DNA of 64,000 nt, taken from the sequence record MK327931.1; one strand, given 5' to 3'. Both the position numbers and the translations under genes were made by a program. Within the stretch, counting starts at the first letter, position 1, and each line of letters starts with the position of its first letter. The notes under the pieces were generated by a model, which made no database searches, was not told the DNA's origin, and saw only the letters and a program-made list of their open reading frames with translations. Positions 1 to 64,000 of the stretch are shown in pieces.

Positions 1-280
1 TTTTTGTAACATCACCAGGTTCAGATTCATAATTCACACAATAACCTTCAATGCGTAGAGTTTTGTTAGTCCAATGTTCCCACTCAATCCAAATTTCATT
101 TGGATAATAAACCATATCTTCTTTGAACGTATGGAATTGATCCATTGGTAAATGACCTTTAACTTCAATTACTTCAGCACTTCGAGCCAGTTTTTCAAGC
201 TTGTACTTTATTTCAGCAAGATATTCTTCATCATTCAGACGAGTGAATAAATCTGTTGCACGGGTTGTATCAAGGCTCAT
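1..280 (-). CDS. hypothetical protein (partial, runs off window start)
   Basis: ATG at 280 overlaps the upstream stop (ATGA); frame open to position 1 (MSLDTTRATDLFTRLNDEEY...). Confidence 0.7.
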   Translation of the reverse strand, partial: MSLDTTRATDLFTRLNDEEYLAEIKYKLEKLARSAEVIEVKGHLPMDQFHTFKEDMVYYPNEIWIEWEHWTNKTLRIEGYCVNYESEPGDVTK

Positions 281-528
281 TGTTGTACTCCATTAATCAC
301 TGAAGTGTTGATTCGTGTTTTTCCGCTAGTGTATCCAGTACTGGTGTTTGCATTAGGACAATAAACTGTATACAACGTTGCACCAGCACCTTCCTGTTGC
401 ATACGATAAATCTTACATCCTGCTTCTTTTAATTCAGTAGGGAGTTCAAAATCACTTGTGCGTTCTTTGGTTGAAGCATCACATGCAGTGAGTAAAAATG
501 CGACGAGTACTGCTACAATGTATTTCAT
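277..528 (-). CDS. small lipoprotein
   Basis: Basic-hydrophobic signal ending in lipobox LLTA-C. Confidence 0.7.
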   Translation of the reverse strand: MKYIVAVLVAFLLTACDASTKERTSDFELPTELKEAGCKIYRMQQEGAGATLYTVYCPNANTSTGYTSGKTRINTSVINGVQQ

Positions 529-836
529 TAACGAACCTCCACTTCTTGAGAAAGAGCATGAGTCAGTGCATTTGAGTTCGAACCATTCATTTCACGCTGA
601 CATACAAACATAATGGCATCTTGTACTGAACCTGCGATTTCATACTCACGACCTTCTGGATCAGTTACCAGATGTTCAACGATACAACCACCTCTCAGTA
701 CAGAAGCACCAGTACTTACACTAATTCTGTAACCTAAGAAATCAAACTGCATACATGCGTCAGTAGGTTTCATCCAATAACCGCTGTTTTGATTCAAATC
801 GATGATTACAAAACCTTGAGTGTTAGTTTGAAACAT
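528..836 (-). CDS. hypothetical protein
   Basis: ORF with SD GAGG; abuts next gene. Confidence 0.7.
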   Translation of the reverse strand: MFQTNTQGFVIIDLNQNSGYWMKPTDACMQFDFLGYRISVSTGASVLRGGCIVEHLVTDPEGREYEIAGSVQDAIMFVCQREMNGSNSNALTHALSQEVEVR

Positions 837-857
837 AGTTAATTCCTCATTTAATTT

Positions 858-920
858 AAAAGGGCGGGAACGCAGTGACGAGTACGATTATGCTGTCTTT
901 CCTTTCACTGCATTCCCTTT
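858..920 (-). ncRNA. promoter-proximal hairpin RNA or leader (13-bp stem, 26-nt loop)
   Basis: GGGAAUGCAGUGA pairs with UCACUGCGUUCCC (one G-U on minus strand), directly after the promoter at 930-958. Confidence 0.45.
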
Positions 921-929
921 GATATAAAC

Positions 930-958
930 ATTATACTGCTATTATTCAGTACTGTCAA
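930..958 (-). promoter_or_regulatory. sigma70-type early promoter
   Basis: TTGACA-N17-TATAAT followed by GTTTATATC. Confidence 0.85.
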
Positions 959-1248
959 TCGATATAAGTACCTTTTTTAACATCACAGACTTCTTCCATC
1001 CAATGTGGATTTTCGTTTTTATCAGTGAAGATTTGTTCTGCTTCTTCTTTTGTTTCAGCTAGGACAATACGATCCCCTTCATCCAAATCACGGATACGAT
1101 ACACTTTCAGTTCTTGTTTCTTCTCAAGGATATTACACAGTTCACGTGCTTTTTCTTCATCGCACTTCCCTTCATTAGCATAAAACCAAATTGCTTTTTT
1201 AATAAGGTCACGTTCTTCTTTAGAAAAAGACATAATATTTCCTATCAT
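955..1248 (-). CDS. hypothetical protein
   Basis: ORF downstream of promoter 1279-1306. Confidence 0.7.
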   Translation of the reverse strand: MIGNIMSFSKEERDLIKKAIWFYANEGKCDEEKARELCNILEKKQELKVYRIRDLDEGDRIVLAETKEEAEQIFTDKNENPHWMEEVCDVKKGTYID

Positions 1249-1278
1249 TTGTTAAAGTGGATTTCGTTTGATATAAAC

Positions 1279-1306
1279 ATTATACAGTACTGATATCTTC
1301 TGTCAA
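1279..1306 (-). promoter_or_regulatory. sigma70-type early promoter
   Basis: TTGACA-N16-TATAAT-GTTTATATC, with CAGTACTG in the spacer. Confidence 0.8.
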
Positions 1307-1313
1307 GTATTAA

Positions 1314-1394
1314 TCACCAAAAATCATCATATACCCAAAGCAAGCAACACAGATGACTAAAACTAACAATACCAACGATAGCCTCTAACATCAT
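1314..1394 (-). CDS. small hydrophobic peptide (26 aa)
   Basis: AGGA SD then MMLEAIVGIVSFSHLCCLLWVYDDFW; fills the intergenic gap. Confidence 0.35.
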   Translation of the reverse strand: MMLEAIVGIVSFSHLCCLLWVYDDFW

Positions 1395-1403
1395 TTTATA
1401 TCC

Positions 1404-1622
1404 TTAATCGATAATTTTATATTCACGATGACCATAGAAGCCAGCTTCAAGGATGCGATTACCATCAGCATCTTCCAAGTCCCAACCACGGGATGTTTCG
1501 GCAATAATAGTCATGATGTGACCTCTTGGGAAAATTCCACTCAGAGTGGATACATCCTCAAGTAATTGAACTTTCTTTCCAACATTGGAATTCGGTTTAA
1601 ACATTTTATGGCCCTTATTCAT
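1404..1622 (-). CDS. hypothetical protein
   Basis: ORF in packed operon. Confidence 0.7.
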   Translation of the reverse strand: MNKGHKMFKPNSNVGKKVQLLEDVSTLSGIFPRGHIMTIIAETSRGWDLEDADGNRILEAGFYGHREYKIID

Positions 1623-1797
1623 TGATCACATCAAGTACTTTGTCCAGCTTTTTACCAATACTTTCCTTTGGTTTCTCACCATTCTGGAATACATTAGTAC
1701 TGCAATACTCAGGACGCGTATTAGGAAACTTCTCGTTCATCCAGGAGTGACCGTAAACACCCAGCATGATGCCAACGATAAGAATGATAATTTGCAT
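1615..1797 (-). CDS. small membrane-anchored protein
   Basis: N-terminal hydrophobic segment. Confidence 0.65.
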   Translation of the reverse strand: MQIIILIVGIMLGVYGHSWMNEKFPNTRPEYCSTNVFQNGEKPKESIGKKLDKVLDVINE

Positions 1798-1812
1798 GAT
1801 AATTTCCTCTGA

Positions 1813-2601
1813 TTAAATGTTAGTAGTATAGTACTTGATTTCGTTTTGAATTGCAAGTTCTATTTGTTTATTGAAAAGAATTCCAAACTCTTTAATTGAT
1901 TCACAATCGAATTCAATAGAAAAAGTATACTCTGGTACACGTACATTGTCAATACCCAAATACTCTTTTATGTAAATTTTAATGAGTTTACATAGTGCAG
2001 TACTAAGACATTGAATTTCAAAATGTTTTGCACCTTTGTCAAAATACTTGAATGCATCAATATCACCGACAATAAAACTATTCTTTAATGTAGTGAATAG
2101 GTTCTCAGGAAACACGGTAATAGGTGACATTGATTTAAGAATGTATGTATCTTTGGCATTCTTAATGTACTCAATGAAGCAGTAGTTAACGTCAGGCTCG
2201 ATTGAACGATCCGCGTTATGATACCAGTGTTTAAACTCACTGTACTCAGCAAACTTATGCTGGCGTAATGCGTTACAATCTTCACACAATGCAGTCATGT
2301 TCTCTTTATCATTACCGCCCTGAAGACAGTCCAGTATGTTATGGTCTAACGTCATGCGTACAAGACGTTTCCCTTTAAGTACATAAGGTCTGAATTTATA
2401 ACGTTCTTTAGTACTGTGCTTATGTAAAGTGAATACCACATTGGATTCACCACAACAATCACATTTAAAGCCATCACGTGACATTACATGAATGAGTTTG
2501 CGTGTGTTCGGTCCAAACTCAGATTTAGTAATGTTATCCACAATTTCTGATGGTTGGTAATATTTTGAATTCCGTTGAATCAGTTCATCGATAGTGCTCA
2601 T
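1813..2601 (-). CDS. HNH endonuclease-family protein
   Basis: CDCCG...TLDH...GG...N..ALCEDCN Zn-binding HNH signature. Confidence 0.8.
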   Translation of the reverse strand: MSTIDELIQRNSKYYQPSEIVDNITKSEFGPNTRKLIHVMSRDGFKCDCCGESNVVFTLHKHSTKERYKFRPYVLKGKRLVRMTLDHNILDCLQGGNDKENMTALCEDCNALRQHKFAEYSEFKHWYHNADRSIEPDVNYCFIEYIKNAKDTYILKSMSPITVFPENLFTTLKNSFIVGDIDAFKYFDKGAKHFEIQCLSTALCKLIKIYIKEYLGIDNVRVPEYTFSIEFDCESIKEFGILFNKQIELAIQNEIKYYTTNI

Positions 2602-2832
2602 TTACATTATTCCTTCTATGCAACAACCAAGAATTACTTTTTTAACTTCAACAACTCGTACCAAATAGAATCCATTTGAAAAGTTAAAACTATACATTTG
2701 TACTAAGGCATCTGCTTCAGATTTCGCACGGATACATGATAGATAAATTTCACGTATATCATCATCCAACGATACTTGTTTCTCTGCATTGATGACAATA
2801 GAACGAATCTCAAAACTAACACCATAACTCAT
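2602..2832 (-). CDS. hypothetical protein
   Basis: ORF in packed operon. Confidence 0.6.
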   Translation of the reverse strand: MSYGVSFEIRSIVINAEKQVSLDDDIREIYLSCIRAKSEADALVQMYSFNFSNGFYLVRVVEVKKVILGCCIEGIM

Positions 2833-3038
2833 TGAGTTTGTCCTACAATAAGCTTTGTGTTAGTATTACTATTGTAACACCACATTTGTTCTTTATTAAC
2901 TGTAATCCAAATATCTTTGTTTACTTGTTCGTATGTACTATCACGTACTGCTATGCATTGATTCATGGAATTCATTGGGGTTATTTGTATACCGGAATTA
3001 ACAGAGAAAGCGACTACTAAAAAGATTACTGAATTCAT
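2829..3038 (-). CDS. small secreted or membrane protein
   Basis: Hydrophobic N-terminus, two Cys, SD AGGA. Confidence 0.65.
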   Translation of the reverse strand: MNSVIFLVVAFSVNSGIQITPMNSMNQCIAVRDSTYEQVNKDIWITVNKEQMWCYNSNTNTKLIVGQTQ

Positions 3039-3102
3039 TGGATATTCCTTAATGGTTAATCATCCATCTCTTCGAGATGTCTGTTCGCTTCTAATACTAC
3101 GT

Positions 3103-3131
3103 ATTCTACGCGAATGATTAATAACTGTCAA
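3103..3131 (-). promoter_or_regulatory. sigma70-type promoter
   Basis: TTGACA-N17-TAGAAT. Confidence 0.85.
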
Positions 3132-3134
3132 GGA

Positions 3135-3620
3135 CTTTTAATATTGACGGGATTTGAGGAAGGGATTTTTCTTCCCCCCACAAGGAGGGAAATTTGACGC
3201 TGATGGTATCAGAGCTATTGCATTGAAGATTACTCATAACGAGTGCGAAAGCGGGTCATCCTGTTTCTCTCTACTTCAGTTTCATATGACGGTCTACACT
3301 TTTAAACATAGTGTATCTTCATTAAGTATCTATGCAATCAAATACTTAATGTGAGTACTCAAATTTTGGACGCAACTTTCCTGTACAAAATTCGATAACT
3401 CTCCCTTAGATAATTCGTAAGGTGTTATCCTTATATGTCTATCAAGGAACCACCAGCTATCCTAACGTGGTTCTTTATACAGCCGCATTGCCGTGAGGGG
3501 TTCAAACTATGCCCACATCTAACGGGTTTCTTTTGCTGTTCGCACTGTCGGACTGCTCAACTGCCCTCTACGTTTTCGAGTGGATCAGGTACATGAATAT
3601 CATGCCAACAGAATTGTACA
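3135..3620 (-). ncRNA. candidate large structured non-coding RNA (~490 nt)
   Basis: No credible ORF; hand count of ~46% GC over 3431-3600; multiple hairpins; extended -10 (TGaTATAAT) upstream at ~3627-3635. Confidence 0.6.
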
Positions 3621-3655
3621 AGATAATTATATCACAAACTTTTACTTCATCCCAT

Positions 3656-3686
3656 AAAAAAAGGTTGGCATAAGCCAACCTTTTTT
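3656..3686 (-). terminator. intrinsic terminator (bidirectional)
   Basis: AAGGTTGGC-ataa-GCCAACCTT flanked by A and T tracts. Confidence 0.85.
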
Positions 3687-3688
3687 CT

Positions 3689-4654
3689 TTAGAAATCTTC
3701 GTATTCGTACCCTTTTGCAAGTACTAGCTTCTTAAGCTTTTGCATAGCTTCACTGTACTTTCGATGTATTGATGAACGGGATTTAACATATTTTCCATTA
3801 TCATCAACAAAACCATTATCAGCAATCTCACGAAGCGTTTCAGGTTCATATTCACCTAGACCATGAACACGCTGGATAATCTCACGTTCTTTAGTACTCA
3901 ATTCGTTAGTCAGTTCATTGATAGCATAACGTAAAGGTGCACGAATACTATCAACATTGAGGTTAAAATCAGAAGCAGGTGAATGAATAATGTCACCTAG
4001 TGTACCATCGGTAACACCGTCTAATGGTGCATCCAGAGAAGTGTATTCGCTTTGAAATAACAAACAGTTATTAACATGCTGAATCTCAATCCCAGTACCC
4101 TCTGAGATTATTTCAGGAGTTGGGCGAACACCATGTTTACGCATATATTCCTGGCAGAATCTTTTTACTTTGATCTTATGAACACTCATATAACGTGGGA
4201 AGTGTACCATATAGTTAGCGTCAGAACTTTCGTTATAAACTGTCATGTAAATACTAGAAGAAGCATAGGTAATGAACTTCACATTCTTATTAAGATCAAA
4301 GGTTTTTAGTGCTCTCATGAACCCCTCAACACCATATGAAATCTTATCTTCAAATGGGATATAACAAGTACATTTACTTGCTACATCAATAATAAGTCCA
4401 TAATTGTAACGAACTAACAGTTCAGTGTTTTTCTTTACATTGATACCAGCTTGAATATCACGAATTAGATCTTCATTGGAAACATTTGGTGGTCGCTTAA
4501 GTGTAATATTATATTTGAAACTGCTTTGTACTTTACCTTCATTTTCATCTTTATCTTCAACGAAATCTAAGGCTTCTAGTGTGTTGACTTCTTCATTAGC
4601 AAAACATTCATCCAGAACTTCTTCGGCAATTGTATTTAAATCAAGCTTTTTCAC
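3689..4654 (-). CDS. RNA polymerase sigma70-family factor
   Basis: Region 2 (LLVRYNYGLI...EGFMRALKTFD...KFITYA), region 3 (SLDAPL), region 4 (LSTKEREII..HGL...TLREIA); GTG start with AGGAG SD. Confidence 0.9.
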   Translation of the reverse strand: MKKLDLNTIAEEVLDECFANEEVNTLEALDFVEDKDENEGKVQSSFKYNITLKRPPNVSNEDLIRDIQAGINVKKNTELLVRYNYGLIIDVASKCTCYIPFEDKISYGVEGFMRALKTFDLNKNVKFITYASSSIYMTVYNESSDANYMVHFPRYMSVHKIKVKRFCQEYMRKHGVRPTPEIISEGTGIEIQHVNNCLLFQSEYTSLDAPLDGVTDGTLGDIIHSPASDFNLNVDSIRAPLRYAINELTNELSTKEREIIQRVHGLGEYEPETLREIADNGFVDDNGKYVKSRSSIHRKYSEAMQKLKKLVLAKGYEYEDF

Positions 4655-4675
4655 TTACATCTCCTAATGACGAAA

Positions 4676-5173
4676 TCAAAATCGATATACATTAATATTA
4701 TCATCTGTGAAGCAATCATGGTTATGCACATCCATGAAAGTACTAAACACTTTATCATATAAAGTTGTATGTTCTTCATGAATAGCAGCATCTAGCATGT
4801 ATTCTCCACCACTACCCATAAAGAAAGTGTAGTCTTCATGTAGATATTCAAGTTTTTTAATAAACTTTCCTTTAGTTAAAATCATATGAATAACATAATC
4901 TTTAGAAAGAAGCACACAATGGCAACTTAACTTTCTGTCAGGTATAACTGGTACTTTATTAATTAACCAATCCAGTACTTTATCAATTTCACTTACTGAC
5001 CCACTAGCACTGAATAAACGGTCATGTACATATAAAGTTTTTTGATTAACAACTCCATATTGATATTTTGGTCTTAGTGGGAAAAAACCAAATAAGTTTC
5101 GTGGTATAGTTGACGTAACTCTAGAATCGGTAATCAATAAATTTAATCGTTTATCAATATAAACAGTTGTCAT
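4676..5173 (-). CDS. Ntn-hydrolase, HslV/proteasome-beta-like peptidase
   Basis: M-T-T N-terminus, TDSRVT and GSG motifs. Confidence 0.6.
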   Translation of the reverse strand: MTTVYIDKRLNLLITDSRVTSTIPRNLFGFFPLRPKYQYGVVNQKTLYVHDRLFSASGSVSEIDKVLDWLINKVPVIPDRKLSCHCVLLSKDYVIHMILTKGKFIKKLEYLHEDYTFFMGSGGEYMLDAAIHEEHTTLYDKVFSTFMDVHNHDCFTDDNINVYRF

Positions 5174-5174
5174 A

Positions 5175-5594
5175 TTAAACCTTATCTAAGAATTTATCGT
5201 ATATATAAAATTCTTTATCGGTGAATACATTAATTCTAGTATCGAATCTTTGCATCGTGTTCATATACAATGAACTTTTTAAATAAAAATACAAAGCAAC
5301 AAATTCTGATATATGCATATTCTTTTTATTGTTACATAAATTCTTTAGCATTTTGATGCTATCAAATTCTTCTTTATCAAATCTGTACTGGTAAAAATTG
5401 TATCTATTGGAACGGCACTCATAGATACGAAGTGCCATTATATCAATACATTCTTTAGATTTACAGTACTTATTCAATACGTCATAATCACCCGTACATA
5501 ATGCTACAAAGATTTTATGTGCAAGCGTAGCTTTGCCCTCAATCGTATAATAGCCAAAGAATTTAATGATTAAGTACTGAATGAATGTAATCAT
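5175..5594 (-). CDS. hypothetical protein
   Basis: ORF in packed operon. Confidence 0.65.
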   Translation of the reverse strand: MITFIQYLIIKFFGYYTIEGKATLAHKIFVALCTGDYDVLNKYCKSKECIDIMALRIYECRSNRYNFYQYRFDKEEFDSIKMLKNLCNNKKNMHISEFVALYFYLKSSLYMNTMQRFDTRINVFTDKEFYIYDKFLDKV

Positions 5595-5599
5595 TTGAT

Positions 5600-5860
5600 T
5601 TAGAATTTCTCCGAAATTACTAGAGTGTCATCATAATCTTCTGCAATCTCATGAAGAACTTTTAAGTTACTTTCACCAGAAACGCTTTGTACTTCGTTCA
5701 AAAGATAGTTTAGATCAACTTTAGTTACTTTTTCTGAATCAAATACACAGAAAGTCAATTCAGCGTTTGGACAGATCTTCTTCAGATTATCAGCAACAAC
5801 TTGTTTGAAGTTGAAAGATGGGGAAGCAACCAGGTTAACTGCAACGAGAATAGATTTCAT
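5600..5860 (-). CDS. hypothetical protein
   Basis: ORF with SD AGGA. Confidence 0.7.
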   Translation of the reverse strand: MKSILVAVNLVASPSFNFKQVVADNLKKICPNAELTFCVFDSEKVTKVDLNYLLNEVQSVSGESNLKVLHEIAEDYDDTLVISEKF

Positions 5861-5934
5861 AATGTTTTCCTTTTTAGCTGATAATTAAATTAGGAGCACA
5901 TTGTACTCCATATTATTTGTTATGTAAAATACTT

Positions 5935-6186
5935 TTAGATACCAAGTGCAGTAGATAACTCTTTACGTTTGTTATATGAATCAGATTCAATCTTACTTTT
6001 CTTGTTGAAAAGGGATTCAATATCCTTATAGATTGCTTCGATAGATTTAGTTACTACCCATTCTGATTCTTGAAGCATACCTTGGAGTCGTGCGTACTCA
6101 ACTTTAATAGTACTGCGAAGTTCTTCACAAACTTCTTCATTCTTAATTAGTGCAGCACTAAGTTCTTTGACCTTATCGATGTTCAT
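5935..6186 (-). CDS. hypothetical coiled-coil protein
   Basis: ORF with SD AGGA; helical, charged. Confidence 0.7.
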   Translation of the reverse strand: MNIDKVKELSAALIKNEEVCEELRSTIKVEYARLQGMLQESEWVVTKSIEAIYKDIESLFNKKSKIESDSYNKRKELSTALGI

Positions 6187-6245
6187 AAGTTCCTTACTCT
6201 AATTTGTTTTTAACAAAATAATTATATATAACATACTAAATTATG

Positions 6246-6671
6246 TCAAGTATTTTTAGTACCTTCTTCTGCCATTTTTGTGATATACCAATTAAGTACT
6301 GATTTGTGTACCATAAAAAATGTGAATGCAAATATAGCAATAGCTGCTGATGTAACACTATTAGATAATGACCCAAGTTGGATGTTAGTACCTAAAATAA
6401 CAATAAATGGATACAACACAATTAATCTACTGTAAGGTTCGTCTCCAGTATCACGGAGAAATACAAGCCTTTCATGATCAGTATCCATTGTGACAATTGA
6501 ACAGAACATAAGTGCAGACATAAGAGCAATACCAATTTGTGCTACATTAGAAATTGTAAACCACAAAGGATTTAAACCATATGAAATATTATTTTCTGTA
6601 CAGTAGTAACCAAACGAATTGAATGCACAAACTAAAAATACAAAAATACAAATCTTATTATAACCTCTCAT
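6246..6671 (-). CDS. multi-pass membrane protein
   Basis: About four hydrophobic segments. Confidence 0.7.
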   Translation of the reverse strand: MRGYNKICIFVFLVCAFNSFGYYCTENNISYGLNPLWFTISNVAQIGIALMSALMFCSIVTMDTDHERLVFLRDTGDEPYSRLIVLYPFIVILGTNIQLGSLSNSVTSAAIAIFAFTFFMVHKSVLNWYITKMAEEGTKNT

Positions 6672-7090
6672 TTGTTTAGCTCCGTTAATTTTCGTTTAAC
6701 TTCTAGATCATGAAACTCATCTGCATATGAGTTTTGAACAGTTCTGATGTATTCCAACATAACAAACATAGTTCCACATACCCATAGATATGTATAGTAA
6801 TCAAATACAAATGCATATAACATACACGGTACTAAAATGAAAGTGTAAACAAAACTATATCGTGTAGTTCCAAATACTTTCAGATATAACAAACGTCTAT
6901 AATCACGGGCAAATGTATTGATGCACACTGAAAATGTAATTAATGTATACCATGAAATACCCTGAATTAAACCTGAAACATTTAAAAGTTTATGTTCATC
7001 GGAAAACCCCAGTGCATTTAGCACTGGAGCCATAACCCAACCAATAATACTAATAAGAAAAAGATATTTTGCATTACTTAGTGTGAACAT
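6668..7090 (-). CDS. multi-pass membrane protein (probable paralog of 6246-6671)
   Basis: About four hydrophobic segments; shared RL(L/V)(Y/F)L..G...YS loop. Confidence 0.7.
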   Translation of the reverse strand: MFTLSNAKYLFLISIIGWVMAPVLNALGFSDEHKLLNVSGLIQGISWYTLITFSVCINTFARDYRRLLYLKVFGTTRYSFVYTFILVPCMLYAFVFDYYTYLWVCGTMFVMLEYIRTVQNSYADEFHDLEVKRKLTELNK

Positions 7091-7091
7091 A

Positions 7092-7550
7092 TTACTTTAG
7101 TCCCCATGCTTTTTTGATTGCATCAACAGAGTTTTGGTCCACTACTTCCTTTTTTTCTGATGTAGTTTGAAGTTTATTAATTACATATTCCTTTGCATCT
7201 TTTTCTATCATAAATTTACCATCAACCAACACACCAAAAACTTTAGAATTTCGGGCTGGATATGGATTAATTTCATCAAGAGTACGGACTTTCTTATCAA
7301 CTATAATGGCTTTGATGTAACCAGTTTCAAGTACTGTTGTAATCACAGTCATTTCAATTGCAACTGGTGAATCTTCCCAATACGCAATCCATTTAGTAAA
7401 GCTACGATCAGGTGAATCTTTTGTGCATTTTAATTTAATTGCACTATTAAAAATGTATTGTTTAAAATTGTCATCGACAACTTCACTAATACTAAAATAA
7501 CCTTCACGCTCTTCAACATTACGTTTGAAATTTGTAGCTAATACATCCAT
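7092..7550 (-). CDS. hypothetical protein
   Basis: ORF with SD. Confidence 0.7.
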   Translation of the reverse strand: MDVLATNFKRNVEEREGYFSISEVVDDNFKQYIFNSAIKLKCTKDSPDRSFTKWIAYWEDSPVAIEMTVITTVLETGYIKAIIVDKKVRTLDEINPYPARNSKVFGVLVDGKFMIEKDAKEYVINKLQTTSEKKEVVDQNSVDAIKKAWGLK

Positions 7551-7591
7551 TTTCCATCCCCCTTGGGTTACTTGGTGTGTTAATTATAATA

Positions 7592-8068
7592 CTAAGAATC
7601 TTTGTTGTCAAACTTTTCCCTCAAATATTTTTCTATTAATCTAATTTGTGTTGGTGGTAAGATAAAGTAATCGTACATAGATTTACTACCATGTATCGAA
7701 CAACCTACACTAATACTATAATCATATGGATATAAGTATATTGGGTCTTGTATATCAGGTATGAAAACTATTCTTGATATATTACCATTTCCTATTCTTA
7801 CTTGGACGTTATCATTATTATTAAGATAATTTCTTATACAGTACTCAATTATACCATTTACTTTAGAATCATAACCATAATTTTTATATTCAGGAAAAAT
7901 GAAATAGCGTTCATGGTATAGATATGAGCATAGTAACGCTGGGAAAAAATTCCAAAATCCTTCATGTTTTGCAATTGTTTGTGCATATTTAAAATGATTA
8001 GCATTACTAAAAATATTATACAGCACAAAATACACAAATGGACTTACCAACAACACTATTGTTAACAT
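7592..8068 (-). CDS. membrane-anchored hypothetical protein
   Basis: N-terminal TM segment. Confidence 0.65.
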   Translation of the reverse strand: MLTIVLLVSPFVYFVLYNIFSNANHFKYAQTIAKHEGFWNFFPALLCSYLYHERYFIFPEYKNYGYDSKVNGIIEYCIRNYLNNNDNVQVRIGNGNISRIVFIPDIQDPIYLYPYDYSISVGCSIHGSKSMYDYFILPPTQIRLIEKYLREKFDNKDS

Positions 8069-8529
8069 CAGAAGCCTCTGTATTTTTCATACACTTCAAC
8101 GCATTCCATGATTTTGTCATCGTCCATCATATCATAGCCTTGTAGAAATTCTTCTTTATCAACCTTCCCTGCCATCATGTCTGTGTCAGAAATTCTGGAG
8201 TCATAGAAGGAATACATATCTTTATAGTACTGGTTTTTGTGCTGCTCAATCTTTACTTTAGCATATCCAGCACAAAATGAAGGAGATTTAACAACTTCCC
8301 ATTTATGCTTCTTGATGGGTTTATCATTAGCATGTTTTTCTCTGTATGTCTGACGATAACGTTCACGCATTTCAGGCATGTATTCTTCAGCAGTACGTTT
8401 AGGGGGAGTTTTACCAGTCCCAATAGTTTTAATAGTTTGACGTTGTTCTTCTGCGTGTACTGGGGAAATAAAACATGATGTACCAAACAGTACTGCTACG
8501 ATAACCATAAAATTCTTAAACATAATCAA
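8068..8529 (-). CDS. secreted or periplasmic hypothetical protein
   Basis: Signal peptide ending VHA-EE. Confidence 0.65.
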   Translation of the reverse strand: MIMFKNFMVIVAVLFGTSCFISPVHAEEQRQTIKTIGTGKTPPKRTAEEYMPEMRERYRQTYREKHANDKPIKKHKWEVVKSPSFCAGYAKVKIEQHKNQYYKDMYSFYDSRISDTDMMAGKVDKEEFLQGYDMMDDDKIMECVEVYEKYRGF

Positions 8530-8753
8530 ACCTCTTTTACAATAATATCGATTGATACTGGAATTGCAATTTCACTATTACATGAATATACATCAGCACA
8601 GTACTCAATATCTAGTACTTTATAATATTTCTCAAAACCACAAATGGTAAGATTCAACGTTGACCCAACTGCTGGGAGTTCAGGAAATGATAAGAACGCA
8701 ATTTTAGAATGAAATTCTTCATTGATATCTTGATATACAGTTGCAGTAATCAC
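8526..8753 (-). CDS. hypothetical protein
   Basis: ORF with ATGA overlaps. Confidence 0.65.
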   Translation of the reverse strand: MITATVYQDINEEFHSKIAFLSFPELPAVGSTLNLTICGFEKYYKVLDIEYCADVYSCNSEIAIPVSIDIIVKEV

Positions 8754-9334
8754 AATGGTAACTCCTGTAGTGGTTTCATAATACCGAGTACTGGGTGATT
8801 TTCAATCATTGGTCGCCCTGGTACACCAGTGAGGATAACTGGGATAGAACTAATATCTTTTACATAGTTGAATCCCTCAAACGTGAACTCTTGTTTTTTC
8901 TCATTATACAATACCCATAGTATTACGTCAGCTTTTTTCTGGATATTTTTTAACTGTCGAGTACTAACACATGGTCCAAAGTCAGTCCATGATTTATACT
9001 TGATACCTTTTACTTCAATACGAAGGTTGTTTACCTTAATATCACATTCACCGTCACGTGCTTCATTTTGGAATGCTGGATCGATATTAAGTTTAATACC
9101 AGTATTGTTTTCAATTTCATTAAAAAGTACTAAAGATGCGTGCTCACATACCATACCAACAAAATGACTATGTGCATGATTAAAACCATATGGCGATTTA
9201 CTGGCTGGAGCCAAAAGTTTATATCGTTCTGATTTTTCAATCGCTTTTGCCATGAAAGAATCAGCTTCATCTTTATATAACTTAACAGTCATTTTTCCAT
9301 TTTTCAGTACTAATCTATTATCAATAACATTCAT
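8750..9334 (-). CDS. PD-(D/E)xK restriction-endonuclease-like protein
   Basis: E (CEHA)...CDIKV...IEVKG spacing typical of the fold. Confidence 0.5.
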   Translation of the reverse strand: MNVIDNRLVLKNGKMTVKLYKDEADSFMAKAIEKSERYKLLAPASKSPYGFNHAHSHFVGMVCEHASLVLFNEIENNTGIKLNIDPAFQNEARDGECDIKVNNLRIEVKGIKYKSWTDFGPCVSTRQLKNIQKKADVILWVLYNEKKQEFTFEGFNYVKDISSIPVILTGVPGRPMIENHPVLGIMKPLQELPL

Positions 9335-9411
9335 AAAAACACCTCATTATTCATTCACTACATGATAACACCAAATCATACACCAGTCAAGCTCATTTTT
9401 TGGATATGCAT

Positions 9412-9419
9412 AATAAATA
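9412..9419 (+). promoter_or_regulatory. T4-like late promoter
   Basis: AATAAATA ~30 nt before the plus-strand gene; the TAAATA core recurs before other putative late genes. Confidence 0.55.
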
Positions 9420-9450
9420 CGTTATAATAATTATACCAATGGAGGGATAA

Positions 9451-10605
9451 ATGTCAAGGTCAATTGCTGCGGCTGGACGCTATAAGTTTGGTGAATGTGG
9501 TTATGTTGTTGATGGTGCAATCCTCAACGATGGAACTAGACTAAAAAATATTAGAATCTATCGCCAAAGAAGCCATAGATTATATGATTTAGTTGATCCC
9601 AGAACTAATATAATATATCGTAAAGTACAAATAACAACTAAAGATAATAAAGGTTATCTATTAAATTACAATAAAACTAATGACCAACTATTAAGTGAAA
9701 TTAATAAAAATTGTTTCTTTGTTCGTGGATATTCCGAAGAGCCACAAGAAACTGATACTGGATTTGTATATAAATTCATGCTACATAAAACAATTTTAGG
9801 TAGTTCACAAACCTTGTATCATATGTATACACCTGAATGTGGTATTATAGATCGTGATATAGATAATATTCTCATTTCACCAGTATTTGTTGGTAATGAC
9901 TCAATTAGTGGTAAATTATTCAACACTGGTTCAGAAATTGATACTAACGGTATGGTAATAACAATCGTATTACCAGACGGGACAGAATACTTTACTACCC
10001 AATTTGTTAATGATGCATTTACAATTCCAGTTGATGTTATCACACAATCAGGGAAAGGTACTGCTACGCTCACTTCTCCATATTATAACACTAAAGTGGT
10101 GGAATTTGATGTTCTTGAAAGTGGTGAGGATATTGATTTTGTTACATCAGTTCTTCTATCCCAATTTGAACCTGTTTCGGAAGGTGTATTTTCTGCGGTT
10201 GTTCCATTTGATGTTCATGATCGTGGACAGTACTTAGCACTTCAAGCATACAGTGGTGACTTATATCAAGTTGGTGTAGATCTTTCTGTAGACGCAGAAG
10301 GTAATATTACTGTGTATCAAACTGATAATTTACCTGTTTCTTTGAGTATAATCGGAAAAACACTGCATACTACTCCTTTCCATAAAGAATATACTTTAAG
10401 TGAGTGGGTTCTCGGTGAAGACTCTATGTACTCTATCTCAGTTCCAGTAACTGAACATGGTAAAGCACTACCACAAGTTCAATTATATTCTTCAGACAAT
10501 CATGTAGTTCATAGTGAAATACAAGTGGATGAAGATGATAATGTAATTCTTAAAGTAGTAGAACCGCTTGACTGCTCAGTCGTAATAGTTGGTTACAACG
10601 CATAA
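9451..10605 (+). CDS. putative virion structural protein with duplicated C-terminal beta domain
   Basis: Isolated plus-strand gene, GGAGG SD, late promoter, two internal VP...H...Q.YS.D...VD..GN repeats. Confidence 0.65.
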   Translation: MSRSIAAAGRYKFGECGYVVDGAILNDGTRLKNIRIYRQRSHRLYDLVDPRTNIIYRKVQITTKDNKGYLLNYNKTNDQLLSEINKNCFFVRGYSEEPQETDTGFVYKFMLHKTILGSSQTLYHMYTPECGIIDRDIDNILISPVFVGNDSISGKLFNTGSEIDTNGMVITIVLPDGTEYFTTQFVNDAFTIPVDVITQSGKGTATLTSPYYNTKVVEFDVLESGEDIDFVTSVLLSQFEPVSEGVFSAVVPFDVHDRGQYLALQAYSGDLYQVGVDLSVDAEGNITVYQTDNLPVSLSIIGKTLHTTPFHKEYTLSEWVLGEDSMYSISVPVTEHGKALPQVQLYSSDNHVVHSEIQVDEDDNVILKVVEPLDCSVVIVGYNA

Positions 10606-10606
10606 T

Positions 10607-10634
10607 AAAAAAGCCACTACATTGTAGTGGCTTT
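10607..10634. terminator. bidirectional terminator between convergent genes
   Basis: AAAGCCACTAC-att-GTAGTGGCTTT. Confidence 0.85.
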
Positions 10635-10646
10635 AATTTTATCTAA

Positions 10647-11459
10647 TTATTTGAAATTGTCACGTAGAACTTCTTCAAGTGTTTTATCTGGATTGCTAAT
10701 GGCTACATTATAAATCAATTCTTTAAATGCAGTTAGTGCCTGCTCAGTTGCTTCTGGACCAAAGTTCTCACTAATGCTTTTAAACATACTTTGTGCACGT
10801 TCTGATTTGATACAACTAGTTACAAACTTGTCAATTTCATTACGAAGCTGCTTAGTTGTCATGTCACCAATGAGCATCTCACTAATTTCTTTTGGTTCAT
10901 CTGCACTTGTTCGGTCATTCGTAAAACCAAACACATCATCACCTGAGCCAAAGCTACGTTTTTCTTTTTTAGTTTCTTTTACTGGTTCTTCTTCAACTTC
11001 TTGTTCGTATTCTTTAGTAAAGAGATGAGATAGTACATCATCAAGATTTTTAACCATACCGTCAATACGAGATTCAGCATTCTTGGATACATGTTTGAAT
11101 GCTTGCTCTAGTGCTTTTTCTTGAATCTGGTCACGAACATTATTAACTACATTACGAAGTTTTTCATTACAGTTGTCTAAAATTTCTAATACTTCACCAG
11201 TTTTGATTTTTTCCAAAAGTACATCTAAATCAGATTTTACATGTTGTTTTTGACTTACTTCACCATTAAGAATTGAATTCAATTCTTTAGCACCTTCAAC
11301 TGCTTCTTCATGTGTTTTAAATTCAACTGGTACGTCAACACCATCCAGTACAATATTAAGCACTTTACCATCAACGTAGGCGTAGGAGTAAGATGCTTTT
11401 TTGAAAGAAATAGTTTTGAAGAAAATGTTGCTCATATTGATATACTCCTTAATGCCCAC
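10647..11459 (-). CDS. acidic helical hypothetical protein (likely start 11435)
   Basis: Long ORF; AGGAG SD precedes the ATG at 11435. Confidence 0.8.
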   Translation of the reverse strand: MGIKEYINMSNIFFKTISFKKASYSYAYVDGKVLNIVLDGVDVPVEFKTHEEAVEGAKELNSILNGEVSQKQHVKSDLDVLLEKIKTGEVLEILDNCNEKLRNVVNNVRDQIQEKALEQAFKHVSKNAESRIDGMVKNLDDVLSHLFTKEYEQEVEEEPVKETKKEKRSFGSGDDVFGFTNDRTSADEPKEISEMLIGDMTTKQLRNEIDKFVTSCIKSERAQSMFKSISENFGPEATEQALTAFKELIYNVAISNPDKTLEEVLRDNFK

Positions 11460-11790
11460 TAGCTGGGAAGGTTTTAAACATATAGTGACATTGTACTAAA
11501 TCATCGAACTTCAAGCCGAAGTCTTTAGTACCCATCAGTGTGTGGTAAAAATAATGCGAAATTGTATTAGTTTCAGCGTCTTTAATATAGATACCAAATT
11601 CGGTACAGCAAAACTGAACAACTTCATTATAACTTTCTAACTTGGAAATTACAAGTACTTGATCATAAGAATTTTTATCAAATCCAATGATGTACATTTC
11701 CTCTGTTTCTGGGTGTACAATCATCCCACCGCGAGAAATAATTTTCTCGAAGTTACTGCTCAAGTACTGAATTGTTGAACTTAAGTTCAT
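11449..11790 (-). CDS. hypothetical protein
   Basis: ORF in packed operon. Confidence 0.7.
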   Translation of the reverse strand: MNLSSTIQYLSSNFEKIISRGGMIVHPETEEMYIIGFDKNSYDQVLVISKLESYNEVVQFCCTEFGIYIKDAETNTISHYFYHTLMGTKDFGLKFDDLVQCHYMFKTFPASGH

Positions 11791-12003
11791 TTACAACTCC
11801 TTACGTATTACTCGTCCGGTAAGATGTTCATCTGTACAGAACTTCATTATAAATGCTTTTAGATGGAAGTCTTCTAAAATTCTATATGCTTGCTTTTTCA
11901 TAACGACTTCCTTCTTCTCCACATCAACAATTATATCATGTTTCTCGTGAAGTTCCTGGATCATTTGATATGAATTCAAACTTAGTACGCTCATAACCAC
12001 CAA
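11791..12003 (-). CDS. hypothetical protein (start uncertain)
   Basis: ORF in packed operon. Confidence 0.55.
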   Translation of the reverse strand: MVVMSVLSLNSYQMIQELHEKHDIIVDVEKKEVVMKKQAYRILEDFHLKAFIMKFCTDEHLTGRVIRKEL

Positions 12004-12310
12004 TGTCCTCCATCTCCCACAAAATTTGAACTGCCACTTCTAATTCGTGGTGAATTTGAAAATAACCATTACTTGCAGTATAGATGTAGCCATTTTTAGT
12101 AATTGCATAACCCCACTTTTTACTTTGAGAATGCATCTCACGTTTCAACCCATAAGGTGATGGTGGCTTCTTGACTGGTTCTGGTTCTCGGTTTTCGTTG
12201 TAAATCTCTTGTTCGATTCGCAACGCTTTATAATATGAGTATACATGAATCAGGCGACAAAGTACAATAGTAATGCAACAAATAATTGTAAATGTTATCA
12301 AGCTCATCAA
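11936..12310 (-). CDS. membrane-anchored hypothetical protein
   Basis: N-terminal TM segment. Confidence 0.65.
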   Translation of the reverse strand: MMSLITFTIICCITIVLCRLIHVYSYYKALRIEQEIYNENREPEPVKKPPSPYGLKREMHSQSKKWGYAITKNGYIYTASNGYFQIHHELEVAVQILWEMEDIGGYERTKFEFISNDPGTSRET

Positions 12311-12726
12311 TTTGCCCTCTGCCTAGATACATATTCATTAATTGCATCTTCCAAATCATACCCTGACATTTTTACATTATCAATTGAAACATGATATTTT
12401 TTCAGCACTTTTTGTCCAGCAGTGTTCTCCCATATAGACCCATCAGGCTCAATATGAACTTTATGGTTCAGGATGAAATCGAACATTTCTTCTTTTGATA
12501 AGTTTGCTTTACGGGTTTCAATGTGATTAGTATTAAGTAATTCACGAGTATGTTTAATGCCATATTCAGTGTGCACACCAACACTACGATGCAAAACTTT
12601 TAACTGCTCGGAAGCAGTCTCTTCATCATAAACATGAATAGTTTCAGTACTATATAAAATATCCTGAATATTACCAGTACTTACTTCTGTCCAAGTGTCT
12701 TTGAAATGAATTTTGATTGTTTTCAT
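12307..12726 (-). CDS. hypothetical protein
   Basis: ORF in packed operon. Confidence 0.7.
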   Translation of the reverse strand: MKTIKIHFKDTWTEVSTGNIQDILYSTETIHVYDEETASEQLKVLHRSVGVHTEYGIKHTRELLNTNHIETRKANLSKEEMFDFILNHKVHIEPDGSIWENTAGQKVLKKYHVSIDNVKMSGYDLEDAINEYVSRQRAN

Positions 12727-12737
12727 GGAAGCTCGTA

Positions 12738-13184
12738 TTAGTTATATGCTGTGAATAGGTCAATGTTTTTATCATCTACACTGATTAATTTACCAGTTGA
12801 ACTAACAAACACAATATTACCACCAGGGGTGATTTGAACACGCTGGTTTACTGAATATTGATCACTAAGGTTATAATTAGCCCATTCAACTACATAACGC
12901 TGTTCAACACCGTTAGTATCATATAGATAAACGTGTGTAACGTCACGCATTTTTAAACGGTCTAACAGTGTAGAGTTGTCCATGAAATCCGATGGTGTAT
13001 TGCTGCGTAATGCAATACCGAACTCACCGATAACAGTACTAATTGTCAGACCGTTTGAAAAACGGCTACAAAGAGTCTTCTCATCAGCAATATGCATCCA
13101 TAAAACATTCTTTACATCAATATCAACAAATTCACAGTTTTCAAAAACCAAACCTACTTTGGAAACTTTACCATTAAATTGCAT
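12738..13184 (-). CDS. hypothetical protein
   Basis: ORF with AGGAG SD. Confidence 0.75.
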   Translation of the reverse strand: MQFNGKVSKVGLVFENCEFVDIDVKNVLWMHIADEKTLCSRFSNGLTISTVIGEFGIALRSNTPSDFMDNSTLLDRLKMRDVTHVYLYDTNGVEQRYVVEWANYNLSDQYSVNQRVQITPGGNIVFVSSTGKLISVDDKNIDLFTAYN

Positions 13185-13629
13185 TAGTAACTCCTATTTT
13201 TTTATATTTTAAAATTAAATCACTCACTGCTTTCATTAGCTTATATGGAATAGCTAACTCTTGAACAGTACTTTCCATAAAATGTTCTTCTTCTGTATCA
13301 TAAAATGTTGAACTACAGTGTTCACAATCATCTATACTATCATAAAAAGAAGACGTAAGTTTATCAACAATGACAGTGATTTGTTTGTCAGTTTTGGTAC
13401 ATCCTACCTGAACGGTTAATCCAATATCATCAGCCTCTACACGAATTATAAACGAATTATTAGTATAGTTCAGCCAACAATCTTCACCAAAGTATACAAC
13501 ACTGTGTTTCTTCTGAAATGAAGTTGCGGTGTTAAGAACACCAATAACAACATCAACTGTTTTTTCATTTAAAATATTAGACATTTTTATTCCTGCTTCG
13601 TATGTTTCGTGAAATCTCAAATATTCCAT
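13174..13629 (-). CDS. EExFFQxST-motif family protein
   Basis: C-terminal EEEHFMESTVQE. Confidence 0.7.
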   Translation of the reverse strand: MEYLRFHETYEAGIKMSNILNEKTVDVVIGVLNTATSFQKKHSVVYFGEDCWLNYTNNSFIIRVEADDIGLTVQVGCTKTDKQITVIVDKLTSSFYDSIDDCEHCSSTFYDTEEEHFMESTVQELAIPYKLMKAVSDLILKYKKIGVTNAI

Positions 13630-13993
13630 TCAACTGCTCAACAGTTAAACCCTGTAAATCGTAAACTGTTGATAGTTGAAAGAACATCTCTGAATCTATA
13701 GTATCATGTTCAATTGGAAGACTCAAGAGGTCTTTATTAATAAAATAATCATATGTTCGAATTGTCAAAGAATCACCAAAGATATCAATGTAAAATTTCG
13801 GAACATTATGTAACGAAACATCTATTAATATGTTTTCAGCATATCTACAAGAAATTTTAGAATTATTTTTATAAGATTGGTATGAAAAATTATAAGGTTC
13901 ATCGACCAATGTGTATGATGAGGTATCACCTTCGGAAAATATTACACCACATTCAATAAGATGTGTTAACGACTTAGGTGGAATTTTTAACAT
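13577..13993 (-). CDS. EExFFQxST-motif family protein
   Basis: SEMFFQLSTVYDLQGLT. Confidence 0.75.
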   Translation of the reverse strand: MLKIPPKSLTHLIECGVIFSEGDTSSYTLVDEPYNFSYQSYKNNSKISCRYAENILIDVSLHNVPKFYIDIFGDSLTIRTYDYFINKDLLSLPIEHDTIDSEMFFQLSTVYDLQGLTVEQLNGIFEISRNIRSRNKNV

Positions 13994-13994
13994 T

Positions 13995-14423
13995 TCACTT
14001 CCTATCCTTACTCATATTACTACGGATCACCCCACTAAGAAAACATATTTTCCTTAATGTATCATAACTGATATTTGTAAGATCATGTACAAAATTCAAC
14101 TGCAAGTACATTTCTTCAGTTAATTGATTAAATGTATCATCAACATGAATGTTAGTATGTTCCGTTATATCTATTTCTATATTATTTTCCCAAATATCAA
14201 TGTTAACAGCATAGTCTGATGTATGTCTGGATTGAACTGAAATAAAAATATTATTACTGTTGTATAATGTCTCGGTGTATCCATTCAAAAATGATCCAAC
14301 GACAACATCAAAAATGCCATCTCTAATTGGATTTTTTGTTTCAAACGTATCACTACAAACTTGACGGTATACAATGTCAACATACTTATCAATTAAAGTA
14401 AACAAATAACTCATTGCATTCAC
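13995..14423 (-). CDS. EExFFQxST-motif family protein
   Basis: EEMYLQLNFVHDL. Confidence 0.7.
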   Translation of the reverse strand: MNAMSYLFTLIDKYVDIVYRQVCSDTFETKNPIRDGIFDVVVGSFLNGYTETLYNSNNIFISVQSRHTSDYAVNIDIWENNIEIDITEHTNIHVDDTFNQLTEEMYLQLNFVHDLTNISYDTLRKICFLSGVIRSNMSKDRK

Positions 14424-14432
14424 CTATATAAG

Positions 14433-14461
14433 AAAAAAGGCCGATTCATCGAATCAGCCTT
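14433..14461 (-). terminator. intrinsic terminator overlapping the start site of promoter 14464-14493
   Basis: AAGGCUGAUUC-gau-GAAUCGGCCUU-UUUU. Confidence 0.8.
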
Positions 14462-14463
14462 AA

Positions 14464-14493
14464 GTATAACACAGTAGAAGTTAAAAAGTCAAC
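14464..14493 (-). promoter_or_regulatory. sigma70-type promoter
   Basis: TTGACT-N18-TATACT with extended TG. Confidence 0.65.
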
Positions 14494-14499
14494 TTCTAA

Positions 14500-14636
14500 A
14501 TTACAGCATCCAAGAGGAATAAAAAGATACTGTTAGAGGGTAACGAATATAATGAATTTGAGGGTAATATCATTATACGTAAAAAAGTGATAGCTTCTAT
14601 ACATAAGGAGGAATCAGTACTGACTAGAAGCTATCG
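14500..14636 (-). ncRNA. candidate sRNA of four stem-loops with CCUC(C) anti-SD-like loops
   Basis: Loops UUCCUCCUUAUG, UUACCCUC, CCCUC, UUCCUCUU; a G-U pair favours the minus strand. Confidence 0.55.
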
Positions 14637-14648
14637 GGTTAAACGATT

Positions 14649-14933
14649 TCAGTACTGAGTGTTTAGTTTAGGATGAGTATTTCCATCTTCGATTTGTTTT
14701 AGAATCGAGTCACGAATTTCTACTGCCCCTTGATAACTATATTTATCTTTTGGGATCACCCATGTATATTCGCCATCAGTGGTTTTAAAATCAATACATG
14801 GATTATCCCTGTATTCAGATGCAATGATTGCAATAACATGTAATGAATTCAATGAATGATTTGTATAAGGATAATTGTTATTATCTCTGAACGTGAATGT
14901 TTTAAGTTCATCAGGTGCAACAATGAATTCCAT
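14649..14933 (-). CDS. hypothetical protein
   Basis: ORF with GAGG SD. Confidence 0.7.
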   Translation of the reverse strand: MEFIVAPDELKTFTFRDNNNYPYTNHSLNSLHVIAIIASEYRDNPCIDFKTTDGEYTWVIPKDKYSYQGAVEIRDSILKQIEDGNTHPKLNTQY

Positions 14934-15124
14934 TATTCATCCTCGTACTTCTTGAATGGTGGAACATCTACCTTGAAGTCTTTGCACATCTTAGTTGTAC
15001 GAACTTCAGTATTGTTGTGATAATTTTTCTTAAATTCATAAGAAACATAATTACGAATACCAGGTGTATGAATAATAGCAAGAACCAATGTACGACCAAA
15101 CAAGCATAATAAATTCCAGAACAT
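14933..15124 (-). CDS. hypothetical protein
   Basis: ORF with AGGAG SD. Confidence 0.65.
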   Translation of the reverse strand: MFWNLLCLFGRTLVLAIIHTPGIRNYVSYEFKKNYHNNTEVRTTKMCKDFKVDVPPFKKYEDE

Positions 15125-15133
15125 ATGAATCTC

Positions 15134-15499
15134 CTAATTGTGGGTTTTAACCAAACGTGAGACAGCTAGTATAGCATTAACCTCATCCAATGTCAACCCA
15201 CCAATGTCATTAATCATTGAGTACTGAAATAGTGATTCTTCAGTGTAATGGTAATCATGAGAAGCAATAAAGATTGCTGGTTTAGAGGCATCCAAAATTA
15301 TCTTTGTCATTGTACTATATATATCAAATTGATATAATAGATTTTCACCTGTATATGCTACGTAGATATTATTTGAATAGGCTGGATGTACCATTGTAAA
15401 ACCATCATAACATAATATTTTTATGTTCGGATCGTCAAAATTGCCTGTATAAAGGTTATTACAAACATCTTGCATTATACGTACTATTAGACTAGTCAT
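15134..15499 (-). CDS. EExFFQxST-motif family protein
   Basis: TEESLFQYSMINDIGGLT. Confidence 0.75.
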   Translation of the reverse strand: MTSLIVRIMQDVCNNLYTGNFDDPNIKILCYDGFTMVHPAYSNNIYVAYTGENLLYQFDIYSTMTKIILDASKPAIFIASHDYHYTEESLFQYSMINDIGGLTLDEVNAILAVSRLVKTHN

Positions 15500-15917
15500 T
15501 TAATGGATTTAGTACCTCTTCTGGAATCAACTTTTGAACTTTAAGTATAGCTTTAATGTCCTCAAATGTTAATCCTAATATGTCGTTAAGGAGGCAGTAC
15601 TGGAAGAATTTTTCTTCAGTATCAATATCGTTAACATTCAATTCAATTGATTCATCATCATAATCATAATCTTCATTATCACATTCATAACTTCTGAATA
15701 TAACTTTTTCAAAATACACATCAAATGAATAAAAATGATTATTGAATTCATAACCAAGAAAAATATTAAAACATTTACTCAAATCTGTGGTTTGATTCAA
15801 ATCTGGATCATAGCAAAATACTCTAACTTCACCAATATCTTCTAATTGTACATCATGCAGTGACCATGCGTTGTTTTTTAATACATAGTTCACCATTTTA
15901 ACAATGTTGTATGTCAT
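15492..15917 (-). CDS. EExFFQxST-motif family protein
   Basis: TEEKFFQYCLLNDILGLT. Confidence 0.75.
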   Translation of the reverse strand: MTYNIVKMVNYVLKNNAWSLHDVQLEDIGEVRVFCYDPDLNQTTDLSKCFNIFLGYEFNNHFYSFDVYFEKVIFRSYECDNEDYDYDDESIELNVNDIDTEEKFFQYCLLNDILGLTFEDIKAILKVQKLIPEEVLNPLND

Positions 15918-15923
15918 AGTGTA

Positions 15924-16013
<90 letters not shown>

Positions 16014-16016
16014 AGA

Positions 16017-16210
<194 letters not shown>

Positions 16211-16211
16211 T

Positions 16212-16268
<57 letters not shown>

Positions 16269-16270
16269 TA

Positions 16271-16821
<551 letters not shown>

Positions 16822-16830
16822 TAATACCCG

Positions 16831-17232
16831 CTAGTAGTTTAAGTCTGCGGCGTTGAATACACCAAGTGAAGTCTTACCACGTAGTTTAGGTGAAAGGACA
16901 TACTTTGTCAATTTCTTTTTACCGTACCAGCGATTGAATTCGTCTTCAGTGACATATGGGTTCTGGAAATCGTATTCGCGTTTCTTATGCAGTTCTTTAG
17001 CACGTTCTGCAATCTTGGTTCGTTGGTCTTCTGGAATGTCGAATGTATTGTTACGTTCACACCATTCGTGCTCTAATGCACCCTGAAGAAACTGTTCGGT
17101 TTCTTTGACTAGAGTGATTTTAGTCAAGCCTTTTTCGATGTTCATATAATCATCGACGTATCCATTCCAAATAACAATCTCTGGATTGCCGTCAATTTCT
17201 TGAAGCATTTTGATCAAGTCATTCTTTTTCAT
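16831..17232 (-). CDS. hypothetical protein
   Basis: ORF with AGGA SD. Confidence 0.75.
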   Translation of the reverse strand: MKKNDLIKMLQEIDGNPEIVIWNGYVDDYMNIEKGLTKITLVKETEQFLQGALEHEWCERNNTFDIPEDQRTKIAERAKELHKKREYDFQNPYVTEDEFNRWYGKKKLTKYVLSPKLRGKTSLGVFNAADLNY

Positions 17233-17240
17233 TTAAATTC

Positions 17241-17498
<258 letters not shown>

Positions 17499-17519
17499 TT
17501 ATACCTCTCATTGTTTATG

Positions 17520-17591
<72 letters not shown>

Positions 17592-17595
17592 TAAT

Positions 17596-18203
<608 letters not shown>

Positions 18204-18254
18204 ATAAACCTCACTATACGTAACTTACACCATATACGTCTGATTGTGGAATTC

Positions 18255-18279
18255 ATTATATCAGTACTGAACTATTTAG

Positions 18280-18283
<4 letters not shown>
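18255..18283 (-). promoter_or_regulatory. repeated promoter cassette copy 2
   Basis: TTGACT-aaatagttcagtactga-TATAAT. Confidence 0.85.
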
Positions 18284-18693
<410 letters not shown>

Positions 18694-18702
18694 CTTTTTT
18701 TT

Positions 18703-18864
<162 letters not shown>

Positions 18865-18868
<4 letters not shown>

Positions 18869-19029
18869 AATCGTACCAGTAGTTCAATTAAGTACATTTC
18901 ATATGCTGGATCGTTGATAAGTTTATCATACAGATGTGGCTCTGAAATGAATTCCCAATGATACTTTAGCCATCTACCGATACCCGAATATCTAAAATTA
19001 ATGTCATTCATCCATTCTTCATGTGTCAT
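18865..19029 (-). CDS. MTHEEW-family small protein (54 aa)
   Basis: MTHEEWMNDINFRYSGIGRWLKYHWEFISE...; ATGA coupling. Confidence 0.75.
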
Positions 19030-19190
19030 AATCGTACCATTATTTCAATAAAGAACCACGGATACACTTCATGATTCATAAGTTTATCGTATTCTGCTGG
19101 GTCTGATATGATTTCCCAATGATACTTTAGCCAACTACCGATACCCGAATATCTAAAATTAATGTCATTCATCCATTCTTCATGCGTCAT
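19026..19190 (-). CDS. MTHEEW-family small protein (54 aa)
   Basis: MTHEEWMNDINFRYSGIGSWLKYHWEIISD...; near-identical 5' half to 18865-19029. Confidence 0.75.
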   Translation of the reverse strand: MTHEEWMNDINFRYSGIGSWLKYHWEIISDPAEYDKLMNHEVYPWFFIEIMVRL

Positions 19191-19213
19191 GGTTTTTAAC
19201 CTTTAATTAAAAT

Positions 19214-19290
19214 TGGCCGAGGTAGAGGGACTTGAACCCCCAACCTAGAGATTAGAATTCTCTTGCACTATCCAATTGTGCTATACCCCG
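19214..19290 (-). tRNA. trnR: tRNA-Arg(UCU)
   Basis: CGGGGTA/TACCTCG-G-CCA, loop AT-TCT-AA. Confidence 0.92.
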
Positions 19291-19294
19291 TATT

Positions 19295-19410
<116 letters not shown>

Positions 19411-19443
19411 ATGTTATGTCCCATTATATAATGAATTAATGAT

Positions 19444-19770
19444 TTATGCAAGTGCTTTAGATACACCGACACCAATAATTCCAGTGATATCGATATGGAT
19501 ATTGGCAAGTTGATTACTATCATATGGGTTTGTTTCTGTAATAACCAATGTTGTATCATTGACTAAAACCACAGTACCTTTTACACGATAACCATGTAGT
19601 AGTACTTGAACCTCATCTTCAGGTTTTAATGATTGAATAACTTCAAATAAAGTTGTTTCCATTTTTTGTATTCCTTGTTTAGTTTTGATTATTTGACTTT
19701 CTAAATGCCAGTTCGCATATAAACCAGGGTTTTCTGGTATCCAAAACATATGACCTGAAAAGATTTTCAT
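19444..19770 (-). CDS. hypothetical protein (likely starts later at METTLF)
   Basis: ORF; small beta-rich C-terminal part. Confidence 0.6.
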   Translation of the reverse strand: MKIFSGHMFWIPENPGLYANWHLESQIIKTKQGIQKMETTLFEVIQSLKPEDEVQVLLHGYRVKGTVVLVNDTTLVITETNPYDSNQLANIHIDITGIIGVGVSKALA

Positions 19771-19862
19771 CTCTTAATATATCATAATGTACCTGACGAA
19801 TGCCATTCCCAAAGCAGTCATGTTCTTTATGCTGTTTGGACATCCATTCTTCGTGTGTCATT

Positions 19863-19879
<17 letters not shown>
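19679..19879 (-). CDS. MTHEEW-family small protein
   Basis: MTHEEWMSKQHKEHDCFGNGIRQVHYDILRD. Confidence 0.7.
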
Positions 19880-20198
<319 letters not shown>

Positions 20199-20203
20199 TC
20201 TTA

Positions 20204-20398
20204 CTATTTTTTATCTCTAATAGCAAGCTCGTAGATGAACCAGTGGTTGGAATCTTCGTCCAAAACCAATGATTCGAACGTTTTTTTATCGTTCAAAACA
20301 TCATAATGGCCTTGGCGTATACCAAATCCAAAATGATCATGTTTATATTTTAGTGACTCTATCCATTCTTCATGTGTCATTTTATGTATCCAGTTCAA
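20204..20398 (-). CDS. MTHEEW-family small protein
   Basis: MTHEEWIESLKYKHDHFGFGIRQGHYDVLND. Confidence 0.7.
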   Translation of the reverse strand: MNWIHKMTHEEWIESLKYKHDHFGFGIRQGHYDVLNDKKTFESLVLDEDSNHWFIYELAIRDKK

Positions 20399-20455
20399 TT
20401 AAGTGTTTCATTTATTCTTCTGTAAAGAAAGCATTGCAATGGACAATGGAAAAGG
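20385..20455 (-). pseudogene. decayed duplicate of the 3' end of gene 19863-20078
   Basis: IVHCNAFFTEE*MKHLIELDT versus IVHDSAFFTKEEMQHLIVLDT. Confidence 0.6.
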
Positions 20456-20458
20456 TTA

Positions 20459-20638
20459 TTATATTTTTTTGTCTCTAACCGCAAGCTCATAGATGAACCA
20501 ACGATTTCCATTCTCATCTAGTACATATGATTCGAACTTATATTTGTCTCGTAAAATATCGAAATGACCATCAATAAATCCATTTCCAAACTGGTCATAA
20601 CGTTTTTTCATCATTGCCATCCATTCTTCATGTGTCAT
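20459..20638 (-). CDS. MTHEEW-family small protein (59 aa)
   Basis: Hand-translated MTHEEWMAMMKKRYDQFGNGFIDGHFDILRD...WFIYELAVRDKKI. Confidence 0.75.
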   Translation of the reverse strand: MTHEEWMAMMKKRYDQFGNGFIDGHFDILRDKYKFESYVLDENGNRWFIYELAVRDKKI

Positions 20639-20820
20639 CTCTTAATATCCATAACGGCTATACTAAAATATGTACCAAAATCATCACAATTGATAATGTT
20701 GTTATAGTACTCAATTGGGTTACGCAATGATATATACAATTCAAGCTTAAAATAGTATATATCTGCTGCATTTATATTATAGTGTAGATTAAACCACTCA
20801 TCAAATGTCTTAGGCTGCAT
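20635..20820 (-). CDS. small protein, possible distant MTHEEW relative
   Basis: KTFDEWF N-terminus; similar length. Confidence 0.55.
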   Translation of the reverse strand: MQPKTFDEWFNLHYNINAADIYYFKLELYISLRNPIEYYNNIINCDDFGTYFSIAVMDIKR

Positions 20821-21214
20821 TATATTTATCTTTATAAAAATCCATGATTTTAGTCAACAGTACTGCAATCGTATAATCTAAATCAGGATAAAGTAAATTG
20901 TACTGAAATTCTTCCTCAACACTATAGTTAGTGGTACAGTACTGGTAATCTTTATAACCTATTGAAAAATAATTCGGATACAATGTACAACGAAAGCGAT
21001 AAGCTTCATCTGTCATATAATCATTGTATTCAACACAGAAGTATAGTGATTTTGAATTTAATTCGATAAGCTCAACGAATCCATCAGGTAATGAATGGTT
21101 ATAAATTACTGAATCTTCATTAAACCATTCATAGTATTTTTCCAAAAAATCACTAATGGATACATCCAGACTTTGTATAGGTGGAGTTATGATAATTTGA
21201 ACTTCTTTATTCAT
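20810..21214 (-). CDS. EExFFQxST-motif family protein (divergent)
   Basis: SVEEEFQYNLLYPDL. Confidence 0.65.
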   Translation of the reverse strand: MNKEVQIIITPPIQSLDVSISDFLEKYYEWFNEDSVIYNHSLPDGFVELIELNSKSLYFCVEYNDYMTDEAYRFRCTLYPNYFSIGYKDYQYCTTNYSVEEEFQYNLLYPDLDYTIAVLLTKIMDFYKDKYNAA

Positions 21215-21714
21215 TTCGACCCCTTACTATATTTCACGTATGGGTTATCATACAGATCATAACTTTTTTGTGCACGTTCTTTTCGGCGTTCATACATGAT
21301 TCTATCATACTCTTTAGCTTTCTGATTTGCTTCATTATACAATTTTAAAATTAGCAAAAATGCATCAAGATCGGGATAGTTTGCCGGATTGATAGTACTC
21401 AGCATAAATCGTTCTTCTTCAGTTCTAGCTAAGTCAAATTCATACTTAATAGTTTTATACCCACTCCATTTATATATATGCGTTACTTTATTAGTAAGTA
21501 CATTATATTCAACGAAGTCAGTACTACCATCAAGTACACGAGTAATCTTAATAGATGTACCAATGACAATCTGCACAGAACTCATTTCTGAAGTTTTAAA
21601 GTAATAAATGTTATTACGGCGAAGATTAACTTCTCGATCTCCAATGCGAACATGCTTAATAACTTCCATTAATGGTTCTGGGACACCACGAATCGGCATG
21701 TTAGTATTCCTCAA
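21211..21714 (-). CDS. EExFFQxST-motif family protein
   Basis: TEEERFMLSTINP. Confidence 0.7.
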   Translation of the reverse strand: MRNTNMPIRGVPEPLMEVIKHVRIGDREVNLRRNNIYYFKTSEMSSVQIVIGTSIKITRVLDGSTDFVEYNVLTNKVTHIYKWSGYKTIKYEFDLARTEEERFMLSTINPANYPDLDAFLLILKLYNEANQKAKEYDRIMYERRKERAQKSYDLYDNPYVKYSKGSK

Positions 21715-22270
21715 TAACGGTTAGGAATCTATCCCAACCAGTATAAGTGAAATGATCAAAGTATTGTTTTTCGCCACCTACCATATATACTTCAATTAAA
21801 CCGTGGTCGAAATAATTTTTTGGTTTTTTAACTTCAGTTACGATTGCTTTATGTCTGAAACCATTATAATCAGTATATGTTACAATATCGTGAATTTTGA
21901 TATTATCAGGTGTATAAGTGTTGGCGTTATTATTGAGAACATGAAGATGATGGTCTACGATTTCTTTACTGGAAATTACTCCAAATATGTTACCAGAAAA
22001 TACTTTATTACCATTACAGGTCAATGCCCAGCCATCACCAACTTCAATAGATTCAAATACATAATGTGTGCAAATTTTAGATACATCTGACGTATCCCAG
22101 TAATCACCATCAAGATTGGTGAATTTATAAACAGTTTTGAGTTTTTCGCCATCAAATGAAAGCAATGATACTCCGATAACAACCGTTCCGTCTTTAAGAA
22201 TAATATTAAATTTATTATTTGTATTAAAATATGCTTCTGACTCATATGTGTTGAATTTAATAAAGTTCAT
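21701..22270 (-). CDS. hypothetical protein
   Basis: ORF with AGGAG SD. Confidence 0.75.
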   Translation of the reverse strand: MNFIKFNTYESEAYFNTNNKFNIILKDGTVVIGVSLLSFDGEKLKTVYKFTNLDGDYWDTSDVSKICTHYVFESIEVGDGWALTCNGNKVFSGNIFGVISSKEIVDHHLHVLNNNANTYTPDNIKIHDIVTYTDYNGFRHKAIVTEVKKPKNYFDHGLIEVYMVGGEKQYFDHFTYTGWDRFLTVIEEY

Positions 22271-22317
22271 ATGTTCTCCTTAGTAAGTCATAGTATTATA
22301 TCAGAGTTTCATTGCAC

Positions 22318-22710
22318 TTACCAGCATGTTTTCATAACTTCTGTGATGTAAATCATTTTATCTTTAAGTTCGTGAGGGATGCAAATTTCACCTGGGTTTA
22401 ACGTTGTGTTCTTTTGAAACTCATCTTCTTCGGAATCAGCCAGGTAAAATGGGTGTGTCACAAAGGTATCATCAACTGTACGCTTATTTGGTTTCATTAA
22501 TGCATCATGATTTATAAAATAATAGGCATCAATATCAGGACGGTAATACAAACAATCAACCTTGAAGTTCGGGTGTAACCATAAAGACAACGAATAGGTC
22601 ATTTGGTTACCAATTTGTCTTGGTCCAGTAGTAATTGTATTGATGTTATTTTTATCTTGCACCATTTCATAAATGAAATCTATCATTTCGTGTAGTTCTG
22701 ATTCAGTCAT
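22318..22710 (-). CDS. EExFFQxST-motif family protein (divergent)
   Basis: SEEDEFQKNTTLNP. Confidence 0.65.
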   Translation of the reverse strand: MTESELHEMIDFIYEMVQDKNNINTITTGPRQIGNQMTYSLSLWLHPNFKVDCLYYRPDIDAYYFINHDALMKPNKRTVDDTFVTHPFYLADSEEDEFQKNTTLNPGEICIPHELKDKMIYITEVMKTCW

Positions 22711-22721
22711 TTTATTTCCTT

Positions 22722-22752
22722 AAAAAAATACCCAGTACTTGACTGGGTATTT
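22722..22752 (-). terminator. intrinsic terminator
   Basis: AAATACCCAGT/ACTGGGTATTT arms with a U-tract on the minus strand. Confidence 0.8.
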
Positions 22753-22764
22753 ACAAAGTAACGT

Positions 22765-22914
22765 TTAATCAGATTTCTTTTCGTAATCTGTAAAAACAGT
22801 CAGGATTGTTGCACATAGTGAATCAACTACTGATGCACGTGTGTTATCAAGGTCTTTAGCTAGTGCTTGAATCTCTTGAAGTTTTACTACTAAGTCGATT
22901 TTTTGATTACTCAT
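22765..22914 (-). CDS. small helical protein (49 aa)
   Basis: AGGAG SD, MSNQKIDLVVKLQEIQALAKDLD... Confidence 0.6.
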   Translation of the reverse strand: MSNQKIDLVVKLQEIQALAKDLDNTRASVVDSLCATILTVFTDYEKKSD

Positions 22915-22936
22915 TACTTCTCCTATTGGATGTTTT

Positions 22937-23227
22937 TTAGATATTAATTTTTATACCACTAAGGTCTAGAACTTTTTTATTAGATACTGTTTCTGATTCT
23001 AATTTAGTTTCTTTTACCTCAGTGTTAATATTTACGTCATCTTTGAGAATATCAGGGATAATACCATGTTGAATATCATCGTACATAGAAACAACGGTTT
23101 CGGCACAAGATAACATTTCACGAACTTTGTACTGATAACCCTGTGGTAACTCATTGATGATTTCCATAATATCTAGTAATTTAGTTTGGACATCAATAAG
23201 AATTTTTCTTGATTTTTCTGGTTCCAT
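22937..23227 (-). CDS. hypothetical protein
   Basis: ORF in packed operon. Confidence 0.7.
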   Translation of the reverse strand: MEPEKSRKILIDVQTKLLDIMEIINELPQGYQYKVREMLSCAETVVSMYDDIQHGIIPDILKDDVNINTEVKETKLESETVSNKKVLDLSGIKINI

Positions 23228-23733
23228 TACTCCAACTCCACAACATTACTTTTTTTGGATTTAATCACTGATGGTGGCTCATTAACGCTTGTTTGACCAC
23301 GAAGTGATTTTTCCAACGCAATGATGCGTTTTAAAGTTTTTATTGATGGTCGCTTCTTCGTCAACTCAGCTTTTGCTTCTGAATAATATTTTCTTACATA
23401 TCCATAGGCATAATATTTTGAACCAATGAAAATTTCAGCAACTACTGGATTTGAGTATTGTGTATCAATTCCATCTAGATCCGTGTCTACCGAGTAGAAT
23501 GAAATATTTGTATCACATGCTGAAATTTTAGCCACCAAAAGATTTGCATCGAACTTATCTAAAATTAGAGAAATTGTTTTTTCGGCATCAGCACTATATG
23601 GCATAGCAGACATTAAAAGTTGGAATGTCTTAAAGTACTTACTTCCACTAATCATGGTATTGAAAATCAATCCAATGGTGATTAATGCAAGTGTACCAAT
23701 ACACACAAACAAAAACCAATATTCAACACTCAT
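23227..23733 (-). CDS. membrane-anchored hypothetical protein
   Basis: N-terminal TM segment. Confidence 0.7.
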   Translation of the reverse strand: MSVEYWFLFVCIGTLALITIGLIFNTMISGSKYFKTFQLLMSAMPYSADAEKTISLILDKFDANLLVAKISACDTNISFYSVDTDLDGIDTQYSNPVVAEIFIGSKYYAYGYVRKYYSEAKAELTKKRPSIKTLKRIIALEKSLRGQTSVNEPPSVIKSKKSNVVELE

Positions 23734-23798
23734 TTATAAATCCTCTTACTTTATATGATTAAAATGCCCCATCAAAAATGATGAGGCGGTAAGATAAA

Positions 23799-24008
23799 TT
23801 ACTTACGATTTGCTTTACGCAGTTCAGATAGTTCTTCTTGAAGACTTTTCTTCCATGCAATCAAGTGAGCAAAACGGATTGGCCTTGCACCAGTACCGTG
23901 GAATACTGCTAGAGCTTCTTCTGCTTGATGAATCTGGAATTGAATGTAGTTCACAGTGCGGTCGAAGTCGGTGATATCTAGTACTTGTGCGTTAGTTTCT
24001 TTAGCCAT
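23799..24008 (-). CDS. hypothetical protein
   Basis: ORF followed by a hairpin and T-tract. Confidence 0.7.
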   Translation of the reverse strand: MAKETNAQVLDITDFDRTVNYIQFQIHQAEEALAVFHGTGARPIRFAHLIAWKKSLQEELSELRKANRK

Positions 24009-24123
24009 TTTAATACCCTTTTATTTCTTTTTTATGAAAAACCCTCATCATTGAGGAATGGTTTGCATTTTAATATCTGCCGATAACAAACATTATATCA
24101 CAATATCTGTTCTTGTCCAATTT

Positions 24124-24483
24124 TTAATTATTAGAAAGAACAATTTTTGAAACTGGTAAATCTGTATTATTTACACGTTGTTCATTATATCCATTCTGTA
24201 CAAGAATGTCAATAACTTTAGACTTATCAATTGTAAATGATTCTAACATATCATATCGGTAATAACCAATAGTCTGACTGAACTCATATTTTCCTGGCTG
24301 TTGACGACAACACGTATTTGTTTCAGCCATAATCTTATTGATTAGGTAATATGTTTCAGTACTATCAATATTTGGAATATAGATCTTATCATCAAAATGA
24401 ATTACTTCATGTTTATTCATAGAGTGATTCAATCTCCGCTTTAAGAATGGAAATAATCTCTTTCTGAAGGCCAGTAATTTCAC
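24124..24483 (-). CDS. hypothetical protein (start likely at MNKHEV)
   Basis: ORF in packed operon. Confidence 0.6.
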   Translation of the reverse strand: MKLLAFRKRLFPFLKRRLNHSMNKHEVIHFDDKIYIPNIDSTETYYLINKIMAETNTCCRQQPGKYEFSQTIGYYRYDMLESFTIDKSKVIDILVQNGYNEQRVNNTDLPVSKIVLSNN

Positions 24484-24682
24484 TGTTCAAAGATGATAGT
24501 CGCTTCGATAATGCCATGAATTGCTTTGCATCTTCTTTAGAACGGTCATTTCGTACTTTATCAGAACTCCAGTTAGCATATGATTGCTCATCTTTCCTGT
24601 TAAGGATATCCCAGTCTAAACGTACTAGTTTACGTTCTTTCTTCAGTTCGCTTAAGCGAGATTTCATTTCTTCTTTAGTCAT
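24413..24682 (-). CDS. coiled-coil hypothetical protein
   Basis: Heptad-rich helical ORF. Confidence 0.7.
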   Translation of the reverse strand: MTKEEMKSRLSELKKERKLVRLDWDILNRKDEQSYANWSSDKVRNDRSKEDAKQFMALSKRLSSLNSEITGLQKEIISILKAEIESLYE

Positions 24683-24972
24683 TAAATTGTTCCTTTCATG
24701 AAGTCTGGAATAACGATTACGATAGGAGGATTATACTCTACATAACCATTTTTTGTCAATAGACTTTTAATATCTGAAATCACATTATCATGCTGTTCAA
24801 TATCTTTATCACAAAAGATTTCCAATTCTTTCTGAAACGGTTTTTTAACCGAGATGTTTTGAGTCAGTGTTTGGATTCTCTGTAACATATCAATTGGATC
24901 TGGACTGAACTCATTACCAACATAAAGAGTACCAGATGCATCTTTTTCTAGCAAGACTTCTAAAATTTTCAT
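24682..24972 (-). CDS. hypothetical protein
   Basis: ORF in packed operon. Confidence 0.7.
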   Translation of the reverse strand: MKILEVLLEKDASGTLYVGNEFSPDPIDMLQRIQTLTQNISVKKPFQKELEIFCDKDIEQHDNVISDIKSLLTKNGYVEYNPPIVIVIPDFMKGTI

Positions 24973-25805
24973 TTCGTATCCTTCAATTTACTAAAGTTTT
25001 CTCGTGTAAATCCAGGAACTGGAAAATATACATCACAGTCAACATCAGGATTCATAATTACCATGTCATTACATATTATATCACGAATTTTACTGCCGTC
25101 CACGATTTTTTGCATTAAATCATTCCATTTTTTACGAGAAATAACGAATGTACTAATTATACATAAATCATGTCCACGTTTTGAAATATATCCTAGTACT
25201 TCATTATCGTAAACAACACGTATGGTAACTTTTCCAATTGTAACCCCTCTTACTGGATTAATACTAGTATCTTCAAAAATTAATTCTAATTTAAGTTTAC
25301 CATTCGAAATAAGTGATGAAGTATATTTAGAAACCATTTTATCAATTTCTTGAGTTAAATCATCTCTACCTAGATATTCAAATACAGAATAAGTTAATTC
25401 GTCTGCACCTAACTGTTGGATAGTTGGAAGCTGTGCAACCATATCTAAAGATACAGGTTCGATATATATTCTTTCAATATCAGAAGATTGTACAAATAGA
25501 CAACCATCAGGTGTCGTATCTCTAACAATTTCGGCATAATATGTATAAAGATAAAAAACATTAGACTCGGATGAGTCAGTTTCTACCCAAATCTCAGATT
25601 GTTTCATTTCATCTTTATGAAGAATTCGTTGAGTAAATCCTATGTAAAAACCAAGATATAAATCATCATCAGTTTCAAACGGATTAAACATCAAATACGG
25701 ATATTTGTCAAGGTACTCATTGAACTTACGCTGTACATCTCTATCACAATCCATGATATACTTTCGGAATTCAGAAATGATTATTTTTTCTAATGACATA
25801 ATCAA
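24969..25805 (-). CDS. hypothetical protein
   Basis: 278-aa ORF, no motif recognised. Confidence 0.8.
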   Translation of the reverse strand: MIMSLEKIIISEFRKYIMDCDRDVQRKFNEYLDKYPYLMFNPFETDDDLYLGFYIGFTQRILHKDEMKQSEIWVETDSSESNVFYLYTYYAEIVRDTTPDGCLFVQSSDIERIYIEPVSLDMVAQLPTIQQLGADELTYSVFEYLGRDDLTQEIDKMVSKYTSSLISNGKLKLELIFEDTSINPVRGVTIGKVTIRVVYDNEVLGYISKRGHDLCIISTFVISRKKWNDLMQKIVDGSKIRDIICNDMVIMNPDVDCDVYFPVPGFTRENFSKLKDTK

Positions 25806-25999
25806 TCCTCAAGATGCATGTAGTACATAAACATCGCCAACCATATAAAAAACCCGAAACAACGAAGTAAAATATCAATTGTTGGATCTGTCCCACCATT
25901 AACTTGGTAAACGATTACTGGGATTAAAGCAATAGTAATAGACACAGCACATAAGATGAATGCAACAAACACCTCAAACATAAACTTAATCGTTTCCAT
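25802..25999 (-). CDS. small two-TM membrane protein
   Basis: Two hydrophobic helices. Confidence 0.7.
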   Translation of the reverse strand: METIKFMFEVFVAFILCAVSITIALIPVIVYQVNGGTDPTIDILLRCFGFFIWLAMFMYYMHLED

Positions 26000-26558
26000 T
26001 ATTATCCTTCAATGTGTAGTGTAGTACATCTAAAAAGTTATACATTGATTCATTACGCATAACCTTGATTGTTAAATTACGACAACCCAACATACGTTTG
26101 AGGCGACGCTTCACCGCAGTTAAATCATGTGTACTATTCGTATACAGACCATTAACCTGACCTGGAACAGTTGGCACATGAAGAATGTAATCATAATTCA
26201 TTAGTAAGCGTTGATTATATTTCTTTAATGCTTGCTTGTATTCTGAAATATTTTCAAAGAATGTACAATAACGGTCGTAACGATTCATTTTATTCAAAAT
26301 TGAAATACGAAAAGCGTTACCACTATTCCAATCATCTTCAGTTGGGTTTGGGTTGATATGTGCCATGTTAGCTGTACTGTACCCACCACTTGTGAAAACT
26401 TCAGAATATCCATTCTCAAAAACATACAATGTTGCTTTGTGGCCTCGGAATTCTTTACGGTACTTTGACAGTACTTGAATGTGATTACGCTTGGACTTGT
26501 ACATCTCGTAACCTTCATAATCTGAACTGAATTCACAAATTTTATCAACACCAGCCAT
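25986..26558 (-). CDS. hypothetical protein
   Basis: ORF with GAGG SD; promoter TTGACA-N17-TATAAT upstream at ~26591-26619. Confidence 0.75.
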   Translation of the reverse strand: MAGVDKICEFSSDYEGYEMYKSKRNHIQVLSKYRKEFRGHKATLYVFENGYSEVFTSGGYSTANMAHINPNPTEDDWNSGNAFRISILNKMNRYDRYCTFFENISEYKQALKKYNQRLLMNYDYILHVPTVPGQVNGLYTNSTHDLTAVKRRLKRMLGCRNLTIKVMRNESMYNFLDVLHYTLKDNNGND

Positions 26559-26615
26559 TTCGTATATCCTCGTTTAATTAATATAGGAGTATTATATATA
26601 CTCCATTTTCATGTG

Positions 26616-26759
26616 TCAAGCTTTATAATACGGAAGACTTTTTACTAAAGATTCAGACGTATTATTTTTTACCCATGTACTACCGTTATCATTAGATACG
26701 TATCCAGTACCATTAATAAATTTACGCATAATACCAGTAAAAATATTAGTATACACCAT
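26616..26759 (-). CDS. small protein (47 aa)
   Basis: Hand-translated MVYTNIFTGIMRKFINGTGY...; abuts the upstream stop. Confidence 0.5.
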   Translation of the reverse strand: MVYTNIFTGIMRKFINGTGYVSNDNGSTWVKNNTSESLVKSLPYYKA

Positions 26760-26956
26760 TACTCAGTATCCTTTGGTTTAGAATGTAAACCATACTTTTC
26801 ATCATAACGATCATAGGTAGTACCATTAGTACTAGCTTTGATGCTTTCAGTACGATTGATTGGTTCAATCTTAACACCACGATAACCAATCTCTTCTTTA
26901 AATTGTTCCCATGATTCACGTAAACTCATTTTAGCCCCTTTTGTTATTTCATACAC
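26759..26956 (-). CDS. hypothetical protein
   Basis: ORF in packed operon. Confidence 0.6.
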   Translation of the reverse strand: MYEITKGAKMSLRESWEQFKEEIGYRGVKIEPINRTESIKASTNGTTYDRYDEKYGLHSKPKDTE

Positions 26957-27087
26957 TCACGTAGGTCAATCTTTTCTACTGACCCACCGAGCACTAGATA
27001 GTGAAAATTAGAATCTTTGTTTGCCATATTCAAAAGATCTGCTTTCTGTTGAAGCGTAAAGCGTGAAGTACTGTTACGTACTGGCAT
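26944..27087 (-). CDS. small protein (47 aa)
   Basis: AGGAG SD, MPVRNSTSRFTLQQKADLL... Confidence 0.55.
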   Translation of the reverse strand: MPVRNSTSRFTLQQKADLLNMANKDSNFHYLVLGGSVEKIDLRECMK

Positions 27088-27089
27088 AG

Positions 27090-27533
27090 TTACTCCTTAA
27101 AGTAGATATCACGAATTTGTTTAATCATCTCTAACTCTTGAAGTCCTATCATACCAAAGTCTTCTTGTATTGTCAACTGCTGAAAGTACATTTCCTCTAA
27201 ATTATCATAAGGAATATCCACTAATGATAAAGGAACACGTTCACCACGGTATAGCAGATCTTCAACTAAAAGTTTTAAAATCATGATAGAAAATGAATCT
27301 TTTTGGATATGAAATTTGTAAAATGTCTGGTTAGTACTGAACATTGTATTTGATGGATTGAAACCCATTTCAACAAATACTGTATCTTTATCATTATGTG
27401 TGACATATGTACATCTTGAATTCGCAAGAACTTTAGATTTTGGGAAATAAAAATCACCCATCAACTTCTGTCGTTTCCAATCCTCGTATACAACTGGATG
27501 CTTAACCTTCTTCAATTGGTGCAGTACTGTCAT
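27090..27533 (-). CDS. EExFFQxST-motif family protein
   Basis: LEEMYFQQLTIQEDFG. Confidence 0.75.
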   Translation of the reverse strand: MTVLHQLKKVKHPVVYEDWKRQKLMGDFYFPKSKVLANSRCTYVTHNDKDTVFVEMGFNPSNTMFSTNQTFYKFHIQKDSFSIMILKLLVEDLLYRGERVPLSLVDIPYDNLEEMYFQQLTIQEDFGMIGLQELEMIKQIRDIYFKE

Positions 27534-27913
27534 AGTTTTTTCCAGTCCAATGAATCGAAATCGATTTGCTCAGGATTATCAACAGCGACAACTCGTGCAT
27601 TATGAAGAGTTTCAAAGTAGCCGTTCCACGGTGTTCGTAATGGAACTGTCACATCGCCAACTTTAACCAAGAATGAATATTCTGGTGATATTGGGTCAAA
27701 CCACTCTTTTTGTTTAGCATTTTCAACGATAGTTTCGTGTTCTTTAGTATAGCAATTATCTTGCTTCATATAAAACACCCAATGCTCTTTTAGGCACTGT
27801 AAAGCAGCAACTGCTTCCTCTTTAGAAGACCATTGAATATCAATTGTATTAAGAACGTCATAACAATTTTCAGTGTCCCCTGTAGTATAATGTACTTCAA
27901 TGCTGTATTTCAT
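27530..27913 (-). CDS. hypothetical protein
   Basis: ORF in packed operon. Confidence 0.75.
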   Translation of the reverse strand: MKYSIEVHYTTGDTENCYDVLNTIDIQWSSKEEAVAALQCLKEHWVFYMKQDNCYTKEHETIVENAKQKEWFDPISPEYSFLVKVGDVTVPLRTPWNGYFETLHNARVVAVDNPEQIDFDSLDWKKL

Positions 27914-28368
27914 TAATCATCGCCTTTTAGTAATTTACAAATTTCAATCATATGATAATAACATGTATTCCAAAATTGTCCATTAGTACTTCCAACATCA
28001 TGCACAGTACTTTGCTGGAACACATATTCATCGTTGAACATCATTTTAATATCATCAATGTAAAATTCTGGTTTTGAATCATTATTGTATTCAATACTCG
28101 TTTCACCATCTGGATCAAGTGAAATTGATGATATGTCGTGAATTCCTCTCGGATTTGTTGGATAAATTCTCAACGTAAGAGGATAGAAGTCTGGATCGGT
28201 TTCATAGGTATATTCGATTATGTAATAACCATCACCAGTAATTGATTGATATTTAAATGTAGTTTCAATTGAATTTGAGATGTTATATCCCAGTTTCTTT
28301 ATCTCATGTAGATGTGATAATATTTTATGTAAAGATCCTAAAACATGAATCAAATTATCAATTTTCAT
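27913..28368 (-). CDS. EExFFQxST-motif family protein
   Basis: NDEYVFQQSTVHDVG. Confidence 0.75.
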   Translation of the reverse strand: MKIDNLIHVLGSLHKILSHLHEIKKLGYNISNSIETTFKYQSITGDGYYIIEYTYETDPDFYPLTLRIYPTNPRGIHDISSISLDPDGETSIEYNNDSKPEFYIDDIKMMFNDEYVFQQSTVHDVGSTNGQFWNTCYYHMIEICKLLKGDD

Positions 28369-28907
28369 TTACGATCCTTTGAAAAGTTCAGTTTAAAAGT
28401 TTTACCAAATTCCATTGTAGCTTTACCCAGATTGTTAATATTTTCTTTCAACATTTCTTGCATCTTCCTAATACTTTCAATCCAGGCTTCTTCTTCGATA
28501 CGAAGAATTGGTCGCAATCGTTCCTGAATATCGTTAAAACGTGTATTGAGTTCAACCAATGATTCATATGTGAAATCTTTCATATCGATAATAGTACTTC
28601 TTTGAAAGAATTCTTCTTCAGACAAATTACTTAAAATGATTTTATCACGACCAATAGATAATGTCAATTCATCATCTTTATTTTTTTTAATTACAATACT
28701 AATAGGTGTTTTTAATGTAATACAAATATCATGATTATTAAATGTTTCAGTTTGGTTTGACATTCTGAATTGAAGTTTCCCAGATAAAGCATGTACTGGT
28801 GATGGTTTCTTTTTACCAGTAATAACATCTTCCCATGAATCGAGAATATTATTAATAATTTTAACATAAGGAATTGGCATATATGCACCTATGAAAAATC
28901 CACGCAA
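28365..28907 (-). CDS. EExFFQxST-motif family protein
   Basis: SEEEFFQRSTIIDM. Confidence 0.75.
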   Translation of the reverse strand: MRGFFIGAYMPIPYVKIINNILDSWEDVITGKKKPSPVHALSGKLQFRMSNQTETFNNHDICITLKTPISIVIKKNKDDELTLSIGRDKIILSNLSEEEFFQRSTIIDMKDFTYESLVELNTRFNDIQERLRPILRIEEEAWIESIRKMQEMLKENINNLGKATMEFGKTFKLNFSKDRK

Positions 28908-28922
28908 TGCGTGGATTTGTAA

Positions 28923-29453
28923 TTATTCAAGTATAGTAATTTCAATTAAACGAATTTCGATAAACTCGTTTTCAGTTTCCCATGACGTGCCAAATTTCTT
29001 TTCAAGTTCAGATTTCACATCACTTTTAAATTTTCCCATAGTATTAGGAATAATTTGTTTGGTTAATTTGTCGTAACCACAATAAAACATAGGTTTCTCC
29101 CTTCGAGATATTAGCTGAACAAAATCTTTTGGATATGCAGGTATGTTATGCATCACTTCATGAATACACTCAGTACTTGAATCTTGTACTTTGTACATTA
29201 CATTAAGTTTACCTCTGAAATTTGCGGTCATATCAACAATAGTTCCTTTACCCGATTTAAGTAAAGTTCCATTCTTTGAATGAGAGCAATAAAATACCTC
29301 ATCACCAATATTAGGATAATACAAATTAAATTCTAATTCAGATTTTACAGCCAGCCGTTTGAAACTTTCTGTACGTTTTATATAAGTTTGGTATTTGTTT
29401 ATGTTCAAAAGAATATCTCTCTTAGTAAATGTGATATAACTGGCATAGTCCAT
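28923..29453 (-). CDS. hypothetical protein
   Basis: ORF in packed operon. Confidence 0.7.
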   Translation of the reverse strand: MDYASYITFTKRDILLNINKYQTYIKRTESFKRLAVKSELEFNLYYPNIGDEVFYCSHSKNGTLLKSGKGTIVDMTANFRGKLNVMYKVQDSSTECIHEVMHNIPAYPKDFVQLISRREKPMFYCGYDKLTKQIIPNTMGKFKSDVKSELEKKFGTSWETENEFIEIRLIEITILE

Positions 29454-30265
29454 CCATTCCCAAGCATTTTGTATGCTTGTGTCTTACTAGACACTTTAAA
29501 GAAATCTTCAGGAACACCCTGTAATTTACAACATTCTACTACACTTAAGTGTCTATAGTCAATATTTCTTTTGCCATTCTCTAATAGATATTGACGACTG
29601 ATCACTGGGTCACGAAACACCAATTGTCGTCTGGATTTATTAAAGTACTGGTTACAATCACCACCTTTAAAATAGTTAGCATCTATACAGTACGAAGCGG
29701 TTCTGTCAGTGTACCAACCATCTTCAATAATATCTTGAAGTTTAGGTGCATTGGATAATGCAGGTGGTATAAAAAGCTTATCAGTACTGTACCAGTAATA
29801 TCTCTGCCTGAAGTGAGGCGTATAATGCTGGGAGTTTATCAGTACTGGCGTGATTCCTAAAATACTATTAATGTATTCTTTGAAATCTTCCTTCATTTTA
29901 ACATTTTCAAACAGAAATTTCAAGTTAGGATTGAGACTTTTGATATGATCAAAAATTTCAACCATTACTAAAAATAACTGCCCACGTATATCATTTAAAC
30001 CACCCTGTTTACCTGCAACTGACCAGGCTTGACATGGGAAACCACCCATTAATAAATCTATTTTATCCCACTCAATATCCCATTCTCTCCACTTAGTTAC
30101 ATCACCCAATTGGATAATATCAGGAAAGTTAGCTTGAGATTCAGCTATTGCGTACTTGTCAATTTCGGATGAATAATATTTTTCAACTGGGATACCAGCA
30201 TCTTGCAATGCCATATATCCCACACTCATTCCATTAAAAAGAGAAAGTACTCGGATAGGTTTCAT
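29405..30265 (-). CDS. C5 cytosine DNA methyltransferase (orphan)
   Basis: Motif I (LSLFNG), catalytic GFPCQ, FENV, QRYYW, LGNGW. Confidence 0.92.
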   Translation of the reverse strand: MKPIRVLSLFNGMSVGYMALQDAGIPVEKYYSSEIDKYAIAESQANFPDIIQLGDVTKWREWDIEWDKIDLLMGGFPCQAWSVAGKQGGLNDIRGQLFLVMVEIFDHIKSLNPNLKFLFENVKMKEDFKEYINSILGITPVLINSQHYTPHFRQRYYWYSTDKLFIPPALSNAPKLQDIIEDGWYTDRTASYCIDANYFKGGDCNQYFNKSRRQLVFRDPVISRQYLLENGKRNIDYRHLSVVECCKLQGVPEDFFKVSSKTQAYKMLGNGWTMPVISHLLREIFF

Positions 30266-30317
30266 ATAAAATCCTTTTTATATTGTTAAGGTACTATAAT
30301 ATATTATAGCATCTTAT

Positions 30318-30608
30318 TTAGAAATCTTCCAAACTTTTTTCATCACACCATCGTGATGTACAGATGATTGCAGATGCCAGAATTGAAGCACTTGCACGTC
30401 CTCCACCAAGTAAGTACTGGCTAATTACACCAATCATATTGAACACTTTATCATACTCGGTTAGTTGTTCAAAACCTTTCTTCCAATGCTGATATTCTTC
30501 TTCTGTGACATTAAACTCACCATCAAGTTCCTTTAAAATCTTTTTAAGCACAGCACTATGTTCACTCATCATCATCTCCATATCGTTCGTCATAAAAATC
30601 ATCATCAC
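30318..30608 (-). CDS. hypothetical protein
   Basis: ORF in packed operon. Confidence 0.65.
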   Translation of the reverse strand: MMMIFMTNDMEMMMSEHSAVLKKILKELDGEFNVTEEEYQHWKKGFEQLTEYDKVFNMIGVISQYLLGGGRASASILASAIICTSRWCDEKSLEDF

Positions 30609-30647
30609 GATCTAATGGTTCTTTTGGCTTTTCAGACATATATTTCC

Positions 30648-30908
30648 TCACATGGTAAAGGTATTATCACCATCCATATCTTCATCAGTTGCTTCAGCTA
30701 ATGTCTTGATTGTAAGTAATCCACGCTTCACGTACAACATGAAGACCTTTTCATAATTACCAAACATAATCTCAGGTGACATGTAATTCTCTGTTACAAT
30801 GACGATTGGACGGCCCTGTGAAAGCATACGAAACATAGTACGATATTTGTCAAATGTACGAAATTCATCCATGTTCATCATGTGGCGTTTACGAACTACT
30901 TTAGTCAT
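30648..30908 (-). CDS. hypothetical protein
   Basis: ORF with AGG SD. Confidence 0.7.
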   Translation of the reverse strand: MTKVVRKRHMMNMDEFRTFDKYRTMFRMLSQGRPIVIVTENYMSPEIMFGNYEKVFMLYVKRGLLTIKTLAEATDEDMDGDNTFTM

Positions 30909-30922
30909 CTTATTACCTTTAG

Positions 30923-31363
30923 TTAATTGAACTCTACTTCTGGATAATGATTATAGAACATCTCACGAACTGCGTCAAGATGTTCTTGAAATTGTTTTAT
31001 ATCTTCTAATGATGGTGCATCAATAACAGTACTAAGTTGAAACAACGATTCTTCTGTGTTATATAGTGACATATCAAATGAGTTATTGTTGTCATCAGTT
31101 ATGATATTATCACAAATTTCGTAAGTGTCAATACAAACATCATCAAGTGTTGTATTATCATATACAGTGTATACGAATACAAAAATAAAAGAAGAATGTT
31201 CTTTACCATAACGCGGTGGGTCATATGTCACATAGCATTTGTGGTCAAATGTATCGAGTTCCATAGACACCACCCCAGCTTCACGATATTCATTAGTTTC
31301 ACTGGTAAGATCCGGTATTGATGTTATCGAAAGTAAGTGGAGAAATTTACTTGGATTTAGCAT
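30923..31363 (-). CDS. EExFFQxST-motif family protein
   Basis: TEESLFQLSTVIDA. Confidence 0.75.
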   Translation of the reverse strand: MLNPSKFLHLLSITSIPDLTSETNEYREAGVVSMELDTFDHKCYVTYDPPRYGKEHSSFIFVFVYTVYDNTTLDDVCIDTYEICDNIITDDNNNSFDMSLYNTEESLFQLSTVIDAPSLEDIKQFQEHLDAVREMFYNHYPEVEFN

Positions 31364-31818
31364 TTCACCACCATTGGATTTTGCGACTGTATATTAAAAA
31401 GGGATAATACAAAAGTACTCAATTTTTCGAAACAATCTACTAATACATTTAACTCATCATAACTAACACCAATTTCACGAATAAGCGATTGTTGAAAGAA
31501 TCCTTCTTCGGTTAACGTTAAACTACTAACCTCAGTTATGTTATAATAACTGTGGGATGTTGTGGTTGATATTAGTTGTATTGCAATCGTATCTGATGTT
31601 GTGTTGTACAGATATAAATATTTTGTTTTTCTTTCCAATGGATCTATACATGAAAGATCGATCATGTCATAGGTTTTTCCAATAAAAATATTACAATCAT
31701 CTGACAATTCACAACAAATGCGTATATGTTCTTTCGGGTCATGAACACGTTGTGTGTCAAATTCACATGACATTGCAATTTCAAAATGATTTTTTATTTC
31801 GTCAACATTCATCTGCAC
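31357..31818 (-). CDS. EExFFQxST-motif family protein
   Basis: TEEGFFQQSLIREIG. Confidence 0.75.
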   Translation of the reverse strand: MQMNVDEIKNHFEIAMSCEFDTQRVHDPKEHIRICCELSDDCNIFIGKTYDMIDLSCIDPLERKTKYLYLYNTTSDTIAIQLISTTTSHSYYNITEVSSLTLTEEGFFQQSLIREIGVSYDELNVLVDCFEKLSTFVLSLFNIQSQNPMVVKC

Positions 31819-32186
31819 CCACCATTAATTCTTATATTTGTATAGTTTAATGCTTTTTTAATAATACCAATTTCTGTAATTCCTATTACATTTTTCTCAA
31901 TCAATGACAATTGGAATAGTTCCTCTTCGGAAATATCAATACTGTGGATTCTTGTACAATAATCGTTGAAGTCATATACATATCGTATTGTATAGTCGTT
32001 TATAGAAACTGATACAATTGCAATCCCATCATGGATGTAAGTTAGTTCATTTGAGTATCTATTAAAAATTAACCTATCTGGTGAACCTATTGGTAGTTGA
32101 AATGTATTTCTAGTATCTTGAACAATAACAAAATCATCATCTATATTTCTACTCAGAACACCCAAAATATCATATATAGTAGTCAT
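31809..32186 (-). CDS. EExFFQxST-motif family protein
   Basis: SEEELFQLSLIEKN. Confidence 0.75.
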   Translation of the reverse strand: MTTIYDILGVLSRNIDDDFVIVQDTRNTFQLPIGSPDRLIFNRYSNELTYIHDGIAIVSVSINDYTIRYVYDFNDYCTRIHSIDISEEELFQLSLIEKNVIGITEIGIIKKALNYTNIRINGGCR

Positions 32187-32187
32187 G

Positions 32188-32592
32188 TTATTCTTTACCT
32201 TCAGCAGTTCTGATAATTTTCATAACTTCTCTGGATAGTGCGTATATTTTTTTATAGTACTCAAATGTAACTGAACCAAAATCATTAATAGTACTAGCCA
32301 TGAAGAACGATTCTTCTGTATATAGTTCATTTGACAAAGCAACCAGTTCTTGGTGAAATTTTGCGTCCTTCCAATAACGAAATTCAAAAACAAATTGTCC
32401 GTCATGACCGACTCTACAACATTCAGAACGATCACTGTCTACACAGCTAAACACAATATCCCTTTCAGAGTCGTACCAGATATTTCCAATATTTGTTTCA
32501 ATAACAGCATAATCAATTTTTTTAGAATTTGGAATTAAACCTTTTTTCACCAGCACTAAACTGGTATTATCAATATCTAGTAAACTTACCAT
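32188..32592 (-). CDS. EExFFQxST-motif family protein
   Basis: TEESFFMASTINDFG. Confidence 0.75.
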   Translation of the reverse strand: MVSLLDIDNTSLVLVKKGLIPNSKKIDYAVIETNIGNIWYDSERDIVFSCVDSDRSECCRVGHDGQFVFEFRYWKDAKFHQELVALSNELYTEESFFMASTINDFGSVTFEYYKKIYALSREVMKIIRTAEGKE

Positions 32593-32593
32593 A

Positions 32594-33004
32594 TCAATTC
32601 CCCATTACTAAAGTGTTTTTAATCTCCAACAATTCACTATACATATTCTTCAATTGTAATATATCTTCAAAAGTAATACCACCAAGATCATCAACTAATG
32701 AACGTTGGAATAAAGATTCACTTGTTTGTAATGTATCTAAATCGGTGATTTTTAATAAAGAACTTGGATTAAGTGTTTCGACTAGTAGTATGTTTTTGTA
32801 TGGTACATATGTGATCTTGATGTTCTTTTTATAATTAATCTTATAAAATCGCATAATTGACGATTCATCACTTAGTTGGATAATTGGGTCGTCTTGATCA
32901 TTAGACCACCATACAGTACTAGTCATATGATTGACGTGGTGGTTCAATTCTGATATGTCCAAATCTAAAAAATATTTTAGTTCATTGTGTAAATCTAAAC
33001 TCAT
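32594..33004 (-). CDS. EExFFQxST-motif family protein
   Basis: SESLFQRSLVDDLGGIT. Confidence 0.75.
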   Translation of the reverse strand: MSLDLHNELKYFLDLDISELNHHVNHMTSTVWWSNDQDDPIIQLSDESSIMRFYKINYKKNIKITYVPYKNILLVETLNPSSLLKITDLDTLQTSESLFQRSLVDDLGGITFEDILQLKNMYSELLEIKNTLVMGN

Positions 33005-33059
33005 AAATTTATCCTCAATGCAGCATCATCATGTATTGTAGGATAAACCCACAATAATG

Positions 33060-33455
33060 TCAAGATGTGAAATAATTATACCAGTAATATAGTTCTTTTA
33101 ATTCTTCAGTACTGAACAATACTTCTTCTATTGTAGATTGTTGAAAGTGATATTCATCATTTAGATACATAGAAATATTACTATATACTTTCCTATTGTA
33201 TTGACATAAAAAAGAAGTTTTTTGATTAATGTATTCCGTAAATGTTAATTTATCTAACTCAATATCGAATGATAATTTAATAATATGACTATTATCATTT
33301 ACATACATTAGTTTCTTTGAAAAATGATCAATTGTAATATATTCTTTATGAGAGAACTGAAATATATTATTAAATTTATTACCATTTGTGCTTCTAAATT
33401 TTTCAAGGTAATAAGAAAGTGGTTTAATTATTGAAGTTCCAATATTGTTCTTCAT
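33060..33455 (-). CDS. EExFFQxST-motif family protein
   Basis: NDEYHFQQSTIEEV. Confidence 0.75.
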   Translation of the reverse strand: MKNNIGTSIIKPLSYYLEKFRSTNGNKFNNIFQFSHKEYITIDHFSKKLMYVNDNSHIIKLSFDIELDKLTFTEYINQKTSFLCQYNRKVYSNISMYLNDEYHFQQSTIEEVLFSTEELKELYYWYNYFTS

Positions 33456-33476
33456 ATATCCTCAATTTTAGATAAG

Positions 33477-33500
33477 AAAAATGCCCCGAAGATCGGGGCA
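33477..33500 (-). terminator. intrinsic terminator
   Basis: UGCCCCG stem followed by UUUUUC on the minus strand. Confidence 0.85.
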
Positions 33501-33501
33501 G

Positions 33502-33612
33502 TACTAAAATGATTTTGTACCAAAAGGGGAATAAGAACAAAATGAAAATATAATAACGCATCATTATTATGATGTAAGGGAGGAAAGTAACATGATATGT
33601 TAACCATTTCTG
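33502..33612 (-). ncRNA. candidate sRNA with anti-SD-like motifs (alternatively plus-strand minigenes)
   Basis: AATAAATA at 33616-33623, then UUUCCUCCCUUAC and a hairpin loop CUUAUUCCCCUUUU, then the terminator. Confidence 0.4.
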
Positions 33613-33618
33613 GTATAT

Positions 33619-34170
33619 TTATTTATCATTTAATTCTTTAAGTTGGGTTTGTATATCTTTAGTTATATTTCGAATTTTCTTAAAGCAATAAACACTATCG
33701 TCCAATTCGATTTTAAGTTCATGTGTAAATGCATACAGAAGTTCAGCAAATACTAAATCTTGACGCATCCAGTTTCCATCTTTATATAAAGTCATTACAC
33801 AATATGGGCATTCACTATTAGAAGTTTGCTTTCCAATAAAAACACTTTGAATTGATTCATGCTTAAAGCCAATAAAACTTTCATTTATTTTTTTAATTTC
33901 AGTACTGATATCGAATTTAGCACTGGTGTTGATTGCAAAAATTTTATTCCCACTTTCATCAGTATTGATATTGAGTTCAATATCACTACCTAGTTTACGT
34001 ACTGCTAGAGTATAAAGAAGTAATTCATACATGTCGTAACTTGTTACATTACCATTTGGTGCAATTACATCAACACTAACACCGTGCATTTTTACTTCTG
34101 TATTAAATCCATCTTTATCAGAAAGAAAATCAGTGATTTGCTTTGTAAGGATTTTAATTTGGTCTATCAT
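33619..34170 (-). CDS. hypothetical protein
   Basis: ORF with AGGG SD. Confidence 0.75.
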   Translation of the reverse strand: MIDQIKILTKQITDFLSDKDGFNTEVKMHGVSVDVIAPNGNVTSYDMYELLLYTLAVRKLGSDIELNINTDESGNKIFAINTSAKFDISTEIKKINESFIGFKHESIQSVFIGKQTSNSECPYCVMTLYKDGNWMRQDLVFAELLYAFTHELKIELDDSVYCFKKIRNITKDIQTQLKELNDK

Positions 34171-34190
34171 ATTTCATTTCCTTATGTGAT

Positions 34191-34215
34191 AAAAGCCTCC
34201 ATAATGGAGGCTTTT
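34191..34215. terminator. intrinsic terminator
   Basis: AAAAGCCTCCA-taa-TGGAGGCTTTT. Confidence 0.85.
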
Positions 34216-34223
34216 GTATTTAC

Positions 34224-34805
34224 TTAGAGAGATTCTTCGTATTCAGCAACAATCTCAACCATTTCATTAATGAACTTGATGTGAGAATGTGTCACTGTAC
34301 GGAAGTCGTAAACAAGTGACTGTTGGAAAAATACATCTTCATCAAGAGAACCATCAAAGTTCAAATCAATGTTTTCATCGTCATTGCTTGGTGCAACTTT
34401 AATATTCAGAAGATTTTCATCAATGAACTTGATGTGAGAATGTGTCACTGTACGGAAGTCGTAAACAAGTGACTGTTGGAAAAATACATCTTCATCAAGA
34501 GAACCATCAAAGTTCAAATCAATGTTTTCATCGTCATTGCTTGGTGCAACTTTAATATTCAGAAGATTTTCATCAACTGCAAGTTTTACAACACAACCCA
34601 GTGCAATGGCAAGAACATATGCTGGTTTCTTAGCTTTTTCATTACGGAATGGTGCACGTAGAGCACAAAAAGTACTGCTAATCTCATCATTTGGTTCTTT
34701 GTATTTAACATTGACCATTAGTTCTTCGATTTTGACGCTCTCAATAACACGACCAGTTTCTGGAGCGAAGAAAGAATGTTCACGGATAGTTTGTTCGATA
34801 TTCAT
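34224..34805 (-). CDS. EExFFQxST-motif family protein with the motif domain duplicated
   Basis: EDVFFQQSLVYDF occurs twice. Confidence 0.75.
   Translation of the reverse strand: MNIEQTIREHSFFAPETGRVIESVKIEELMVNVKYKEPNDEISSTFCALRAPFRNEKAKKPAYVLAIALGCVVKLAVDENLLNIKVAPSNDDENIDLNFDGSLDEDVFFQQSLVYDFRTVTHSHIKFIDENLLNIKVAPSNDDENIDLNFDGSLDEDVFFQQSLVYDFRTVTHSHIKFINEMVEIVAEYEESL
34271..34576. repeat. exact in-frame tandem duplication, 2 x 153 bp
   Basis: 34271-34423 identical to 34424-34576. Confidence 0.97.
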
Positions 34806-34808
34806 ATA

Positions 34809-35003
34809 TTATTCCTTATTTAGATTGCTAAAAATACGAAGATTGCGGTTTGCTTTAAACTGTTTCAAATCACCAAATCTATCATCAACGATGAAAGTTG
34901 CTGATTTCTTTGACTGACATATTGTACAAATCAACATACCTTGTATTGTATACTCAGTTGAGCAATTTGTACAGTACTTTTTTTCATAAAGTTCAGTACT
35001 CAT
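34809..35003 (-). CDS. small Zn-ribbon protein
   Basis: CTNC...CTIC. Confidence 0.7.
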   Translation of the reverse strand: MSTELYEKKYCTNCSTEYTIQGMLICTICQSKKSATFIVDDRFGDLKQFKANRNLRIFSNLNKE

Positions 35004-35335
35004 AAAACCTTCACATCAGTACGTTTTTCTCTTTGTTCTTTTTTAACCTCATCAGTTCTAGTATCTTCTAATTGTAACACAACTTCTTTTAGAATGTCAA
35101 CATCAATTGTTGCTTCTACATATTGATAGTCGTTTACACCAAAAACATACTTTACTGCAACCCATACACGGTTATACCATTTTAAAAAAGGATTTAAACG
35201 CATACTTATCAGACATTGACCAAGTTTATCATCTCCATATTCCTCTGTCAAGTCAAATTGTGCAATGTGAACGCAATGCTCCATTTTATCGCCACAAGAA
35301 CAACGTAAAATATACTCTTTACTATCTTCACTCAT
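35000..35335 (-). CDS. hypothetical protein
   Basis: CSCG..EH motif, possible metal binding. Confidence 0.7.
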   Translation of the reverse strand: MSEDSKEYILRCSCGDKMEHCVHIAQFDLTEEYGDDKLGQCLISMRLNPFLKWYNRVWVAVKYVFGVNDYQYVEATIDVDILKEVVLQLEDTRTDEVKKEQREKRTDVKVL

Positions 35336-35754
35336 ACTGGATAAGCCTTTAAAAATTGTTTAAGAACTCCAAACTTAGATGAATCGTAATCGTATTGATA
35401 GTTAAGCTCTCGCTTATCATTCATACGATACACCATATGAAAATTTGGATAACCAATTCTAACAGGTTTTTTAGGATTAGCAAGTAAAATTGCCCATTCT
35501 TTTACTGGAAATACGTTTTCAGTCAGCATTTTGATATTTGTTTCAAAATACTTCATGGCTTGCTTTCCGTGTTTGTAATCTTCTTCACTAATCTCTTGAC
35601 AATCAATTCTATGTGTTTCGGTATCTAACACCCATTGTTGATCTTCGGTATATAAATCAATTACATCATCAATAGTATAACTATCAGGTAAATCATAAAA
35701 TACCCAATGAGATAAACCAGAACTTACACCAATTCGAATTTTAAAGAACTTCAT
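35332..35754 (-). CDS. hypothetical protein
   Basis: ORF in packed operon. Confidence 0.75.
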   Translation of the reverse strand: MKFFKIRIGVSSGLSHWVFYDLPDSYTIDDVIDLYTEDQQWVLDTETHRIDCQEISEEDYKHGKQAMKYFETNIKMLTENVFPVKEWAILLANPKKPVRIGYPNFHMVYRMNDKRELNYQYDYDSSKFGVLKQFLKAYPV

Positions 35755-35987
35755 TCTTTATCACCTTTTACATAATTATAACACACGACACAGTGAATTA
35801 CAAGAAGAATTATTTCCACAATGTTAAGAGACAATACATGACTCTGCGGTGTGAAAAGTGCCAATAACAACATTATAGCAGGTATTGTGAATATTTTCCA
35901 AGTTTTTTTCATTTTATTCCTTTGTATATGCATATGGTAAAAATAAAACCTCTGCATTAGGAATGCATTGTGCCAATCCTTCAACAA
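35751..35987 (-). CDS. small membrane protein
   Basis: Two hydrophobic segments. Confidence 0.6.
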   Translation of the reverse strand: MLKDWHNAFLMQRFYFYHMHIQRNKMKKTWKIFTIPAIMLLLALFTPQSHVLSLNIVEIILLVIHCVVCYNYVKGDKE

Positions 35988-36400
35988 TAGATTTGTTTTA
36001 TTACATTGCCAAACTTAGTAATTTTATGTCTAAATACTTTTTTATCAACGACAATCCAGTACATGTCCATTTTAACAGTACTGTTATCAGATGGTGTTAG
36101 TAAAGTATCGATGTCATATGTATCAAAGATTTGTCGTTCATATAATCTCCTAATAAAATATTCTCGATTCTCTCTTATATACCCAGATACACAGTTAGTT
36201 GTGGCTTGGTTAGTGAATGAAATCTCACTATTGGACACGCCATTTGCATCACACAAAGGACATATTCCCATGTACTTGGGGGTCGGGTAGGTGTCCAATT
36301 TGTATTTTTCATTACACACCATGTACTGCTGTGGCAATACATCTAATATTATTTCATATTCTTCATCAAACACCTTGAAGCATACCCAACATTTACCCAT
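35981..36400 (-). CDS. Cys-containing hypothetical protein
   Basis: CWVC and CPLC motifs. Confidence 0.7.
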   Translation of the reverse strand: MGKCWVCFKVFDEEYEIILDVLPQQYMVCNEKYKLDTYPTPKYMGICPLCDANGVSNSEISFTNQATTNCVSGYIRENREYFIRRLYERQIFDTYDIDTLLTPSDNSTVKMDMYWIVVDKKVFRHKITKFGNVIKQIYC

Positions 36401-36883
36401 TATAGTTTTCCTTTAACACCGTTCTTATATATTCGAATGTTTTAACAAACCAATCATGTTCGTCGGATACATCTACAACTTTACCACCATATACATAGTA
36501 ATGGTAAAAAGGTAACTTGCTTTTTCTTAATCTTTCGGCTAACTCTGGATTTTGAATTATCTTAGCACAAATAGCATCTTGAATAATAGAAATACAATCA
36601 TCCGTCATTTCAATTCGATCATGCATATATTGTTAGCGGCTGCTTTTGCTGCTGCACCAGATACTTTTCTAAGGTCATCATGTTTTTGCCCAGTTAAAAA
36701 CCAAAAGTAAAATGTTTCAACTGAAGGGAACCAACCATATGGTTCAAGTGTGAAGCTATGTGAAGAAAAGTTAGATAGATCTCTACCTAACTTAGTTCTA
36801 GCTTTACTATAAATGTTAATGTGTCGGTATCCATCATCAGTAGGGTCAATAAAGTCAAATGACTCTTCTGGAAACTCAAACAT
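36393..36883 (-). pseudogene. NADAR-family (T4 gp30.3-like) protein split by a 1-nt frameshift near 36630
   Basis: INIYS...LSNF...F.SVE.F...SG.AA in ORF 36605-36883 continues as ...QNPELAERL..SK..H in ORF 36393-36626. Confidence 0.65.
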
Positions 36884-36885
36884 AA

Positions 36886-37122
36886 TTATTCTTCTTCTCC
36901 TGAAGGAGTTCCACGTAGTTTGTCAAAATCAACCCAAATACCATGCTGATTTTTAAATCTACATTTCTCATAGTACCAGCTATAGTCAGTTTCAACACCT
37001 TGTGATATAGATCTAACACTACAATCATACATATTATATAAATGATCCCTGACAATATACGTATTAATCAGAATAACAAACAATACAATAATACCACAGA
37101 CTTTAGGATGATCCATAATCAA
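36886..37122 (-). CDS. membrane-anchored small protein
   Basis: N-terminal TM segment. Confidence 0.65.
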   Translation of the reverse strand: MIMDHPKVCGIIVLFVILINTYIVRDHLYNMYDCSVRSISQGVETDYSWYYEKCRFKNQHGIWVDFDKLRGTPSGEEE

Positions 37123-37124
37123 AT

Positions 37125-37238
37125 CTAGAACGGAACTCGTTTCAGTACTGTCAATTTACTACGACCGATGGCAACAGCTTTCAGTACTGCTAATGATACC
37201 AGTAATGAAATAACAAGAACACTCAAATAAATTAGCAT
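37125..37238 (-). CDS. small membrane peptide (37 aa)
   Basis: MLIYLSVLVISLLVSLAVLKAVAIGRSKLTVLKRVPF. Confidence 0.5.
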   Translation of the reverse strand: MLIYLSVLVISLLVSLAVLKAVAIGRSKLTVLKRVPF

Positions 37239-37240
37239 AA

Positions 37241-37821
37241 TTAGACTCCTACACCAAAACGTAAAAGGATGTTATTAACAAACACAAAATCAAATGGAGA
37301 CTTTGGTTCAGATACCGAGTACTGAAAAGTTTCAGCGGAGAAACTTTCCCTATTGTGCCATGTTGATGAATCGATTAGTAATTGTTTATCACCAATTGAC
37401 GTTGAATGTAATGGAAAGTGTGCTGATGAATTTATGGAATACGCATTTAGTTTTCCTTGTTCATCTAATGTGATACTAAGATAATATTTTTTCTCAATAT
37501 CAGGAATAAGTTCTTTTGTATACGAATAGATTGAATCAACCCATTCATCATGTACATTTTCTGCACCAATCAGGTGTCCGAATGATAAATTACGTTTAAC
37601 TGGCTTTGATCCTGGTCGAGTTAGAATGAATTGTTTTGTTAAGTAAAAATTATTATGTTTACTTCAATATTAACATTTTTAAAATTCACAACTTTATCAT
37701 ATACATTTCGAAAAACTGTTATATCCCAAGTACTAATTTCATCCATAATACTTATCACCAGTTCTTCTAGTTCTTGGATAAATGGCAAATCATCCTGATG
37801 AAATCTAGTCATGGTTTTCAT
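37241..37821 (-). pseudogene. hypothetical gene (~190 aa) interrupted by a frameshift near 37655
   Basis: ORF 37639-37821 is followed by a start-less ~135-codon open frame ending at 37241. Confidence 0.6.
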
Positions 37822-38404
37822 ATACCTTTTTCAAATTCATAATTTCTAGAATGCTGTATTCTTTATCACCAATCAAATCTTCAGTGAATGCAGTGGGGTC
37901 GGCATCGCTATACAACTTACCATTGATGATAACACAACCATTACTAAGATACAATGCACTCATGATCTGTTGTCCTTCTTTCACATTTTGTGCTAGACCT
38001 GTATTTGTTACTACAAATCCATTTGTTGCTAATGATGATGTTAGTTCTGACCATTCAACTGATATTAAGTCGCGATAGTCCTTAGATACTTTTATATTCA
38101 CAATACAAGCAACTCGTTTAATAGGTGGAGTGCTAATCGTGTACATTTGTGGTTGTTGGTAATTAGAGTTGTATGTTTGTGGTGTTTTAACAGCAGTTCC
38201 TGAATTTTGAGTTGATTTGGTAATTACTGGTTCTACACTGGGGACTATTGTTCTTAGTGATATAATACGTCCAGTTTCATCCAATTTAAGGACTAAACGA
38301 TGAGTTTCATCCTCAGAGTAATAGGGAAACAAGCCACCGGAATTCATATTTTGAAGCATTTTAATTAATTCATAAGTATTTTTTAAAAACATAGTACACC
38401 CCAT
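37805..38404 (-). CDS. hypothetical protein
   Basis: ORF in packed operon. Confidence 0.75.
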   Translation of the reverse strand: MGCTMFLKNTYELIKMLQNMNSGGLFPYYSEDETHRLVLKLDETGRIISLRTIVPSVEPVITKSTQNSGTAVKTPQTYNSNYQQPQMYTISTPPIKRVACIVNIKVSKDYRDLISVEWSELTSSLATNGFVVTNTGLAQNVKEGQQIMSALYLSNGCVIINGKLYSDADPTAFTEDLIGDKEYSILEIMNLKKVYENHD

Positions 38405-38406
38405 AG

Positions 38407-38430
38407 AAAAGGGGAGTACAAAGTACTCCC
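38407..38430 (-). terminator. intrinsic terminator
   Basis: GGGAGTAC-ttt-GTACTCCC followed by a T-tract. Confidence 0.75.
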
Positions 38431-38439
38431 AACATTTAA

Positions 38440-38994
38440 TTATAGTTTAATTGATTCTTGAATACCAGTATCCATTGCTTTCTTGGTACGTGTATCAGAT
38501 ACTACTGTACAAAGGTGTTCAATATTTTCACTTGGAAACGTATTCGAATCAAGAATTTTGGAATTCCAGAAGCCTTTGCGGAACTTAGCATAATCAGTAC
38601 ACTGGTCAATTTTCATTTTCTGAAGATTGTTGAACTTTGTACGTCCTGCTTCAATTGTCACCATCAATTCCTGATAAATTTTAGGATCAAGATTTGGAAC
38701 CTGTTGTTGAATCTGTGACATTACAAACTTCTGGTCAACACCTTCACGCCCTTTAAAGTATGACTCAATCGTTTCTTTCAACGCATTTTTGTACTTATCT
38801 GCTACTTGAACCTTATCTTGAATAGTAAGAGTATAATTGCTAAGTTGACTTTCAGATGCATCATAGTACTTTTTAATGTTTCCTTCAAACTCAACTGCAC
38901 GATCATGTGCACCAACATACATACTAATAGAACCAAACACCATTAGTACAATAACTACCAAAATACCAATTAACGCAAGGAGTTTACCATTCAT
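38440..38994 (-). CDS. membrane-anchored helical protein (LemA-like architecture)
   Basis: Single N-terminal TM, helical soluble domain. Confidence 0.65.
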   Translation of the reverse strand: MNGKLLALIGILVVIVLMVFGSISMYVGAHDRAVEFEGNIKKYYDASESQLSNYTLTIQDKVQVADKYKNALKETIESYFKGREGVDQKFVMSQIQQQVPNLDPKIYQELMVTIEAGRTKFNNLQKMKIDQCTDYAKFRKGFWNSKILDSNTFPSENIEHLCTVVSDTRTKKAMDTGIQESIKL

Positions 38995-40085
38995 AAATCG
39001 TTATCCCTCATATAAAGGCCAATGAAAATAGACAGAATCAACAAAACAATGGAAGCACCGATAAGAACATCTTTTCTAGGTTCCATTTTTACTGACAAGT
39101 ACTCAAACTCTTTATTAGAGAGTCTCTCAAACTGTGTGTCAATATTATGTACTTCTTTAACTAGTAAGTCAAGAGTTAATTTTTCATTTAATGCATCAAT
39201 ACGCATCTTTGCATGTAACTCTTCATTCTTCATTCCTTGTGCAAATGATGTACTGTAAAATTTGACAACGTTACCATCATTGTCAATACCAAAGAACATA
39301 ATAACATCATTCTTCTTACCACCACGCCACGATGCAAGGGTAGCATCAACAAAATCCACATCTTTGTAATCATAAACTAGTACTTGGATGTTTACCTGCT
39401 TTCGTGCACCCATCGTTTTTAGCTCATTACGAAGGTATTCATCGTAACCATCAACGTTGTAATTTGTAGTGTTAATTACGTGATGTGTTTTGTAATAATC
39501 AACTACACTTGGGTATTCTGGAATAGTACTAAGATACTTTTCATCATACATGTTGTGTAGTTCTTCAGGACTAAACAATGAGTTCTTATCAGCAAATAGA
39601 TAGTTGATATATGAACTCTCTGCGGCGGCATAGTCACCAATCATAACTTGCTGCCAACGTGGTGGTGTCATTGTACCTTGACGGTTCACACGTTCAATCT
39701 CAAACTCACCTACTGTACTTTTCACATACCAATCAACTTCATATGAGTAATCAAAAACCTTATATGATTCACACTCACGATGTGATTTACCTTTACTATC
39801 ATATCGCGTATGGCACTTCTCATGCCATGTATAGTGCTTACATGAACTAGATTGTGTGCAATATTCTTTGTGGCTGTATTTTGAAGTTACTTGACCATTC
39901 AGAATCTCAACATCATAAAGCTGGCTATAGTTGATTGCGTATGAAATACCAAGAACAAGAGCCGCACCAACCAGACAACAAGCAATATGAATCAATAGTT
40001 CTTTAGTACTGATATGCTTATCGTACATGTATTTCATAACGAATACAACGATAAGAGCAGGTATTAACAGAATAATGAAATTCAT
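38991..40085 (-). CDS. inner-membrane protein with a large periplasmic domain
   Basis: Two N-terminal TMs, one C-terminal TM, Cys-rich loop. Confidence 0.75.
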   Translation of the reverse strand: MNFIILLIPALIVVFVMKYMYDKHISTKELLIHIACCLVGAALVLGISYAINYSQLYDVEILNGQVTSKYSHKEYCTQSSSCKHYTWHEKCHTRYDSKGKSHRECESYKVFDYSYEVDWYVKSTVGEFEIERVNRQGTMTPPRWQQVMIGDYAAAESSYINYLFADKNSLFSPEELHNMYDEKYLSTIPEYPSVVDYYKTHHVINTTNYNVDGYDEYLRNELKTMGARKQVNIQVLVYDYKDVDFVDATLASWRGGKKNDVIMFFGIDNDGNVVKFYSTSFAQGMKNEELHAKMRIDALNEKLTLDLLVKEVHNIDTQFERLSNKEFEYLSVKMEPRKDVLIGASIVLLILSIFIGLYMRDNDL

Positions 40086-40088
40086 GTA

Positions 40089-40778
40089 TTAATCCATTTT
40101 AAGCTTGTTTAGACAGAATGAAATCTGGATTGCTTCACGTGCTGCATCAAACAGTGGGTGATGTAACTCCAACCCATTAATCCCACACGTATTTGCATAT
40201 GTGATAAATTTATCCAACTGTACCGAAACGATTTCATCCATTTCAATACGAGCTTCTTCATTCAATAAACGTTTCAATGTGCGTGCATTTTCAGGTGCAT
40301 CATACTTCCACAACTCACCAGCGTTCATTAGTTTTAAATGGTTTGCTTGTAAAATACTACAATCGAAGTTACATCCGTTGCCCCAGACTGAATGAGGAAC
40401 TTCTTCACCATAATCATTGTAACGTAATTCTTTCCAGAAATCAACAATACTACTGTATGCAAAAAATCGTCGTGATTGACCATTCGGTCCATACAGTTCA
40501 GGTGCTTTGAGTTTCATAGTACTGGCAACTTCAGAATATGCATTAGAGTATTCTTTCTGACATGTATTCATCCAAAAATCCATTGCACCTGCGTCTGATT
40601 TTAAACCAGCAGCAACTTGATCCTGGTATGGTAATTTAATATATAAGAACTGACGAATGTCATTTTCAGGTTTACTTGGAACTACTACTGCTGCGTAATT
40701 TGGGATAATAATATCATAACCGGAAAGTTCAGGTGTTCCAAGAGCTTCAATATCAACACTAATATGACGACGTTTCAT
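40089..40778 (-). CDS. DEDDh 3'-5' exonuclease (Rv2179c-like exoribonuclease family)
   Basis: VDIEALG, WGNG..FD, HHPLFDA motifs. Confidence 0.8.
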   Translation of the reverse strand: MKRRHISVDIEALGTPELSGYDIIIPNYAAVVVPSKPENDIRQFLYIKLPYQDQVAAGLKSDAGAMDFWMNTCQKEYSNAYSEVASTMKLKAPELYGPNGQSRRFFAYSSIVDFWKELRYNDYGEEVPHSVWGNGCNFDCSILQANHLKLMNAGELWKYDAPENARTLKRLLNEEARIEMDEIVSVQLDKFITYANTCGINGLELHHPLFDAAREAIQISFCLNKLKMD

Positions 40779-40807
40779 AAGTTAGTTCCTTATCTGTACA
40801 TTAAAAA

Positions 40808-40854
40808 GAGTGCGTTTTCAATAAGATTATATTAAAAACGCACTCATATGTCAA
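40808..40854 (-). promoter_or_regulatory. sigma70 promoter embedded in a terminator-like inverted repeat
   Basis: TTGACA-N17-TATAAT; arms GAGTGCGTTTT/AAAACGCACTC flank the -10. Confidence 0.8.
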
Positions 40855-40857
40855 CTA

Positions 40858-41994
40858 TTACTTGTTAGCTTTTTCGGCAATTTCACGAAGAGTGTCTTCC
40901 AGTTCATAGGAAAGTTGTGCAATTTCCTGTTTAGCACGTTCACGTTCCAATTTGCCTTTTTTCTCTTCTTCAATAACTGCTTCAATACTGTCAATCATCG
41001 TTTTATGTACATTACGCAAGGTTTTAATATCCACAATACCACGGTTGTTTGCCTTTGCTGCGTCCAACATATTTGCTGCAACCATTTTAGAGTTAGTTTC
41101 CAAAAGACGGTTTGTCTCATTATCAATTAGATTGCCTAGTTCATTATCCTTACGTTGACGCTCGGAAATTAACTGTTCAGCCAATTGAGACTTCCATGCT
41201 GGAATAACAACAGATTTTAAATCTTCAAACTTAGAAACAGTGTTCAAGTTTACTTTTTTCATACTCATCAAACGTGGACCACTTAGCTCGCACATCATGA
41301 TAAGACGACGAATCTTATCTTCTTGTTTAGAAAGTGCTTCACAAATCATCTTTTGCTCTTGAATAGCAAAAGAGTCTACATTTTTGTCTGCTTGCATTTC
41401 TAATAATAATGCATCTTGTGTTTTAGTTACTTCTTCTAAACCAACTAATGTATCACGTAATTCAAACAAATATTCTTTGTTTTCATTATATGCTTTATCA
41501 AGCCATTCACATTCTCCGTGCTGGCGATTAATACCAGTTTGAAGAGTTTTCATAATTTCGTCAATTTGCTCTTTACTGTTTTTGTACTGATCACCTACTT
41601 TCTGTTGAGCATTAACAAAGAATTTCTTAATACGACCAACAATTGATTTATCTTCTTGAAGACTGTCAATATCAACTGCACGAGTCAACGTAAGAATTGT
41701 GGTGATTGATTTACCAAACTCGGTATTGTCATCCGTTACATTAACTTTAGACATAATTTCATCAGCCAAACGCCCAACAGCAGCACCAGCAGTTGTACCA
41801 ACAGTATTGATGTTTTGAACTGTTAGAGACATAGTATTTCCCTTAACATCTTTCAGTACTGGTAGTGATTTTGTAGTTTGGTTAAAAATATCACTTGCAT
41901 CAATTGTATGACCTTTAGACGCAGTTTTAGTAGTGCGTTTTGCTGATTTAGCTGCGGTGGATGCTTTTTTAGGATTGATTTCTTTCTCGGACAT
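40858..41994 (-). CDS. telA: TelA-family toxic anion resistance protein
   Basis: Helical protein with IPAWKSQL and C-terminal NRGIVDIKTL...IDSIE pattern. Confidence 0.7.
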   Translation of the reverse strand: MSEKEINPKKASTAAKSAKRTTKTASKGHTIDASDIFNQTTKSLPVLKDVKGNTMSLTVQNINTVGTTAGAAVGRLADEIMSKVNVTDDNTEFGKSITTILTLTRAVDIDSLQEDKSIVGRIKKFFVNAQQKVGDQYKNSKEQIDEIMKTLQTGINRQHGECEWLDKAYNENKEYLFELRDTLVGLEEVTKTQDALLLEMQADKNVDSFAIQEQKMICEALSKQEDKIRRLIMMCELSGPRLMSMKKVNLNTVSKFEDLKSVVIPAWKSQLAEQLISERQRKDNELGNLIDNETNRLLETNSKMVAANMLDAAKANNRGIVDIKTLRNVHKTMIDSIEAVIEEEKKGKLERERAKQEIAQLSYELEDTLREIAEKANK

Positions 41995-42023
41995 TTAGTA
42001 TTCCTCGTTTAATTTAATATGAT

Positions 42024-42071
42024 GTGCTGCTCTGTGATAAACATTATACGGGCAGCACGTATGATAGTCAA
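42024..42071 (-). promoter_or_regulatory. sigma70 promoter with an inverted repeat around the -10
   Basis: TTGACT-N17-TATAATGTTT; GTGCTGC/GCAGCAC arms. Confidence 0.8.
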
Positions 42072-43207
42072 GTATTTTTTAACTCTTTGTTACCATATGC
42101 CAGATTACGAATAATTTCTACAGTACTCTCATCCACAGCTTTACCTGTCTGTGATTGTAAACGATTGATAATCAAAGGAATAGTAATAGTTTGAAGATCT
42201 ACCATACGATTCATATCAACTTGATATTGCTTACTTGTTGCAATAATGCTCGTTTCAGTCATGGAGGTGGTGATTCCCATTTTCATAATACGTTCTAATG
42301 TTAATTCATATTCAAACGCATCATCCACACAACGTAGTGCGTATTCACAACCCAACTTACCATATTCAAGTTCATTTTTGATTTCATTAACTTCGTTTCT
42401 AAGTTCTGAAAACATCGTACTAAGACCACTAAACTTATTAGTGTCATACTTAACTGCTTCATTTAGTGCTTTCATCACTTTTGGCAAATCTGATGGTTGC
42501 ACTTTGATATCAGTTTTACCAAACAATTTCTGTGTAAAGGTCGGCTTCAATGGGAACAACGTCTCCAACGCAACAGTAAGGTTATTCATAAGCATTCTAA
42601 TATAATCACTATGCTGTTGTAATGCTGAGTTAAGATCCAATTGACGTTCTGAAATTTGTTGAATCTTAGTTCCAATTTCTTGTGCACAAACTGGTAAGTT
42701 TACAAACCAGTCTAGTACTTTTACTGAATTCTTTTCAATAGTACTAGGGAATTCAACCCATCTTTCAATGTCATCAATTCTGCTATCGTCTGGGTTGATA
42801 GGTTTTTTCTTAAGAACAATAGGTGCAGGTACATCTGGTGATGTTTGTACCAAGTCTAAACGTGGTTTGGCACGACCTTCTTTCCATTCACGATATTCAC
42901 GCTCTAATGGCGGTACTGGCATGTTAGGATCAATTCTAATATTACTAAAATGAATTTTATCCTTCATTAAATCAAGAACTTTCAGACGTTTATTATCAAA
43001 ATAGATTTCATCTAATGACAGAGTTTTTACATCAAATAACGGATTACCCAGCGAGTCATAGGTGCGACGTACAATTACATTGTAAATGTATTTTTTGTTT
43101 GATGAACGGTCATATTGTTTCAATAAAGAGTTCAGTACATAATTATAGTTAAATTCTTGAATCTCAACTTCTTTGCCATTTTCAATGAAAAAATATTTAC
43201 CTTTCAT
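42068..43207 (-). CDS. hypothetical protein, C-terminal helical part possibly TelA-related
   Basis: Adjacent to telA; TFTQKLFG echoes IVGRIKKFF. Confidence 0.65.
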   Translation of the reverse strand: MKGKYFFIENGKEVEIQEFNYNYVLNSLLKQYDRSSNKKYIYNVIVRRTYDSLGNPLFDVKTLSLDEIYFDNKRLKVLDLMKDKIHFSNIRIDPNMPVPPLEREYREWKEGRAKPRLDLVQTSPDVPAPIVLKKKPINPDDSRIDDIERWVEFPSTIEKNSVKVLDWFVNLPVCAQEIGTKIQQISERQLDLNSALQQHSDYIRMLMNNLTVALETLFPLKPTFTQKLFGKTDIKVQPSDLPKVMKALNEAVKYDTNKFSGLSTMFSELRNEVNEIKNELEYGKLGCEYALRCVDDAFEYELTLERIMKMGITTSMTETSIIATSKQYQVDMNRMVDLQTITIPLIINRLQSQTGKAVDESTVEIIRNLAYGNKELKNT

Positions 43208-43248
43208 TATAAAACCTCATAATCAATTAAAATTTACGCTATGGTGAT

Positions 43249-43277
43249 ATTGTACATACTTCGACTACACATGTCAA
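43249..43277 (-). promoter_or_regulatory. sigma70-type promoter
   Basis: TTGACA-N17-TACAAT. Confidence 0.8.
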
Positions 43278-43287
43278 CACCTGAAAA

Positions 43288-43318
43288 GAAAAAAGGACGC
43301 ACCTTAGTGCATCCTTTT
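43288..43318 (-). terminator. intrinsic terminator
   Basis: AAAAGGAUGCAC-uaag-GUGCGUCCUUUUUU. Confidence 0.85.
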
Positions 43319-44122
43319 GTTACTTTTATCCTTGTACCATACAAATGTCTTGACAGGTGGATATTTTTCATTCTTTGGTGGTTCAGGCATGTCGTATACA
43401 GTTGCATTTCTAAACTTAAGAATGTATGTGTCCATTAAACGGATTATACAATAGTTTAAACATTTTTGTGCTCTTTCTTTCCAAAAATGTTTATATGGTT
43501 CTGGACAACCAAGATAATCAAGTTTATACATACTCATAGCAACTTGCATAAATCTTTGGGCCGAGAATTTTCGCTTATCAATCTTACTTGCTCTGTGTTG
43601 GTCACATGTCCAACTTGATACACCAGGCAAGTGACAAAACAAATCAAAACTAACCATACTATCAAAGTATTTGTTATGACCATGTAACTCACCATAAAAT
43701 ACAGCTTCTGACACAGTATCATATAATGAGAAATTTGAATGTATATGTTCATTATCAAAAATACTTTTTAAATCTTTATAAGTTTCTGGAACAGGTGGCT
43801 CAGGTAATACTTCACCGAATACTTCAACACACCATATCTTCCATAAACCTTTTGTAAATTTATTTTCTAATTCTCTATCACTATCAATATAAAAAGTTTT
43901 TTCATTTATGAAAACTTTTCTAGCCATGTATGCTTTAAAAATTGCATCTGGATCAATGTCTTCACGATTTACATCATCCCAGCCTTTACCAATTCTTGAA
44001 ATTTCAAATCTACGCATATACATACGACATGCTAAATCTTTAGTAAGGCTGCGACGATACTTTTCATCCTGATGTAATTTGGTTGTTTCGTGAAGAGATT
44101 TAAGCATATTTAAAATTCTCAT
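43304..44122 (-). CDS. hypothetical protein
   Basis: 272-aa ORF, no motif recognised. Confidence 0.8.
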   Translation of the reverse strand: MRILNMLKSLHETTKLHQDEKYRRSLTKDLACRMYMRRFEISRIGKGWDDVNREDIDPDAIFKAYMARKVFINEKTFYIDSDRELENKFTKGLWKIWCVEVFGEVLPEPPVPETYKDLKSIFDNEHIHSNFSLYDTVSEAVFYGELHGHNKYFDSMVSFDLFCHLPGVSSWTCDQHRASKIDKRKFSAQRFMQVAMSMYKLDYLGCPEPYKHFWKERAQKCLNYCIIRLMDTYILKFRNATVYDMPEPPKNEKYPPVKTFVWYKDKSNKRMH

Positions 44123-44799
44123 CGCAACACCAAATATTTCCCGTTTCTTCCAATTACATATTGATCACCACTTCGTAGTACTGTATAGCTTTCCCCTAGT
44201 ATGGAACTAAGACGCGAAGTGTCTAATTGTGTATCATTCTTTAATAACTTTTTCACATATGTTTCTGAAACAAAACCGCTTCCAGTACTGTAATGTAATT
44301 TACCATATGCTGTTTTTAATGTCAACATGTTTCCTTCTTTGATTACTGAAACACCAGCATAATCAAGGAACTCACTAATTGAACTAGGAATACCCAAATC
44401 AATTCTCTGCTGTATTTCTTCAAAATCAACATCGATTGGGTCATTAACACCATATAGTTGTATTTTCCAACCTGGGTCTGGACAAATATTTTCAATAGTT
44501 TTAATTAAACGTAAAAGTTTTTCAGGGAATTCAGCATTTCGTTCCATTTCAACATAAACTTGATATCGACCATCTAAATTTGGTGTTTCTGCTGCTTCTG
44601 TATCAGCTACATCAATAGGTGATTTTTCAATAAAAGAAGATAAATCATATGCTGCATCAAAATTGTTAAGTACCTGAAACATAATAACAATATTACTATC
44701 TTCAATTTTAGGAGTATATTCATCAACACTAATGATAGGATGAATCAAATCTTTGAGAACTTGCGGACGTAAGCCTTGTTCATTTAATTTCTTTTTCAT
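44119..44799 (-). CDS. hypothetical late protein
   Basis: Co-transcribed from the TAAATA promoter at 45400. Confidence 0.75.
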   Translation of the reverse strand: MKKKLNEQGLRPQVLKDLIHPIISVDEYTPKIEDSNIVIMFQVLNNFDAAYDLSSFIEKSPIDVADTEAAETPNLDGRYQVYVEMERNAEFPEKLLRLIKTIENICPDPGWKIQLYGVNDPIDVDFEEIQQRIDLGIPSSISEFLDYAGVSVIKEGNMLTLKTAYGKLHYSTGSGFVSETYVKKLLKNDTQLDTSRLSSILGESYTVLRSGDQYVIGRNGKYLVLR

Positions 44800-45362
44800 T
44801 ACATTCCACCTTCTTGTGTCTCATCCGTTACTTCTACATCTAAATCCACATCATCACCAGTTACAGGTTCTTCAATATTCTCAGGAGAATTCATTGGATT
44901 ACTATTGAATTCTGCTGCCATTAGTTTATATTCATCAAAACTTTCTGGATTAATCAAGTTTCGTGGAATCTGCACTCTAACCAATAGTACTGGTATTCTT
45001 TCATTTTTTGGTATACGTACCGATCCTGATTGTGTCGCAACACTTTTCATATCAGCTTGTCGATTAGGTTCTTTGATAGGAGTTATTTCATAATCAGCTT
45101 TAACATATACTTTAGTACCATGCTTCTCCAAAATAGAGAATGCTGTCGGATCAGGGAAGTTTTCACGATAGTATTTAAAAGTTACAGTACACCAATACTT
45201 ACTTACAATTGGCCCCTCTACCAACTCACCCTCAATAATTCCTTTATACGCATATAAATCATTATCATCGAAATATTTCTCTACAGCAAGAAGTATATCT
45301 AACATACCACTGTTATCATACAACTGCTGAATAGCATTATCTGTATAATCTAAATCGTCCAT
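44799..45362 (-). CDS. hypothetical late protein, acidic tail
   Basis: TAAATA at 45400-45405; AGGA SD. Confidence 0.75.
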   Translation of the reverse strand: MDDLDYTDNAIQQLYDNSGMLDILLAVEKYFDDNDLYAYKGIIEGELVEGPIVSKYWCTVTFKYYRENFPDPTAFSILEKHGTKVYVKADYEITPIKEPNRQADMKSVATQSGSVRIPKNERIPVLLVRVQIPRNLINPESFDEYKLMAAEFNSNPMNSPENIEEPVTGDDVDLDVEVTDETQEGGM

Positions 45363-45458
45363 ATTTTATATTATCCTTAAAAACTAGCACATATAATACT
45401 ATTTACTACTTTTAAAATACAACAAAAGGGGTTTGAATCAAACCCCAATTTAAAAGTT

Positions 45459-46103
45459 TTATTTGTAATATTTACCTAGTACTGAATAAATTTTCAATCT
45501 AAGATCTGTCCAGTTCTCAATGTATTCAAAATTACCAGTGTTCTTATACATTGAATTATGAGAACATCCCATCATAACTGACGGAATGCCAAGTCCCATT
45601 GCAGTTTCAATATTATTGATATAATCATCAATCATAAGTTTTACATCATATCTAGACTGTAAATCCTCTAGTGCTTGTTTCTTTGATTCATTCATTTCGA
45701 TAATAATAATCTCATCAAAACAGTTTTCACCAAATTCACGCATTAGGTTTACATTACGTAAAACTTCACCATAACCTTTTTTACCACATTTCGTTAGTAC
45801 TACAAATTTTTCTTTATGAAAACGATCACGTAGCTCTTGTACAATATCAACTGTATTTGGTTCGACTGGTTTTAACAACCCAAACAAATATGATTGTTGG
45901 TTGAATTGTTCAAGAATTTTTTTAACTTCTTGTTGGGGGACACCCAACCAATCGGATAAATCATATTCTAATGGGTATGGTGTTGATGGTGTGATATTAT
46001 AAGTTTGTTTTACAAACTCAGAAAGCATACCCATATGGTCCAATAGAACTTCATCACAATCAAAAACTATACAACGTGGTTTCATTACATGTTCCCCGAA
46101 CAA
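45459..46103 (-). CDS. HAD-superfamily 5'(3')-deoxyribonucleotidase-like phosphatase
   Basis: Motif I FDCDEVL; motif IV IDDY. Confidence 0.8.
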   Translation of the reverse strand: MFGEHVMKPRCIVFDCDEVLLDHMGMLSEFVKQTYNITPSTPYPLEYDLSDWLGVPQQEVKKILEQFNQQSYLFGLLKPVEPNTVDIVQELRDRFHKEKFVVLTKCGKKGYGEVLRNVNLMREFGENCFDEIIIIEMNESKKQALEDLQSRYDVKLMIDDYINNIETAMGLGIPSVMMGCSHNSMYKNTGNFEYIENWTDLRLKIYSVLGKYYK

Positions 46104-47074
46104 ATTAGGTCAATCTCACACAGTAAAGCACTAAGATTCATTTCACGGTCTGATACTGTTGCTTGCTTAACAACTGCATCACGAATTTTAACTTTAATCT
46201 TCATCAGTGTGATTTCATCAGTACTGAACATTTCAGCATTTCTGTACAAGTAAGAGAAAAATGCATCCATCTCATCATCAGGGATATTTTGTACAATTTG
46301 TTCACGCATTTGGCGAATGTTGCCTGCCTTTAATGCTTCAACAATTGCAGTACGATACCCTGCTGAATTTTCAATACTATCTTCAAGTTTTACTAGCTTA
46401 CCATCAACAACTGAACTTTGCAATACGTTTAGTGTTTTACGGAAATCAGGATAGGAAGCATTGATGTACTTTTGAACTTGTTCAACACTATCATCACTAC
46501 TCAAATCAACACCTTCTGCTAGAAGAATATTATAAATTCGAGTCATGAATTGTTCCATATCATGCTTTTCGATTGTAATAACTTGAACACGAGAAATGAT
46601 AGGTTTTTGAATTTTATGTGGTTCGTTACTTGTTAAAATAAAGCGAGCATTTTCATGATAGTCTTCCATTACACGTTTCAAACTACCTTGTGCTTTGTGG
46701 TTCATCTGCTCCATTTCTTCAAGAACAAAAATACGATATCTACCAAAACATGATAGCTTTGCTGCGGCATCGATTTTGTCACGAACAGCATCAATGCCTT
46801 CATCGGACATGTTAAGCGTGGTCACATCACTTGGATCAAGGTGTCCATTTTGAACTAGTCCATTAATTAGTACTTTGATCGCAGATGTTTTACCAGTTCC
46901 TGCTGGGCCAAAAAACCCAATATGTGGAATGTCACCAGTCTTAATCCATTCTTCCATTTTCTGGCGTAGTGCATCGTTTTTTGATACATAATCTTCCATT
47001 GATTGTGGGCGATATTTTTCAGTCCATAGTGTGGTCATTTGTATTTCCTTATGTGTACGTGTTATAGAATCCAA
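46085..47074 (-). CDS. gp44: sliding-clamp loader ATPase subunit (gp44/RFC-like)
   Basis: LWTEKYRP, Walker A GPAGTGKT, LEEMEQM Walker B, RFILTSN, ISR. Confidence 0.92.
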   Translation of the reverse strand: MDSITRTHKEIQMTTLWTEKYRPQSMEDYVSKNDALRQKMEEWIKTGDIPHIGFFGPAGTGKTSAIKVLINGLVQNGHLDPSDVTTLNMSDEGIDAVRDKIDAAAKLSCFGRYRIFVLEEMEQMNHKAQGSLKRVMEDYHENARFILTSNEPHKIQKPIISRVQVITIEKHDMEQFMTRIYNILLAEGVDLSSDDSVEQVQKYINASYPDFRKTLNVLQSSVVDGKLVKLEDSIENSAGYRTAIVEALKAGNIRQMREQIVQNIPDDEMDAFFSYLYRNAEMFSTDEITLMKIKVKIRDAVVKQATVSDREMNLSALLCEIDLICSGNM

Positions 47075-47334
47075 TCGGCTGAATTATATAATAAAGCCGT
47101 GAAAAGTTCTTCTGTCATTTCCAATTGATTTAATAAAAAATTAAAAGAATTTGCCTTATTTTTAATCCCAGTACTTTCAGCTTGGGCTGATGCAACTAAT
47201 AAAACTTTAAACATATCATGTGAAACTTCATATACATATTTGGTATTTTTTCTATCTTCAAACATGAATCTTCCGTTTTTAGATACTAATGTTACATCCT
47301 TGAAACTAAATTTTCCATCATCAGTTATCATCAA
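47062..47334 (-). CDS. hypothetical protein
   Basis: ORF in packed operon. Confidence 0.65.
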   Translation of the reverse strand: MMITDDGKFSFKDVTLVSKNGRFMFEDRKNTKYVYEVSHDMFKVLLVASAQAESTGIKNKANSFNFLLNQLEMTEELFTALLYNSADWIL

Positions 47335-47387
47335 AATCTGTCCAAATAAAAAGCCCAGATATTCATCCGAGCTTTAATTATATTTTA

Positions 47388-47714
47388 TTAACGACCAAAG
47401 GTTAGCATTTTAGTTCGTGGATCTTCATCTGAAACTAAACTAACTGCGGCTGGATAATCAACCAAGTTTAATTCAATACCATCAACTTCAATAGTTCTTG
47501 ACCATCGACCATGATCAATTAAAATCCATTGACCTTCTTTAATATCAGTAATGTCTTCGCCTACAGAATAAACTTTTGCCCAGCGAGAACGAATACCTCT
47601 AATTTTACCGTCATCGTTTGTTAAAACGATACCACCTGCTGTTTTGCGTTCACCATGTTCCAGTTCAGTTACCAGTACTTTACCTTTACATGCAGTCATT
47701 ACTTTATTAGTCAT
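47388..47714 (-). CDS. groES: co-chaperonin GroES (cpn10)
   Basis: KVLV..LE..ERKTAGGIVL mobile loop; AKVYSVG. Confidence 0.88.
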   Translation of the reverse strand: MTNKVMTACKGKVLVTELEHGERKTAGGIVLTNDDGKIRGIRSRWAKVYSVGEDITDIKEGQWILIDHGRWSRTIEVDGIELNLVDYPAAVSLVSDEDPRTKMLTFGR

Positions 47715-47722
47715 TTAATATA

Positions 47723-48067
47723 TTACTCCTGATCTTTGGTTCTAGCTCGACGTGGTGCTTTCTTCTCTTCAGAAACCTCAGCTTCTTGTTCTTCGGGCTT
47801 AACTTCAAAACTCTCATCATCCCATACTTCATCCGTACCATGTTCAGTACTATGAAGTTGATGTTCAGGGATATAATCAGGAATTTGCATTTCTCGTTCT
47901 TTTTCTTGAATCAACTCTTCACGAGTTTTAATAATTGTTCCACCTGAACCGATTTTATCACCACGTGCGTTTAAATTAGCATTACCTAATGCTACCTGAT
48001 GTTGATTTTGGTACTTGAGCATATCCATGTCAATTGTTGTACCACGATAAGTTGTATGTTTAGACAT
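47723..48067 (-). CDS. hypothetical protein
   Basis: ORF with AGGA SD; acidic C-terminus. Confidence 0.75.
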   Translation of the reverse strand: MSKHTTYRGTTIDMDMLKYQNQHQVALGNANLNARGDKIGSGGTIIKTREELIQEKEREMQIPDYIPEHQLHSTEHGTDEVWDDESFEVKPEEQEAEVSEEKKAPRRARTKDQE

Positions 48068-48130
48068 ATCAAAATCCTTTTATTGTATGTGTGATATAAG
48101 CCTACAATAAACATTATATCACATGTTTTT

Positions 48131-48649
48131 CTACCATTTCAAAAATTCGTTAACATCAAGTTCATACTTCAATGAATCTACCATATGTAGTCCAATCAAA
48201 AACAAACAGTATGATGCAACAGAGCTTCCACGACCTAGACCCCAAAAGATCTCATTTTCTTCCATATAATCAACAAGCCATATCATACATCTTAGTAGCT
48301 TTGTCATATTATAATATTCATATAAATCAAGTTCATACTCAACACGTTTTCGTGCTTCATCGGATGTGCATTTTTGTAAGAAAAAGTCACGCAGATTTAT
48401 ATTGTCGTATACTGGATCATATCGCCACAGTTCATGATTTTTATCATGCTCAATTGTATAATCCAGCATACGTTGTTCTAAGCCAAATTTTTTACAGTTA
48501 TCATTGAATTTCAACCTTTCAGGTTCATCAATTTCCTGCAATTGTAAGTACTGGATATCTGCACCGCAATTGATTGCATAAACAACTGCGTTAAGATTAC
48601 ATTTCACATCACCATTGGGACTTATAAATCTGTTTCCTTGTACTTTCAT
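48131..48649 (-). CDS. stand-alone fragment of DNA polymerase III alpha (DnaE) ending before the catalytic aspartates
   Basis: RVEYEL...GLGRGSSVASY.L.LIG.H.VD..KY.L...EFL. Confidence 0.8.
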   Translation of the reverse strand: MKVQGNRFISPNGDVKCNLNAVVYAINCGADIQYLQLQEIDEPERLKFNDNCKKFGLEQRMLDYTIEHDKNHELWRYDPVYDNINLRDFFLQKCTSDEARKRVEYELDLYEYYNMTKLLRCMIWLVDYMEENEIFWGLGRGSSVASYCLFLIGLHMVDSLKYELDVNEFLKW

Positions 48650-48920
48650 TTTTCTTCTTCTGGGCCTCTTCGTTGTCAGTTAGATATGAATCCATATCGA
48701 AGATACATGGATCTTCTTCGTCATAAACAGTTTTTTCTTTTTGTCCTTGGCGAAGTTCTAGTTCAGCATAACATTGATTTAAGACAGTTTGCATATTACC
48801 AATAATCATGTCGCTTAGGCCAGCAGCACGAGCAGAAGTTAAACGCATTGACTGTTCATTAATTTTTAACTGTAGTTCTTTTTCCGTCATTCCAGACGGG
48901 TCAAAAAACGGATTAAACAT
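48609..48920 (-). CDS. hypothetical protein
   Basis: ORF with GGAGG SD. Confidence 0.75.
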   Translation of the reverse strand: MFNPFFDPSGMTEKELQLKINEQSMRLTSARAAGLSDMIIGNMQTVLNQCYAELELRQGQKEKTVYDEEDPCIFDMDSYLTDNEEAQKKKNESTRKQIYKSQW

Positions 48921-48921
48921 A

Positions 48922-51342
48922 TTAACCTCCTATGTTATTGTTTTGCAATGTAATCAAAAATGTATCTGAAACATAATTCACTGATTCATGCGAAAAGTAT
49001 CCGAATTCAACCGATGTGATTTCGAACTCTACACCTACCATTGTACCATGTTCATTGTTCTGAAGTAAAGTGTTGAAAAATGCTTCACCTTTGCCTGGTT
49101 GACAATATGCAACTGGAATGATAGGCATGAATTTTTTCTGTATACCATCTTCAATGTATGGGTGATTCATAAATCTTGGGACCGTATCAAGCATTTCATC
49201 ACTGATACTTGGTATCGCATCAACGTATAGACCACGATTTTGTAAATCGGTTGGGTCTTTTACTAAGTTGGTTGTGTCTTCACCAATAGCCTGAAAAATA
49301 TTTTGTCGTAAACCAAATAATTCACCAAGCTGACCGTTGTCGATTTGAGTATATTGACGTGGATTTTTGGATACAGATACTAAAGAACCTTCAGGTAAAA
49401 CCTCTCTATATAATAGATCATATTGTAAGTTACCTTGATTGTCAAGTGCTGATATTATTTTATAATTACCCATTACCATTTTAAATTTTCCATTTGGAAT
49501 AGTAGTTCCATTTGGGTTAATTATACTATTTCTCAATACTTTCTTGATATCAGAAAGGTTAGTATATGGATACGTTTGACTTAGGAAGTTTTCTTTCAAT
49601 AACATCTTCGGTATTTTCTGAAGACCATATCTATTGTCAGATTGTCGGAAAAATAGTTGATTAGTGAATGATGAAGTACTTATACATTTAAACCATTCTC
49701 TCTCAAATGCAACCGAAGGTAATACATGTGCACTCAAATAATTCTGTCCGAATCCTCTTACAATCTTAAGGTTAAATATTTTTCTTGCTTCACCACCTTC
49801 AGTACTAAATGCTTTAACATAAAACGATAATTTAATATCATCATTTTCACTAAAATCAATACTTTTGGCATATGCAGTTCCTACAAGATATCCATCTGGT
49901 GTCAAATCTATCCCATACTTTCTAATGTCATCACCACCATCTAAAACATACGAAACTTGATTAGAGCTATCAGTTTCAATTTTAGGATATATACTGTCTC
50001 CAAAATATTCACCAACATGTATGGTTCCTAAATCACTATCAGTAATAAAGTTTATATTATTACCTTCTTCTGCGTTTATCAAAACCCTGAACATTTTTTG
50101 CATACCAATGATATTATCACCAAGAGTAGAGTCATAATATCCTAAATCAATCCAATCACTACTATCATAAACGGGCTTAATTGTTCCATTATCGTATTCA
50201 CCACTAATTACGTATGGATACACAACATTATCTTTTAATTGATATAAATGATTGGGTAGTGGTTTTTCTGAAATAGAATATATAGTATCTATGTCTTCAG
50301 GACAAACCCACATTTGATATGCTTTATATCGTTGATTGATAGCAAACCTTTCACTTTCTTCGGTGTATGTACTTAATATATCAACAATCTCAACTTTAAA
50401 ATATGCATCACAAGCATCTGAGTCATATAAAAATGTTTGCAATAATTGCCCATTTGGGTTGAACACCATTCCAGTGTCAATTAAATTACCATTTCTATTT
50501 TGAATATTAACTTTTACTTCTTTGTTTATACCAGAAATAGGCCATGTTGATTGTGCTGGCTTGAATACTGCGAAATCATTCGTAATATGTTTATCTGGAA
50601 CTTCAGAAATATCCATGTCAATCAAACGATATGCTGGAAAAAAGACACGAGGTGTAATATCAGTAGTCATGTCAGTACCCAAAATGAAAGGTCGTCTTCT
50701 TCCAAATCCTTGAACGAACAATGTACTGTTGGAGCCATACTCAACATCACCAATACAATAAAGCTTTTTGTCATCACCAATCTCAACTCCGGGTGTAACC
50801 CAAACTTCTTGACTATCATATGTTATTGATGTATCAGTTAATCCTAGAACACCACTTGGTGAAATATTTCCAAAATACATAACATTTACTGCTTGTAAAT
50901 AAAAATTTATAATTTCTGTATTATTATAGGTTCCATCATTTTTACAATGAATTTTTATAAAATAAACATCTTCACTATTAGTACTTGCAGATAAGTTAAA
51001 TTCATTTTTGCTGATTTTACACTTATGCTTACCATTTACTAATTTATTACCAGTTGTACCATCTGAAATAGGAACAAAAGTATTTTCGTCATTACCAACA
51101 TAAAAAGTATAATGTGGTTCTGGATCAAATACAGCACCTGAACTATCCAAGCATTGTATGTTAAGAATCATTTCTAAGTATTCATCTTCATTTAATACAT
51201 AGCTATCATCCGTTGTGCTTTCTTTATTGATACTCAAACGCACAAGAATGTCTTGTCCTTCTTGTATATATCGAGCATCGGCTTTTATATCCCATCGTGG
51301 GGTAAAAGTTGTCATTATAATTCTCCATAGCCAAGCTGCCAT
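48922..51342 (-). CDS. large putative virion structural (baseplate or tail) protein
   Basis: 806 aa, beta-rich, preceded by a perfect TATAAATA. Confidence 0.65.
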   Translation of the reverse strand: MAAWLWRIIMTTFTPRWDIKADARYIQEGQDILVRLSINKESTTDDSYVLNEDEYLEMILNIQCLDSSGAVFDPEPHYTFYVGNDENTFVPISDGTTGNKLVNGKHKCKISKNEFNLSASTNSEDVYFIKIHCKNDGTYNNTEIINFYLQAVNVMYFGNISPSGVLGLTDTSITYDSQEVWVTPGVEIGDDKKLYCIGDVEYGSNSTLFVQGFGRRRPFILGTDMTTDITPRVFFPAYRLIDMDISEVPDKHITNDFAVFKPAQSTWPISGINKEVKVNIQNRNGNLIDTGMVFNPNGQLLQTFLYDSDACDAYFKVEIVDILSTYTEESERFAINQRYKAYQMWVCPEDIDTIYSISEKPLPNHLYQLKDNVVYPYVISGEYDNGTIKPVYDSSDWIDLGYYDSTLGDNIIGMQKMFRVLINAEEGNNINFITDSDLGTIHVGEYFGDSIYPKIETDSSNQVSYVLDGGDDIRKYGIDLTPDGYLVGTAYAKSIDFSENDDIKLSFYVKAFSTEGGEARKIFNLKIVRGFGQNYLSAHVLPSVAFEREWFKCISTSSFTNQLFFRQSDNRYGLQKIPKMLLKENFLSQTYPYTNLSDIKKVLRNSIINPNGTTIPNGKFKMVMGNYKIISALDNQGNLQYDLLYREVLPEGSLVSVSKNPRQYTQIDNGQLGELFGLRQNIFQAIGEDTTNLVKDPTDLQNRGLYVDAIPSISDEMLDTVPRFMNHPYIEDGIQKKFMPIIPVAYCQPGKGEAFFNTLLQNNEHGTMVGVEFEITSVEFGYFSHESVNYVSDTFLITLQNNNIGG

Positions 51343-51353
51343 TATCTATAGAT

Positions 51354-51361
51354 TATTTATA
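51354..51361 (-). promoter_or_regulatory. T4-type late promoter
   Basis: TATAAATA directly after the terminator hairpin at 51372-51392. Confidence 0.7.
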
Positions 51362-51402
51362 TAAAGGACAAGGAAGACCCATAAGGTCTTCCATTAAATA
51401 TA

Positions 51403-52815
51403 TCAATTGTCTGATTTAGGAGTAAAGTCAATCTTTCTTAGTTCTTTTAGTTCAGATTTATAAATGTCCCAAATTAAGTCATGATTAGATAACAGTTCAT
51501 TGTACTTATCCATCAAATCAAGATTATCTTGAATATCTTGTAGTACTGATTGATAATTATCTTGCGTCCAGCGATATGAAGGGAAGTTTACAATGCTTTG
51601 AATATTCTCTTCCGTTGCTTCAATTTCGGTATTTAACGATTTAACGAATTCAACCATTTCAGCACGGTTTGCAAATCCTTTTACCTTAGCAATCATATCA
51701 TTATCGAAACATTCTTTAATTAGAATTTTATAACGAACTTCAGCAGCACAATCATCAAGTTTCTTTTCATAACGCTTGATGTAATATTTGAAACGGAAAT
51801 CAACGAAGTCTTTAATCAAATCCATCGTAGTATCGTAAACTTTCACTTTGCCATTTTCACCTAGAACAGTTAAATGTTGAGTCATTTTTTTGTTAATGCC
51901 AAAATACTCAATAACATCCATCTCTGTCCATTTAGCTGACGTTCCACGTGGAAGTTTAATGGTAATATCAATTACATCAGTACTATCATTGTCATAATCA
52001 CGAATCTCACCATCATCACTCATTTTGATTAGTTTTTCGATGAATTTCTCAATACTGTAATTAGGTGGTAAGCCTGTTACTTTAACAGTGCTTGCATCAA
52101 TAACCTCAGCTTTACCATAGAATTCATACTTATTTTCATCAAGCTTAGTCACAACATCACTTGCACCACATGAAACATAATATGGGGTCATTTCTTTTAG
52201 TGGTTTTTTATCAATAGCACGAATGCAATTATCAATAATATCTTCAATTTTATGTGGTAGAATTGTACTCTTATAACCAACTGACATACTATCATTACCA
52301 AACAATGATAATGGAATAATAGGCAAGAAATGAACAGGTTCATATGTTGTCCCGTCATAGTTCTCTTTCATTGGTATAATATCAGCATCACGCAAAACAA
52401 GCATCTCAGTACTCTTATTCTTTTTAACATAAGTGTAACGAGCAGATGCTGGCGTACTGTTTACTTGTGTACCAAAACCACCACGTTTTCCAATAAGAGG
52501 ATAGTTGTTAGCTACTGGAGATGCTAGATTTTGAAGTGTTCCTGATGCTGACGTGTCCCCATGAAGATAGATACCATCACTAATCATTTTTCCAGCACAT
52601 GATACTGTTTTAATTTCCCCACTAATTTTAGATAATGTGAAGATTGCTTTACGTTGTGAACTCTTTAGACCATCAATTCCAGGAATAGCACGGTCTAGTG
52701 TATACATCGAATATTCTAGTGATGTTGTATTCACATAATCAGAACTGTTATAATCTAGTAGAGTTAGTGTTTGGTTATCGATATTATTATTTTCTGTTTT
52801 TTTACTTTTAGCCAT
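51403..52815 (-). CDS. gp52: DNA topoisomerase II medium subunit (GyrA/ParC-like)
   Basis: DGLKSSQRK, YLHGD, catalytic ASARY. Confidence 0.95.
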   Translation of the reverse strand: MAKSKKTENNNIDNQTLTLLDYNSSDYVNTTSLEYSMYTLDRAIPGIDGLKSSQRKAIFTLSKISGEIKTVSCAGKMISDGIYLHGDTSASGTLQNLASPVANNYPLIGKRGGFGTQVNSTPASARYTYVKKNKSTEMLVLRDADIIPMKENYDGTTYEPVHFLPIIPLSLFGNDSMSVGYKSTILPHKIEDIIDNCIRAIDKKPLKEMTPYYVSCGASDVVTKLDENKYEFYGKAEVIDASTVKVTGLPPNYSIEKFIEKLIKMSDDGEIRDYDNDSTDVIDITIKLPRGTSAKWTEMDVIEYFGINKKMTQHLTVLGENGKVKVYDTTMDLIKDFVDFRFKYYIKRYEKKLDDCAAEVRYKILIKECFDNDMIAKVKGFANRAEMVEFVKSLNTEIEATEENIQSIVNFPSYRWTQDNYQSVLQDIQDNLDLMDKYNELLSNHDLIWDIYKSELKELRKIDFTPKSDN

Positions 52816-52865
52816 TCCATTGTCTCTTGGTAAAAGGGGAACACCATGTTCCCCATTAGTCTATA

Positions 52866-54830
52866 TTATTCCATCCAGTTCTTACGATCATCTGCACGTT
52901 TCTTGTTGAAAATCAAATCAAGAGTTTCTCCAAGACGTCCATCATCGGTGATCGCTACTGCAACACTATTAGTGAATGCATCACGGAAGTTTGCTTTTTC
53001 TAAAGTTCCTAAACCTTTTGCACGCGTTGCTTTCCAGCCTTTCCAATCATCTGGGTTATATTCATGCACATTATGACCATAGTAGTATTTTGATTCTTTA
53101 CCTTTCTCAAGAATGATAAATGGTGTTTTGAATACATACACAAATGGATTTTCTGGGTCTTGAAACAATTCAGGCCAGAATTTAAATAAGAAGTTACACA
53201 CTAGAGCACCAATGTTCTTCCCATCTTCATCTTCATCAGCACAGATGTAAAGCTTACCATAGTTTAGTTCAGAACGTTCTGCTTTAACACCTGGAACTAA
53301 GTTGATACTAGCCATTATATCATGTAAAGCCATTGAATCCATTAATTCTTTGGTTTTCTCAGTACCACTGACGTTCATAATTTTCCCACGCAATGGTAGA
53401 ATACCATGAATACTTGGTATACGAGCACTAGCCATGTTGGAAATTGCAGAGTCACCTTCTGCAATCAATAGAATACACTGTGAACGGTCTGTTCCAGTAC
53501 TATCCAATAGTTTTGCAACTTTACCTTTTAGAAGTTTCTTTGCTAGGCGACGATCTTCTTCTGCATCTTTCTTATTTGTACGGGCAGCACAACGTTCGAA
53601 GATTTCATCAACCCATTCTTTGTTCTTCTTAACTAATTCATCAAACCATTCGGTACTCATAGCTTGTTGAATTGGACGGATTACGTTTTCATTAGTTAGT
53701 TTAGATTTAATCTGTGAGTTGAATGAAGGTGCTTTCATAGTTGTGACATTATAAATCAACAAACCTTCTTCAATATCAGAACGATTAGGTTTCATCCTAC
53801 GTTTCTTAGATTCTTTCTCTAGTGCAGTTCCTACACCGAGTGAGAAGAATTTCTTGAATGTATCAAGATGTGTACCACCATCAAATGCAGGAGCATTGTT
53901 AACCAACCCATGCATATGGAAATTCGTGTTCATGCCAGCTACTGCATTAGGAACAATATAAAAAGTACTGTTAAAATTGAATGAATCATCTTTAACATTC
54001 AACTGCATTAATTTAGATGCATTGAAGAGTGCTTTTTCAGTGTTTCCTTTAATAGCAATACGTTTCCCGTTCAGAAAGATTTTATAAGTTGGGTTAGCTG
54101 CTGCCATTTCTTTAAGAATACTATAAAGTAATTCGGTTGGTAGTTTTCTGTTTGGAAAAACTTCTTTACTCAAAGTAAAACGAATTGTTGTTCCAGTTTT
54201 ATCGGTTTGTACCTTTCTAATAGTAGGTTCGTGTACATGAAGCTCAGGGAACATAATAGTTCCTTCCTCAAACTTCTGATTGAACTTATAAAACCCATCA
54301 TAACCATCATTACTACTTTGTGTTTTATACGGACGACCTTGGCGATGAATTTCTAACTCTGCCTTAGAACTGACAATCATTGCAACAGAACCACCTAAAC
54401 CATTCTGACCAATCGTTTCATCACGTTTTGAATCGTCAAAGTTACGGCCTGTTTTTGTTTCAGTCATTACCATAGTACACAAGTTTTTCTGATACTCTGG
54501 AACATAATCAATTGGAATACCACGTCCATTGTCACTAATTTCAAATGATAGTTCTTCTTCATTGAAATCAACTTTCAAAACAGGTTCTTTGGTTCCAGCT
54601 TTTTTAAATTCATCTAAGCTGTTATCAATAATTTCACGTGTAGCAGTAAGAATTGCAGGAACCCATTCTACGTTCTTAACCTCATAACCTGATTCGCCAA
54701 AAATCAGTACTTGACTTTCATGCACTGAACGAGAACCAAGATACATCTCGGTACGCAAACGAGCATGTTGATAATCATTTAGTCGTTGAACATCATGTTC
54801 CTGTAGAACAGCACTTTCTTTCTTAGCCAT
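52866..54830 (-). CDS. gp39: DNA topoisomerase II large subunit (gp39+gp60 fused; GyrB/ParE-like)
   Basis: GHKL (EIIDNSLDE, DNGRGIP, GQNGLG) plus TOPRIM (EGDSA, PLRGK, DEDEDG). Confidence 0.95.
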   Translation of the reverse strand: MAKKESAVLQEHDVQRLNDYQHARLRTEMYLGSRSVHESQVLIFGESGYEVKNVEWVPAILTATREIIDNSLDEFKKAGTKEPVLKVDFNEEELSFEISDNGRGIPIDYVPEYQKNLCTMVMTETKTGRNFDDSKRDETIGQNGLGGSVAMIVSSKAELEIHRQGRPYKTQSSNDGYDGFYKFNQKFEEGTIMFPELHVHEPTIRKVQTDKTGTTIRFTLSKEVFPNRKLPTELLYSILKEMAAANPTYKIFLNGKRIAIKGNTEKALFNASKLMQLNVKDDSFNFNSTFYIVPNAVAGMNTNFHMHGLVNNAPAFDGGTHLDTFKKFFSLGVGTALEKESKKRRMKPNRSDIEEGLLIYNVTTMKAPSFNSQIKSKLTNENVIRPIQQAMSTEWFDELVKKNKEWVDEIFERCAARTNKKDAEEDRRLAKKLLKGKVAKLLDSTGTDRSQCILLIAEGDSAISNMASARIPSIHGILPLRGKIMNVSGTEKTKELMDSMALHDIMASINLVPGVKAERSELNYGKLYICADEDEDGKNIGALVCNFLFKFWPELFQDPENPFVYVFKTPFIILEKGKESKYYYGHNVHEYNPDDWKGWKATRAKGLGTLEKANFRDAFTNSVAVAITDDGRLGETLDLIFNKKRADDRKNWME

Positions 54831-54929
54831 TTGAATTCCTTATCATGTCTCTTTGTCATAAAACATTGTATCACCAATGTTTTGTTTGTCTCAAAAAAAA
54901 ATATCGGAACAATTTGTCCCGATATATTA

Positions 54930-55720
54930 TTATTTTACTAACATAAGTTGAAGTTCGGCACTTGGACTTGATTCATCATCACTCCAGTACTTATGAACCT
55001 TATCTGGACTCGCCTTTGCAAGTACTTCACCACCACCAACAATATAAACTTGATGGGAACCAATTAAACGGGTCCAGAATTTAATTGCATCATCAGTATG
55101 CAGACTATCACTCAGAACTTTAATACCATGTGATATCATATCCATAAAAATATTATAAATTATACCTTTAGTTCCAGTTTTAGATGCAGTTGCGGCAATT
55201 TCAAAAACGTTTTGAACACCAAGTACTGCATCATTGGATAAATGCCCACTAACTATAGCAAGCTGTTTACCAGACTTATCGTAAGCGATAAATCCAGTAC
55301 CGTTTTTGTTCATATATACATCATAGTCTTTATGTTCTGCGAACTTAACCATGTTGTGCTTACCTGTCATTTCGGCAGTTTTATCGACAAACTCGTCTCG
55401 GTCTTGACCTTGAAAACTATCGAAACGTTGTGGCATTTCATCCAACTTATCTTTGTCGTCTTCACATGAATCCATTATATCACAAGTTCTGTCGTCTGTA
55501 TCAGCTAATTCTGCATCTTGTACAATATCGACTAAACTACGCATACTTGCTTCTTTTACTTTATTAGGAAGTTTAGAACTTTTTTTAAGATTTCCTTCCT
55601 TTTCATCAGCGGCATTCCATTCTTTAGCAGCACTTTGCGAAATTCCAGCTTTCTTTGCAAATTCTGGATTGTGTGCGGCGGCTGCGAAGAATTTAGCCTG
55701 ACTTTTACTCTTACTTGGCA

Positions 55721-55721
<1 letters not shown>
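54930..55721 (-). CDS. hypothetical late protein
   Basis: N-terminal MPSKSKSQAKFFAAAAHNPEFAKKAGI module fused to a GNAT-like or unknown domain. Confidence 0.7.
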
Positions 55722-57886
<2,165 letters not shown>

Positions 57887-57898
57887 TAAGTCTATATT

Positions 57899-58961
<1,063 letters not shown>

Positions 58962-59030
58962 GTAATAAAAGCTCCAATATGATTTTAATGTTTTGTTCGA
59001 TAGTAATTATAGGATAGAACATTAGTTCTG

Positions 59031-59225
59031 TCAAGCACTATCATTGTGTTTTTTAATTGCTTCACAGATTGCTTGAACTTGAACAAGATAAGTTTTTGCA
59101 AATTCTGCTTGGGTTCGCACACGGGGGTTCGGTGCGTCTTTGATCATAAGTTCTAGGTCATAAACTACCTTATCAAAAACTCCCTTGTCTTCAATAATAC
59201 GATCATAAAATGTTTTGTCAGTCAT
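59031..59225 (-). CDS. hypothetical protein
   Basis: ORF with GGAG SD. Confidence 0.7.
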   Translation of the reverse strand: MTDKTFYDRIIEDKGVFDKVVYDLELMIKDAPNPRVRTQAEFAKTYLVQVQAICEAIKKHNDSA

Positions 59226-59248
59226 GTCAAGAACTCCATGTTATAAAA

Positions 59249-59839
59249 TTATAATTTAACGTAAGATACTACAGATGCATCAGAAACAGAAGGAACATTA
59301 AGATACACGTTCTCATACTCAATAAAATCAACAGTACTCGTAGTAAGAGCATTCTTGATACGTTGTATGGTTTTTTGTACAGTAATTTCTTCATTTTCTA
59401 GTGCATTAGTGCCATTACCTTTCAATGAATCATTGATTAGTGTTTGGATAATCTCAGCAGCTTTTGCTGTTTTCATATCTTCAGTAGTTAGTGCTGCTTG
59501 TTCTGCAACACTCAAAGTACTAAGAAAAGGTTGATAACTAATATATCCAACGGTGATTGTTGCACCAGTTGGAATCGTTTTTGCAGTTCCTGGTGTAGCA
59601 AATTCAACATTGCTATAAACTGGTACTGAATAAGTTGAAAGCAAACGAGAAAGTTGTAGGTAACGCAAAAGTGCAATTGACTTATCAATAGTTTGCTGGT
59701 CAGTCGGTGCGGTTGTTGGGGAAGATGAATCATAATCACCATACATATAATATGGGATATTATCTAGGTTCGTCCCTGCAACTTCAATTTTAAATACTTG
59801 TAGTAAATTGTTCATTGTATATTCTTCTCCATAATACAA
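59249..59839 (-). CDS. hypothetical late, probably structural protein
   Basis: AATAAATA upstream (59852-59859); Thr/Ala-rich. Confidence 0.65.
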   Translation of the reverse strand: MYYGEEYTMNNLLQVFKIEVAGTNLDNIPYYMYGDYDSSSPTTAPTDQQTIDKSIALLRYLQLSRLLSTYSVPVYSNVEFATPGTAKTIPTGATITVGYISYQPFLSTLSVAEQAALTTEDMKTAKAAEIIQTLINDSLKGNGTNALENEEITVQKTIQRIKNALTTSTVDFIEYENVYLNVPSVSDASVVSYVKL

Positions 59840-59898
59840 AACACTTTTGATTATTTATTATTAAAAATCAAAAATATTTACGTATAACATTTAGTCTT

Positions 59899-61242
59899 TT
59901 AGAATCGTGCATTTTGTCTCAACATAACACTATAACGTGGACGTGTCATGGCAGTGTATAAAATTCTACACTTAGTATCATTTGTACCAATACGTTCAAT
60001 AAAATCAGTATCAAACCAAATGTTATCAAAAGTACTTCCTTGCGATTTATGAACAGTTGTTGCGTAAGGATAATTGATAATATGCAATTTATTCTTTATT
60101 ACATAGTAATCCTGCCACATATATGGTTTCTTTGTCAATGGATTTATTTCTTTTTTCTCAATATCCTTAACAAGTTTATCTAGTTTTTCGTCCATTGCAA
60201 TTCTTGTTTCTGGTCCTACGCCTAAAATATAACTACCATTAGGTAAACGGAATTGCCAACAATCTATTCCCATGAAACTTTCACGTTTCACTTCAGGACA
60301 TTGTATAATTTGTTGTACTACATATGGACTATTCTCAGTTATGCTTTCAAAAACAATTGGTTCACCTTTAGTAAATTCATCTGGTACTTCAAATAGTTGA
60401 CTTCTAATGTAAATATTAGCCAAATTAACTCGATAGTTAGTATATGCTAAGATTTTATTTTCATTTACGAAATCAAATATTTTTTTAGATGAACCCTTGT
60501 TTTCCATAATAAATTCACGATAAACATCTAAAAATAAATCTTCATCATCAATAGGTGTAATAGTGCTTAAACCATATGTCTGATGCATAATATCAAATGG
60601 ATTTTTACTAGTTCCAATACACTCTCGAATAGCAGTTGCAACTGCCAAAATCGGATTATCCAATGCTTGACGTAAAACCTCAGTTAACTCATATTGAACA
60701 GGTACATCAAACGTAGGAGACAATTTAGTCTCTCCCATTGTACCTTCGGACTCAACTGGGGGCAATTGACAACGATCACCAATGAATAAAACTGCTCGAC
60801 GGACACGCCACAATTGATCCTGAATATGTTGGAATAATTCTTCTGAAATCATACTACACTCATCAACAATAAGAATGTCAACGTTAGTATTACTAACTTT
60901 ACTTTGGGGATCATGTTTCAGTACTTGACGATTCTTTTCATATACTAATTTTAGTCCTAAAAAAGAGTGTATTGTACTAACTTGTGCATCTTCCTTAGTA
61001 AGACCAGCATTATTGATTAGCATATTACGAATAACAGCATTGGCTTTATGTGTAGGTGAAGTTACTGCAATATTATAGTTTTTACATAGTGCTTTTACAA
61101 TCTCAGCAGTAGTGAATGTTTTTCCAGTTCCTGCTGGGGCAGACAAAACCGAAATGGTCTTACCTGCATAGTTGTAAACACGATCTATAAAATCATCAAA
61201 GATTTCTTGTTGCTTATCCGTAAGCTTAATTTTACTCATCAT
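59899..61242 (-). CDS. dda: Dda-like SF1B DNA helicase
   Basis: APAGTGKT, VDECSM, GDRCQLPPV, YATTVHKSQGSTF. Confidence 0.9.
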   Translation of the reverse strand: MMSKIKLTDKQQEIFDDFIDRVYNYAGKTISVLSAPAGTGKTFTTAEIVKALCKNYNIAVTSPTHKANAVIRNMLINNAGLTKEDAQVSTIHSFLGLKLVYEKNRQVLKHDPQSKVSNTNVDILIVDECSMISEELFQHIQDQLWRVRRAVLFIGDRCQLPPVESEGTMGETKLSPTFDVPVQYELTEVLRQALDNPILAVATAIRECIGTSKNPFDIMHQTYGLSTITPIDDEDLFLDVYREFIMENKGSSKKIFDFVNENKILAYTNYRVNLANIYIRSQLFEVPDEFTKGEPIVFESITENSPYVVQQIIQCPEVKRESFMGIDCWQFRLPNGSYILGVGPETRIAMDEKLDKLVKDIEKKEINPLTKKPYMWQDYYVIKNKLHIINYPYATTVHKSQGSTFDNIWFDTDFIERIGTNDTKCRILYTAMTRPRYSVMLRQNARF

Positions 61243-61269
61243 TCCCTCGACTGATTTTTACATTTCAAG

Positions 61270-62572
<1,303 letters not shown>

Positions 62573-62657
62573 ATTACTTCTTTCTCCATATAAACTATGT
62601 AAAACGTAAAATTGGGTAAATACTTTATAAAAATAACAATAAGATTGGAGATTAACA

Positions 62658-64000
<1,343 letters not shown>

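What the first reader, a model, noticed from the sequence alone, without database searches (positions are those of the whole stretch)
3135..3620. ~490-nt GC-rich non-coding RNA candidate directly after the sigma-factor gene
This is the largest ORF-free gap in the window. It is bounded by a terminator plus extended -10 promoter upstream and a fresh consensus promoter (3103-3131) downstream, so it looks like its own transcription unit. GC is ~46% over 3431-3600 against ~31% background. It contains many helices, e.g. GAACCAC/GUGGUUC, AUUAAGUAU/AUACUUAAU, UACAC/GUGUA, GUCAU/AUGAC, CUGAU/AUCAG, UUCCCUCC/GGGGGGAA. I see no tmRNA, RNase P or group I core motifs. Its size is in the range of large phage RNAs such as ROOL and GOLLD, but no match is established.
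Basis: partly seen in the sequence, partly recalled or inferred. Interest (0 to 1): 0.75.

Follow-up and report, generated by a model that had tools for sequence, protein, structure and literature searches.

The report
Multi-copy structured RNA of jumbo phages
The gap after the phage sigma-factor gene encodes one of four copies of a roughly 430-480-base, heavily knotted non-coding RNA that is conserved in all RaK2-like giant phages and a few bacterial islands but matches no described RNA family, so it is a real new RNA class whose job is still unknown.

Summary
The window is Escherichia phage G17 (Asteriusvirus). The 650-bp gap 3039-3688 carries, on the minus strand, a promoter with an extended -10 (3634-3626) followed by a conserved unit (3619-3144).

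This unit is one of four dispersed, same-orientation paralogs in the genome. RaK2-like jumbo phages of Escherichia, Salmonella, Klebsiella, Erwinia, Serratia, Yersinia, Cronobacter, Pectobacterium and Xanthomonas mostly carry 3-6 copies.

I aligned 44 non-redundant members and tested a 104-pair model with four pseudoknots:
- 89% of cells are paired, against 40% in slid controls.
- 71 pairs show compensatory changes.
- None of 500 shuffles reaches the observed values.

There is no conserved ORF. No Rfam 15 family matches, even at E<=10.

Adjacency to the sigma factor is specific to this copy. Full-length copies also sit in rare integrative islands of E. coli and Serratia.

The most likely reading is an independently transcribed, trans-acting structured RNA (a ribonucleoprotein or ribozyme core). 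Its function is unknown and expression is untested.

One feature is unexplained. Two 11-nt direct repeats flank a G-rich hairpin at the 3' end and evolve in concert. This keeps an origin/primer-RNA reading and a recombination-linked reading alive.

The parts
3657..3686 (-). Intrinsic terminator of the sigma-factor gene (AAAAAAGGTTGGC-TTAT-GCCAACCTTTTTT). Upstream boundary, not part of the RNA.
   Evidence: Sequence. Annotated as a terminator in G17. The terminator-like Rfam junk hits fall here.
3626..3653 (-). Promoter of the RNA: -35-like GGGATG (3653-3648), extended -10 TG (3634-3633) and TATAAT (3631-3626). Predicted start near 3619.
   Evidence: Sequence. Nearly all 44 family members carry TGAAAC or GGGAC(A), then 13-14 nt, then TGnTATAAT at the same place. 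This matches the 'divergent RpoD-like' promoter class of phages CBB and GAP32 (PMC5259590). The transcription start is inferred.
3144..3619 (-). Whole conserved unit (476 nt), from the predicted start to the end of the second direct repeat.
   Evidence: Paralog and ortholog alignments. Homology between the E. coli island copy and the phage copies stops at DR2.
3194..3619 (-). Core RNA (426 nt) up to the end of DR1. About half of the family members have an intrinsic terminator right after this point.
3542..3611 (-). 5' domain. Pseudoknot PK1 pairs 3611-3605 with 3551-3545. Also here: variable hairpin H0 (3604-3592), hairpin P1 with the conserved loop GAAAAYGUA (3588-3561), and the 3-bp stem P2 (3556-3554 with 3544-3542).
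   Evidence: PK1 forms 8 bp, CUGNNUGR/YCANNCAG, in 40 of 44 members, with compensatory changes. P1 is 90% paired with changes on both sides at 7 of 8 pairs. P2 is 100% paired.
3479..3539 (-). Junction domain. Long-range helix Hd (3539-3535 with 3483-3479) encloses AAAAGAAA, helix CCGU/ACGG, and a hairpin with the conserved 11-nt loop CAUAGUUUGWA.
   Evidence: Hd is 100% paired and 3 of its 5 pairs are compensatory. The CCGU/ACGG helix is 100% paired.
3435..3488 (-). Pseudoknot Hx (3488-3486 with 3437-3435), spanning hairpin He (3473-3447).
   Evidence: Hx is 100% paired, with AUG/CAU changing to ACA/UGU. All 7 pairs of He show changes on both sides.
3418..3433 (-). Hairpin UAAGG-N6-CCUUA, which lies between the invariant GAUAGACAUA and UAAGGGAG segments.
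   Evidence: 84% paired; UAAGG/CCUUA changes to UAGG/CCUA and to UGAG/CUCA.
3362..3392 (-). Modular hairpin AAUUUUG-[UACAGGAAAGUUGCGUC]-CAAAAUU. The same module is inserted a second time, in the Hl hairpin, in some paralogs.
   Evidence: In the 352-kb genome it is found only inside the four RNA copies.
3320..3351 (-). Hairpin Hf. Its loop (3338-3332) forms pseudoknot PK2 with 3223-3217.
   Evidence: All 10 pairs of Hf show changes on both sides. PK2 is 99.7% paired and 6 of its 7 pairs are compensatory.
3295..3315 (-). Hairpin Hh (UACAC...GUGUA).
   Evidence: 86% paired; 4 of 5 pairs are compensatory.
3217..3290 (-). H-type pseudoknot core. Hi pairs 3290-3286 with 3259-3255 and crosses both Hj (3278-3274 with 3228-3224) and Hk (3271-3267 with 3251-3247). 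Also here: hairpin Hl (3244-3232), then the 3' strand of PK2 (3223-3217). The core contains the invariant GACCG, AGAAAC and ACCCGC.
   Evidence: Hi, Hj and Hk are each 100% paired in 44 sequences, with 3-4 compensatory pairs each.
3194..3206 (-). Direct repeat DR1 (CCAUCAGCGUCAA; family consensus A-Y-C-A-N-Y-GUCA-R). It is the 3' arm of a small GAC...GUC hairpin.
   Evidence: helix 19.
3172..3191 (-). G-rich hairpin UUCCCUCC-UUGU-GGGGGGAA. The 3' arm GGGGGGAUG is invariant across the family.
   Evidence: The 5' arm varies only between C and U opposite G (70 U.G cells). These would be A.C mismatches on the other strand. The hairpin occurs only inside the RNA copies.
3144..3155 (-). Direct repeat DR2 (AAAUCCCGUCAA), the last conserved block of the unit.
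   Evidence: DR1 and DR2 covary as direct repeats.
3103..3131 (-). Consensus sigma-70 promoter TTGACA-17-TAGAAT for the downstream genes. Downstream boundary, not part of the RNA family.

Best explanation
Window 3619-3144 (minus strand) is a gene for a large, tertiary-structured non-coding RNA. It is one of four paralogs in this phage. It belongs to a previously undescribed family that mostly occurs in 3-6 copies in RaK2-like jumbo phage genomes.

Proposed mechanism:
1. RNA polymerase starts about 7 nt after an extended -10 promoter. This promoter is of the phage's 'TGAAAC/GGGAC -35' class, the class that precedes DNA-synthesis genes in relatives. (Promoter sequence shown; start site and timing inferred.)
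2. The transcript folds into three domains held together by four pseudoknots, with about 90 invariant, mostly unpaired junction nucleotides. (Pairing shown by covariation.)
3. The 3' end forms at or just after DR1, at a small GAC...GUC hairpin followed by a U-run, or at a full intrinsic terminator in about half of the copies. In copy A, which has no terminator, transcription reads on through the G-hairpin and DR2. (Inferred.)
4. The folded RNA then acts in trans, as the core of a ribonucleoprotein or as a ribozyme-like or oligomeric scaffold, during the middle of infection. It does not regulate a neighbouring gene. (Inferred from unrelated neighbours, from a copy followed by convergent genes, and from transfer of the unit alone into bacterial islands.)

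The molecular target is unknown.
For: Family and copy number.
- blastn finds the element in 62-70 phage records, mostly 3-5 places per genome.
- Four same-orientation paralogs lie at about 18, 128, 208 and 262 kb of a near-identical genome.
- nhmmer finds 97 copies in the fetched loci, of which 44 are non-redundant.

Structure.
- My 104-pair model is 89.2% paired, against about 40% for every slid control.
- 71 pairs and 651 cells show changes on both sides, against 70-119 cells in the slid controls.
- None of 500 shuffles reaches any of the five measures.
- Seven helices, including pseudoknots PK2, Hx and Hi, are 99.7-100% paired with compensatory changes. PK1 forms 8 bp in 40 of 44 members.

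Strand. G.U pairs are abundant and are valid only on the minus strand.

Non-coding..

Transcription unit. The promoter type is conserved. Many copies carry a 5' insulating hairpin and a 3' terminator.

Not a cis-regulator. Neighbours differ between paralogs, and copy C faces convergent genes. Only the RNA unit is shared between phages and the E. coli and Serratia islands.

Not a known family..
Against: - No expression data exist for this phage group, and none was found in the literature.
- Copy A has no recognisable terminator, so its 3' end is unknown.
- Conservation continues past the terminators, through the G-hairpin to DR2. DR1 and DR2 evolve in concert as direct repeats. A simple trans-acting RNA does not explain either point.
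- Single-sequence folding is not exceptional (z = -1.74).
- Nothing identifies a partner or substrate.
Confidence: 0.6

Rival explanations
1. Replication origin with a structured primer RNA. The transcript, made from a middle-type promoter, ends at DR1. Its 3' end is identical in sequence to DR2, which lies 55-100 nt downstream. It anneals to the template strand there and primes leading-strand synthesis. The 4-6 dispersed copies would be the multiple origins of a T4-like replication mode, and bacterial islands carry one so that the phage machinery replicates them.
For: - The copies are dispersed and in the same orientation.
- The promoter class is the one linked to DNA-synthesis genes. From my own knowledge, T4 oriF and oriG use middle promoters and ColE1 RNA II is a structured primer.
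- Concerted evolution of DR1 and DR2 is what a 'primer 3' end equals annealing site' model predicts.
- Conservation ends exactly at DR2.
- Terminators lie between DR1 and DR2.
- Integrative islands have captured the unit.
Against: - Three of the four copies lie in uniformly skewed DNA with no GC-skew switch. This is weak evidence, because skew follows gene strand.
- T4-type origins do not need a pseudoknotted RNA of about 400 nt.
- In the E-clade copies the terminator stem includes the GUCAG of DR1, so the RNA would end about 25 nt past DR1.
- DR1 and DR2 differ by a conserved 1-nt offset.
- The island shows no satellite-type genes.
Confidence: 0.15
2. Decoy or sponge RNA in the phage-host arms race. 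The abundant structured RNA sequesters a host factor (an RNA chaperone, a nuclease or a defence sensor). The rare host-island copies would be counter-measures or baits.
For: - Multiple diverged paralogs are retained.
- The E. coli copy keeps the phage-type promoter. It sits in an integrative island that also carries a candidate defence system, PDC-M45 (DuOB + DUF488, next to an mSLOG/DUF4326 protein).
- The RNA has A-rich single strands and U-rich 3' ends.
Against: - No partner has been identified.
- The island association rests on one or two independent cases, and defence islands collect unrelated cargo.
- The very high conservation of junction nucleotides looks more like a catalytic or specific binding core than a sponge.
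Confidence: 0.1
3. Element linked to site-specific recombination or mobility. DR1, the G-rich palindrome and DR2 form a DNA recombination site or cassette. The RNA would be a guide or accessory for a recombinase, by analogy with bridge/seek RNAs and omega RNAs.
For: - In Serratia sp. 2723, a 568-aa large serine recombinase lies directly upstream on the same strand.
- In Serratia sp. L9, a truncated resolvase abuts a 5'-truncated copy.
- The E. coli island has a serine recombinase and a broken tyrosine integrase.
- Direct repeats that evolve in concert around a near-perfect 11+3+11 palindrome resemble attL/attR cores.
Against: - None of the four phage copies has a recombinase neighbour.
- Integrative islands always carry integrases, and the two Serratia loci are homologous to each other, so they are not independent cases.
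- The palindrome varies only by C/U on one arm, which fits an RNA hairpin.
- The G-hairpin never occurs alone.
- No complementary guide for the repeats was found.
Confidence: 0.06
4. Cis-acting leader or attenuator. The structured RNA senses a signal and controls read-through of the DR1 hairpin or terminator into the downstream genes.
For: - The strand GAC(GA) just 5' of DR1 can pair with either DR1 or DR2 in single-sequence folds.
- Three pyrimidine-rich segments could compete for one invariant G-run.
- Copy A has no terminator and is followed by genes in the same orientation.
Against: - Downstream genes are unrelated between paralogs, and copy C is followed by convergent genes.
- Copy A and its relatives in the same tree group (BF, GAP32, XbC2) are followed by a separate strong sigma-70 promoter for the downstream genes.
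- The unit moves between genomes without any neighbouring gene.
Confidence: 0.06
5. Not a functional RNA: a decayed gene, a repeat or a chance set of helices.
For: - Single-sequence folding has z = -1.74.
- Some GenBank records annotate small hypothetical ORFs across the region.
Against: - The covariation statistics.
- 93 columns are invariant across 44 members, at 58% mean column identity.
- No frame is open in all members.
Confidence: 0.01

Closest known systems
ROOL and GOLLD RNAs (large ornate phage/prophage-associated bacterial RNAs)
   Same: - Several hundred nucleotides long, with multistem junctions and several pseudoknots.
- Found in phages and also in non-prophage bacterial DNA.
- No associated protein gene, and function unknown (PMC5737381).
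- Shown by cryo-EM to form RNA-only homo-oligomers (10.1101/2024.12.08.627333, listed).
   Different: - No match to either covariance model even at E<=10, in this copy or in ten diverse members.
- The hosts are Gram-negative jumbo phages.
- Present mostly as 3-6 diverged paralogs per genome.
- Not adjacent to tRNAs here: the nearest tRNA is about 12 kb away.
- Far more invariant nucleotides: 93 against about 10 for ROOL.
- Carries the direct-repeat and G-hairpin tail.
ncRNA001-004 of Pseudomonas jumbo phage PA5oct, a distant relative of RaK2-like phages
   Same: - RNA-seq-defined, ORF-free transcripts of 236-619 nt in a related jumbo phage.
- Two are highly expressed throughout infection, and one is 451 nt (PMC7318152).
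   Different: The 451-nt ncRNA002 locus shares none of the family's motifs. The family HMM does not hit it at E<=10. The other three were not fetched.
Primer transcripts of replication origins (ColE1 RNA II; T4 oriF/oriG middle-promoter transcripts) - comparison from my own knowledge
   Same: - A dedicated promoter drives a non-coding transcript.
- Several dispersed copies per T4-like genome.
- A G-rich element lies near the presumed RNA 3' end.
- RNA II is about 550 nt, and its fold matters for function.
   Different: - No sequence relation.
- T4 origin transcripts have no conserved tertiary fold.
- No AT-rich unwinding element was identified here.
- Origin activity has not been tested.
Transposon and recombinase guide RNAs (IS110 bridge RNA, IscB/TnpB omega RNA, HEARO)
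   Same: - Structured, pseudoknotted non-coding RNAs that travel with mobile DNA.
- Repeat sequences show matched variation.
- Some bacterial copies lie next to a recombinase gene.
   Different: - No IS110, IscB or TnpB-type ORF lies next to any phage copy.
- No HEARO hit in Rfam.
- The recombinases seen are serine recombinases, which are not known to use guide RNAs.
- No guide segment complementary to the repeats was found.
Bacterial RNase P RNA
   Same: - Similar size class, with long-range pseudoknots.
- The motif AACAG..ACCCGCUUUCG loosely recalls the P4 3' strand (from memory; a lead only).
- The phage carries many tRNAs.
   Different: - No RNase P model hit at E<=10 in 11 members.
- The helix order (Hi-Hj-Hk-Hi'-Hk'-Hl-Hj') does not match P1-P4.
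- Multiple diverged copies per genome.

Membership tests
ROOL (Rfam) | [quoted passage not shown] | tested here: not met
   No hit at E<=10, in window 2900-3800 or in ten diverse members.
ROOL / GOLLD | Frequent location next to tRNA genes or in prophages | tested here: not met
   The copy in the window is about 12 kb from the nearest tRNA. The hosts are lytic jumbo phages. Flanks of the other three paralogs were not scanned for tRNAs.
GOLLD (Rfam) | Match to the family covariance model (an RNA of about 800 nt) | tested here: not met
   No hit at E<=10. The unit is 430-560 nt.
RNase P RNA (bacterial type A/B) | Covariance-model match, P4 pseudoknot with its conserved strands | tested here: not met
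   No hit at E<=10. The helix topology derived differs.
tmRNA | tRNA-like domain plus tag-peptide reading frame | tested here: not met
   Rfam gives no hit on the region. ARAGORN was run only on 14000-22000 and lists none there.
Group I / group II introns | Covariance-model match (P3-P9 core, or domain V); interruption of a host gene | tested here: not met
   No hit at E<=10. All copies are intergenic, with their own promoter.
HEARO / omega RNA (IscB, TnpB) | Adjacent IscB/IsrB/TnpB gene; model match | tested here: not met
   Pfam on the flanking ORFs of all four paralogs shows no RuvC/HNH effector of that kind. There is no Rfam hit. The HNH ORF at 1813-2601 is about 0.5 kb away, only at copy A.
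IS110 bridge RNA | Encoded in the non-coding end of an IS110/IS1111 element, next to a DEDD/Tnp recombinase; two guide loops complementary to target and donor | tested here: not met
   No such recombinase lies next to any copy. No segment complementary to DR1 or DR2 was found.
6S RNA | A rod of about 180 nt with a central bubble that mimics an open promoter | tested here: not met
   No Rfam hit. The structure is multi-domain and pseudoknotted.
Origin primer RNA (ColE1 RNA II-like / T4 ori transcript) | The transcript forms a persistent hybrid and primes DNA synthesis at a defined site | not testable with these tools
   Only circumstantial evidence: dispersed copies, promoter class and DR1=DR2. 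GC skew is uninformative.
Riboswitch / cis-regulatory leader | Conserved association with a downstream gene class, in the same orientation | tested here: not met
   Downstream genes are unrelated, and copy C faces convergent genes.
New family proposed here (RaK2-like jumbo-phage multi-copy RNA) | PK1, Hd, Hx, PK2 and the Hi/Hj/Hk pseudoknot core; the invariant blocks GAAAAYGUA, CACGGCAAUGCGGC, GAUAGACAUA, UAAGGGAG, GACCG and ACCCGC; the DR1, G-hairpin, DR2 tail | tested here: met
   The window copy is row 1 of alignment A1 and carries every element.

The most novel reading that the evidence does not exclude
The unit is a new kind of RNA-based genetic element, not just a new ornate RNA. In this reading, a large pseudoknotted RNA has an 11-nt 3'-terminal sequence (DR1) that is deliberately duplicated 55-100 nt downstream (DR2), beyond a G-rich hairpin. 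The RNA's own 3' end is then matched to a DNA or RNA site. One version is an RNA-primed replication origin used 4-6 times per jumbo-phage genome and hijacked by bacterial islands. Another is a self-processing ribozyme, or a recombinase-linked RNA, that recognises both repeats.
Probability: 0.15. Interest if true: 0.9.

Novelty: new variant of a known kind. Interest (0 to 1): 0.8.

Why it matters
Large, intricately folded bacterial and phage RNAs are rare. The known examples are rRNA, RNase P, group I and II introns, tmRNA, OLE, GOLLD, ROOL, raiA and HEARO. Each has revealed unusual biochemistry.

This family has features that are hard to explain without a sophisticated function:
- a length of about 430-560 nt;
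- four pseudoknots supported by covariation;
- about 90 invariant nucleotides;
- mostly 3-6 anciently diverged copies per RaK2-like jumbo phage genome;
- occasional transfer, as a bare unit, into bacterial integrative islands.

It sits in phages that grow on laboratory E. coli K-12 (phage Sharanji is 100% identical here). Expression, structure (SHAPE, cryo-EM) and genetics are therefore directly accessible.

The concerted evolution of two direct repeats at its 3' end is not a behaviour described for known RNA classes. It may point to a new way of coupling an RNA to a DNA site.

More practically, current annotations either leave these loci blank or fill them with spurious small ORFs.

Tried and rejected
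- **Rfam.** The gathering scan of the whole window found only 6 tRNAs. The E<=10 scan of 2900-3800 gave only terminator-like junk. The E<=10 scan of ten diverse members gave no recurrent hit. Membership of any Rfam family is rejected.
- **Second copy in the window.** None. The paralogs lie outside it.
- **Link to the sigma factor.** The ORF upstream of paralog C also has about 320 aa and a GTG start, but it is unrelated. The neighbours of all paralogs are unrelated.
- **Homology with PA5oct ncRNA002.** No shared motifs and no HMM hit.
- **Automatic RNAalifold on raw MAFFT alignments.** It gave a poor structure because of variable hairpins and pseudoknots. mafft-qinsi and mafft-xinsi were not installed. 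I replaced these with anchor-segment tables, a column-pair scan and a hand-built model.
- **A third sequence complementary to DR1/DR2.** Mutual information and an antisense scan found none, apart from the invariant G-run.
- **DR1 loop pairing with the invariant GAUAG.** Rejected by eye, because the covarying Y would break it.
- **G-hairpin as a free-standing mobile palindrome.** Rejected, because it occurs only inside the four RNA copies.
- **GC-skew test of the origin idea.** Uninformative.
- **Micro-ORF MKLPQQISSV after the G-run.** Rejected. Copy A has no AUG there, and indels break the frame.
- **Satellite nature of the E. coli island.** PHROGs gave no capsid or replication hits.
- **Shared protein partner.** tblastn found no protein shared between the E. 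coli and Serratia islands.
- **Plasmids.** No copy found.
- **Methylophilus hits.** These are chance pattern matches.
- **Literature.** Searches for a prior description, or for transcriptomes of RaK2-like coliphages, found nothing.
- **Other ORF-poor gap (36884-37804).** Ordinary.
Full report
**Where we are.** The window is identical to Escherichia phage vB_EcoM_G17 (MK327931.1, Asteriusvirus, a RaK2-like jumbo phage). Window position equals record position minus 62000. Genes around the finding run on the minus strand. The sigma-factor gene is 4654..3689 (Pfam Sigma70 r2/r3/r4). Its terminator hairpin is at 3657-3686. Then comes a 650-bp CDS-free gap (3039-3688), followed by a 69-aa ORF (3038..2829).

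**Checking the observation.**
- GC is 46.5% over 3431-3600, against 33.1% for the whole window.
- The extended -10, TGaTATAAT, lies at 3634-3626. The consensus promoter TTGACA-17-TAGAAT lies at 3131-3103.
- The gap is not strictly the largest ORF-poor stretch in the window. The comparable gap I tested (36884-37804) is single-copy and genus-restricted.
- Single-sequence folding is unremarkable (z = -1.74). The case therefore rests on comparative data.

**A multi-copy family.**
- blastn against 50,697 phage records finds the element in 62 records at 257 places, mostly 3-5 places per genome. A second query raises this to 70 records, including Klebsiella phages. Identity is about 70% across genera: Escherichia, Salmonella, Erwinia, Serratia, Yersinia, Pectobacterium, Cronobacter, Xanthomonas and Klebsiella.
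- The window holds only one copy.
- In a 99%-identical unannotated genome (OR844650.1), the four copies lie at about 18, 128, 208 and 262 kb, all in the same orientation.
- Pattern scans of IMG/VR and JGI metagenomes, followed by nhmmer, gave 97 copies. After clustering at 93% identity, 44 full-length non-redundant members remain.
- A tree shows at least six paralog groups, each spanning several phage genera. The duplications are therefore old.

**It is a structured RNA on the minus strand.**
- Paralog alignments show invariant blocks separated by helices whose sequences differ but stay complementary.
- A column-pair scan recovered nested and crossing helices. From these I built a 104-pair model on the tool alignment A1.
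- The count of structure pairs gives 89.2% of cells paired, against 40.0-40.7% when partners are slid by 1-3 columns. 71 of 104 pairs and 651 cells show changes on both sides, against 70-119 cells in the slid controls. None of 500 shuffles reaches any measure.
- Helices P2, Hd, Hx, Hi, Hj and Hk are 100% paired, and PK2 is 99.7% paired. All carry multiple compensatory pair types. After correcting the register, PK1 forms 8 bp in 40 of 44 members.
- In RNA numbering, n = 3620 minus the window coordinate. The architecture is:
  - a 5' domain (PK1, H0, P1 and P2);
  - a junction domain (Hd, Hb and Hc), tied to the next segment by pseudoknot Hx;
  - hairpins He, Hg2 and Hm;
  - a 3' domain in which the loop of Hf pairs with a distal strand (PK2), around hairpin Hh and an H-type pseudoknot (Hi crossing Hj and Hk, plus hairpin Hl).
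- 93 columns are invariant, and about 69 more are at least 90% conserved. Most of these lie in junctions.
- G.U pairs are frequent and would be A.C mismatches on the plus strand. This fixes the strand.

**Not coding, not a known family.**
- Every reading frame on both strands has at least 3 stops in every member. The longest ORFs differ in place and strand. 635 of 745 indel runs are not multiples of three.
- Rfam 15 gives nothing at the gathering threshold. Scans at E<=10 give nothing recurrent, for this copy or for ten diverse members. That excludes RNase P, tmRNA, group I and II introns, 6S, HEARO, OLE, ROOL and GOLLD as families.
- PA5oct, a distant relative, has four ncRNAs defined by RNA-seq (PMC7318152). 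Its 451-nt ncRNA002 shares no motif and gets no HMM hit.
- I found no paper that describes this family.

**Transcription signals.**
- Almost every copy is preceded by TGAAAC (or GGGAC/GGGATG), then 13-14 nt, then TGnTATAAT. This is the 'divergent RpoD-like' promoter (-35 TGAAACG) reported for CBB and GAP32, mostly upstream of DNA-synthesis genes (PMC5259590). A middle-phase timing is my inference.
- In several paralog groups, a strong hairpin plus U-run begins a few bases after the -10. Read-through from upstream would therefore terminate there. Transcripts started at the promoter would lack the first bases of the stem. I read this as insulation of an independent transcription unit.
- At the 3' side, about half of the copies have a clear intrinsic terminator right after DR1. 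Many others have a small GAC...GUC hairpin followed by a U-run. Copy A has neither a strong terminator nor a U-run.

**Context argues against cis-regulation and against a sigma link.**
- The genes flanking the four paralogs are unrelated: sigma factor and a 69-aa ORF; two proteins with no Pfam family; a homing-endonuclease-like protein and convergent baseplate genes; DUF7325 and a 142-aa ORF.
- The related copies fetched from BF, GAP32 and XbC2 are flanked by short hypothetical genes, none annotated as a sigma factor.

**The 3' tail: an unexplained feature.**
- After the core comes DR1 (A-Y-C-A-N-Y-GUCA-R; 3206-3194). Next is an optional terminator. Then comes a G-rich hairpin (3191-3172), whose 3' arm GGGGGGAUG is invariant and whose 5' arm varies only between C and U. 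A conserved spacer follows, and then DR2 (3155-3144). Conservation stops after DR2.
- DR1 and DR2 covary as direct repeats. The Y position is U/U in 33 members and C/C in 11, with no exception. The C/C state appears in at least three separate clades.
- Single branches also show concerted changes at the N position: L025 is G/G, L077 is C/C, L084 is A/A, and L029 and L030 are GU/GU.
- No third column covaries in a complementary way. The only recurrent antisense partner of both repeats is the invariant G-run.
- In single-sequence folds, the strand just 5' of DR1 can pair with either repeat.
- The G-hairpin and the modular hairpin occur nowhere else in the genome.
- After DR2, most copies read GTATAAAKT, which resembles the T4-like late motif noted for CBB.

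**Outside phages.**
- Two of 5,426 complete E. coli genomes carry an identical full-length copy (402 bits against the family HMM). It keeps a GGGATG...TGaTATAAT promoter.
- The copy lies in an island of about 10 kb between ybaA and ffs. The island contains a serine recombinase, a tyrosine integrase broken by IS3, and the candidate defence genes PDC-M45 (DuOB and DUF488, next to an mSLOG/DUF4326 protein).
- Its closest phage relatives are copies in Serratia phage BF and Erwinia phages, at 80.6% identity.
- Serratia sp. 2723 has a full-length copy directly downstream of a 568-aa large serine recombinase. Serratia sp. L9 has a 5'-truncated copy that abuts a truncated resolvase.
- Only the RNA unit is shared between the E. 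coli locus and the Serratia loci. No plasmid carries it.

**Interpretation.**
- Shown: a conserved, pseudoknotted, non-coding RNA fold on the minus strand; its multi-copy and cross-genus distribution; a conserved promoter type; no membership of any known family.
- Inferred: the transcription start site, middle-phase timing, the 3' end at DR1, and action in trans.
- I favour an independently transcribed trans-acting RNA, as the core of a ribonucleoprotein, a ribozyme-like molecule or an oligomeric scaffold. I put this at about 0.6. Three observations support it: the invariant junctions, the lack of any conserved neighbour, and the transfer of the bare unit between genomes.
- The direct-repeat tail keeps three other readings open: an origin/primer-RNA reading (about 0.15), a decoy reading (about 0.1) and a recombination-linked reading (about 0.06). 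A cis-leader role is unlikely (about 0.06).

**Comparison with known classes.** The closest analogues in kind are ROOL and GOLLD. This family differs from them in sequence, structure, host range, copy number, degree of conservation and the repeat tail. It is a new RNA class within the known category of large ornate phage-associated RNAs.

Noticed in passing
L123 8663-9250 (E. coli LR-29-1 chromosome NZ_AP027515.1, 3478969-3479556); also NZ_CM130020.1: A full-length member of the phage RNA family, with a phage-type promoter. It sits in a ~10-kb integrative island between ybaA and ffs that also carries the candidate defence genes PDC-M45 (DuOB and DUF488, next to an mSLOG/DUF4326 protein). Only 2 of 5,426 E. 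coli genomes carry it.
   Followed up: partly
L122 3257-5900 (Serratia sp. 2723) and L121 3513-4445 (Serratia sp. L9 chromosome): In Serratia sp. 2723, the RNA lies directly downstream of a 568-aa large serine recombinase, on the same strand. In Serratia sp. L9, a 200-aa truncated resolvase abuts a copy that lacks its first ~130 positions.
   Followed up: partly
window 3206-3194 and 3155-3144, and the same blocks in all 44 family members: The two 11-13-nt direct repeats at the 3' end evolve in concert. Matched substitutions in both repeats appear in several separate lineages, and no complementary partner was found.
   Followed up: partly
family members L027, L016, L019, L023, L028, L017, L073, L097, L034, L043 and others (5' flanks): A terminator-like hairpin plus U-run starts only ~5 nt after the -10 box. 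The predicted transcription start therefore falls inside the 5' arm of the stem. This may be an arrangement that stops read-through from upstream while sparing transcripts started at the local promoter.
   Followed up: no
window 3362-3392; also L007 ~8190-8220 (paralog D) and several other members: A modular hairpin (AAUUUUG-UACAAUAUAGAUCCGUC-CAAAAUU) recurs at two different insertion points of the RNA in different paralogs. This is the behaviour of a peripheral tertiary-contact or protein-binding module.
   Followed up: partly
window 20104-20176 (minus strand): ARAGORN calls a seventh tRNA (Gly, anticodon TCC). The Rfam gathering-threshold scan did not list it.
   Followed up: no
window 1813-2601 (minus strand): A 262-aa ORF, annotated in G17 as similar to an HNH endonuclease, lies ~0.5 kb downstream of the RNA. 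Paralog C has a homing-endonuclease-like gene upstream (DUF723, treble-clef zinc finger, DUF2726). Selfish endonucleases cluster near at least two of the copies.
   Followed up: no
L011, L012 and L013, downstream of DR2: In BF, GAP32 and XbC2, the copy in the same tree group as copy A is followed by a conserved palindrome (GATTTTCTT...AAGAAAATC) that abuts a strong sigma-70 promoter (TTGACT-17-TAnnAT). In the window, the equivalent promoter is at 3131-3103.
   Followed up: no
L007 21320-21637 (ECO103 4-12-1 genome, ~221.3 kb): The jumbo phage encodes a DUF4326-type domain that is 41% identical to the C-terminal part of the mSLOG/DUF4326 protein of the E. coli island.
   Followed up: no
window 36884-37804: Another ORF-poor stretch of ~0.9 kb. 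It is single-copy, restricted to Asteriusvirus and close Salmonella phages, and annotated with small hypothetical ORFs. Nothing unusual was seen.
   Followed up: partly

What the first reader, a model, noticed from the sequence alone, without database searches (positions are those of the whole stretch)
13174..34805. Twenty divergent proteins share one C-terminal EExFFQxSTxxD peptide
Members: 13174, 13577, 13995, 15134, 15492, 17820, 18280, 20810, 21211, 22318, 27090, 27913, 28365, 30923, 31357, 31809, 32188, 32594, 33060, 34224. Almost all are 117-193 aa. Their N-terminal parts are barely alignable by eye, but they retain (T/S)EExFFQxS(T/L)hxDhG near the C-terminus, followed by an amphipathic helix. 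Inference: a common docking or sorting tag, or a scaffold carrying diversified faces. That could be an arsenal of anti-defence or host-binding effectors, or proteins co-packaged or co-targeted through one partner.
Basis: partly seen in the sequence, partly recalled or inferred. Interest (0 to 1): 0.75.

Follow-up and report, generated by a model that had tools for sequence, protein, structure and literature searches.

The report
Fifty-copy small-protein family in jumbo phage
The twenty genes are real members of an undescribed family of small acidic proteins that fills about 9% of the genes of Rak2-like giant E. coli phages. The shared "peptide" is a built-in helix that holds a common fold together under a fast-changing surface, so the family is a promising but untested candidate for a host-takeover or counter-defence repertoire.

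Summary
The window is Escherichia phage vB_EcoM_G17, a 371-kb Asteriusvirus. All 20 listed minus-strand ORFs carry the motif about 100 residues from the N-terminus. A profile separates them cleanly from all other ORFs (E<=1e-9 against 0.08).

- **Family size.** A complete Asteriusvirus genome holds about 50 copies in two arrays, and a RaK2-like Klebsiella phage holds 26-33. GAP32 and CBB also have members.
- **Spread.** 154 clusters at 50% identity exist in public data. DNA-pattern hits in viral contigs fall almost only in 345-378 kb phage genomes. Hits in bacterial genomes are at chance level.
- **Fold.** AlphaFold2 (pLDDT 93) gives one compact domain: a variable beta-meander plus two C-terminal helices. 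The motif is the first helix with its N-cap. Its three variable positions lie at i, i+4 and i+8.
- **Known relatives.** There is no Pfam, NCBIfam or PDB relative. PHROGs splits the family into more than 20 "unknown" families.
- **Packaging and expression.** None of about 47 phAPEC6 orthologues is in that phage's virion proteome. Near-consensus sigma-70 promoters are strongly enriched on the coding strand.
- **Selection.** Orthologues are syntenic and under purifying selection, and the N-terminal part changes fastest.

Best reading: a conserved scaffold with diversified faces, expressed early and not packaged. The function is still inferred.

The parts
13174..13584 (-). Family member G17_00165 (136 aa as annotated; the longest ORF runs to 13629, 151 aa)
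   Evidence: Profile E 6e-12. Motif Q/M position is residue 118 of the long ORF.
13577..13993 (-). Family member G17_00166 (138 aa). Overlaps its downstream neighbour by 8 nt.
   Evidence: Profile E 2e-13.
13995..14414 (-). Family member G17_00167 (139 aa as annotated). It is the most divergent motif in leave-one-out tests.
   Evidence: (leave-one-out E 0.41).
15134..15499 (-). Family member G17_00171 (121 aa)
   Evidence: Its N-terminal part is also similar to that of 15492.
15492..15917 (-). Family member G17_00172 (141 aa). Overlaps the next gene by 8 nt.
17820..18203 (-). Family member G17_00181 (127 aa). Its motif is one residue shorter.
   Evidence: A sigma-70-like site scoring 11 of 12 lies at 18283-18255, just upstream.
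18280..18633 (-). Family member G17_00182 (117 aa, the shortest)
   Evidence: A sigma-70-like site scoring 11 of 12 lies at 18692-18665, just upstream.
20810..21214 (-). Family member G17_00194 (134 aa). Its motif is one residue shorter.
   Evidence: Leave-one-out E 0.034.
21211..21699 (-). Family member G17_00195 (162 aa as annotated). It has a basic C-terminal extension and pI 9.3.
22318..22710 (-). Family member G17_00197 (130 aa). This is the second protein modelled.
   Evidence: AF2 model: pLDDT 76, pTM 0.71, motif helix at 94-103.
27090..27533 (-). Family member G17_00211 (147 aa)
27913..28368 (-). Family member G17_00213 (151 aa)
28365..28880 (-). Family member G17_00214 (171 aa as annotated). 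It has a long helical C-terminal extension and pI 8.6.
30923..31363 (-). Family member G17_00219 (146 aa, net charge -21)
31357..31812 (-). Family member G17_00220 (151 aa as annotated)
31809..32186 (-). Family member G17_00221 (125 aa)
32188..32592 (-). Family member G17_00222 (134 aa). It is the best match to the family profile and the first protein modelled.
   Evidence: AF2 pLDDT 93.2, pTM 0.84: seven strands at 13-87, motif helix at 93-102, second helix at 110-130. The RaK2 homologue's independent model has TM 0.88.
32594..33004 (-). Family member G17_00223 (136 aa)
   Evidence: A sigma-70-like site scoring 11 of 12 lies at 33063-33035, just upstream.
33060..33455 (-). Family member G17_00224 (131 aa)
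   Evidence: A terminator-like hairpin at 33500-33482 precedes it.
34224..34805 (-). Family member G17_00226 (193 aa). It holds two motif copies because of an internal duplication. The relatives' version is about 142 aa.
   Evidence: (phrog_23322, 142 positions, two stretches).
34262..34576 (.). In-frame tandem duplication inside the 34224 gene (period 153 bp, 2.1 copies, 99% identical). Not seen in the nine closest relatives checked, which lack about 156 bases of the 27000-34900 stretch.
   Evidence: In one search the nine relatives H2-H10 match that stretch over 7744-7748 record bases in 2 pieces; G17 itself matches over 7901 bases in one piece.

Best explanation
The 20 genes belong to a lineage-specific, heavily expanded family of small, mostly acidic, non-virion proteins. 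The family has about 50 copies per Asteriusvirus genome and is confined to Rak2-like jumbo phages.

**Structure (predicted).** Each protein is predicted to be one compact alpha/beta domain. Its N-terminal antiparallel beta-sheet region of about 90-110 residues has diverged beyond sequence recognition. Two conserved C-terminal helices follow it. It is a structural element, not a free peptide.

**Shown.**
- Family membership and copy number.
- Restriction to this phage clade.
- Constraint at the protein level rather than the DNA level.
- Purifying selection, with a faster-changing N-terminal part.
- Absence from one virion proteome.

**Inferred.**
- The genes are transcribed early by host RNA polymerase from sigma-70-type promoters.
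- The variable sheet face of each paralogue binds a different host or defence target. The family would then serve as a host-takeover or counter-defence repertoire built on one scaffold.
For: **Membership and size.** (20 in the window). (3-4 more in G17 at 20-62 kb). (50-52 in the complete relative OR844650.1, in two arrays, all on one strand). (26-33 in a RaK2-like Klebsiella phage).

**Spread.**
- 154 clusters at 50% identity reach E<=1e-3 among 1.84 billion representatives, with the same architecture.
- The DNA pattern gives 11 stretches on 10 IMG/VR contigs. Nine of the 10 contigs are 345-378 kb. Nine of the 11 stretches are confirmed by a strong profile hit (E<=6e-7), one reaches only E 2.8e-4 and one is cut at the locus edge. 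They include GAP32 and CBB.
- In 185,579 species genomes there are only 37 hits, against about 35 expected by chance, and none has the family architecture.

**Fold.**
- AF2 model of the 32188 protein: pLDDT 93.2, pTM 0.84, with the motif as helix 93-102.
- Independent BFVD models of RaK2, GAP32 and Asteriusvirus paralogues at 12-30% identity match it with probability 1.00 and TM 0.47-0.88.
- The second model (22318 protein) keeps the sheet, motif helix and final helix.

**Nature of the motif.**
- Column shares show a helix-periodic pattern, variable only at -3, +1 and +5. Q and M exchange at position 0.
- Synonymous codons vary freely, and Ser is coded by both AGY and TCN.

**Not packaged.** No orthologue is in the phAPEC6 virion list.

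**Early expression (inferred).** There are 28 near-consensus sigma-70 sites on the coding strand against 1 on the other. Simulation gives 3.0 +/- 1.65. Several sit directly upstream of members. The CBB authors suspect that a comparable block of their genome, marked by RpoD-like promoters, holds the early genes (PMC5259590).

**Functional genes.** 16 orthologues are syntenic in TH47 at 48-98% identity. dN/dS is 0.03-0.81 (median 0.22). dN in the N-terminal part is 0.10, against 0.048 in the motif and 0.045 in the tail.

**Acidity.** Median pI is 4.7, against 5.66 for neighbouring ORFs.
Against: - No experiment or homology ties any member to a function. There is no match to Pfam, NCBIfam, PDB sequences or PDB folds, which include solved anti-defence proteins.
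- Homology of the N-terminal parts cannot be shown by sequence or by profile-profile comparison.
- The second model has only moderate confidence. It starts with a helix and has fewer strands, so the N-terminal topology may vary.
- Only the best two of five models of the first protein exceed pLDDT 90. I could not inspect coordinates, so burial of motif residues is inferred from periodicity alone.
- Early expression rests on consensus matches. The phage also encodes its own sigma factor, and I found no transcriptome for this genus.
- dN/dS below 1 gives no sign of strong diversifying selection at the whole-gene level.
- The 90-95% conservation of polar residues at -5, -4, +2 and +6 is more than a helix cap usually needs. 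It could point to a shared ligand or partner.
Confidence: 0.5

Rival explanations
1. **Shared docking or oligomerisation module.** The conserved helix-loop-helix is an interface. It would either plug about 50 different N-terminal parts into one common phage or host hub protein, or let paralogues form homo- or hetero-oligomers, for example ring-shaped trimers as in the p32/MAM33 family.
For: - Polar residues at -5 and -4 (E 94-95%), +2 (S 90%) and +6 (D/N/E 97%) are conserved across subfamilies whose N-terminal parts are unalignable. No conserved partner residue exists elsewhere in the chain.
- About three quarters of the helix circumference is conserved, more than packing on one sheet face needs (inference).
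- The weak best PDB fold hits include p32/gC1qR (E 0.025-0.08, probability 0.54-0.85). That protein is acidic, with seven antiparallel strands and two C-terminal helices, and forms trimers (topology from established knowledge of PDB entry 1p32).
Against: - The helix is predicted with very high confidence as part of a monomeric compact fold.
- Q and M exchange at the most conserved position, which argues against a specific polar contact.
- The conserved polar residues could satisfy each other inside the module (N-caps of both helices and the loop).
- TM-scores to p32 are only about 0.3, and there is no Pfam MAM33 match.
Confidence: 0.25
2. **DNA-mimic or anti-restriction family.** The proteins are acidic decoys that imitate nucleic acid and block host nucleases or DNA-binding defence proteins. 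This is a special case of the binder repertoire.
For: - 16 of 20 members have pI below 5 and net charge of -6 to -21.
- Array 2 is also acidic.
- The setting looks early and the proteins are not in the virion.
- A cytosine methyltransferase gene lies inside the array.
Against: - There is no fold or sequence likeness to solved DNA mimics in the PDB.
- Four window members are neutral or basic.
- Fifty paralogues are not needed for a generic decoy.
- Acidity is common among small early phage proteins.
Confidence: 0.1
3. **Co-packaged internal or virion proteins.** The proteins are sorted into the capsid through the shared motif, as a capsid-targeting tag.
For: Only the shared motif itself. Some unrelated paralogous families of these phages, the RCC1-like 'DNA condensation' proteins, are in the virion.
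Against: - None of about 47 phAPEC6 orthologues is among the 62 virion proteins.
- RaK2 virion proteins map to two structural clusters (PMC3622015).
- The motif is internal and helical, not an N-terminal cleavable tag.
- The promoters look like host sigma-70 early promoters.
Confidence: 0.04
4. **Decaying duplicates or a nucleic-acid signal.** The ORFs are decaying or selfish tandem duplicates without function, or the repeated motif is a DNA or RNA signal rather than a protein feature.
For: The tandem arrangement, the very low pairwise identity, and one recent internal duplication.
Against: - Orthologues are kept in synteny across species, with dN/dS of 0.03-0.81.
- All reading frames are intact across Asteriusvirus, RaK2-like, GAP32 and CBB genomes.
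- Synonymous sites in the motif vary as in the rest of the genes, and Ser uses both codon families.
Confidence: 0.03

Closest known systems
Unnamed paralogues noted in Rak2-like phage genome papers: RaK2 ('nearly 10% of gene products are paralogues', PMC3622015) and CBB (22 paralogous ORFs, PMC5259590)
   Same: Same phage clade and the same phenomenon. Part of those paralogues are probably members of this family.
   Different: Those papers define no family, motif, fold or copy number. Pairwise similarity links only 3 of the 20 window members, so most members could not have been counted. PHROGs splits the family into more than 20 families of unknown function.
Hyperplastic regions of the T4 superfamily and the SPO1 host-takeover module, which are blocks of small early genes (established knowledge)
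   Same: Dense one-strand blocks of small genes behind strong host-type promoters. They are absent from virions, are mostly of unknown function, and are thought to adapt the phage to its host.
   Different: Those blocks hold mostly unrelated ORFans. Here about 50 genes are one family with one fold and one conserved helix.
Single-fold multigene families of large eukaryotic DNA viruses, such as the poxvirus Bcl-2-like proteins (established knowledge; analogy only)
   Same: One small scaffold is kept while sequences diverge beyond recognition. Many paralogues exist per genome.
   Different: No homology and a different fold and host. For the poxvirus family the targets are known; here none is.
p32 / gC1qR / MAM33 fold (PDB 1p32, 6szw)
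   Same: Acidic small protein with a run of consecutive antiparallel strands followed by two C-terminal helices. These are the best, though weak, Foldseek hits. The 22318 model also has an N-terminal helix.
   Different: E is only 0.025-0.08 and TM about 0.3. The second model does not recover the hit. No Pfam MAM33 match. The trimeric state is untested.
RCC1-like 'DNA condensation' protein family of the same phages (11 copies in phAPEC6, PMC7247149)
   Same: Another lineage-specific expansion in the same genomes, also arranged in tandem.
   Different: Proteins of about 40 kDa, on the opposite strand, each with its own terminator, and found in virions. Unrelated in sequence.

Membership tests
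The family itself (operational definition from this work) | Match to the 40-column profile of the motif helix, the loop and the start of the second helix | tested here: met
   All 20 members reach E<=1e-9 against 0.08 for the next ORF. In leave-one-out tests 17 of 20 reach E<0.01.
The family itself (operational definition from this work) | Architecture: the motif 60-180 residues (typically about 100) from the N-terminus, a tail of 26-78 residues, and a total length of about 100-240 aa | tested here: met
The family itself (operational definition from this work) | One shared fold (beta-sheet plus two C-terminal helices) in all members | tested here: inconclusive
   One model at pLDDT 93 and one at 76 with a different N-terminal start. 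Independent BFVD models of low-identity paralogues match at TM 0.47-0.88. Only 2 of 20 members were modelled here, and the N-terminal parts are not alignable.
Any Pfam, NCBIfam or PDB-represented family | Score above the curated cut-off, or a significant E-value | tested here: not met
   Pfam: nothing above cut-off for any of the 20 members or for 10 long relatives. NCBIfam: nothing. PDB profile search: best E 0.19. Foldseek against PDB: no hit with E<=0.001 for either model.
PHROGs families | Full-length match to a PHROG profile | tested here: met
   Nineteen of the 20 match a PHROG over essentially their full length (E 1e-54 to 1e-118), 18 PHROGs in all. The 15134 and 15492 proteins share phrog_17453, and the 13577 protein matches it only at E 1e-11. 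All are of 'unknown function', with weak cross-hits between them. PHROGs does not unite the family.
p32 / MAM33 | Sequence match to the MAM33 domain | tested here: not met
   No Pfam hit.
p32 / MAM33 | Fold match (seven-strand antiparallel sheet, one N-terminal and two C-terminal helices) | tested here: inconclusive
   Foldseek E 0.025-0.08, probability 0.54-0.85, TM about 0.3 for model 1. Probability 0.03 for model 2.
p32 / MAM33 | Homotrimeric ring | not testable with these tools
   No multimer prediction or coordinates were available.
Capsid-targeted internal proteins (T4 IP type) | Presence in purified virions | tested here: not met
   None of about 47 orthologues is in the phAPEC6 list of 62 virion proteins.
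Capsid-targeted internal proteins (T4 IP type) | N-terminal targeting sequence removed by the prohead protease | tested here: not met
   The only shared element lies about 100 residues into the protein, in a predicted helix. The N-termini are not conserved.
Early host-takeover gene blocks (T4 hyperplastic regions, SPO1 module) | Small genes in one-strand blocks behind host-type promoters | tested here: met
   All members are on one strand. There are 28 near-consensus sigma-70 sites on the coding strand against 1 on the other, with a simulated mean of 3.0.
Early host-takeover gene blocks (T4 hyperplastic regions, SPO1 module) | Measured early transcription and an effect on the host | not testable with these tools
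   No transcriptome for this genus was found.

The most novel reading that the evidence does not exclude
The conserved helix-loop-helix is a common adaptor. About 50 different variable sheet 'heads' per genome would dock through it onto one hub, either a phage or host protein or each other in mixed oligomers. That would give the phage a combinatorial, repertoire-style recognition system against host defences. No such system is known for any phage.
Probability: 0.12. Interest if true: 0.88.

Novelty: new member of a known kind. Interest (0 to 1): 0.58.

Why it matters
**Scale.** One fold accounts for roughly 9% of the genes and about 6% of the DNA of a clade of 350-kb coliphages that are being characterised for therapy. 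It is still annotated only as 'hypothetical protein', and protein-family resources split it into more than 20 separate families of unknown function.

**Use.** Recognising it as one family turns some fifty ORFans per genome into a single tractable question. One structure and a handful of binding partners would inform all of them.

**If the proposed function holds.** If the members are diversified binders of host proteins, the family is a rich source of new host-takeover or counter-defence proteins on a fold with no solved relative.

**If it does not.** The result still shows how far a phage paralogue family can diverge while keeping one 13-residue structural signature.

Tried and rejected
- **Sequence homology of the N-terminal parts.** phmmer all-against-all and hhalign between eight subfamily profiles found nothing significant beyond one pair. 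Fold sharing therefore rests on predicted structures.
- **Known families.** Pfam, NCBIfam, PDB sequence profiles and Foldseek against the PDB all returned nothing.
- **Domain fusions in long members.** None found.
- **The search for related loci with the 103-sequence alignment.** An IUPAC DNA pattern search replaced it.
- **The search for homologous proteins with one member.** Found only 7 close orthologues. The exhaustive profile search was needed to reach the rest of the family.
- **Literature.** Six searches and six papers gave no description of the family and no transcriptome for the genus.
- **Faster evolution than neighbours.** The identity difference is not significant (82% against 85%, p=0.39). 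dN/dS is only modestly higher (0.22 against 0.09, p=0.04), and the neighbour set includes some spurious ORFs.
- **Gene gain and loss, using Salmonella phage SD-6_S16.** That record looks fragmentary in this region, with 9 family hits against 10 in G17. I drew no conclusion from it.
- **TH47 comparison.** The TH47 locus did not reach four members at window positions 13-15.5 kb.
- **A DNA or RNA signal behind the motif.** Rejected on codon evidence.

Full report
**Where the window comes from.** The stretch 27000-34900 is 100% identical to Escherichia phage vB_EcoM_G17 (MK327931.1, 370,817 bp, Asteriusvirus) and 97-99% identical to 121Q, PBECO4, phAPEC6 and others. Window position 1 corresponds to G17 position 62,001. 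This is a Rak2-like jumbo phage of E. coli. Nearly all genes of the window lie on the minus strand. The record annotates every one of the 20 ORFs as 'hypothetical protein'.

**Checking the observation.** All 20 ORFs exist as listed.
- A loose regular expression over all six frames of the 64 kb finds the 20 ORFs plus two weak unrelated hits.
- When the proteins are anchored on the Q/M position, the motif lies at residue 89-118 in 19 proteins, followed by 26-44 residues (63 and 78 in two with basic helical extensions).
- The 34224 protein has the motif twice. The cause is an in-frame 153-bp tandem duplication whose copies are 99% identical. The closest relatives lack it (phrog_23322 has 142 positions).
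- A 40-column profile built on the anchored block scores the 20 at E<=1e-9 and the next ORF at 0.08.
- Left out one at a time, 17 of 20 are recovered at E<0.01, and the other three at 0.03-0.4.
- Three further profiles leave exactly 20 in the window.

- BLASTP at E<1e-4 links only three of them.
- The N-terminal parts alone link only 15134 with 15492.
- hhalign between N-terminal profiles of eight subfamilies finds nothing significant.

**The family is much larger than the finding.**
- Scanning G17 from 1 to 62 kb adds three to four longer members: G17_00061, 00116 and 00132, plus G17_00082, which is marginal (E 0.002 with the first profile and not recovered with the second).
- I fetched the complete genome of a 96.5% identical relative, OR844650.1, and scanned each piece separately. 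It holds 52 ORFs at E<=0.01, and 50 after an iterated search at E<=0.001. All lie on one strand. About 21 are in the array that this window covers, 26 in a second array some 230 kb away, and a few are solitary.
- Array-2 members have the same architecture with a longer tail (median length 160 aa, motif at about 109, tail 49, pI 4.9).
- A profile search of 1.84 billion representative proteins gives 154 clusters at 50% identity with E<=1e-3. They are 110-170 aa long for the most part, with the motif at a median of residue 103. Sixty-two of the 156 proteins held at that point have no BLASTP hit to any window member. Those looked up are metagenomic, some from contigs of 174-362 kb, and none carries a name.

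**Restriction to one phage clade.** I back-translated one form of the motif into an IUPAC DNA pattern.
- The pattern hits 11 stretches on 10 of 2.9 million IMG/VR contigs. Nine of the 10 contigs are 345-378 kb.
- The profile confirms nine of the 11 stretches with a strong hit (E<=6e-7). One stretch, on a 24.5-kb contig, reaches only E 2.8e-4, and one gives no hit because the match is cut at the locus edge.
- Two of the contigs are Cronobacter phage GAP32 and Pectobacterium phage CBB. Two others are uncultured phages of about 355 kb.
- The same pattern in one genome of each of 185,579 bacterial and archaeal species gives 37 scattered hits, against about 35 expected by chance. None has the family architecture.

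**What the motif is.**
- AlphaFold2 on the 32188 protein, using an alignment of 5 orthologues and 19 paralogues, gives pLDDT 93.2 and pTM 0.84. The five models scored 93, 90, 78, 75 and 65.
- The model has seven consecutive antiparallel strands (residues 13-87), a helix at 93-102, a loop, and a helix at 110-130. The motif is that first helix with the residue before it.
- Shares by column over 174 sequences (a slash means alternative residues with their combined share):

| Position | Residue shares |
|---|---|
| -6 | T/S 84% |
| -5 | E 95% |
| -4 | E 94% |
| -2 | F/Y/L 90% |
| -1 | F 99% |
| 0 | Q 81%, M 19% |
| +2 | S 90% |
| +3 | T/L 95% |
| +4 | V/I/L 96% |
| +6 | D/N/E 97% |

- Positions -3, +1 and +5 are variable (2.9-3.4 bits). 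They are spaced i, i+4, i+8, which is one stripe of a helix.
- This is the signature of an N-capped, largely packed helix (inference; I could not inspect coordinates).
- The Q/M exchange at the best-conserved position argues against a catalytic or specific polar role.
- The constraint acts on the protein, not the DNA. Synonymous codons at conserved positions vary in genome-typical proportions, and Ser is coded by AGT seven times and by TCN seven times.
- A second model, of the divergent 22318 protein, has pLDDT 76 and pTM 0.71. It keeps a sheet, the motif helix (94-103) and the last helix, but starts with a helix and shows fewer strands.
- Independent BFVD models of paralogues with 12-30% identity match model 1 at probability 1.00 and TM 0.47-0.88. 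All are uncharacterised proteins of RaK2, GAP32 or Asteriusvirus.

**No known relative.**
- Pfam gives nothing above cut-off for any member or for long relatives.
- NCBIfam gives nothing.
- A profile search of PDB sequences gives a best E of 0.19.
- Foldseek against the PDB gives no hit at E<=0.001 for either model. The weak top hits of model 1 include p32/gC1qR, which shares the topology and the acidity, but with TM about 0.3.
- PHROGs assigns 19 of the 20 a full-length match, to 18 different PHROGs in all, every one of unknown function.
- Papers on RaK2 and CBB mention unnamed paralogues ('nearly 10% of gene products'; 22 ORFs) without defining a family. I found no description of this family.

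**Context and likely role.**
- *Not packaged.* The profile hits in phAPEC6 map to gp083c-gp134c, gp290c, gp291c, gp318c and gp379c-gp465c, plus two unannotated ORFs. None is among the 62 virion proteins of that phage (PMC7247149).
- *Probably early.* The window holds 28 sigma-70 sites scoring at least 11 of 12 on the coding strand and 1 on the other. A first-order Markov simulation gives 3.0 +/- 1.65. Several sit just upstream of members at 18280, 17820 and 32594. Arrays are punctuated by terminators, and neighbouring genes overlap by 4-8 nt.
- *Acidic.* Median pI is 4.7, against 5.66 for neighbouring ORFs.
- *Maintained genes.* Sixteen members have syntenic orthologues in phage TH47 at 48-98% identity. 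dN/dS is 0.03-0.81, with a median of 0.22 against 0.09 for neighbours (p=0.04).
- *Fast N-terminal part.* The N-terminal part accumulates about twice the non-synonymous change of the motif and the tail (0.10 against 0.048 and 0.045; p=0.004 and 0.011).

**Interpretation.**
- *Shown.* This is one large, old, clade-restricted family. It has a protein-level conserved helix-loop-helix, a rapidly diverging N-terminal sheet region, purifying selection, and no presence in one virion proteome.
- *Inferred.* The genes are expressed early, and the variable face of each paralogue binds a different host or defence protein.
- *Still open.* A shared partner or an oligomer interface. The near-invariance of several polar residues is more than a helix cap usually requires.

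By kind, this is a lineage-specific multigene family of a large virus, which is a known phenomenon. As a family and a fold it appears undescribed.

Noticed in passing
Whole window, minus strand (for example 958-930, 6249-6221, 16327-16300, 24212-24184, 26619-26591, 40854-40826, 59034-59006): There are 28 near-consensus (at least 11 of 12) sigma-70-type promoter sites on the coding strand and 1 on the other strand. Simulation gives 3.0 +/- 1.65. This suggests that host RNA polymerase reads this whole 64-kb block.
   Followed up: partly
window 18707-20641, minus strand: A second, unrelated mini-family of five ORFs of about 55-65 aa (best pair 61% identical) lies interleaved with tRNA genes.
   Followed up: partly
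window 15934-20176: Seven annotated tRNA genes (Thr, Asn, Met, Ser, Arg, Ser, Gly) sit between family members inside the array.
   Followed up: no
window 34262-34576: A very recent in-frame 153-bp tandem duplication (99% identical copies) doubles the motif region of one member in G17. The closest relatives checked do not have it.
   Followed up: yes
L002 (phAPEC6 MK817115.1) 2097-2528 and 15260-15736: Two family ORFs with strong profile scores have no CDS in the phAPEC6 annotation. They are orthologues of window 13577 and 27090.
   Followed up: partly
L003 (G17 25,040-39,077), plus strand; possibly window 9451-10605: A tandem array of about 1.1-kb plus-strand genes, each followed by a terminator. 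They are partly annotated as RCC1-like 'DNA condensation' proteins, and several are virion proteins in phAPEC6. The lone plus-strand gene at window 9451-10605 may belong to this array; I did not check.
   Followed up: no
L003 (G17 21,700-24,900 and 40,200-43,000): Further runs of equal-sized small genes (about 60 aa and about 115 aa) look like additional tandem paralogue sets.
   Followed up: no
L071 (CBB NC_041878.1) 6194-6547: The gene next to the CBB family member (gp371) is annotated 'virion structural protein' (gp370, similar to RaK2_00182). It gives no family profile hit.
   Followed up: partly
window 13577/13584, 15492/15499, 21211/21214, 28365/28368, 31357/31363, 31809/31812: Adjacent family genes overlap by 4-8 nt at their stop and start codons. 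This is consistent with co-transcription and translational coupling.
   Followed up: no
window 29405-30265 and 3689-4654: A Dcm-type cytosine methyltransferase gene lies in the middle of the family array. A phage sigma-factor gene lies 9 kb downstream of the array on the same strand.
   Followed up: no
L072 (Salmonella phage SD-6_S16, OR699182.1): In this 319-kb record the homologous stretch holds 9 family hits instead of 10, and several neighbouring genes are annotated in pieces. The record may be of lower quality, and I drew no conclusion from it.
   Followed up: partly
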